Part shown: one piece after another, positions 1-17,220 of the stretch
Numbering within the stretch: the first letter of the stretch is position 1
Layout: every line of letters starts with the position of its first letter
IMG/VR virus record: IMGVR_UViG_3300045988_133601
Location: 1 to 17,220 of that record
Length of the DNA: 17,220 nt
Direction: 5' to 3' (one strand)
Source of the DNA: a virus
Position numbers and translations under genes: made by a program
Notes under the pieces: model-generated
What the model was told of the DNA's origin: nothing
Database searches by the model: none
Seen by the model: the letters and a program-made list of their open reading frames with translations, nothing else

Positions 1-76
1 AAAGATATATACTGTCCGTCCCACGCGGACATTTTCCCAATTTTGTCCGCGTACGGCGGACAGCACTTTGCACAAT

Positions 77-111
77 AAAAGCGGTGTCCGCCAGGGAAAG
101 ACACCGCTTTT
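77..111. terminator. Hairpin with flanking A4/T4 runs inside ITR-L (reads as an intrinsic terminator on either strand)
   Basis: aaaa-GCGGTGTC(81-88)-11 nt loop-GACACCGC(100-107)-tttt. Confidence 0.5.
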
Positions 112-150
112 GCAAACTATTTCATTGCATTTGTTCACTTTTTAATACTT

Positions 151-159
151 ATTATAACA
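151..159 (-). promoter_or_regulatory. Extended -10 element TGTTATAAT facing the left terminus
   Basis: The minus strand reads TGTTATAAT (159 to 151). There is no convincing -35. The hairpin/T-run at 111-77 lies about 35-65 nt downstream. Confidence 0.3.
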
Positions 160-192
160 CATATGCCCGAAATTTTTATGCATTTTTCCAAC

Positions 193-221
193 TTGACAAA
201 TACGCTTTACCCGACTAAAGT
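193..221 (+). promoter_or_regulatory. Sigma-A-like promoter facing inward (ITR-L copy)
   Basis: TTGACA (193-198), 17-nt spacer, TAAAGT (216-221). At this end it would fire antisense to the late genes; the mirrored copy at 17000-17028 points toward the early genes. Confidence 0.3.
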
Positions 222-776
222 GTTAGTCCCGTCTAATTGTCTATACAATTCAACAATTATTCACGTTTTCCTCCCGATTCACACACAATTCTTCCGTTTT
301 ATTAACTCATTTTACCCGAAAAGTGGGCAAAACCGCCAGTTTGTCCGCGGGTCGCGGACACATCGGAAACGGGGACTCACTTTAGTCTGCTAAAGTGTCC
401 GCGAGTGACGGACACGGCGCGTCCATTCGCTTCGCTCCCGTCCGCGCCTGCCCTTGCGGGGTCACCGCTCCGCGGTTGCCCGCGGCTGCCATGTGGTTGA
501 TTATATGTGTAACGTTTGTGATCGCCCGGTGTCGTCCGCTCCGCGGACTGCCTGTTATTTATATGTGTAAAGTTAGTAATCGTGAGTGATCGCTCGGTTG
601 TCCGCCGATGACCGCCGGAGGCGGTTGCCCTCCGGGTGGCGGACACGGGCGCGCCTGCCCTCCGGTGTCACCGCTTCGCGGTTGCCCATGGTTGCCCACG
701 TCGTCCGCTCCGCGGGATGCCCGTTGTTTATATATGTGTAATTCTTTGATACTTAGTTAATTAAAAGTTTCGTTAT

Positions 777-2429
777 TTAATTAACATCGTATGCAGATAA
801 ACAGTTACTTAGAATAGCAAAGAAACATGGATATAGGGAAATGTATGTTTCTTTTGTATCAACTGTCCACATAATAAGTGGTATATCATTACTAACGCAC
901 AAATTGTAAAATTTTTCGTTGAAATATATATAACCACCGCTCATCGCAACTGTGTTTGTATCTGTTCTTAATGATTGTATTTGTCTGATTACAGACATAA
1001 AACTGTTATCATCAAGTGTGGCTGAATATCCTGCGCCAATTCCTAATTTTGCATTAGGTAAAATGTTTTTTACCATAAGTAAATTATTATATGAAAATGA
1101 TATAAACCATACATTATCAATCATTCCATACTTCTTTACTATATTAATAATTGAATTTACCATATTTTCTGTATAAACAACTTCGTCTTTCAGTTCAATA
1201 AATGGTTTTAATCCATTTGATTTGCAAAAAGACATAAATTCATCAAAAGTAGGAATATGTGTCCCTTTGTATTTTGCATTTTTCCAGATACCAAAGTCAT
1301 AAGTCAATGCTTGCTGATAGGTTATATCTCTAATCGCAATATCACTTGTTAGTTTTGACCCGTCTGGATTTCGTGCTGTTCTGTTGATCGTGGCATCATG
1401 TAATAATACTGGTATATTATCAGATGTAAAAAGAACATCAGTTTCGACATACACAAAACCCTCTTTTGCTGATAACTCAAAAGCAGGAATTGTATTTTCG
1501 GGTGCAACTGTATTGAATCCTCTGTGATTAATAAAAATAACATTTGATGTAATATTTTTCATTTTTTTATTAAGATCAATTATATCTTTTTTTTCATTTT
1601 CTACTACATCAGTTATTCTCATATTAGAAGAAACATATTCTGGAGACAATATTTCACCAGTATCATAAAAATCAATTACAAACTGATAATTTCTATATTT
1701 ATTTGATAATTCATTAAAATTGACAGAATGAATGTATAGTGTATTATCGAAAATCTTGATAAAATCACTTCCATTCCACGTTCCAATATATACGTCATTT
1801 TGAAAAGCGCATACATACATTCTATATGACGATTCTACAATATATCTTTTGTTGACAAAACTTTTTGTCCTACACCAAGTTTTACTTTCTGTTTTAGTTC
1901 CGTCAACGATAGCGTAATAACCTTGTTCAATTTCTAATATCGTTGAATAGATATTATTGTTTAATTCTGTTTTTACTGATGTGATTCTTAATCCTGTTGA
2001 TTTAGAATCTGCGGCGGCATTTTCTATTGTTAATGACTTGTCGAGTGGCGGATTTGATGGATTAGTGATATTAGCTGTCAACCATGTTGTTACGTCATTG
2101 CTTACAGTTGGTGTCAACAAATTCAGCAGTGCTCCGCTATTTTTCATTTCTTCTATTTTCTTGTTGACTTCACCTTGTAAATCGAGATTTGTAAAAAACT
2201 GATTGATAAAATCATGTAATGCTTTATAACTTTTTACAAGTTCATCCTGCGCATCAAACATTTCTTTTACTGTCTTAAACAGCACAACGAATTTGTTTTC
2301 CAGACTCAACGTTCCATTGAAATCATACGGAATCCCCCGCACACTTGCTACAACTTCACACGCCTGCGTAATCATTTGACCGAAATCGGGCAAACTAGGA
2401 AAATTTGGAACTGTAGGTTTCTTTTCCAT
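777..2429 (-). CDS. Tail appendage / receptor-binding protein with C-terminal glycerophosphodiester phosphodiesterase (GDPD) domain
   Basis: 550 aa; SD AAGGAGGA upstream of the ATG at 2429. NHRGFNTVAPENTIPAFELSAKEGFVYVETDVLFTSDNIPVLLHD matches the HRG..PENT..AF...E.D...T.D...V.HD signature of the GDPD (GlpQ/UgpQ) family. It is the last gene of the structural block, the position of phi29 gp12. Confidence 0.8.
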   Translation of the reverse strand: MEKKPTVPNFPSLPDFGQMITQACEVVASVRGIPYDFNGTLSLENKFVVLFKTVKEMFDAQDELVKSYKALHDFINQFFTNLDLQGEVNKKIEEMKNSGALLNLLTPTVSNDVTTWLTANITNPSNPPLDKSLTIENAAADSKSTGLRITSVKTELNNNIYSTILEIEQGYYAIVDGTKTESKTWCRTKSFVNKRYIVESSYRMYVCAFQNDVYIGTWNGSDFIKIFDNTLYIHSVNFNELSNKYRNYQFVIDFYDTGEILSPEYVSSNMRITDVVENEKKDIIDLNKKMKNITSNVIFINHRGFNTVAPENTIPAFELSAKEGFVYVETDVLFTSDNIPVLLHDATINRTARNPDGSKLTSDIAIRDITYQQALTYDFGIWKNAKYKGTHIPTFDEFMSFCKSNGLKPFIELKDEVVYTENMVNSIINIVKKYGMIDNVWFISFSYNNLLMVKNILPNAKLGIGAGYSATLDDNSFMSVIRQIQSLRTDTNTVAMSGGYIYFNEKFYNLCVSNDIPLIMWTVDTKETYISLYPCFFAILSNCLSAYDVN

Positions 2430-2440
2430 TATTATCCTCC

Positions 2441-3202
2441 TTAATAAAATTGATAGAAAAGTTCTTTACAGTCATCGCAGATACGTTTGTTAAGATTAAG
2501 GATAGTATCGCGGAATCTCTGTATCTCTAAAGAGTAACTTCCGTCAAACCCCTCATCCTCAATCGTATCATTGTTATCTGCGTGATACGTGTCATTGCTA
2601 TTGGTTTTTGTGGTATTCTCGCCATTACTGATCGCGCTGTTGTGAATCGTATTTTGCCCCCGTTCCATCGTAGATGCGTAATTCGTTCCGGCAAAATTGA
2701 TCTGCGGATTGTCAGAGTGAATATTTTGTGTGTCGTTATTTGTATCGGCTGATGTTGTGTTTTTTGCTGTGCTGTCTCCGGAGATCACACCAGTTCGTGT
2801 ATCATCTTTCGTACTTGTTACTTTTCGCGTACTCTTATGAGTAATCAGCGGGTTATACTCAAAAGTAATACTCCGGTACAACTGCTCATAGTATGGCATA
2901 TTGAGTGTGAGAATCTTTTTTAGATGATATTGAAATTCTCCGACAGTTTCCAACCCGATCTGCTCGCGGAAATACTGCAAACAGAACGTTTTTTCGAATG
3001 CCAGCTTTACAGCGGCATATTCCACGGAATCTGCATCCACATAGAAAGGAAAATCAAAATTGAACACCAACGCAACCGCTTTTTCGATCATACCGTCAAT
3101 GTTTTGCTTTTCGAGGGGATGTATGACGTTATCTGCAATGACCAACTGTTCAATGGTATTCGTCAGTGTTTTGGTTTCGTAGTCATATTCAAGAAACATC
3201 AT
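2441..3202 (-). CDS. Lower collar protein (phi29 gp11-like by position)
   Basis: 253 aa; SD AAGGAGGTGG. It overlaps the portal stop by 4 nt and follows the portal as in phi29. The C-terminal half is S/T/N/D-rich. Homology not verified. Confidence 0.55.
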   Translation of the reverse strand: MMFLEYDYETKTLTNTIEQLVIADNVIHPLEKQNIDGMIEKAVALVFNFDFPFYVDADSVEYAAVKLAFEKTFCLQYFREQIGLETVGEFQYHLKKILTLNMPYYEQLYRSITFEYNPLITHKSTRKVTSTKDDTRTGVISGDSTAKNTTSADTNNDTQNIHSDNPQINFAGTNYASTMERGQNTIHNSAISNGENTTKTNSNDTYHADNNDTIEDEGFDGSYSLEIQRFRDTILNLNKRICDDCKELFYQFY

Positions 3203-4119
3203 TCCACCTCCTTATCATCTTCTTTGTTGTCAAAAACATCTGGTCTGTTAATCGGTGTCACCATTTTCGAATTAAAGCGAACATGGATATTAAGACCGTA
3301 CATTGCGTTAATCGCGTCAAGTCCTCTCTGAATGGTTGCCAGATTTCCGTTTCTTGTCAACTCGATTTCTCCATCGTTGTAACTCGTTTCCGCGGAAACT
3401 AGCCGTTCCGGTTTTTCAACGCCGCTTGCTTCGATTCCAAGGTCTGCCAGACACTCTGCCACTTCTCTCTGTGCGGCAGTATCTAACTCGTTAAAAATCG
3501 GCTGTACTTTCAGATCAATCGTGTCAATCTGAATCTGCTTTCTTAAATCGTTTTTCGCTTTGATAAATGGAATATTTTTAACCCACTTCTGAATAAAATT
3601 ATCAATCGACAACTTCTGTGTACTATCCCCGCTGATGACAACTGGCGTCCTCTGCTGAATGACGTTTACCCTTGTGGACGCTTTTTTCTCCGCCAAACTC
3701 TGTGCGTGCAGAATAATGCTGAGAATTTCAGGAACGGCAAAAGGTCTGGCAAAAATCAGCGCGCTTTCTTCCTTATCTGTCTGTTCGTAGTATTGCCCAT
3801 TCATGGCGTATGCAATCCAATCAGTTGGAATCCCGTAAATGTCGGGTTCACCAACCAGATTAACACCAAACACTCCGAAAAGTCCGGTGATTGGCTCTTT
3901 TTTAAACAGGCACATTCCTTGCCATAACAGATATGAGTTGAGCATCCGTGGTGGAATCTCATCCGGTAAACCGTCATACTCATACCGAGATAACGCTAGA
4001 TTTACAAACTTATCAAAAAAGTGTCGGAAATACATTTTTTCCTCCGGTGACGTATTCGGGTTATTTTCCCAGCGTCCCCAAACTTCTTTGTTGCTCACCC
4101 GATACGGGTTATTATACAT
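3199..4119 (-). CDS. Portal / upper collar connector (phi29 gp10-like)
   Basis: 306 aa (phi29 gp10 is 309 aa); SD AAGGAGGTG. EKPERLVSAETSYNDGEIE and INAMYGLNIHVRF resemble remembered gp10 segments EKKERMVTDEVSSNDEQIE and INELYGLNVKVKF. Confidence 0.85.
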   Translation of the reverse strand: MYNNPYRVSNKEVWGRWENNPNTSPEEKMYFRHFFDKFVNLALSRYEYDGLPDEIPPRMLNSYLLWQGMCLFKKEPITGLFGVFGVNLVGEPDIYGIPTDWIAYAMNGQYYEQTDKEESALIFARPFAVPEILSIILHAQSLAEKKASTRVNVIQQRTPVVISGDSTQKLSIDNFIQKWVKNIPFIKAKNDLRKQIQIDTIDLKVQPIFNELDTAAQREVAECLADLGIEASGVEKPERLVSAETSYNDGEIELTRNGNLATIQRGLDAINAMYGLNIHVRFNSKMVTPINRPDVFDNKEDDKEVE

Positions 4120-4131
4120 GACATCACCTCC

Positions 4132-5697
4132 TTAATCATTGGAAAGACCATAGTTTCCAACATCGTCCGTATGCCAGAACGTAACGCCCTTGTTAAACAT
4201 TGACTGTAAAAAGTTGATATCATCGGTGACGCAAGTTCCATGCAATCCACAATTTACGGTTTTAACAAAATTCCAGTTTGTTCGCCCGGTGATATTCGGC
4301 ACTTTGATTCTATGCGTTGCATATCCGTACATGGTGAAATAATCGTCAATTACTTTCGCCATTTCTGGCGTTACACACATTGTCTTTAGAGCAATGGTAT
4401 TGCTAAAAAGTGCTGTTTGTACATAACTTCCAGTAGCACTTCCTTTTGCAGTTGGTGGAATTAAATCGTGTTGCTCCATCTGTGCTGAAATATTTTCGCC
4501 AAACATAAAATTGCTTACTGTCTGACCGATACTGCTTTCGATGGCTTTTCCGAAATTACCGCTTAATACGTTTGCAATGGTTGATACAACACTTTTTCCA
4601 GTATCAATATACTGCTGTTTTGTCTGATAATCCCATATAGGTTGAGACTGTGCAAGCCATGCTTGATACGCGTCATTTGTCCACGCGCAAGTTGGGAAAT
4701 TGCTATAGGTAAACGCATATGGTGTGTTAGCAGTAAGTTCATGTTTATAATTTTTTGGATAAATGTATATTGATGGAATATTTAATTTTACACCTTGCGC
4801 GGTAAATGTAATCTTTTGATCTTTGAAATATTCAAGTCGAAAAACATATTGTGTTCCATCGTGTGCGTCTGCGATTAAGTACGAAAACGGATATTGGAAA
4901 AGTTTTTTATTTTTTGGTGTATATCCTGCAAGTGTTGACGGGAAAATCATGGAAAAATCTTTTGGACTTTCAGAAAAACATAAATTGGGCGCTTGAAATA
5001 TAGATACAATGGCATCCGCGTTACCACTTTTTGAATAGGCTTGAATTTTTTGCTTTATTGTATCAAAATCAGTCGTGCTAAAATAAGTCAAGCCAGACAT
5101 AATTTTTTGATTTAATTCCGGCTCCAGTGCAACACCGTTTTCATCTGCGCTTGCAATGAGACAATAGTTCATCAGTCCGAAACCCATACCAGCAGAAGTA
5201 TTAACTATATATTCTCCCGTTTCCAGATTTTCGGGGACTAGATTCGCACCTACTGCGTCATCTGCTTTCGCAACGTGTTCTCGCTCTACATAGCACGGTT
5301 GAAGTACCACATCGTAAAAACTGTTCTGAAAACGATCGGGTTCGAAATAAATCTTGAAACTTCCGTCACTCAACCATTCTACGCGCGTCACAAAACCGAA
5401 ATACCATTCTTCCGTATAGGGTTTGTTCTGAAAAGCAATATAATTGCATTTCAGAAAATCACTCTCATTCCCTTTTCCTTTATACGTCAGTTCCCCCCAT
5501 CGTACCGGGGCAGACTGCATAAACGTATGAATCGCTTTTTCCTTTACGTGCGCCAGGCACCCTGCTTTTCCGTTTTCGTAGTATCTTACGTGTTCATAAT
5601 CGTTTCCCCACTCAATCCCACTAGCTAAAATAACCGTTGTCTGCGGGGAAACCGCCGCCACATCTGTATGCGGCGGCATCGGAATAAAATTATCCAT
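4132..5697 (-). CDS. Tail knob / distal tube protein (phi29 gp9-like)
   Basis: CNYIAFQNKPYTEEWYFGFVTRVEW..YFEPDRFQN resembles remembered gp9 SYIMFQNADYGNKWFYAFVTELEF..HFEIDVLQT. The ORF track starts at GTG 5706, but ATG 5697 sits at proper spacing behind GAGAGGTGG, so 5697 is preferred. Confidence 0.8.
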   Translation of the reverse strand: MDNFIPMPPHTDVAAVSPQTTVILASGIEWGNDYEHVRYYENGKAGCLAHVKEKAIHTFMQSAPVRWGELTYKGKGNESDFLKCNYIAFQNKPYTEEWYFGFVTRVEWLSDGSFKIYFEPDRFQNSFYDVVLQPCYVEREHVAKADDAVGANLVPENLETGEYIVNTSAGMGFGLMNYCLIASADENGVALEPELNQKIMSGLTYFSTTDFDTIKQKIQAYSKSGNADAIVSIFQAPNLCFSESPKDFSMIFPSTLAGYTPKNKKLFQYPFSYLIADAHDGTQYVFRLEYFKDQKITFTAQGVKLNIPSIYIYPKNYKHELTANTPYAFTYSNFPTCAWTNDAYQAWLAQSQPIWDYQTKQQYIDTGKSVVSTIANVLSGNFGKAIESSIGQTVSNFMFGENISAQMEQHDLIPPTAKGSATGSYVQTALFSNTIALKTMCVTPEMAKVIDDYFTMYGYATHRIKVPNITGRTNWNFVKTVNCGLHGTCVTDDINFLQSMFNKGVTFWHTDDVGNYGLSND

Positions 5698-5711
5698 GTT
5701 TCCCACCTCTC

Positions 5712-7022
5712 TTAATCGGAAGTAAAGTAAATGGTTGCCGTTTTGGAAGAATCGTAACGACTGGTGATCACAACTTTAACACTATCTGTTTCATTTGCTT
5801 TCGGTTTCAAATTCTTTTCATCTTTTGCAATTCGAAGAATTGTTGTACCCGGAATAACAAACGTATCGGCAGAAGAGTTACCCTTTACTTTTACGTCAAT
5901 CGCTTTATCAGATACCCCTTTAGAAGTAACTGAAAAACTTCTGCCAAAGTCCACATCTGTTCCAGCTTTCACCAGTTCCACGTCACTTGCGGTAATGGAA
6001 GAAACATCAACCGTCTCGGTCGTAAACACAATGATCGGATAAAACAGTGAGTACGAGAACATCTCTTTTACTGTATACGTACTGTTCCAACGCAGTCCGC
6101 GATTAACGTTATCCTGTACCATCATGCGATACTGTTCGCGGATTTTGAAAAACCGCTTGTCCACCAGCACGGCAACAATATCCTCAGCATCGTTAAAGTT
6201 ATCAATTAAAACCTGCTGTGCTTTCGGAATCATCCGGTCGAGATTGTACGCGCTTGCATAACTGTCAACGTTCATCGCGGCTTTGGTATCTGGGTCGACA
6301 AACAGAAGAATGGTATCTTCTTTTGCCGCCGATGTCGCGCCTGCAAAGTTGTACAGTGGGTTCGGAAACTGAATTTTATCAATATAAGACTGAATCTGTT
6401 TTGCAAGCGCATTGGCACTCGCCTGGTCAGTAACCGGGTCTACGTGTACCGGATAAATCTGACCCTTGCTCTTTGCAGATGCAATCAGTTCTTTTGCCGT
6501 GGTAAACTCATCCCAGTTACAAGCGGAAACGACACTCTCTACTTTTGCCTGTACCAGACTTCTGAGTCCGTAATCATCGAGAAATGCGCCGCGCATATCC
6601 TCAAACCAGATCGTCACCGGATAATCGTTGTTGAAATTGATTACATGATACAGCGCCATGATATAGCTGTCATAAATGGCGGTCGCATCTTCGATGCTGA
6701 TATTCGCATCGTGCGCATAGCCCTGTGCAAAATTTACGTAGACTTCCTGTTCTCCGTTTCCAAACGGCATGGCGTTACTATTCAACACGCGCAGAGGATT
6801 GCGGAACGCTTCGGTACTGATGGACTGGCTGGCAATCAGATTGACTAGTGCCGGAACGAGTTCGTTTCTTGCCATCGGATTGTATGGGTCAGTTAACGTT
6901 TTCGCAATATCTGCGATATTTTCGCGTGTTGCCACAGGGACGCGGTCACGGTAATCAACGCTCATCGTCTGCCGAACGGCGTTCAGCATATTAATATTGG
7001 TCATATCTAATTTTTCTGCCAT
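5712..7022 (-). CDS. Major capsid protein (phi29 gp8-like), probably with a C-terminal Ig-like domain
   Basis: 436 aa; SD GGAGAG. NMLNAVRQ..YRDRVPVATRENIADIA and AVLVDKRFFKIREQYRMMVQDNVNRGLRWNSTY resemble remembered gp8 segments IVNAIRNS..FKSYVPLATANNVAEVG and [33 protein letters not shown]. The beta-rich C-terminal ~90 aa sits where gp8 has its BIG2 domain. Confidence 0.9.
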   Translation of the reverse strand: MAEKLDMTNINMLNAVRQTMSVDYRDRVPVATRENIADIAKTLTDPYNPMARNELVPALVNLIASQSISTEAFRNPLRVLNSNAMPFGNGEQEVYVNFAQGYAHDANISIEDATAIYDSYIMALYHVINFNNDYPVTIWFEDMRGAFLDDYGLRSLVQAKVESVVSACNWDEFTTAKELIASAKSKGQIYPVHVDPVTDQASANALAKQIQSYIDKIQFPNPLYNFAGATSAAKEDTILLFVDPDTKAAMNVDSYASAYNLDRMIPKAQQVLIDNFNDAEDIVAVLVDKRFFKIREQYRMMVQDNVNRGLRWNSTYTVKEMFSYSLFYPIIVFTTETVDVSSITASDVELVKAGTDVDFGRSFSVTSKGVSDKAIDVKVKGNSSADTFVIPGTTILRIAKDEKNLKPKANETDSVKVVITSRYDSSKTATIYFTSD

Positions 7023-7026
7023 GTTT

Positions 7027-7371
7027 TCACTCTCCTTTTCCGCTCATGATGAGCTGAGACATATCAAGATCATTGATACTTGTTGCGGTTTCTTCCGGTT
7101 TCGGCGCGTTTCCGCCAAACTCGGTTACTTTTGTGATACTTCCGCCGTGGGAAAGATCAGACCAGCGGCTTTTGATTTCTGCGACCGCGGAATCATACTT
7201 TCCGCGCAGTTCGTCCCGTTCCGCAACCAGCGCGTCACGTTCGGACATCAGCGCTCCGATATCGGTATCTTCGGTTTTGATTTTTTCGCTTATGGCGGCG
7301 ATTGCGTCACCGTGCGTTTCGATGTTTCCAATGTCTGCTACAATTTCTGTCCAATACTCTTCAAGTGTCAT
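7027..7371 (-). CDS. Scaffolding protein (phi29 gp7-like by position)
   Basis: 114 aa, acidic and coiled-coil-like (EKIKTEDTDIGALMSERDALVAERDELRGKYDSAVAEIK), directly upstream of the capsid gene; SD AGGAGG. Confidence 0.6.
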   Translation of the reverse strand: MTLEEYWTEIVADIGNIETHGDAIAAISEKIKTEDTDIGALMSERDALVAERDELRGKYDSAVAEIKSRWSDLSHGGSITKVTEFGGNAPKPEETATSINDLDMSQLIMSGKGE

Positions 7372-7372
7372 G

Positions 7373-8428
7373 TTAAAACCTCCTGTTTAAATTGGGATAT
7401 AACCAGATCGGCATTTTATGCCGTTTTGGTTTCATTGGGTGGGGCGGCTCGGGCGGTTCCGGTTGTTCTCCTTTTGCCAGATACCGATATACCATAATAG
7501 CGTTATTCAATCGTTCGGAATCGGATAGATAGCGATTTCCAACAATCCATCCGGTAATTGCAGAATCTTTTGCGTGTTCGGAAATATAATTGAAGCACTC
7601 GTGCGCTTTTTCCTGCCGAAAAGCTAGCGTTCCATCGTCACTGATACCCTCCCACCCTTTCATATAGGCGGCGGTCAATGCGTCTAGATCGGTACTGTCA
7701 CTGTGCAAAAACGCTTGCAGATTTTCGTAAACACTAGCGGCTCCGACCGAATACCAAACATTTTCATAAATCAGATATTCTAACTGCGCGTTACCATCGT
7801 CCCGGCTGTACCCGTTTGCGTCAAGCCAATTAAATAACTGCGTCCGCCGATTGGTGTCGGCGTTATCCGTCCACTGACCCAGACCATAACCGGGCGAGCC
7901 GACAATCGTGCCTTGCCACAATCCAGGATTGATGGTTGACTCCTGCCAGAAGTTGCCACAGATGGCGGCAATTACATACTGGCTGATACCGCTTTGTACC
8001 TCAACTGGGTATCGGTACAGATACGTCCATGCGCTATAGGGAGATACAAACGTATTGATAGATACCTGTCTTTCCAGTGGGTAGCTATCGGTGTGCGCCC
8101 CCATGGTATACCCGCCGCCGTCTGCCGGGTCATATACCATTTCGGTATGCCCGGAACGCCACAAAATATCGCCTTTTTTCCAAGGCTGGTTTGCGGTTCC
8201 TTTTTGGAATCCCGCACCGATCAGATACCCGTCCATGCTCCGAGTGGTAAACCACGGGTTGCTTGCCAAAAAACCACCAACTGTACAACAATAACTCATA
8301 AGGGATGAACAATCATAGTACGTAATCCCTCCCACGGTCTGCCCCTCACGATACGTTTGGGAATAACCCACGTTTGGATTATTACAAATTTGTATGCAAG
8401 TATTATAAGCAAGTGTCAGATCAGCCAC
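7373..8428 (-). CDS. Tail-associated peptidoglycan hydrolase (Amidase_5/NlpC-P60-like N-domain plus phage-tail-lysozyme-like C-domain); functional analogue of phi29 gp13
   Basis: 351 aa, GTG start behind AGAGGGA. The N-domain has GYSQ..YYDCSSL..PWKKGDILWRSGHTEMV (Cys/His hydrolase signature, paralogous to the endolysin next door). The C-domain has AICGNFWQESTINPGLWQG...GYGLGQWT, typical of phage tail lysozyme domains. It lies between the lysis and head genes. Confidence 0.7.
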   Translation of the reverse strand: MADLTLAYNTCIQICNNPNVGYSQTYREGQTVGGITYYDCSSLMSYCCTVGGFLASNPWFTTRSMDGYLIGAGFQKGTANQPWKKGDILWRSGHTEMVYDPADGGGYTMGAHTDSYPLERQVSINTFVSPYSAWTYLYRYPVEVQSGISQYVIAAICGNFWQESTINPGLWQGTIVGSPGYGLGQWTDNADTNRRTQLFNWLDANGYSRDDGNAQLEYLIYENVWYSVGAASVYENLQAFLHSDSTDLDALTAAYMKGWEGISDDGTLAFRQEKAHECFNYISEHAKDSAITGWIVGNRYLSDSERLNNAIMVYRYLAKGEQPEPPEPPHPMKPKRHKMPIWLYPNLNRRF

Positions 8429-9113
8429 GGGTCAGTCCCTCTTTTGCAACGTAACCGGTATAGACGATTCCATTGACAACCGCTTTTACAAGATACCACT
8501 CATTTGTATAATACCCGTAGTTTCTAACACTGGTTCCGGTCGGCAACGTTAAAATGACCGTTTTATCCATTCCCGCGCCAACACGCAGATTGTAGCGATC
8601 ATTGGTATGATACGCTCCTGCAATTTTCCGGTCAAAACTACGCGCGGATTCTGTTTTGATTGAGTTTTCCATAATGTTCTGTGGTTTGTCGTTTTTTCCC
8701 GCATACCGATAATGGACGGTATTCTCATACGGCAGATCATAATAAGTCCGTACACAAATTTCTCTTCCGGTCTGATCGCCCGTCTGTCCATCAATGCCGC
8801 CGTTTTCGGACTGACTGGCGTGGACAATGCGGTTCGCGTCAACCGACATAGTAACATGATGACCAGCCGCAAGGTGGATATCCCCTCGCCGCCATGGTTT
8901 CTCAGCTTTCACAAAACCGGAACTTTCCAACTGTTCACCGAGATTTCTTGTGGTGCTATACTGACTGACCGGAAACCCAGCTTTTGCAAGTGCAGTTCCT
9001 ACCAGACTAGAACAATCATAATCAGGTCCATTCCGGTGTACCTGTGAGTAACCGTGGCGATCATCGGCGGCGATCTGTTCCTCCCATGCAACTGCGTTTT
9101 CGATTTTACTCAT
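8421..9113 (-). CDS. Endolysin: Amidase_5 (Pal-like, NlpC/P60 superfamily) catalytic domain plus SH3b-type wall-binding domain
   Basis: HGYSQVHRNGPDYDCSSLVGTALAKAGF ... PWRRGDIHLAAGHHVTMSVDANRIVHAS resembles the remembered Dp-1 Pal amidase (YSMDFRDGPDSYDCSSSMYYALRSAG ... RGDIFIWG..GHTGMF..NIIHC). The C-terminal YNLRVGAGMDKTVILTLPTGTSVRNYGYYTNEWYLVKA..GYV is SH3b-like. ATG 9113 behind AGGAGGTGG is preferred over GTG 9122 of the ORF track. Confidence 0.8.
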   Translation of the reverse strand: MSKIENAVAWEEQIAADDRHGYSQVHRNGPDYDCSSLVGTALAKAGFPVSQYSTTRNLGEQLESSGFVKAEKPWRRGDIHLAAGHHVTMSVDANRIVHASQSENGGIDGQTGDQTGREICVRTYYDLPYENTVHYRYAGKNDKPQNIMENSIKTESARSFDRKIAGAYHTNDRYNLRVGAGMDKTVILTLPTGTSVRNYGYYTNEWYLVKAVVNGIVYTGYVAKEGLTRG

Positions 9114-9303
9114 TCTTTCCACCTCCTAAGTGCTGGCAAAGCGAATTAATCGCGGTTGTATTCGCTTCTACACTTTTCCGTAATTCTTCCATTTCTTCCT
9201 TGTGTGCGTCTTTTTCTTTCACAAGATACCAAAAAAGCGCGCCGCAACAAACGATTGGAAAACCGAGACTGCCAATTAACTGTGTTACCATCGTTACATC
9301 CAT
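9106..9303 (-). CDS. Holin (BhlA/UviB-like: one N-terminal TM helix plus charged coiled C-terminus)
   Basis: 65 aa; SD GGAGGTGG. LIGSLGFPIVCCGALFWYLVKEKDAHKEEMEELRK fits the BhlA/UviB pattern (TM followed by YvlKE...E). It is immediately upstream of and overlaps the endolysin. Confidence 0.6.
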   Translation of the reverse strand: MDVTMVTQLIGSLGFPIVCCGALFWYLVKEKDAHKEEMEELRKSVEANTTAINSLCQHLGGGKNE

Positions 9304-9584
9304 TCTTCCACCTCCGTATCATTCCATTTCAACCAGTCCTCAATCTCACTAACTTTATCACACATAATAAAGTTATGAATGAATCGGATTGGCGATTTAC
9401 TGTTATAAGAGTTGCCATCCATGAAAAAATAATCCCATAAGTAACGGATATGAGATTCATAATTTTCATGTGGGACGAGAATCAACGTGTCTTTCTCATC
9501 CCCTCTATAACGTACCGTATAAGCAAGGTAGGCATTTTCTTTTTTCATCATTCCGACAATCATATTAAAAACGATATTCGCCAT
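9294..9584 (-). CDS. Hypothetical protein, first gene of the lysis cassette
   Basis: 96 aa from ATG 9584 behind AAAGGAGC. The longer 123-aa ORF-track version (9665) has no SD and would run through the promoter leader. No recognisable motif and no TM segment. Confidence 0.6.
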   Translation of the reverse strand: MANIVFNMIVGMMKKENAYLAYTVRYRGDEKDTLILVPHENYESHIRYLWDYFFMDGNSYNSKSPIRFIHNFIMCDKVSEIEDWLKWNDTEVEEWM

Positions 9585-9694
9585 CTCTGCTCCTTTCTTC
9601 CTGTCCATAAAACAAGGAAACCTTTTGACCTGCCAAGGACAGGGCGGTTTACTCAACCGTGGCAACCCCTTTTAAAAGGTTTCCCCGTATTTTT

Positions 9695-9723
9695 ATGATA
9701 CATCTTTTTTATCCGTATGTCAA
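9695..9723 (-). promoter_or_regulatory. Sigma-A-like promoter for the lysis/structural genes
   Basis: Minus strand: TTGACA (9723-9718), 17-nt spacer, TATCAT (9700-9695), in the only sizeable gap of the late block (9585-9747). Confidence 0.45.
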
Positions 9724-9747
9724 GTACATTTGTCCGTCTCCCACGAA

Positions 9748-10887
9748 CTATTTATAAAGATCAATCCCTAGTAACTCAACAGCCATATTCTTGCTGTCTA
9801 GATCGTCAAACCGCAAATATGCTTTGCGGTATGCGTCAACTAGATTTTCAAACAAATAATCATAGTGTTCCAACATAACCGTGTTTTGGGTATGATCACC
9901 GTCCCGAAAAACCGCGACAAAATTACAAGACGGGTTATAGTTGTGCGTGATATAGATATACCCCTCTTCGTAATACTCATATACCCCATAACTTTTTCCA
10001 CTATGCTCGATGGTGAACAGATACCGCGACCGTCCGGTCGGCTTTTGTACAAACACGGCATCATCAATCAACATCTGATCTCCAACACTCATGCTTTGCA
10101 TATAGTGACCGCCGCGGAATGCTTTCAAAGCAGTATTCTCCCACATGGCTTTACTGGCACTGTCATTGTGAGTAAACTCACACACAAAACCGCTCCCATG
10201 CAGCATTTTTGTTTCTTTCTGGTATCTCTTATGGATACCAAAAAATACAAAATAGGGATTGAGCAACGAAATATTATTGGATGCCATCACCAGTTTAAAC
10301 CATCGGGACTGACTTCCGTTTCCGCGGCTAATCGTCAATAGCAACGATTGCAGTTTTTCAGATTCCCCTTTTACGTATTGTCCGCTTTCCATGCTGAACT
10401 CGTCAAAAAACAAAAAGTAGATATCCCGAAAATACGGAGACGCTTTTTTTACAATGTCCATCTTACTTCCAAAACTAAACGCGCATCCGAATGGCACGCC
10501 GTCCAGAAAATACCGCACAACATTTCCGTTTTTGTCCAGATTTTTATAGGTAATCACACTTCCTAATTTAGGATACATTCTTAGCATATCTTCGTACATC
10601 GCCGCCGCTCCCGTCATTTCCCCTTTCGTCCGGAAAATCCATCCGGTCTGCAATCCGTACTCTTTGCACAAGATACAGCTTGCCGCGGCGAACGCACTTG
10701 TCTTTCCGGCGCTACGGTTGGAACACGTAATTGCCACTCCAGCGAATTCCCCGTCCACGTCCGGCTCGGTAAACAAGCGGATCGGGTTATAATACTGGAT
10801 CGGCTTGCCATCATCCGAGACCGCTTCAAATTTCACATCATAATCTTCAAAAAGTTTTTCCCAATTGATATCATTCCAAAAAATCAT
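9748..10887 (-). CDS. DNA encapsidation ATPase (phi29 gp16-like)
   Basis: 379 aa. Walker A is SNRSAGKTS and Walker B is IYFLFFDEF. NNISLLNPYFVFFGI and AYLRFDDLDSKNMAVELLG resemble remembered gp16 segments SNAVSVVNPYFLFFNL and GYLRFDNQVIRNIAYELF. Confidence 0.9.
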   Translation of the reverse strand: MIFWNDINWEKLFEDYDVKFEAVSDDGKPIQYYNPIRLFTEPDVDGEFAGVAITCSNRSAGKTSAFAAASCILCKEYGLQTGWIFRTKGEMTGAAAMYEDMLRMYPKLGSVITYKNLDKNGNVVRYFLDGVPFGCAFSFGSKMDIVKKASPYFRDIYFLFFDEFSMESGQYVKGESEKLQSLLLTISRGNGSQSRWFKLVMASNNISLLNPYFVFFGIHKRYQKETKMLHGSGFVCEFTHNDSASKAMWENTALKAFRGGHYMQSMSVGDQMLIDDAVFVQKPTGRSRYLFTIEHSGKSYGVYEYYEEGYIYITHNYNPSCNFVAVFRDGDHTQNTVMLEHYDYLFENLVDAYRKAYLRFDDLDSKNMAVELLGIDLYK

Positions 10888-10913
10888 TGTTCACGTGAAA
10901 CATTTTGTTTCAC
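10871..10913 (-). promoter_or_regulatory. ATPase translation-initiation region: SD-led 10-codon upstream ORF (10903-10871) overlapping the ATPase ATG, embedded in three consecutive hairpin arms
   Basis: The minus strand reads GGAGGAA-GTGAAACA-aaa-TGTTTCAC-GTGAACA-ATG. The only SD serves ATG 10903 (MFHVNNDFLE*, +1 frame relative to the ATPase); the ATPase ATG 10887 has no SD of its own. Confidence 0.4.
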
Positions 10914-10971
10914 TTCCTCCTTTCTATCGTTTCCACAACCCGCGCACCGCGTCCCGCATAATCTATGTTAA

Positions 10972-10990
10972 CCGCCAGTTCCCCGCCAGT
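10972..10990. repeat. Two CCGCCAGT boxes 11 bp apart (same 8-mer also at 333-340, 11193-11200 and mirrored at 16881-16888)
   Basis: aaCCGCCAGTtcc-cCGCCAGTct read directly. The first copy shares the 11-mer AACCGCCAGTT with ITR position 331-341. Confidence 0.7.
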
Positions 10991-11003
10991 CTCTCAGCAG
11001 ACA

Positions 11004-11033
11004 ATCTCACGTTTATCGCACGATGATCGCACG
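11004..11033. repeat. Three iteron-like direct repeats ATC(T/G)CACG with an exact 11-bp period
   Basis: ATCTCACG 11004-11011, ATCGCACG 11015-11022, ATCGCACG 11026-11033. Confidence 0.7.
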
Positions 11034-11078
11034 TTTTGACTGCGGATGGACGGCGGGTAAGGGCAGAGCTTCGCTGGG

Positions 11079-11112
11079 TATAAAAAGAGCTACGCTGGAA
11101 AACGTAGCTCTC
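11079..11112 (-). terminator. Rho-independent terminator downstream of the early/middle genes
   Basis: Minus strand: AGAGCTACG (11111-11103), 8-nt loop, CGTAGCTCT (11094-11086), then TTTTATA. Confidence 0.65.
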
Positions 11113-11132
11113 TTACACGTATGGAATGAAGT

Positions 11133-11161
11133 TTTATAACACAAGATATAGTAACAATCAA
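11133..11161 (-). promoter_or_regulatory. Sigma-A-like promoter with extended -10, only ~15 nt upstream of the terminator hairpin
   Basis: Minus strand: TTGATT (11161-11156), 17-nt spacer ending in TGt, TATAAA (11138-11133). Confidence 0.4.
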
Positions 11162-11227
11162 CTACAGGTAACATCAATACTCAAGTTACCGTCCGCCAGT
11201 CGGAGCGCGTACCCAGTTCATGGTTAC

Positions 11228-11650
11228 TTATTCCATAAATGGGTTAAACTTTTCGGTATCACCGAACTTATGAACGTTTACCGCGGAAAGGTATGCGGTG
11301 AATCCCTTGTCGCGACGGAACTTGCTTTCTCCGATAGAGATGAACAGGTCAACTACTGCGCCTTTTCCGAGTTCGTCAACGCTCGAAACGGTGTCGCTCT
11401 CTACGCTGTCCTCGTAAAAAGCTACTTTATAGCTGGTCTGCGCTTTTACGTAAAGTCCATCTTTGTCGGTTTCTTTTGCAGGAATCCATTTTGCTTCTGC
11501 GGCGGCATCTTCGCCAAACTCTTCGATGATTTTTTCAAAAATGTCTTTCTGCTGATCGGCAGAGATAGACGCGGAAAGAACACTTTTTCCGTCTTCCTCT
11601 TTTGCGTATTTAACAGTTACGTTGTTCAGTCTCATTTTCGCTTTGCTCAT
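11228..11650 (-). CDS. Probable single-stranded DNA-binding protein (T7 gp2.5 / DUF2815-like), otherwise hypothetical
   Basis: 140 aa from ATG 11650 behind AAAGGAGAA; ATG 11674 of the ORF track has no SD. MRLNNVTVKYAKEE.. and ELGKGAVVDLFISIGESKF..KGFTAYLSAVNVHKF follow the gp2.5-like pattern (G.G..V.....S......G.....L.AV). Aromatic/acidic C-terminus FNPFME. It follows a p6-like gene, as gene 5 follows gene 6 in phi29. Confidence 0.45.
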   Translation of the reverse strand: MSKAKMRLNNVTVKYAKEEDGKSVLSASISADQQKDIFEKIIEEFGEDAAAEAKWIPAKETDKDGLYVKAQTSYKVAFYEDSVESDTVSSVDELGKGAVVDLFISIGESKFRRDKGFTAYLSAVNVHKFGDTEKFNPFME

Positions 11651-11755
11651 GATTTCGTTCTCCTTTTGATTCATTTATTTGTTATGCAAAACCGCGGCGC
11701 GTTGCTTTGATCGGTTACGTCTTATCTGGACGATTCCAGACCGCGGGTTGTGCGC

Positions 11756-12025
11756 TTAGTCCATTCGTTTTGCTTCTGCAAAACACTGCTCATCCGGCAT
11801 TCTTTTTGCTTCTGCAAAAAACTGCTCATCCGGCATTTCGTAGCGGGCGGAAACGGTGTCGGTTAAGACACAAACAGAATTTTCTGCGTAGCCTGCGGAA
11901 GTGAGCGCGTTTACTTTTGCTTTCTGAGATTTTAATTCTACGGTGGACTCAAAAAAGCCGATCACCTGTTTTGTGTTTCTGTCAATGACAGAATAGATAA
12001 ATTTTTCGATTTTTGTTCTAACCAT
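11756..12025 (-). CDS. Small early protein, possible phi29 p6-like dsDNA-binding protein, with a duplicated C-terminal 12-aa unit
   Basis: 89 aa; SD AAAGGAGAA. SARYEMPDEQFFAEAKR resembles the remembered p6 segment TEVYELPVEKFLEVATV. MPDEQFFAEAKR is repeated as MPDEQCFAEAKR. Confidence 0.4.
   Translation of the reverse strand: MVRTKIEKFIYSVIDRNTKQVIGFFESTVELKSQKAKVNALTSAGYAENSVCVLTDTVSARYEMPDEQFFAEAKRMPDEQCFAEAKRMD
11761..11832. repeat. 36-bp tandem direct repeat, two copies, in frame inside the 89-aa gene
   Basis: 11761-11796 vs 11797-11832 differ at 2 of 36 positions, one synonymous (Arg CGA/AGA) and one Cys/Phe. Confidence 0.9.
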
Positions 12026-12070
12026 TTTTTTTCTCCTTTCGTTATGTGGTTATTTGTTCTTACAAGTATT

Positions 12071-12099
12071 ATAATAGCACTGCCTACCAAAAAAGTCAA
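12071..12099 (-). promoter_or_regulatory. Sigma-A-like promoter in front of the p6-like/SSB gene pair
   Basis: Minus strand: TTGACT (12099-12094), 17-nt spacer ending TGc, TATTAT (12076-12071). Confidence 0.5.
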
Positions 12100-12102
12100 T
12101 AG

Positions 12103-12225
12103 TTAAAATAAGAAAATAAAGAAAATATCCAAAAATAAAAGCAGGATGGAAAGGTCGAGTTCTTCTTCATGTAACGCCCAGATCGTTGATAATACTAAAA
12201 ACATAAAAAACACAAAATATCTCAT
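12103..12225 (-). CDS. 40-aa strongly hydrophobic mini-protein (two predicted TM segments), below the ORF-track cutoff
   Basis: Hand translation: MRYFVFFMFLVLSTIWALHEEELDLSILLLFLDIFFIFLF*. SD AGGAGA overlaps the polymerase stop codon and lies 5 nt before the ATG (translational coupling). Confidence 0.5.
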   Translation of the reverse strand: MRYFVFFMFLVLSTIWALHEEELDLSILLLFLDIFFIFLF

Positions 12226-12233
12226 ATCGTCTC

Positions 12234-14393
12234 CTATTCCGGTAACACTCCGTCTTGAGAGTTTACCAATACTTCATAGTATTCATTCGATACACCTAAG
12301 GTATAAGTGGTATCAATGATTCCTATATTACTTGCAGTTAATATTTCTTCCCCGTTGACTTTGATGTAATGGGGTTTCGAGTTGTTAAAGCAACTGATTG
12401 TCCGTCCGACATTTTCCATCCGGCGGCAGAGACGGAAATTATTACAGCACTTTAAGTTTTCCGCTCCAAGTTTCTTATTCATGCCAGCGACCGTAGACGT
12501 AAAACGCACGGGGTCTTTGCCAGATTGCGCCGCTTTTTCGTCCCATTCAACGCCGCAGTATTTTTTCGCGCCAAGGGTCTTAAACTGGATATAGAGGTCA
12601 TCCATATCCCAAACGCCGAGAATATAACGGTTGTCACCAACGTCACAAAACGCAGGAATGTCATTATCAATCGCACGTTTTGAAAGTAATTTGTTTTTCG
12701 CTTCAAATTCTGGAATGTGTACTTCTGGATGCAAAAACTTAATACTGTCGGTGTCGCAGTATACTACATCCATACCAACCACGTCCAGCATATCTTGTAA
12801 CTGCTTTCTTGCGTGGGCGGTAACATAGATTCCCCATTGATAGTGCAGAAAGCTATTCTTGCTTTCATAATACGTGTTCAGTGCTTTTTCCGCATCTGCT
12901 TTTTCCCGATGCCATTCTCCCGTAAAAGCATCCATTGCCCATTCGTCCTGCAAAAGATCGGTTACACACATCCCGAACGTGCTGTTTAGTTTATTCTTAG
13001 ATTTCATATATTCATAGACTTTATCGGGATTTCCTTTCAACTGGCTTTTTGCGATAAAAAATGACATCATCGTTTTACGCATACTTTCCGGTAATTTTCC
13101 GCGCGCGGCTACGTAGCACTCCGAGACGGTAAAGAAATCATAGTCGTATTGATTTTTTATGATCGACAAGTCAATTTCCGTCATTGCTATTTCACAGCAA
13201 TCAATCGACAATACGCGTCCATTATCAATCACACAATCTTTCCCGTGCTTCTGACACTTTGACAGCGGGATATACGGGACGGGGATATTTTCTTTCATAC
13301 GCAAGTTGTCAAATTGTACCCGCATGATAACACAACGTGTAGCACACAAATTGTCAAACTGTTCTTGCGATGTAATCTCAACCGCCCGAAACGCACTCAT
13401 GGGATAGTAACCCATTGCTATCTGCGCGGGGTAGCTACTGGAAATATCCATGCTTCCCATTACGATTGCGTTTTCCCCTTTTTTCGCGGTGATCGTGTGC
13501 CCCGCGTGGATGCGGTTGGCGTGCGTGTTGCCGCCGCGGAACGCGTCTTTACAGAGTTGGTACTGCGGTAACGTGAGCGCAAGATCAGTAAATGCATCGG
13601 GATAATAGTTTTTATCCGCTTGCATGGCACGGCGGAACTCGCGCCGGACGTAGCCAGTGGAGGTAAGGGGGATTTCTGCGATGTTGTCCTCTTTACGCGC
13701 GGCGCGGATACACTCGCAGAGACCGCGAACATCATTATAGCAATATCCCTGTTCAACGTCCGTAAGAGGTGTTATTGGTGTACGTAGTTTTTTGTAATCA
13801 TACGTATCAACCAGTTTATAATGGGTTACACACTCACTGTTTTCACAGAATTTCGCAAGACTCATGTTGCTGAGAAAATACGAACAGCGGAACTCGATAC
13901 CGTACTTGTAAGCGTAACATTTCATCACTTTATGTGCGTCACGCGCAAAAATTTCCGAAAACTCAATGAAATCTTTCATAAACTGGAATTCATAGGAAAG
14001 ATTATGTACGTAAACAACTGCACGTTTTTTGTCCGACGTTTGCAAGTATAAATGCAGTTTTTCGCAGAATGAAAGAAAGTCGTTCCATGTACGACCAAAG
14101 CATACCGTATCTTTCAAACAAAACTGCCAGTGATACAGAAAGGCAGTTCCTTTTACTACTTTTTCGCCCGTTTTATTATAGCGTTCATAGTCCAATTTTT
14201 CCAACGTAGTTGTTTCAATATCAAACGCCATTTCCACGTCATAATAAACGATAGGATTTTTCTTTCTACCACGCTTGCGGCATTCGCGCAAGTTCTGGAA
14301 AGATGTAAACGGAAAATCGTCAACACTGTAAATTGTTTCACGTGAAACATTCTCTTTCCCGTCTAGAATAACAGGGACTTCTAACTCGTACAT
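12234..14393 (-). CDS. Protein-primed family-B DNA polymerase (phi29 gp2-type)
   Basis: 719 aa. ExoI FDIETTT, ExoII HNLSYEFQF, ExoIII YCYNDVRGL, motif A DISSSYPAQ (phi29 DVNSLYPAQ), motif B KLNSTFGM (Kx3NSxYG), motif C YCDTDS (identical to phi29), KxY motif GAKKY. Confidence 0.95.
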   Translation of the reverse strand: MYELEVPVILDGKENVSRETIYSVDDFPFTSFQNLRECRKRGRKKNPIVYYDVEMAFDIETTTLEKLDYERYNKTGEKVVKGTAFLYHWQFCLKDTVCFGRTWNDFLSFCEKLHLYLQTSDKKRAVVYVHNLSYEFQFMKDFIEFSEIFARDAHKVMKCYAYKYGIEFRCSYFLSNMSLAKFCENSECVTHYKLVDTYDYKKLRTPITPLTDVEQGYCYNDVRGLCECIRAARKEDNIAEIPLTSTGYVRREFRRAMQADKNYYPDAFTDLALTLPQYQLCKDAFRGGNTHANRIHAGHTITAKKGENAIVMGSMDISSSYPAQIAMGYYPMSAFRAVEITSQEQFDNLCATRCVIMRVQFDNLRMKENIPVPYIPLSKCQKHGKDCVIDNGRVLSIDCCEIAMTEIDLSIIKNQYDYDFFTVSECYVAARGKLPESMRKTMMSFFIAKSQLKGNPDKVYEYMKSKNKLNSTFGMCVTDLLQDEWAMDAFTGEWHREKADAEKALNTYYESKNSFLHYQWGIYVTAHARKQLQDMLDVVGMDVVYCDTDSIKFLHPEVHIPEFEAKNKLLSKRAIDNDIPAFCDVGDNRYILGVWDMDDLYIQFKTLGAKKYCGVEWDEKAAQSGKDPVRFTSTVAGMNKKLGAENLKCCNNFRLCRRMENVGRTISCFNNSKPHYIKVNGEEILTASNIGIIDTTYTLGVSNEYYEVLVNSQDGVLPE

Positions 14394-14401
14394 TTTTACA
14401 C

Positions 14402-14980
14402 CTACTTCAATTTTAGTCTAGTTTCTGCAAAGAGTTCGTCTTCCGTAATGTAGCCGTCCAGATACTCTTTATACTCATCCATGATATCTTCGTAATCATA
14501 AGTATTATCACTCATTTTCAGAAGAAAATCATCAATGATCTGATTTGAGTCTAACTCTCTTCTAAGACTCTTCTTATATAAGTTGGACGTCAAAAAACGA
14601 TATAAATCCTTGTAATTACTTTCGTCTACTTTTTCTGCAATTTTCCCAGAATTGTCAAAACGTCGTTGCAATTCCGCAACACGATATCCCTCCAATGTTG
14701 TTTCGGGTGCGTTCAAAAACGCAACCATTGTATCCCATTCCTGCCGGAGAGATGCTTCCGATCGTTTTACGCCTTTCAAGAAACGGTTTTTTTCACGCCC
14801 TTGAGACGCAAAAAATTCTTTTACGCGTCCGTACGCCCATTGGTCGCGGGCGTGAATTTTTTCCAGTTTGGCAAGGCGGCTATTTGCCGCCTGCGCAACA
14901 CGTGGGAGTTCACGTTTGATCTGATCAAGGGAGAGATCAAGTTCCTGGTAGATACTATAATCCTTTGATTGTGACATCAT
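14402..14980 (-). CDS. Candidate terminal (priming) protein
   Basis: 192 aa, immediately upstream of the polymerase as phi29 gene 3 is. Basic N-terminal two thirds; highly acidic, Tyr/Ser/Thr-containing C-terminus (SDNTYDYEDIMDEYKEYLDGYITEDE). No sequence similarity could be verified. Confidence 0.35.
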   Translation of the reverse strand: MMSQSKDYSIYQELDLSLDQIKRELPRVAQAANSRLAKLEKIHARDQWAYGRVKEFFASQGREKNRFLKGVKRSEASLRQEWDTMVAFLNAPETTLEGYRVAELQRRFDNSGKIAEKVDESNYKDLYRFLTSNLYKKSLRRELDSNQIIDDFLLKMSDNTYDYEDIMDEYKEYLDGYITEDELFAETRLKLK

Positions 14981-15204
14981 TCACACCCCCTTATAGTTAA
15001 GATTATGCCCTCATCATTTGAATCAATTTCAATTACTTCTTCGCTCAGTAACACACGGTTGCCATTATCAATATTTGCTATTCCATTCTTTGCAAGAAAA
15101 CTTGTTATCATGATATCATGTTTTTTACCAAAAATACTCATTCTCGCTTTGATAGTAATACGAGTATAACTTAAACACAATTCCGTAATATCTTTTACTC
15201 TCAT
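14977..15204 (-). CDS. Small early protein, paralogue family member A
   Basis: 75 aa; SD GGAGGTG; 4-nt overlaps with both neighbours. N-terminus MRVKDI..ITIKAR..IFG parallels the next gene. Confidence 0.7.
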   Translation of the reverse strand: MRVKDITELCLSYTRITIKARMSIFGKKHDIMITSFLAKNGIANIDNGNRVLLSEEVIEIDSNDEGIILTIRGCE

Positions 15205-15446
15205 ATGTTTGTCACCTCCCCATTAATATAAAGCATTAATGTTGTATCATAGATAATAATACCCTCTACTTCCTTGCAGAGTAACCATCGGTCTTCTTCA
15301 TCAAAACCGCGCATTATACTTGCGTTACATTCCCATGTTCTAATTATTGTTTCTTGCAATTCCCCAAACACACGGTATCTTGCGTAGATTTGTACAGTAA
15401 TCATGTGTACGGATTTTATTTTATTTAATATATCTTTTATTCTCAT
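15201..15446 (-). CDS. Small early protein, paralogue family member B
   Basis: 81 aa; SD GAGG. N-terminus MRIKDI..ITVQIYARYRVFG. Confidence 0.7.
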   Translation of the reverse strand: MRIKDILNKIKSVHMITVQIYARYRVFGELQETIIRTWECNASIMRGFDEEDRWLLCKEVEGIIIYDTTLMLYINGEVTNI

Positions 15447-15449
15447 TTC

Positions 15450-15698
15450 TCAACCTCTATTCTCTAATTCAATACGCACACCGTCCGTATCAATGTATAC
15501 ATAAGTAACAGCACACTTTCCATATGTTTTAACCGTATAAGAGTCAAGTAAATCTTTTCCAATTCCAGAAAAGATAATATGTTCTCGACCTAAGTATATA
15601 CGTACATCTTTACTACTATAACAATAAGATGCGACTTGAAACAAATTTTTGCAGTCAAAAAGTTTCTTTCTAAACTCTCTATTAGCGTTTACTATCAC
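15450..15698 (-). CDS. Small early protein, possible third paralogue
   Basis: The ORF track starts at TTG 15725 (no SD). An in-frame GTG at 15698 lies 6 nt behind AGGAGA, giving 82 aa. VRIYLGREHIIFSG and IDTDGVRIELE loosely parallel members A and B. Confidence 0.55.
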   Translation of the reverse strand: MIVNANREFRKKLFDCKNLFQVASYCYSSKDVRIYLGREHIIFSGIGKDLLDSYTVKTYGKCAVTYVYIDTDGVRIELENRG

Positions 15699-15718
15699 AT
15701 CAAGTCTCCTTTCTACAA

Positions 15719-16096
15719 TTAGCAACCGCGTTCTTCATAATAATGACAATCTTCGAAAAGATTGTTATCTTTATCATACAGCGGACACTCTGTACAATTA
15801 TCGTTAGCAGAACAGATAACGGAATGTTTGATTTCAATATAATAAGTTATGTAAGCATAACGAGTACTTGCGGAATTATTGGATTTTACAGTAAATCCGG
15901 CACCAAAACGTCCTTTATATGGTTTCGGATTATAGGTTGCATTTTTACGAATGTAACCGTTTGTCATAAACGAGTGAGAATAAGCATACACTTTAAACTC
16001 CATTCCTACTTTTCTTGTTACATAGAAAGGAAGGTCAACAACGCTATTTTGCATTTTAACAAGTTCTTCATAAGTCATTTTTTGATTAATTCTCAT
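15719..16096 (-). CDS. Early protein with Cys-rich C-terminus (possible metal-binding), function unknown
   Basis: 125 aa; SD AAGAGGA. C-terminus CSANDNCTECPLYDKDNNLFEDCHYYEERGC (C-x5-C-x2-C ... C-x8-C). Confidence 0.7.
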   Translation of the reverse strand: MRINQKMTYEELVKMQNSVVDLPFYVTRKVGMEFKVYAYSHSFMTNGYIRKNATYNPKPYKGRFGAGFTVKSNNSASTRYAYITYYIEIKHSVICSANDNCTECPLYDKDNNLFEDCHYYEERGC

Positions 16097-16144
16097 GTTA
16101 TCCTCTTTTCTCCCCGTATTGCCGATAGATCAGCAGTTTTAATT

Positions 16145-16423
16145 TTATCTATTGCAAGACATCTTGTAGGTAGCAGACATTTCCGGTCTAAGATCTGTGT
16201 AGTAATAAAAAGCATCTTCCGAAAAATGCTCTCCATTTACTATTTCTATTCCATTTTCATAGATAGAAAAGAAAATTTCACTATTTTCTTTCATAGCTTG
16301 TGAACAGAAAGTTTTTACTAAACCATTTGCTATTAATAATGACTCAACTTTATATCTGAAAATCTCTTTTCCATATTTTGTTACTACAACTTCATAGCCA
16401 CTATGTCTATTAATTTCTTTCAT
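16145..16423 (-). CDS. First early protein, function unknown
   Basis: The second ATG (16423) lies 8 nt behind GGAGGA, which is itself formed by the first ATG codon region; this gives 92 aa. The ORF-track start 16438 is possible but has no SD. Confidence 0.7.
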   Translation of the reverse strand: MKEINRHSGYEVVVTKYGKEIFRYKVESLLIANGLVKTFCSQAMKENSEIFFSIYENGIEIVNGEHFSEDAFYYYTDLRPEMSATYKMSCNR

Positions 16424-16480
16424 TTTTGTTTCCTCCATTTTCTATTTTTGTATTATTGGTTTTTCCTTGTTTCTGATATT

Positions 16481-16509
16481 ACAATACAACTTTTCTATAA
16501 ATATGTCAA
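16481..16509 (-). promoter_or_regulatory. Early promoter
   Basis: Minus strand: TTGACA (16509-16504), 17-nt spacer, TATTGT (16486-16481), about 50 nt upstream of the first early gene and just inside the right ITR boundary. Confidence 0.5.
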
Positions 16510-16512
16510 TGC

Positions 16513-16537
16513 TTTTCTAGAAAAATTTCTAGAAAAT
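16513..16537. promoter_or_regulatory. Two tandem TTTCTAGAAA palindromes (operator-like) abutting the -35 of the early promoter
   Basis: TTTTCTAGAAAA 16513-16524 is a perfect 12-bp palindrome; TTTCTAGAAA 16526-16535 is a perfect 10-bp palindrome. Centres are 12 bp apart. Confidence 0.6.
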
Positions 16538-16999
16538 TTATATCACTAATCCTACACAAATAAACCCTACACCCGTATCCGCCACCCGGAGGACAACCGC
16601 CTCCGGCGGTCATCGGCGGACAACCGAGCGATCACTCACGATTACTAACTTTACACATATAAATAACAGGCAGTCCGCGGAGCGGACGACACCGGGCGAT
16701 CACAAACGTTACACATATAATCAACCACATGGCAGCCGCGGGCAACCGCGGAGCGGTGACCCCGCAAGGGCAGGCGCGGACGGGAGCGAAGCGAATGGAC
16801 GCGCCGTGTCCGTCACTCGCGGACACTTTAGCAGACTAAAGTGAGTCCCCGTTTCCGATGTGTCCGCGACCCGCGGACAAACTGGCGGTTTTGCCCACTT
16901 TTCGGGTAAAATGAGTTAATAAAACGGAAGAATTGTGTGTGAATCGGGAGGAAAACGTGAATAATTGTTGAATTGTATAGACAATTAGACGGGACTAAC

Positions 17000-17028
17000 A
17001 CTTTAGTCGGGTAAAGCGTATTTGTCAA
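17000..17028 (-). promoter_or_regulatory. ITR-R copy of the inward promoter TTGACA-17-TAAAGT, oriented toward the early genes
   Basis: tgtcaa at 17023-17028 and acttta at 17000-17005 on the plus strand. Confidence 0.35.
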
Positions 17029-17061
17029 GTTGGAAAAATGCATAAAAATTTCGGGCATATG

Positions 17062-17070
17062 TGTTATAAT
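17062..17070 (+). promoter_or_regulatory. ITR-R copy of the terminus-facing extended -10 TGTTATAAT
   Basis: Mirror of 151-159. Confidence 0.3.
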
Positions 17071-17109
17071 AAGTATTAAAAAGTGAACAAATGCAATGAA
17101 ATAGTTTGC

Positions 17110-17144
17110 AAAAGCGGTGTCTTTCCCTGGCGGACACCGCTTTT
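17110..17144. terminator. ITR-R copy of the hairpin with flanking A/T runs
   Basis: Mirror of 77-111. Confidence 0.5.
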
Positions 17145-17220
17145 ATTGTGCAAAGTGCTGTCCGCCGTACGCGGACAAAATTGGGAAAATGTCCGCGTGG
17201 GACGGACAGTATATATCTTT

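Follow-up and report, generated by a model that had tools for sequence, protein, structure and literature searches.

The question raised by the stretch of DNA analysed here (the window, 17,220 nt, IMG/VR record IMGVR_UViG_3300045988_133601) is whether its long inverted terminal repeats (ITRs) are the real ends of a phage genome, and what so much terminal sequence might do. It spans the whole linear genome of an uncultured phi29-like podophage from the gut. In the best reading, whose probability is that of the whole model presented below, this phage replicates from both ends via protein priming. All genes lie on one strand, among them:

12234-14393, minus strand: family B DNA polymerase (PolB) of the protein-primed type, 719 aa
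14402-14980, minus strand: candidate terminal protein (TP), 192 aa, from the ORF immediately upstream of the polymerase gene, in synteny with Cp-1 and HM2
9748-10887, minus strand: gp16-type DNA encapsidation ATPase
5712-7022, minus strand: phi29-type major capsid protein (MCP)
4132-5706, minus strand: gp9-like tail knob protein
3199-4119, minus strand: gp10-like connector/portal protein
777-2429, minus strand: last late-operon gene, reading outward into the left ITR and encoding a tail protein that ends in a GDPD domain (C-terminal)

The phi29-type polymerase reported in a preliminary description of the window was borne out, phi29 DNA polymerase being the sole match in a PolB profile search against the PDB (E 3e-10), as was the phi29-like gene content, with capsid, connector, tail knob and gp16 ATPase all present. 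The 192-aa ORF is a candidate terminal protein assigned by position only: it has 538 homologues, none of them named, its predicted model is all-helical with phi29 TP as the best Foldseek match at a non-significant E of 0.5, and hhalign against the Cp-1 TP was negative. We infer that a covalently attached terminal protein caps the genome ends.

Layout of the repeats

In a base-by-base comparison, nt 1-627 and 16594-17220 proved to be reverse complements of each other without a single mismatch; the arms mismatch at 628, 644 and 650, and identity is gone from 652. This reproduces the geometry given in the preliminary description (exact over 1-627, degenerate to 649, starting at the first and last base), and its further statements, that the ITRs make up 7.5% of the genome (both arms together 1,298 of 17,220 nt) and that both ends have the same 5′ start (each reads AAAGATATATAC), hold as well. 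An exact inverted repeat of 627 nt cannot arise by chance. The arms and their surroundings contain the following elements, with strand given where there is one:

1-649: left ITR arm, exact over 1-627 and degenerate over 628-649
16572-17220: right ITR arm, reverse complement of 1-649
1-12 (mirror 17209-17220), plus strand: terminal AT-rich dodecamer 5′-AAAGATATATAC, presumed protein-priming site
13-31 (mirror 17190-17208): palindromic site 1, TGTCCG-N7-CGGACA
44-62 (mirror 17159-17177): palindromic site 2, 31 bp from site 1
77-112 (mirror 17109-17144): hairpin with stems GCGGTGTC/GACACCGC, A and T runs on either side
113-341: AT-rich, highly conserved non-coding segment, holding the promoter-like site and the broken ORF 163-393
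193-221 (mirror 17028-17000, minus strand), plus strand: inward-facing sigma-70-like site TTGACA-17-TAAAGT
342-360 (mirror 16861-16879): palindromic site 3, TGTCCG-N7-CGGACA
378-397: different palindrome with 8-bp arms, CACTTTAG-TCTG-CTAAAGTG, between sites 3 and 4
396-414 (mirror 16807-16825): palindromic site 4, 54 bp from site 3
421-649: variable inner part, 62% G+C, with modules of GTCCGC..GCGGAC-type hairpins and then a TTATATGTGTAA motif
658-741, plus strand: extra degenerate module without a right-hand counterpart, separating the ITR from the last late gene's stop codon and containing a terminator-like hairpin (702-724)
16481-16509, minus strand: early promoter-like site TTGACA-17-TATTGT, with two TTTTCTAGAAA repeats ahead of it, in the unique sequence that borders the right ITR on its inner side

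Since the module at 658-741 is a further degenerate copy of the inner ITR modules (82-87% identical to 452-490 and 531-568), the repeat array runs slightly past the strict ITR on the left side.

A terminal palindrome pair and a putative composite origin

The motif TGTCCG-N7-CGGACA matches eight times in the window versus 0.04 expected, four times per arm and nowhere outside the ITRs. Among 23 relatives the half-sites are invariant and the N7 spacers variable, the four palindromes stand at exactly the same positions in all relatives, and the terminal AAA is invariant with a variable fourth base. The dual terminal element was found at the contig ends of 76 IMG/VR and about 38 metagenome stretches, and the terminal palindrome pair (nt 13 and 44, 31-bp phasing) is kept in at least six lineages with PolB 31-41% identical. 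The 19-bp palindrome is new, and would represent an origin motif common to only distantly related phages. BLAST across the lineages sharing it found only PolB, a weak TP match and structural and lysis proteins in common, and no small early protein; no palindrome-binding protein was identified, the small early ORFs of the window having no family match.

We consider it rather probable that the window is a complete phi29-like genome in which the ITRs are both the true ends and a composite non-coding control region for protein-primed replication, served by a putative origin factor. The best reading of the ITR is a composite origin in which sites for a sequence-specific factor are combined with a terminator hairpin, a site resembling a promoter and an array of modules that varies. 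By analogy with phi29, a putative terminal-protein/polymerase complex would start opposite an internal T of 3′-TTT and then slide back. The terminal palindrome pair may bind a hypothetical dimeric, sequence-specific origin factor, from phage or host, that would position or stimulate the initiation complex beside the easily melted AT-rich dodecamer, an arrangement that would resemble the NFI/Oct-1 sites of the adenovirus ITR. The hairpin at 77-112 would halt transcription before the origin, including read-through from the late operon at the left end, and palindromic sites 3 and 4 could make up a regulatory unit together with the promoter-like site and the AT-rich segment. The inner GC-rich module array, variable in copy number, would set ITR length, and identity of the arms might be kept by replication-linked copying between ends, through a panhandle or strand-exchange repair as known for adenovirus.

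It could also be that structure is recognised instead of duplex DNA. A possible, though distinctly less probable, reading is that the palindromes are hairpins of single-stranded DNA and not duplex binding sites, the displaced strand folding at 12-63 and 77-112 during strand-displacement replication to leave an 11-12-nt single-stranded tail beside a stable stem, with this structure either recognised by the priming complex or protecting the end in a telomere-like manner. In single-stranded form the palindromes would indeed fold into hairpins too, site 1 is moreover complementary to site 2 (arms 12-31 and 44-63), and nt 1-120 folded as single-stranded DNA reach −35.1 kcal/mol versus −13.8 ± 3.0 for shuffles (z = −7.2). 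The loop of the 77-112 hairpin lies in inverted orientation in four relatives (L022, L057, L323 and L324), the usual trace of template switching at hairpins, which suggests that single-strand hairpins do form, and all three transitions in its stem yield G.T on the 5′-ended strand. However, if structure alone mattered, covariation would be expected, and the half-sites show none: GTCCG/CGGAC is invariant across the lineages with such divergent PolB, no compensatory stem changes were seen, and neither the N7 spacing nor the 31-bp phasing changes, although the hairpins differ in stability (stems of 5 to 7 bp). Duplex sites and single-strand hairpins are not mutually exclusive as readings.

Conservation and putative transcription signals

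Over nt 1-420 the ITRs of the relatives are 90-97% identical, compared with 70-79% at codon position 3 of the polymerase, MCP, ATPase and portal genes in the same genome pairs; the outer 420 nt thus evolve three to four times slower than third codon positions, and purifying selection on them is shown at the level of sequence. Part of the high identity could come from end exchange between co-circulating strains and not from constraint. The one sizeable ORF of the ITR, 163-393, is broken in 10 of 23 relatives. The preliminary description had called the repeats non-coding and thought that their length implied function; the broken ORF agrees with the former and the slow evolution of the outer part supports the latter.

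With A and T runs flanking it, the hairpin at 77-112 looks like a bidirectional terminator; it is terminator-like on both strands, and one relative shows a compensatory pair change. At 193-221 the promoter-like sequence is only a 10/12 match, in a genome where such matches are common (63 versus 44 expected). One may ask whether part of the ITR is a non-coding RNA gene, present twice per genome, whose product would be a functional analogue of the phi29 pRNA or a regulatory or antisense RNA, the latter starting at 193-221 and ending at the hairpin modules near 480-560. The −35 TTGACA is perfect with 17-nt spacing, inward-facing hairpins are followed by T-rich tracts at 483-499 and 531-560, non-coding 113-420 is conserved far above synonymous sites, and a gp16-type ATPase is encoded with no recognisable pRNA anywhere in the window. 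We nevertheless regard such a gene as doubtful, because a search of the window gave no Rfam match at E <= 1, a 10-A insertion in the spacer destroys the promoter spacing in four relatives, the fold of 228-512 is unremarkable (z = −1.9), and RNAalifold on 20-21 relatives returned local hairpins only, with a covariation term of about zero and with compensatory pairs numbering 0 on one strand and 1 on the other. Because these relatives resemble each other too closely to give covariation much power, the RNA reading is weakened but keeps a low probability.

Length of the repeats

In the window's clade, the ITRs of complete relatives measure 414-820 nt; those of cultured phi29-like phages measure 6-352 bp, and the other uncultured phi29-like lineages sampled form a continuum of 60-410 nt, with the window clade at its top. 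The repeats had been described as exceptionally long. This stands against cultured phages, for which the maximum is about 350 bp (Cp-1 as extended here, and Mycoplasma P1), but among uncultured contigs the window clade is the upper end of a continuum; the lengths quoted for comparison, 6-8 bp for the phi29 group and 236 bp for Cp-1, are right. Among close relatives ITR length varies via the copy number of 120-170-nt modules, so that the inner modules set it. The extra length could be functionless, a by-product of protein priming that arose by tandem amplification and end-to-end copying and is carried neutrally. That close relatives span 414-820 nt through module copy number, and that the inner 421-649 aligns poorly between them, fits this idea; the conservation of the outer 420 nt above third codon positions and the exact positions held by the four palindromes do not, and as an account of the extra length as a whole it seems to us somewhat more doubtful still than an RNA gene. 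Neutrality is plausible only for the inner array.

The repeats as genome ends

The ITRs of the window are true genome ends. Seventeen IMG/VR contig ends of related, non-identical phages and eight further ENA/JGI metagenome contig ends stop at the same 5′-AAA base, giving about 25 independent ends from different samples and assemblers, and the few contigs with bases beyond it carry only Nextera adapter or 12-24 nt of unrelated sequence. Mismatches between arms are confined to the inner edge, where identity decays gradually, and in contig OGMA01000459.1 the arms differ at 27 of 414 positions (93.5% identical), so both were assembled independently. The true termini proposed in the preliminary description are thereby confirmed, and its worry about a fold-back chimera is contradicted. 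That one arm is nevertheless an assembly artefact (a fold-back chimera, or one repeat node traversed two times), or the molecule circular or permuted, is very improbable, for although the outer arm parts are 100% identical in most assemblies and so indistinguishable to an assembler, and a few contigs do run past AAA, the shared stop base, the differences between arms, the full-length ITR found on the early-gene side alone in some contigs and on the late-gene side alone in others, and extensions that never match the other genome end all speak against it. No end-to-end junction was found among window-clade contigs; the terminal-motif searches (76 IMG/VR and 45 metagenome stretches, several lineages) gave, in a different lineage (L294/L332), one contig with 11 nt beyond AAAG that could be a head-to-head junction.

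Comparison with known systems

Bacillus phage phi29 and its relatives share with the window the 5′-AAAG terminus, the PolB fold family and the MCP, connector, tail knob and gp16 families. In phi29, reiterated terminal bases permit sliding back (PMC6266182, PMC11476376), and origin activation depends on p6, a protein with no sequence specificity in its binding (PMC4974454). The phi29 group differs in having ITRs of 6-16 bp, and phi29 itself in early genes that read toward the left end and in a pRNA gene near that end, none being detectable in the window.

Clostridium phage HM2 (LT600745) is the closest cultured relative (PolB 45%, ATPase 43% and TP candidate 37% identical) and has the same gene order. 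It differs in a genome of 29% G+C, in an ITR of no more than about 170 nt, in a terminus without GTCCG palindromes and in structural proteins that are 24-26% identical to those of the window.

Adenovirus genomes are also replicated by protein priming, from a core origin at the extreme end followed at fixed distance by palindromic sites for dimeric factors, NFI and then Oct-1, that enhance initiation; when an end is damaged, the other arm serves to repair it. The likeness to the window is one of working and not of membership, adenovirus being a eukaryotic virus without ITR sequence homology, and its factors are known whereas those of the window are hypothetical.

Streptococcus phage Cp-1 (Salasmaviridae, Cepunavirus) is, like the window, a protein-primed phi29-like podophage with TP and then polymerase running inward from one end. 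Its ITR, the longest well studied in the group (236 bp annotated, 352 nt at 97.7% measured here), is half to a third as long as the ITR of the window; it shares the AAA start, and promoter signals pointing either way are annotated in it, the early promoter PE5 among them. Cp-1 has no TGTCCG-N7-CGGACA sites, its terminus reads AAAGCATGTACTCCCCC, and its proteins are distant (MCP 26% and portal 27% identity, no tblastn match for PolB). In Mycoplasma phage P1 (Delislevirus), which has no sequence similarity to the window, the protein-primed genome of 11.7 kb is annotated with a 350-bp ITR at either end, each arm containing a promoter. Because these arms drive a pair of inward-facing operons, the presence of a promoter in the repeat is accounted for; in the window, since all genes are on one strand, any promoter of the ITR has one copy that points at the late operon's 3′ end. 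The annotated promoters inside the ITRs of Cp-1 and Mycoplasma P1 are precedents for the promoter-like site of the window.

Organization of the inverted terminal repeat

The two ends of the genome carry inverted arms at 1-649 and 16572-17220, as established by a repeat search and a base-by-base comparison of both ends. Complementarity between the arms is exact over 1-627, with mismatches at 628, 644 and 650, and similarity is gone from 652 onward. The coordinates proposed in the preliminary description, including a degenerate stretch to 649, are correct, as is its statement that the repeat runs from the first and the last base. Both 5′ ends read AAAGATATATAC. The window is a small linear genome (17,220 bp) with inverted terminal repeats (ITRs) of 627-649 nt that start in reiterated bases; about 25 contig ends of related phages all have the same 5′-AAA. 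A further degenerate copy of the inner ITR modules (families D9 and D10) lies at 658-741, on the left side only.

Features of one ITR arm (coordinates from the genome terminus)
1-12: AT-rich dodecamer, starting with an invariant AAA; base 4 is C, G or T in relatives
13-31, 44-62, 342-360 and 396-414: 19-bp palindrome TGTCCG-N7-CGGACA (sites 1 to 4)
77-112: hairpin with an 8-bp G+C-rich stem between A and T runs, terminator-like on both strands
113-341: very conserved AT-rich segment holding an inward TTGACA-17-TAAAGT site
421-649: inner modules, 62% G+C, with GTCCGC..GCGGAC-type hairpins followed by TTATATGTGTAA

The palindrome occurs eight times in the window, against 0.04 copies expected, and never outside the ITRs. 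Among 23 distinct related ends the half-sites are unchanged and their positions fixed while the N7 spacers vary; the sites keep their distance from the terminus and are conserved independently of their flanks. Related genomes totalling 800 kb contain only six matches with one mismatch, and these share a single position in coding sequence. In some relatives (L037, L036 and L012) tandem 9-nt repeats, GTCCGTYCC, follow the fourth palindrome at about nt 415-450; being a direct repeat of the palindrome half-site, they fit GTCCG as the recognition unit.

A terminal motif common to distant lineages

The most interesting result of this study is that what looks like a precisely positioned palindromic origin module is common to several distant gut phage lineages. 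Using as a search pattern the dual palindrome formed by sites 1 and 2 with its 12-nt spacer, we retrieved 76 stretches from IMG/VR, none lying more than about 100 nt from the end of its contig, and 45 from the metagenome collection, in which the phage-like ones lie at contig ends; seven internal metagenome matches were discarded as unrelated repeats. The phage matches comprise the window clade (the close IMG/VR and metagenome relatives) and at least five other lineages, among them a 14-kb group (ITR 240-313 nt), a 17-kb lineage (375 nt), the lineages of contigs L179 (138 nt) and L175 (about 359 nt after adapter removal), and those of L315, L277 and L294. The DNA polymerases (PolB) of these other lineages are only 31-41% identical to that of the window, and beyond PolB, BLAST gave only a weak match of the terminal protein (TP) candidate and weak structural and lysis matches (portal, tail proteins, lysins). 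Complete ends nevertheless share one layout, consisting of 5′-AAA, nine to ten variable bases and then (T)GTCCG. Both L315 and the window clade have the sites starting at nt 13 and 44, L277 has them at nt 10 and 41, and the 31-bp phasing of the pair is identical in at least six lineages; in an alignment of the dual element the half-sites are invariant and the spacer between the sites is C-rich. From these sequences the terminal motif appears to be older than the window clade. Given that its content, spacing and distance from the end stay fixed while the proteins diverge so widely, it is best explained by sequence-specific recognition, and its sharing by otherwise very different phages points to a sequence-specific origin factor.

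Protein-primed phages are the model for the replication of linear DNA ends, and both phi29 polymerase and orthogonal replication systems come from them. The origin of the model phages consists of a few terminal bases and a non-specific DNA-wrapping protein, whereas the ends described here are hundreds of bases long, strongly selected and start with a precisely placed palindrome pair. Sequence-specific origin recognition is not known in cultured protein-primed phages. We tentatively propose, as a possibility that we would stop short of calling probable, that such recognition is at work in a wide range of phi29-like gut phages, a dimeric phage or host factor reading the paired TGTCCG-N7-CGGACA 12 nt from the end, and that in the 0.4-0.8-kb ITRs of the window clade the deeper copies form an iteron-like array coupling replication to transcription control. 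If so, the ends would be an origin module that is portable and orthogonal, and that phages with polymerases only 31-41% identical have either exchanged or conserved. The putative factor could be a conserved surface of TP or of PolB, a host protein, or a phage protein that was not recognised as such. Pfam and PHROGs searches and cross-lineage BLAST yielded no candidate palindrome-binding protein, and the small early proteins matched no family even at E ≤ 1.

The most likely sequence of events can be sketched from what is established about replication in phi29, Cp-1 and adenovirus. The TP/PolB complex would initiate opposite an internal T of the 3′-TTT and then slide back, and since AAA is invariant and the fourth base free, the second or third T could well be the templating one. 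The terminal palindrome pair would bind its dimeric factor on one helix face, as the 31-bp phasing suggests, beside the easily opened dodecamer. In the way it would work, though not by homology, this pair is comparable to the adenovirus ITR with its NFI and Oct-1 sites. The 77-112 hairpin would keep transcription out of the origin; the late operon is read outward at the left end, and between its stop codon at 777 and this hairpin there is no other terminator-like site on the same strand. The second palindrome pair, together with the AT-rich segment, would act as a regulatory unit.

A serious alternative, which could coexist with the factor model, is that the elements act as hairpins in single-stranded DNA. 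As single strands, nt 1-120 fold far better than shuffled sequences (z = -7.2), sites 1 and 2 are complementary to each other, and the loop of the 77-112 hairpin is inverted in four relatives (reverse-complement orientation in L022, L057, L323 and L324). Such flip/flop-like inversions suggest that hairpins form during replication. A purely structural role would, however, be expected to leave covariation, and the palindrome half-sites are invariant across lineages, which argues against structure as the whole explanation and for recognition of the sequence itself. The stem of the 77-112 hairpin shows a compensatory G-C to A-T change in one relative. In L323 the N7 spacers of sites 1 and 2 are apparently swapped or flipped relative to the window.

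Constraint on the outer repeat

The ITR had been described as non-coding, and this holds. Its sole sizeable ORF, at 163-393, has lost its start or carries a frameshift or stop in 10 of 23 relatives, and a coding ITR was rejected on these grounds. Between relatives, ITR positions 1-420 are 90-97% identical; for the same genome pairs, third codon positions of the PolB, major capsid protein, ATPase and portal genes are 70-79% identical and first and second positions 95-98%. Each 20-nt window within 1-420 is at least 82% conserved, and 421-649 is poorly alignable. From this comparison, the outer two thirds of the ITR are either under purifying selection or exchanged between strains, and the inner third is plastic. 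A function for the ITR, previously surmised from its length, is in keeping with an outer 420 nt far more conserved than third codon positions, and the reasons for such strong selection on the whole outer ITR are explained in part only.

An ITR-borne non-coding RNA, possibly an analogue of packaging RNA (pRNA), would account for the conserved AT-rich segment. Against it, the ITR has no Rfam match, covariation was found on neither strand (among relatives too similar for a strong test), and the fold z-score for 228-512 is weak, so that a large structured RNA gained no support. Over the whole window, no match to RF00044 or another Rfam family was obtained at E ≤ 1, apart from one chance match to an S15 leader, and ARAGORN and Rfam at permissive thresholds gave no tRNA, pRNA or other known RNA. 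A pRNA gene has been shown only for Bacillus phages, and pRNAs diverge fast, so that a missing match is no proof of absence.

The TTGACA-17-TAAAGT site in the AT-rich segment matches at 10 of 12 positions, in a genome rich in such matches, and its spacer has ten extra A's in four relatives. At 156-151 visual inspection had suggested an outward promoter of the extended -10 type, which was dropped because this is the most variable hexamer of the segment. The stretch ACTTGACAAAT (nt 190-200), containing the -35-like TTGACA, recurs at about 210-225 in the ITR of L175, whose PolB is only 41% identical to that of the window, at a distance from the end that is similar by eye estimate; no -10 is obvious near it in L175.

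Inner modules and repeat length

The longest relatives owe their extra ITR length to a module of about 120 nt present in roughly three repeats, and the arms show change of ITR length through module copy number. Tandem Repeats Finder reported only two 10-nt stutters in the ITR, the modules being too diverged or too few for it. Some of the inner-module hairpins score as inward-facing terminators. That ITR length is a neutral by-product is credible only for this inner array.

ITRs of 6-16 bp are reported for phi29 and its Bacillus relatives (PMC11476376, PMC6266182, PMC9965433), 25-30 bp for Clostridium perfringens podophages (PMC3362512), 61 bp for Enterococcus phage Idefix (PMC6356687), at least 81 bp for staphylococcal picoviruses and more than 100 bp for phiWJ7 (both PMC9045211).

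ITR lengths in phages and contigs compared with the window clade
Amedibacillus AD70P2: 55-81 nt, measured
Clostridium phage HM2: 170 nt, measured
Cp-1: 236 bp in the annotation, 352 nt measured at 97.7%
Mycoplasma P1: 350 bp in the annotation
Diverse uncultured phi29-like contigs with both ends present: 60, 61, 115, 138, 205, 281 and about 360 nt
Window clade: 414-820 nt

Complete rebuilt relatives of the window have ITRs of 425-816 nt, and metagenome contigs have 420, 414 and about 745 nt. The ITRs of the window clade are thus the longest found in this comparison, about twice the cultured maximum. The earlier wording 'exceptionally long' stands in that respect, but they occupy the upper end of a continuum and form no separate class; the ITR is a longer, more elaborate version of a known feature, and no element of a new kind. 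Literature searches found no mention of long ITRs in this clade or of the GTCCG palindrome, the ITR DNA had no blastn match among 50,697 phage records, and the exact terminal 38-mer is absent from IMG/VR.

Genuine genome ends

More than 100 IMG/VR relatives with 89-96% PolB identity were available for comparison, and 51 whole contigs were rebuilt. Seventeen window-clade contig ends in IMG/VR stop at the identical base, reading AAACATATATA.., AAATATATATAC.. or AAACGTATATAC.., and eight more ends (one of them AAAGATATATACAG) stop at the same base in ENA/JGI metagenome contigs assembled by other groups; ENA contigs retrieved with the TP candidate begin at ITR position 6. The full ITR is joined only to the early-gene side in some contigs and only to the late-gene side in others, and no contig joining both ends was seen among the window-clade contigs examined. 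With 17 + 8 independent contig ends at one base, these are true genome termini, as first supposed. The terminal motif and AAA terminus offer a simple sequence marker by which complete genomes can be recognised in this abundant group of gut phages.

That one arm is a fold-back or duplicated-node artefact of assembly was rejected in view of the many independent ends at the same base and of contig OGMA01000459.1 (loci L362 and L351; 17.4 kb), whose arms, 93.5% identical over 414 nt (27/414 positions differ), must have been assembled independently and in full, whether they reflect strain mixing or real divergence. Either two strains are joined in this contig as a chimera, or it represents a genome before homogenisation; unlike it, all other contigs have arms 98.6-100% identical. 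Differences between the arms of relatives sit at the inner edge, as in the window. Homogenisation of the arms through copying from end to end would explain the perfect identity at the terminus and the decay only at the inner edge.

A few contigs extend past the terminus, either by a Nextera adapter or by 12 or 24 nt that do not recur within the same locus and do not match the complement of the terminus. An identical 12-nt stretch, ATCACAATCGTT, lies outside the AAA terminus at positions 1-12 of L016 and as the last 12 nt of L351, contigs of different length, and 24 unrelated nt do so at 1-24 of L079. None of these three extensions is adapter or recurs in its own locus; they may stem from chimeric reads or from the same underlying sample. 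In JFBN01012173.1 (loci L294 and L332; 17,240 bp), from another lineage with the same terminal motif, 11 nt (GTGTACTCTTT) precede AAAGTTCC, and the join, CTTT|AAAG, has the pattern expected of two termini joined head-to-head. Within the 14-kb clade, CYGL01000534.1 (L350) runs 438 nt past the usual terminus in its last 560 nt, and the first 31 nt of L358 copy an internal ITR segment; both could represent assembly chimeras or genomes that are defective or rearranged.

Phage identity and gene content

The genes, with few exceptions, are encoded by the minus strand and extend from 16438 to 777, and all four phi29-type morphogenesis and packaging genes sought are present.

Pfam matches of the morphogenesis and packaging proteins (all above the Pfam cut-off)
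Major capsid protein, phi29-type: PF25622, 2.9e-65
gp10 connector: PF05352, 2.5e-31
gp9 tail knob: PF20934, 6.9e-25
gp16 encapsidation ATPase: PF05894, 1.1e-26

Pfam also identified two cell-wall hydrolases and a tail protein with a GDPD domain. The phi29-type polymerase recognised from the sequence was corroborated for the 719-aa protein at 12234-14393 (minus strand) by a match to PHROG 1907 'DNA polymerase' (E 3.5e-52) and by a profile of seven homologues whose only PDB match is phi29 DNA polymerase (1XHX/2PY5/2EX3, E 3e-10), with Exo III and motifs A, B and C (YCDTDS) aligned. The relationship is distant, since Pfam and single-sequence PDB searches with this protein gave no match.

The likely terminal protein is a 192-aa ORF (14402-14980, minus strand) ending 9 nt ahead of the polymerase start, the position of the TP gene in Cp-1. 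The ORF that HM2 carries at this place shares 37% identity with it. AF2 predicts an all-helical protein at modest confidence (pLDDT 68), and the best Foldseek match among 350,542 chains was phi29 TP (2EX3_B), which is not significant (E 0.5, TM 0.18). The candidate found no support in Pfam or PHROGs, and an hhalign profile comparison with Cp-1 TP was negative. Its HM2 counterpart (1150-2088 of that genome) has 312 aa, the N-terminal half being apparently duplicated internally.

The closest cultured phage is Clostridium phage HM2 (PolB 45% identical); two scans of GTDB genomes for a host, over 185,579 reference genomes, found no close relative and gave only a PolB 33% identical, in a MAG. From the lysins and the GDPD domain we infer a Gram-positive host. 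The GDPD domain (C-terminal two thirds of the tail protein, 777-2000) is unalignable in 98% of 50 close relatives while the N-terminus aligns, and looks like a swapped receptor-binding or teichoic-acid-degrading module. The early-gene region at 15000-16400 is mosaic, without alignable sequence in 50-94% of relatives, some of which have fewer early genes. Within the ORF at 11756-12025, a 36-nt direct repeat, 94% identical (11762-11833), gives a duplicated 12-residue peptide, MPDEQ(F/C)FAEAKR.

A perfect 14-bp palindrome, GTTTCACGTGAAAC, occurs upstream of the ATPase gene (10890-10916) and at the TP/polymerase junction (14330-14363), as well as in HM2 (about 10519-10547), although protein identity to that phage is only about 45%; it has the look of an operator, conserved and acting on middle or late genes. 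The palindrome TTCTAGAA is part of TTTTCTAGAAA, two copies of which lie at 16515-16550 (minus strand) directly upstream of an early promoter-like site (16509-16481), a putatively operator-like arrangement that is kept in relative 058210.

Follow-up and report, generated by a model that had tools for sequence, protein, structure and literature searches.

Organization of the genome

The DNA analysed here, which we refer to as the window, is the complete linear genome of a small gut phage, 17,220 bp in length. Nucleotides 1–649 are the reverse complement of nt 16572–17220 except for two mismatches (at 628 and 644), and they form the inverted terminal repeat (ITR). The features discussed below are collected in Table 1. 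The nearest cultured relative of the encoded family B DNA polymerase (PolB) is that of Clostridium phage HM2, with 45% identity; at the DNA level, INPHARED yielded nothing useful whether it was queried with the full genome, the ITR or the terminal module. Many independent IMG/VR contigs start at the same terminal base, with AAA[C/G/T]ATAT, and the AAA of the terminal dodecamer is presumed to be available for sliding-back.

Table 1. Features of the window, in order of position (TP, terminal protein).
Feature	Position (nt)	Strand	Remarks
Terminal A/T-rich dodecamer AAAGATATATAC	1–12		Presumed core origin; TP-linked end
Site 1, TGTCCGTCCCACGCGGACA	13–31		TGTCCG-N7-CGGACA; core invariant in 36 close relatives, position kept in 23 divergent lineages
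Spacer TTTTCCCAATTT	32–43		12 nt, between sites 1 and 2; TTCCC(C) element
Site 2, TGTCCGCGTACGGCGGACA	44–62		31 bp (three helical turns) from site 1
Hairpin AAAAGCGGTGTC/GACACCGCTTTT	77–111		Perfect 12-bp stem; houses site 3
Site 3, TGTCCGCCAGGGAAAGACA	85–103		N7 spacing kept; right half degenerate (AAGACA)
Promoter-like element	193–221 / 17028–17000		Inward; right-end copy faces early genes
Site 4, TGTCCGCGGGTCGCGGACA	342–360		N7 geometry
Palindrome CACTTTAG-N4-CTAAAGTG	378–397		Precedes site 5
Site 5, TGTCCGCGAGTGACGGACA	396–414		N7 geometry
GC-rich (~64%) variable repeat zone	420–745		Units A-B-C-B'-D-A'-C'-B''
Early protein, 89 aa	11756–12025	−	Possibly p6-like, dsDNA-binding; candidate reader or co-factor
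Protein-primed family B DNA polymerase, 719 aa	12234–14393	−	7972 relatives, many with PF03175
Putative terminal protein, 192 aa	14402–14980	−	Immediately upstream of PolB; candidate reader
Site 5, right ITR	16807–16825		
Site 4, right ITR	16861–16879		
Hairpin, right ITR	17110–17144		Contains site 3 (17118–17136)
Site 2, right ITR	17159–17177		
Site 1, right ITR	17190–17208		

Apart from the sites that are the subject of this account, the ITR contains a sigma-70-like element, TTGACA-17-TAAAGT, which lies between the outer and inner groups of sites. An ORF at 163–393 was considered as a gene and rejected; only 22 of 36 relatives have it intact, and it runs across the promoter-like element. Rfam gave no family match in the ITR and no pRNA match anywhere in the genome, and a search for structured RNA in nt 225–760 returned a folding z of only −1.6.

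The array of palindromic sites

Within the ITR the pentamer GTCCG starts at positions 14, 45, 86, 343, 397, 440, 534 and 600, and CGGAC at 26, 57, 355, 409, 544 and 640. A first-pass annotation had drawn attention to these half-sites, and to five palindromes that they form, and placed all of them at the correct coordinates. The enrichment that it claimed is upheld by comparison with 2000 dinucleotide-preserving shuffles of nt 1–649, in which the expected number of half-sites is 1.66 (s.d. 1.22, maximum 8) against the 14 observed; for GTCCG-N3–9-CGGAC palindromes the corresponding figures are 0.005 and five. In the unique region (nt 650–16571) half-sites occur at chance frequency, 24 against 19.8 ± 4.1, and there is no GTCCG-N3–9-CGGAC palindrome. 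The array is genuine and is confined to the ITR. The mismatch at 644 leaves the right-hand copy with one half-site fewer.

The palindromes had been described as variously spaced. They exist, but when measured from the pentamer the four main ones do not differ in spacing: all are 17-mers of the form GTCCG-N7-CGGAC (starting at 14, 45, 343 and 397), and their common geometry is TGTCCG-N7-CGGACA (sites 1, 2, 4 and 5). The half-degenerate site 3, 41 bp (four turns) from site 2, has equivalents in other lineages. It lies within a hairpin (−12.9 kcal/mol, z −4.5) that is flanked by T-runs on both strands and hence terminator-like in both directions; some relatives have the loop in reverse-complemented form.

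The remaining half-sites (440, 534/544, 600/640 and 703) fall in the repeat zone, inside which the ITR boundary (649) also lies. Those at 599–606 and 638–645 are present, as was said, but they are not single, being the two arms of one 47-nt compound palindrome. The palindrome at 534–548 likewise exists, but its spacer is N5 from the pentamer and it is a member of a separate repeat family; the degenerate copy reported at 703–716 is real too, but sits inside a second copy of that family (700–737). The copy number of the repeats differs among relatives, one of which (L100) skips from 424 to 702. We would not count the half-sites in 420–649 with the conserved array, as had been done, since this hypervariable, GC-rich zone is missing from some close relatives; the repeat zone is probably outside the core array.

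Conservation in close and distant relatives

If the half-sites bind a protein, they might be kept while the spacers drift, as had been anticipated, and this is what is observed in both close and distant relatives. Among 36 distinct ITRs of close relatives, 4% of the core columns are variable compared with 30% for the rest of nt 13–420 (Fisher p = 1e-4), and the site centres vary at 43% of columns. For the nine alignment rows that carry PolB-search locus ids, the figures are 0% for the core and 17% (p = 6e-4). An exact copy of site 4 is found ~340 nt from the ends in 49 viral contig stretches.

The module also occurs at both ends of distant uncultured phi29-like phages of 12.6–17.5 kb, with PolB 33–47% identical. 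IMG/VR contig ends provided 23 distinct terminal modules composed of 12 nt, a 19-mer, a TTCCCC spacer and a second 19-mer; these include complete genomes of 12.6–14.2 kb, with PolB identities of 33–41% and GC contents of 28–47%. The spacer between sites 1 and 2 is 12–13 nt in 18 of the 23 lineages (the search window allowed 8–16 nt) and in most has a TTCCCC-like element, while the distance from the end to site 1 is exactly 12 nt in 31 of 32 contig ends beginning with AAA. It should be noted that most of the distant examples were found by a pattern with fixed GTCC/GGAC cores, so that the invariance of the core among them is partly by construction. L132, found via PolB alone (47% identity), has AGTCC-N9-GGACA, an 11-nt spacer and TGTCC-N9-GGACA at contig positions 1–49. 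Of the other distant relatives with usable ends retrieved by PolB, Clostridium phage HM2 has only a degenerate form of the module, and Amedibacillus phage AD70P2 has different terminal palindromes. The earlier remark that no comparable array was known at phi29-like ends holds for the cultured phages searched, but not for their uncultured relatives, in which such arrays are widespread, nor wholly for HM2.

Relatives have two to seven sites, ~31–33 bp apart. If sites with no more than one core mismatch are counted, 13 genomes show a density in their terminal 450 nt that is 33–275 times that of the interior. Forty of 52 adjacent spacings are 30–34 bp and two are 66 bp; among spacings free of any constraint from the search pattern, the proportion at 30–34 bp is 18 of 29. 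One lineage (L156) has five sites 32–33 bp apart. The shortest ITRs, of 54 bp (L202) and 63 bp (L191), stop right after site 2, such that a minimal ITR is the two-site module with a few bases before it. Both genomes have an extra site past the ITR at either end, and the two copies are not identical, which argues that the sites are under selection and not merely copied. Matches to the pattern inside phage contigs of 35–58 kb are of mixed kinds, including replisome-organiser origins, Streptomyces-type repeats and TGTCCTT-N5-AAGGACA pairs, and these internal matches gave no pointer to a reader protein.

A proposed role in replication initiation

The two sites nearest the physical end are the most conserved part of the array, which is consistent with the suggestion, made at the outset, that a replication-origin nucleoprotein complex assembles there. 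We consider it rather probable, judging from sequence comparison, that the TGTCCG-N7-CGGACA array is a set of phased, sequence-specific protein-binding sites that serves as an auxiliary origin for TP-primed replication; both protein binding and origin activation are what we infer. A protein with two-fold symmetry, presumably a dimer, would bind the TGTCCG-N7-CGGACA elements. The sites would then lie on one face of the helix, integral turns apart (31 and then 41 bp), starting 12 bp from the TP-capped ends, and together with the TTCCC spacer they would form an auxiliary replication-origin module. The bound array might mark the genome end, aid melting of the A/T-rich terminal dodecamer and, at both ends, bring the heterodimer of TP and DNA polymerase into position for protein-primed initiation. 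The three inner sites (85–103, 342–360 and 396–414) could extend or stabilize the same nucleoprotein complex. That distant uncultured relatives keep the layout suggests a docking platform by which ends are marked for protein-primed replication.

Parallels with other replicons

Adenovirus has a comparable layout. Its ITR contains a core origin (nt 1–18) and auxiliary NFI and Oct-1 sites at ~nt 25–50, so that, as here, a dyad site adjoins a short terminal core origin within both ITRs of a protein-primed linear genome; in the window, site 1 begins at nt 13 of both ends. Binding of NFI and Oct-1 stimulates initiation by positioning the pTP–pol complex, and by analogy the sites described here may do likewise. 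Adenovirus differs in using host transcription factors at one site each, whereas these phages have two to seven phased copies of one type of site, and bacterial hosts.

The phi29 ITR is 6 bp, and phi29 protein p6 reads bendability, with a 12/24-bp periodicity, and not sequence. The multimeric p6 complex, nucleated 46–125 bp from each TP-capped end, both unwinds the terminus and activates TP-primed initiation (PMC4974454). Among the early proteins of the window, one of 89 aa weakly resembles p6 in structure and sequence. In contrast to the p6 complex, the present array has a strict TGTCC(G)-N-(C)GGACA consensus of 19 bp and a spacing of 30–34 bp.

Origin iterons are likewise repeated, helically phased initiator-binding sites beside an A/T-rich melting region, and the window has five sites, with spacings of 31 and 41 bp, after an A/T-rich 12-mer. 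Iterons, however, tend to be direct repeats that bind a Rep protein at internal origins of the theta or sigma type, whereas the present sites are dyads located at the very ends of the DNA, and no early protein was found to have a Rep-like domain. The Streptomyces Tap/Tpg telomeres and the ITRs of the pGKL killer plasmids, with their terminal recognition factor TRF1, also belong to TP-capped linear replicons, in which the terminal 100–200 nt have short GC-rich palindromes or a specific ITR-binding factor. The Streptomyces palindromes differ in that they are fold-backs of a 3' overhang that act in end patching after internal bidirectional replication; Tap/Tpg-like proteins were not detected, the early proteins being without a Pfam match. 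REP/REPIN elements were considered and ruled out, as the sites are restricted to the ITR and the centres of sites 1 and 2 are non-complementary in most lineages.

What is recognized: duplex, hairpin or other signal

The arms of a palindrome can pair, and cruciforms had been offered as an alternative to protein binding. These are unlikely: stems are of only 5–8 bp with loops of 3–9 nt, and the arms show no covariation. The TGTCC/GGACA stem is fixed across very divergent lineages. In 19 of 23 copies of site 1 a C at position 8 faces a C at position 12, a conserved mismatch, and in some lineages only 5 bp are paired; this implies that it is the sequence and not the pairing that is conserved.

The same observations bear on another proposal, that the palindromes act as hairpins in the ssDNA displaced during strand-displacement replication and structure its 3' end. 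Terminal hairpins, or pairing of site 1 with site 2, might keep the last 11–12 nt single-stranded and accessible; alternatively, a specific hairpin might be offered to a protein, leading to TP-primed initiation on the displaced strand. Each site in the window folds at −5.8 to −9.5 kcal/mol (z −3.4 to −4.1) and even the weakest variants at ~−3 kcal/mol, while for nt 1–115 as a whole, where site 1 pairs with site 2 and nt 1–11 stay free, the value is −34 kcal/mol (z −7.5). The top strand of the module is also consistently C-rich; recognition of a dyad site purely as duplex would not call for such an asymmetry between strands. The long fold-back of site 1 on site 2 is peculiar to the window, because the two centres are non-complementary in most lineages, and it was rejected as a general feature. 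Moreover, the TGTCC/GGACA stem is fixed, without compensatory drift, at 33% PolB identity, the ‘loop’ positions 8, 12 and 13 are conserved, and helical phasing, seen here at 31–33 bp, belongs to duplex DNA. The mode of phi29-type replication, with initiation at both duplex ends and SSB on the displaced strand, also speaks against hairpins. We regard this proposal as unlikely.

Transcriptional control in the ITR seems to us less probable still. The sites could be operators, roadblocks or terminators that repress the promoter-like element (193–221/17028–17000) or insulate the ends from leftward late or early read-through. The position of that element, reading inward between the groups of sites and aimed at the early genes from the right end, fits such a role, as does the hairpin at 77–111, and in phi29 p6 and p4 couple origin complexes to promoter control (PMC4974454). 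Yet the best-conserved sites lie at nt 13–62, outside any possible start of a transcription unit, and the two end sites are the sole sequence shared by the shortest ITRs. In a scan for intrinsic terminators (a GC-rich stem-loop with a T-run) only the hairpin at 77–111 qualified; the N7 sites did not come up in that scan and have no U-tracts, except for TTTT after site 1. Lineages differ widely in how far the nearest promoter lies from the sites, whereas the offset from the DNA end is constant at 12 nt.

Recruitment of a conserved host DNA-binding protein, for replication, silencing or segregation, has in our estimation only a slender chance of being correct. Host factors do act in comparable systems, NFI and Oct-1 in adenovirus, and Spo0A and Spo0J by binding to phi29 DNA. 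A cellular reader would explain why the motif is kept in phages that share few early proteins and range in GC content from 28% to 47%, and a host system is already exploited, as most of these phages have one to four perfect parS sites (that in the window, at 14334–14349, is away from the array). The parS sites, together with the kinship to Clostridium phage HM2, suggest hosts among spore-forming Clostridia. The motif, however, resembles none of the consensus sequences considered, among them those for parS, the 0A box, LexA and DnaA; by inspection the sites differ from the first three (TGTTNCACGTGAAACA, TGTCGAA and CGAACN4GTTCG), and there is no LexA box in the window. When 185,579 species genomes were scanned for paired sites, the pattern turned up at 36 places; most of these were in high-GC genomes, none was in an identified Bacillota genome and none looked like part of a regulon, although the requirement for paired sites makes this a weak test. 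The matches were REPIN-like repeats in high-GC genomes, coding repeats (QLSEKIGQ) and iteron-like arrays; the REPIN-like matches in an Acetobacteraceae MAG are a different thing.

A role for the array in packaging or end recognition by a phi29-type motor (ATPase/connector), in place of replication, is highly improbable. In its favour, the few proteins that all motif-bearing genomes have kept include those of the connector, capsid and collar, and adenovirus has repeated packaging elements near its ITR; but phi29-type packaging recognizes the terminal protein and not DNA sequence, identical arrays at both ends give no polarity, and a fixed 12-nt offset from the priming end suits initiation better.

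Candidate reader proteins

If the array is indeed an auxiliary origin, the candidates for the protein that reads it are TP or PolB, the 89-aa protein (which is possibly p6-like), a different small early protein, or a factor from the host. Searches of Pfam and PHROGs recognized no sequence-specific DNA-binding domain and no Rep-like domain in any early protein, and Pfam, PHROGs and PDB sequence searches with the small early proteins and TP gave nothing significant. When profiles of the small early proteins were compared between lineages, the clusters of TP were the only ones to be linked.

The 89-aa protein had been singled out as a candidate DNA-binding protein, and this is supported by a confident AF2 model (pLDDT 80.6) whose best matches, themselves weak, include phi29 p6-type dsDNA-binding proteins. 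The Foldseek matches to p6 or ‘double-strand binding protein’ recur but have E values of 0.017–0.48, none at or below 1e-3; hhalign against p6 gives E 0.008 with a probability of 5%, and the two proteins have a local YE[ML]PxExF motif in common. The protein is thus possibly p6-like. It is awkward for a dedicated small site-reader that no small early protein is present in all motif-bearing lineages.

PolB and TP are the only early or replication proteins detectably common to all of those lineages, virion proteins being common too; for TP the homologues are detected with hhalign (97%). TP has a weak local match to the Ser232 motif of phi29 TP, and its model is all-helical, of low confidence and without a fold match. 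Since no other replication proteins accompany the motif in every lineage, TP or the TP–polymerase complex may itself read the phased TGTCC-N9-GGACA dyads 12 nt from the end, in a large uncultured clade of phi29-like gut phages. This we put forward tentatively, as a possibility that is itself more doubtful than not. An unrelated 35.9-kb GC-rich contig (L154) carries seven copies of the same dyad-plus-TTCCCC unit at its end, which hints that the site and its reader are a module portable between different linear replicons.

Implications

Protein-primed replication is understood almost wholly from phi29, PRD1, Cp-1 and adenovirus, and in the phage models DNA past the last few bases has been thought relevant only through non-specific architecture; phi29 ends rely on parental TP and a non-specific p6 scaffold. 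A defined 19-bp site that keeps both its distance from the end and its helical phasing, conserved in uncultured lineages numbering thousands, would provide a testable cis-element for origin specificity and a handle for finding the protein that reads it. If TP or the TP–polymerase complex reads the dyads, these phages would have sequence-specific origin recognition, unlike phi29. The order of 12 nt, TGTCCG-N7-CGGACA, TTCCCC and TGTCCG-N7-CGGACA can also be used in practice to verify that metagenomic contigs of this clade extend to the physical end of the genome, and the module may aid the design of minimal origins for orthogonal phi29-style replication systems in vitro.

Genome organization and terminal repeats

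The window is the complete linear genome (17,220 bp) of a phi29-like podophage. All genes are on the minus strand, spanning 777 to 16438, and the two terminal inverted repeats (ITRs) are reverse-complementary with two mismatches. The protein-primed family B polymerase (PolB), the putative terminal protein (TP) encoded directly upstream of it, a gp16-type packaging ATPase, a phi29-type capsid protein, a connector, a gp9-type tail protein and lysins were assigned through the Pfam labels of syntenic relatives. No GenBank phage matches the window at the DNA level; PolB has thousands of relatives in metagenomes, the nearest cultured one being that of Clostridium phage HM2 (45% identity).

The first-pass annotation had described the ITR as saturated with half-sites (GTCCG or CGGAC), and the count of 14 in 1-649 is confirmed. 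The GC content of 331-720 is 64%, against 41.5% for the genome overall, but local GC-richness does not explain the count, because dinucleotide shuffles of the same segment (n = 2000) give 1.66 +/- 1.22 half-sites, with a maximum of 8. Palindromes of the form GTCCG-N3-9-CGGAC number five in the ITR, where 0.005 would be expected. In the 15.9-kb unique region there is no such palindrome, and there are 24 half-sites where 19.8 are expected, 20 of them as GTCCG on the plus strand, a bias taken as a coding-strand effect. The array is confined to the ITR.

Features of the window and their coordinates
Feature	Position	Strand	Remarks
ITRs	1-649; 16572-17220
Sites 1, 2, 4 and 5	13-31; 44-62; 342-360; 396-414		TGTCCG-N7-CGGACA, measured from the pentamers
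Site 3	85-103		TGTCCGCCAGGGAAAGACA; N7 spacing kept, right half degenerate
Hairpin	77-111; 17110-17144		perfect 12-bp stem; terminator-like in both directions
Repeat zone	420-745		about 64% GC; diverged repeats, units A-B-C-B'-D-A'-C'-B''
Remaining half-sites	440; 534/544; 600/640; 703		within the repeat zone
parS, second copy	10887-10902		2 mismatches; start of the ATPase gene
Non-coding stretch	10888-11227	minus	340 nt; immediately upstream of the packaging ATPase
89-aa protein	11756-12025	minus	after PolB
PolB	12234-14393	minus
parS, perfect	14334-14349		TGTTTCACGTGAAACA, 16 bp; within the PolB gene
Putative TP	14402-14980	minus
Cys-rich early protein	15719-16096
Early promoter	16509-16481	minus	TTGACA-17-TATTGT
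Palindromes TTTCTAGAAA	16514-16523; 16526-16535		perfect
Palindrome TTTCTAGAAA	16492-16501		1 mismatch

The palindromes themselves are real, and the array is more regular than had been described, since spacing measured from the pentamers is identical at four sites. Site 3 falls in the loop region of a hairpin. If sites with no more than one mismatch across the ten outer bases are counted, the two ITRs together hold ten and the rest of the genome a single one, so that density differs 120-fold. Site-to-site spacings of 31 and 41 bp correspond to three and four helical turns. The 11-nt hairpin loop is reverse-complemented in some close relatives (L125, L101, L019 and others; CGCCAGGGAAA vs TTTCCCTGGCG), a flip/flop inversion of an element between inverted arms.

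The ITR boundary lies inside the GC-rich repeat zone. This zone was left out of the conserved array because its length and arrangement (copy number and order of units) vary among close relatives; one of them, L100, passes directly from 424 to 702 and lacks 425-701.

Conservation among close relatives

A polymerase-based search together with an exact-palindrome search yielded more than 100 loci whose PolB is 89-96% identical. Many independent contigs terminate at one shared base, their end reading AAA[C/G/T]ATAT, which supports these as true physical ends. Positions 1-450 were aligned for 36 distinct ITR sequences, a column being counted as variable when the minor allele occurred in at least two. 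The first-pass annotation had proposed to check for conserved half-sites with drifting spacers, and this is what is found: 4% of columns vary in the GTCCG/CGGAC cores, 43% at the seven central positions and 30% in the rest of 13-420 (core vs rest, p = 1e-4). The nine rows carrying locus identifiers from the PolB search give 0% for cores vs 17% (p = 6e-4). T13 is mostly A in relatives, and the conserved unit of site 1 is therefore GTCCG...CGGACA.

The module in distant relatives

L132, a locus discovered through its polymerase only (47% identity), starts with AGTCCTTGAGAGAAGGACA, followed by an 11-nt spacer and TGTCCACGAGTGAAGGACA; its geometry is identical to that of the window sites and its inner bases are different. 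IMG/VR was scanned for two GTCC-N9-GGACA units with 8-16 nt between them, giving at least 118 stretches. It should be noted that this pattern fixes GTCC/GGAC, so that invariance there is by construction; the informative properties are position, spacing, spacer, positions 6-14 and restriction to ends. In most cases the match is no farther than about 75 nt from a contig end, those set back being preceded by remnants of sequencing adapters, and contigs of 12.6-14.2 kb often have a match at each end. In L134, L194, L196 and L205, remnants of the Nextera transposase adapter (AGATGTGTATAAGAGACAG) are joined on a few bases away from the true end of the genome, an assembly artefact that displaces apparent termini.

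The polymerases of these 12.6-14.2-kb genomes (28% to 47% GC) are only 33-41% identical to that of the window. Their TP is remotely homologous (hhalign 97%), and they also share with the window the capsid and connector proteins and some further proteins of the virion and of lysis; no small early protein is shared. All 23 mutually distinct modules consist of a 19-mer, a spacer and a second 19-mer, the spacer being 12-13 nt in 18 of the 23, in a search that had allowed 8-16, and usually containing TTCCCC. Exactly 12 nt precede site 1 in 31 of 32 AAA-starting contig ends. Of 52 distances between neighbouring sites, 40 fall at 30-34 bp and two at 66 bp; of the 29 on which the search pattern imposes no constraint, 18 fall at 30-34 bp. 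In L156 five sites follow one another at intervals of 32-33 bp. A comparison of the terminal 450 nt with the interior in 13 genomes gives a site density 33-275 times higher at the ends. ITRs are shortest in L202 (54 bp) and L191 (63 bp), where they stop directly after site 2, and each end has an additional, non-identical site beyond. Clostridium phage HM2 carries a degenerate version at the same positions as the window; Amedibacillus phage AD70P2 has terminal palindromes of another type. The feature is a conserved, family-wide terminal module.

The same dyad-plus-TTCCCC unit ends an unrelated GC-rich 35.9-kb viral contig (L154, IMGVR_UViG_3300031553_000017), where 1-215 holds seven tandem units, CTGTCCTAG-N3-CTAGGACAG + TTCCCCATC, 30-33 bp apart.

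Descriptions of such sites in phi29-like ITRs did not turn up in full-text literature searches: a review on the diversity of phi29-like phages and a Dutch study of the gut virome mention the ITRs merely as such, and a paper on C. perfringens podophages gives ITRs of 25-30 bp without internal motifs.

Protein-binding site or DNA structure

The earlier interpretation was twofold, an end-proximal protein-binding array or cruciform-forming elements; it is partly supported, the former being favoured. In the 19-mer, G/C predominates at positions 6/14, where symmetric or asymmetric changes are seen now and then. The top strand has C at both 8 and 12 in 19 of 23 site-1 copies, a conserved mismatch, and A predominates at position 13. 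No more than 5-7 bp can therefore pair, and 'loop' bases are conserved. Hairpins in displaced single strands are possible, since the sites as single-stranded DNA fold at -3 to -9.5 kcal/mol; a purely structural role is nevertheless opposed by the limited pairing, the conserved 'loop' and a stem that never shows compensatory substitution across lineages diverged to 33% polymerase identity. For the same reasons, the C/C mismatch included, cruciform extrusion from duplex fits poorly. Site 1 of the window can pair with site 2 (1-115 folds at -34 kcal/mol, z -7.5); the centres of these two sites lack complementarity in most other lineages. Sequence-specific recognition is required whether the site is duplex or hairpin. 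Phasing at 31-33 bp belongs to duplex DNA.

Other elements

Perfect parS sites occur in most relatives (L001-L080, L127, L145, L138 and others) at 1-4 per roughly 14 kb, against about 3e-5 by chance; with those of the window they recall the Spo0J/parS sites of phi29 for entrapment in spores, and point to ParB-carrying, probably spore-forming, hosts. The TTTCTAGAAA palindromes flank or overlap the early promoter, an arrangement also present in the relative L127 (about 187-213), and look like an operator set distinct from the TGTCCG sites. Two relatives have perfect LexA boxes of the Gram-positive (Cheo) type, CGAACN4GTTCG, close to their ends (L145, 288-301; L129, 20-33); the window has none, even at one mismatch. 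The non-coding stretch comprises a strong terminator and then a GC-rich segment (RNA fold z -2.56), is 76-96% identical in 93 relatives and has no Rfam match; it is a possible analogue of packaging RNA (pRNA).

Candidate readers and proposed mechanism

TP and PolB are the only early or replication proteins conserved in every motif-bearing lineage. For TP, structure prediction gives a helical model of low confidence. Residues 108-112 of the putative TP are FDNSG (F108 and S111 invariant, D109 and G112 nearly so) and align locally with FDSEG around the phi29 TP priming Ser232 (very weak statistically; hhalign probability < 1%), S111 being a candidate priming residue. The 89-aa protein is modelled with confidence as beta-beta-alpha-beta-alpha; no structural match is better than weak (E > 0.001), but phi29 p6 and Bacillus phage 'double-strand binding proteins' recur among the best, and a YE[ML]PxExF motif is common to the 89-aa protein and p6. 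Its C-terminus is a tandem duplication of PDEQ[F/C]FAEAKRM that most relatives (77-78 aa) do not have. A Cys-rich motif (C-x5-6-C-x2-C-P ... C ... C), possibly a metal-binding module, is common to early proteins of the window and L128 (about 200-390). A host factor may instead read the sites; when a single genome from each bacterial and archaeal species was scanned for paired sites, no matching regulon emerged.

We lean towards a sequence-specific, origin-proximal binding array as the function of the sites. The phased dimer-binding sites would act as an auxiliary origin, in which a nucleoprotein complex with its anchor at nt 13-62, lengthened by the inner sites, would mark the genome end, aid opening of the terminal A/T-rich dodecamer and bring the TP-polymerase complex into position. 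The array is proposed to work like the adenovirus NFI/Oct-1 auxiliary origin and the phi29 p6 complex (PMC4974454), although, in contrast to p6, it would be sequence-specific and of another period.
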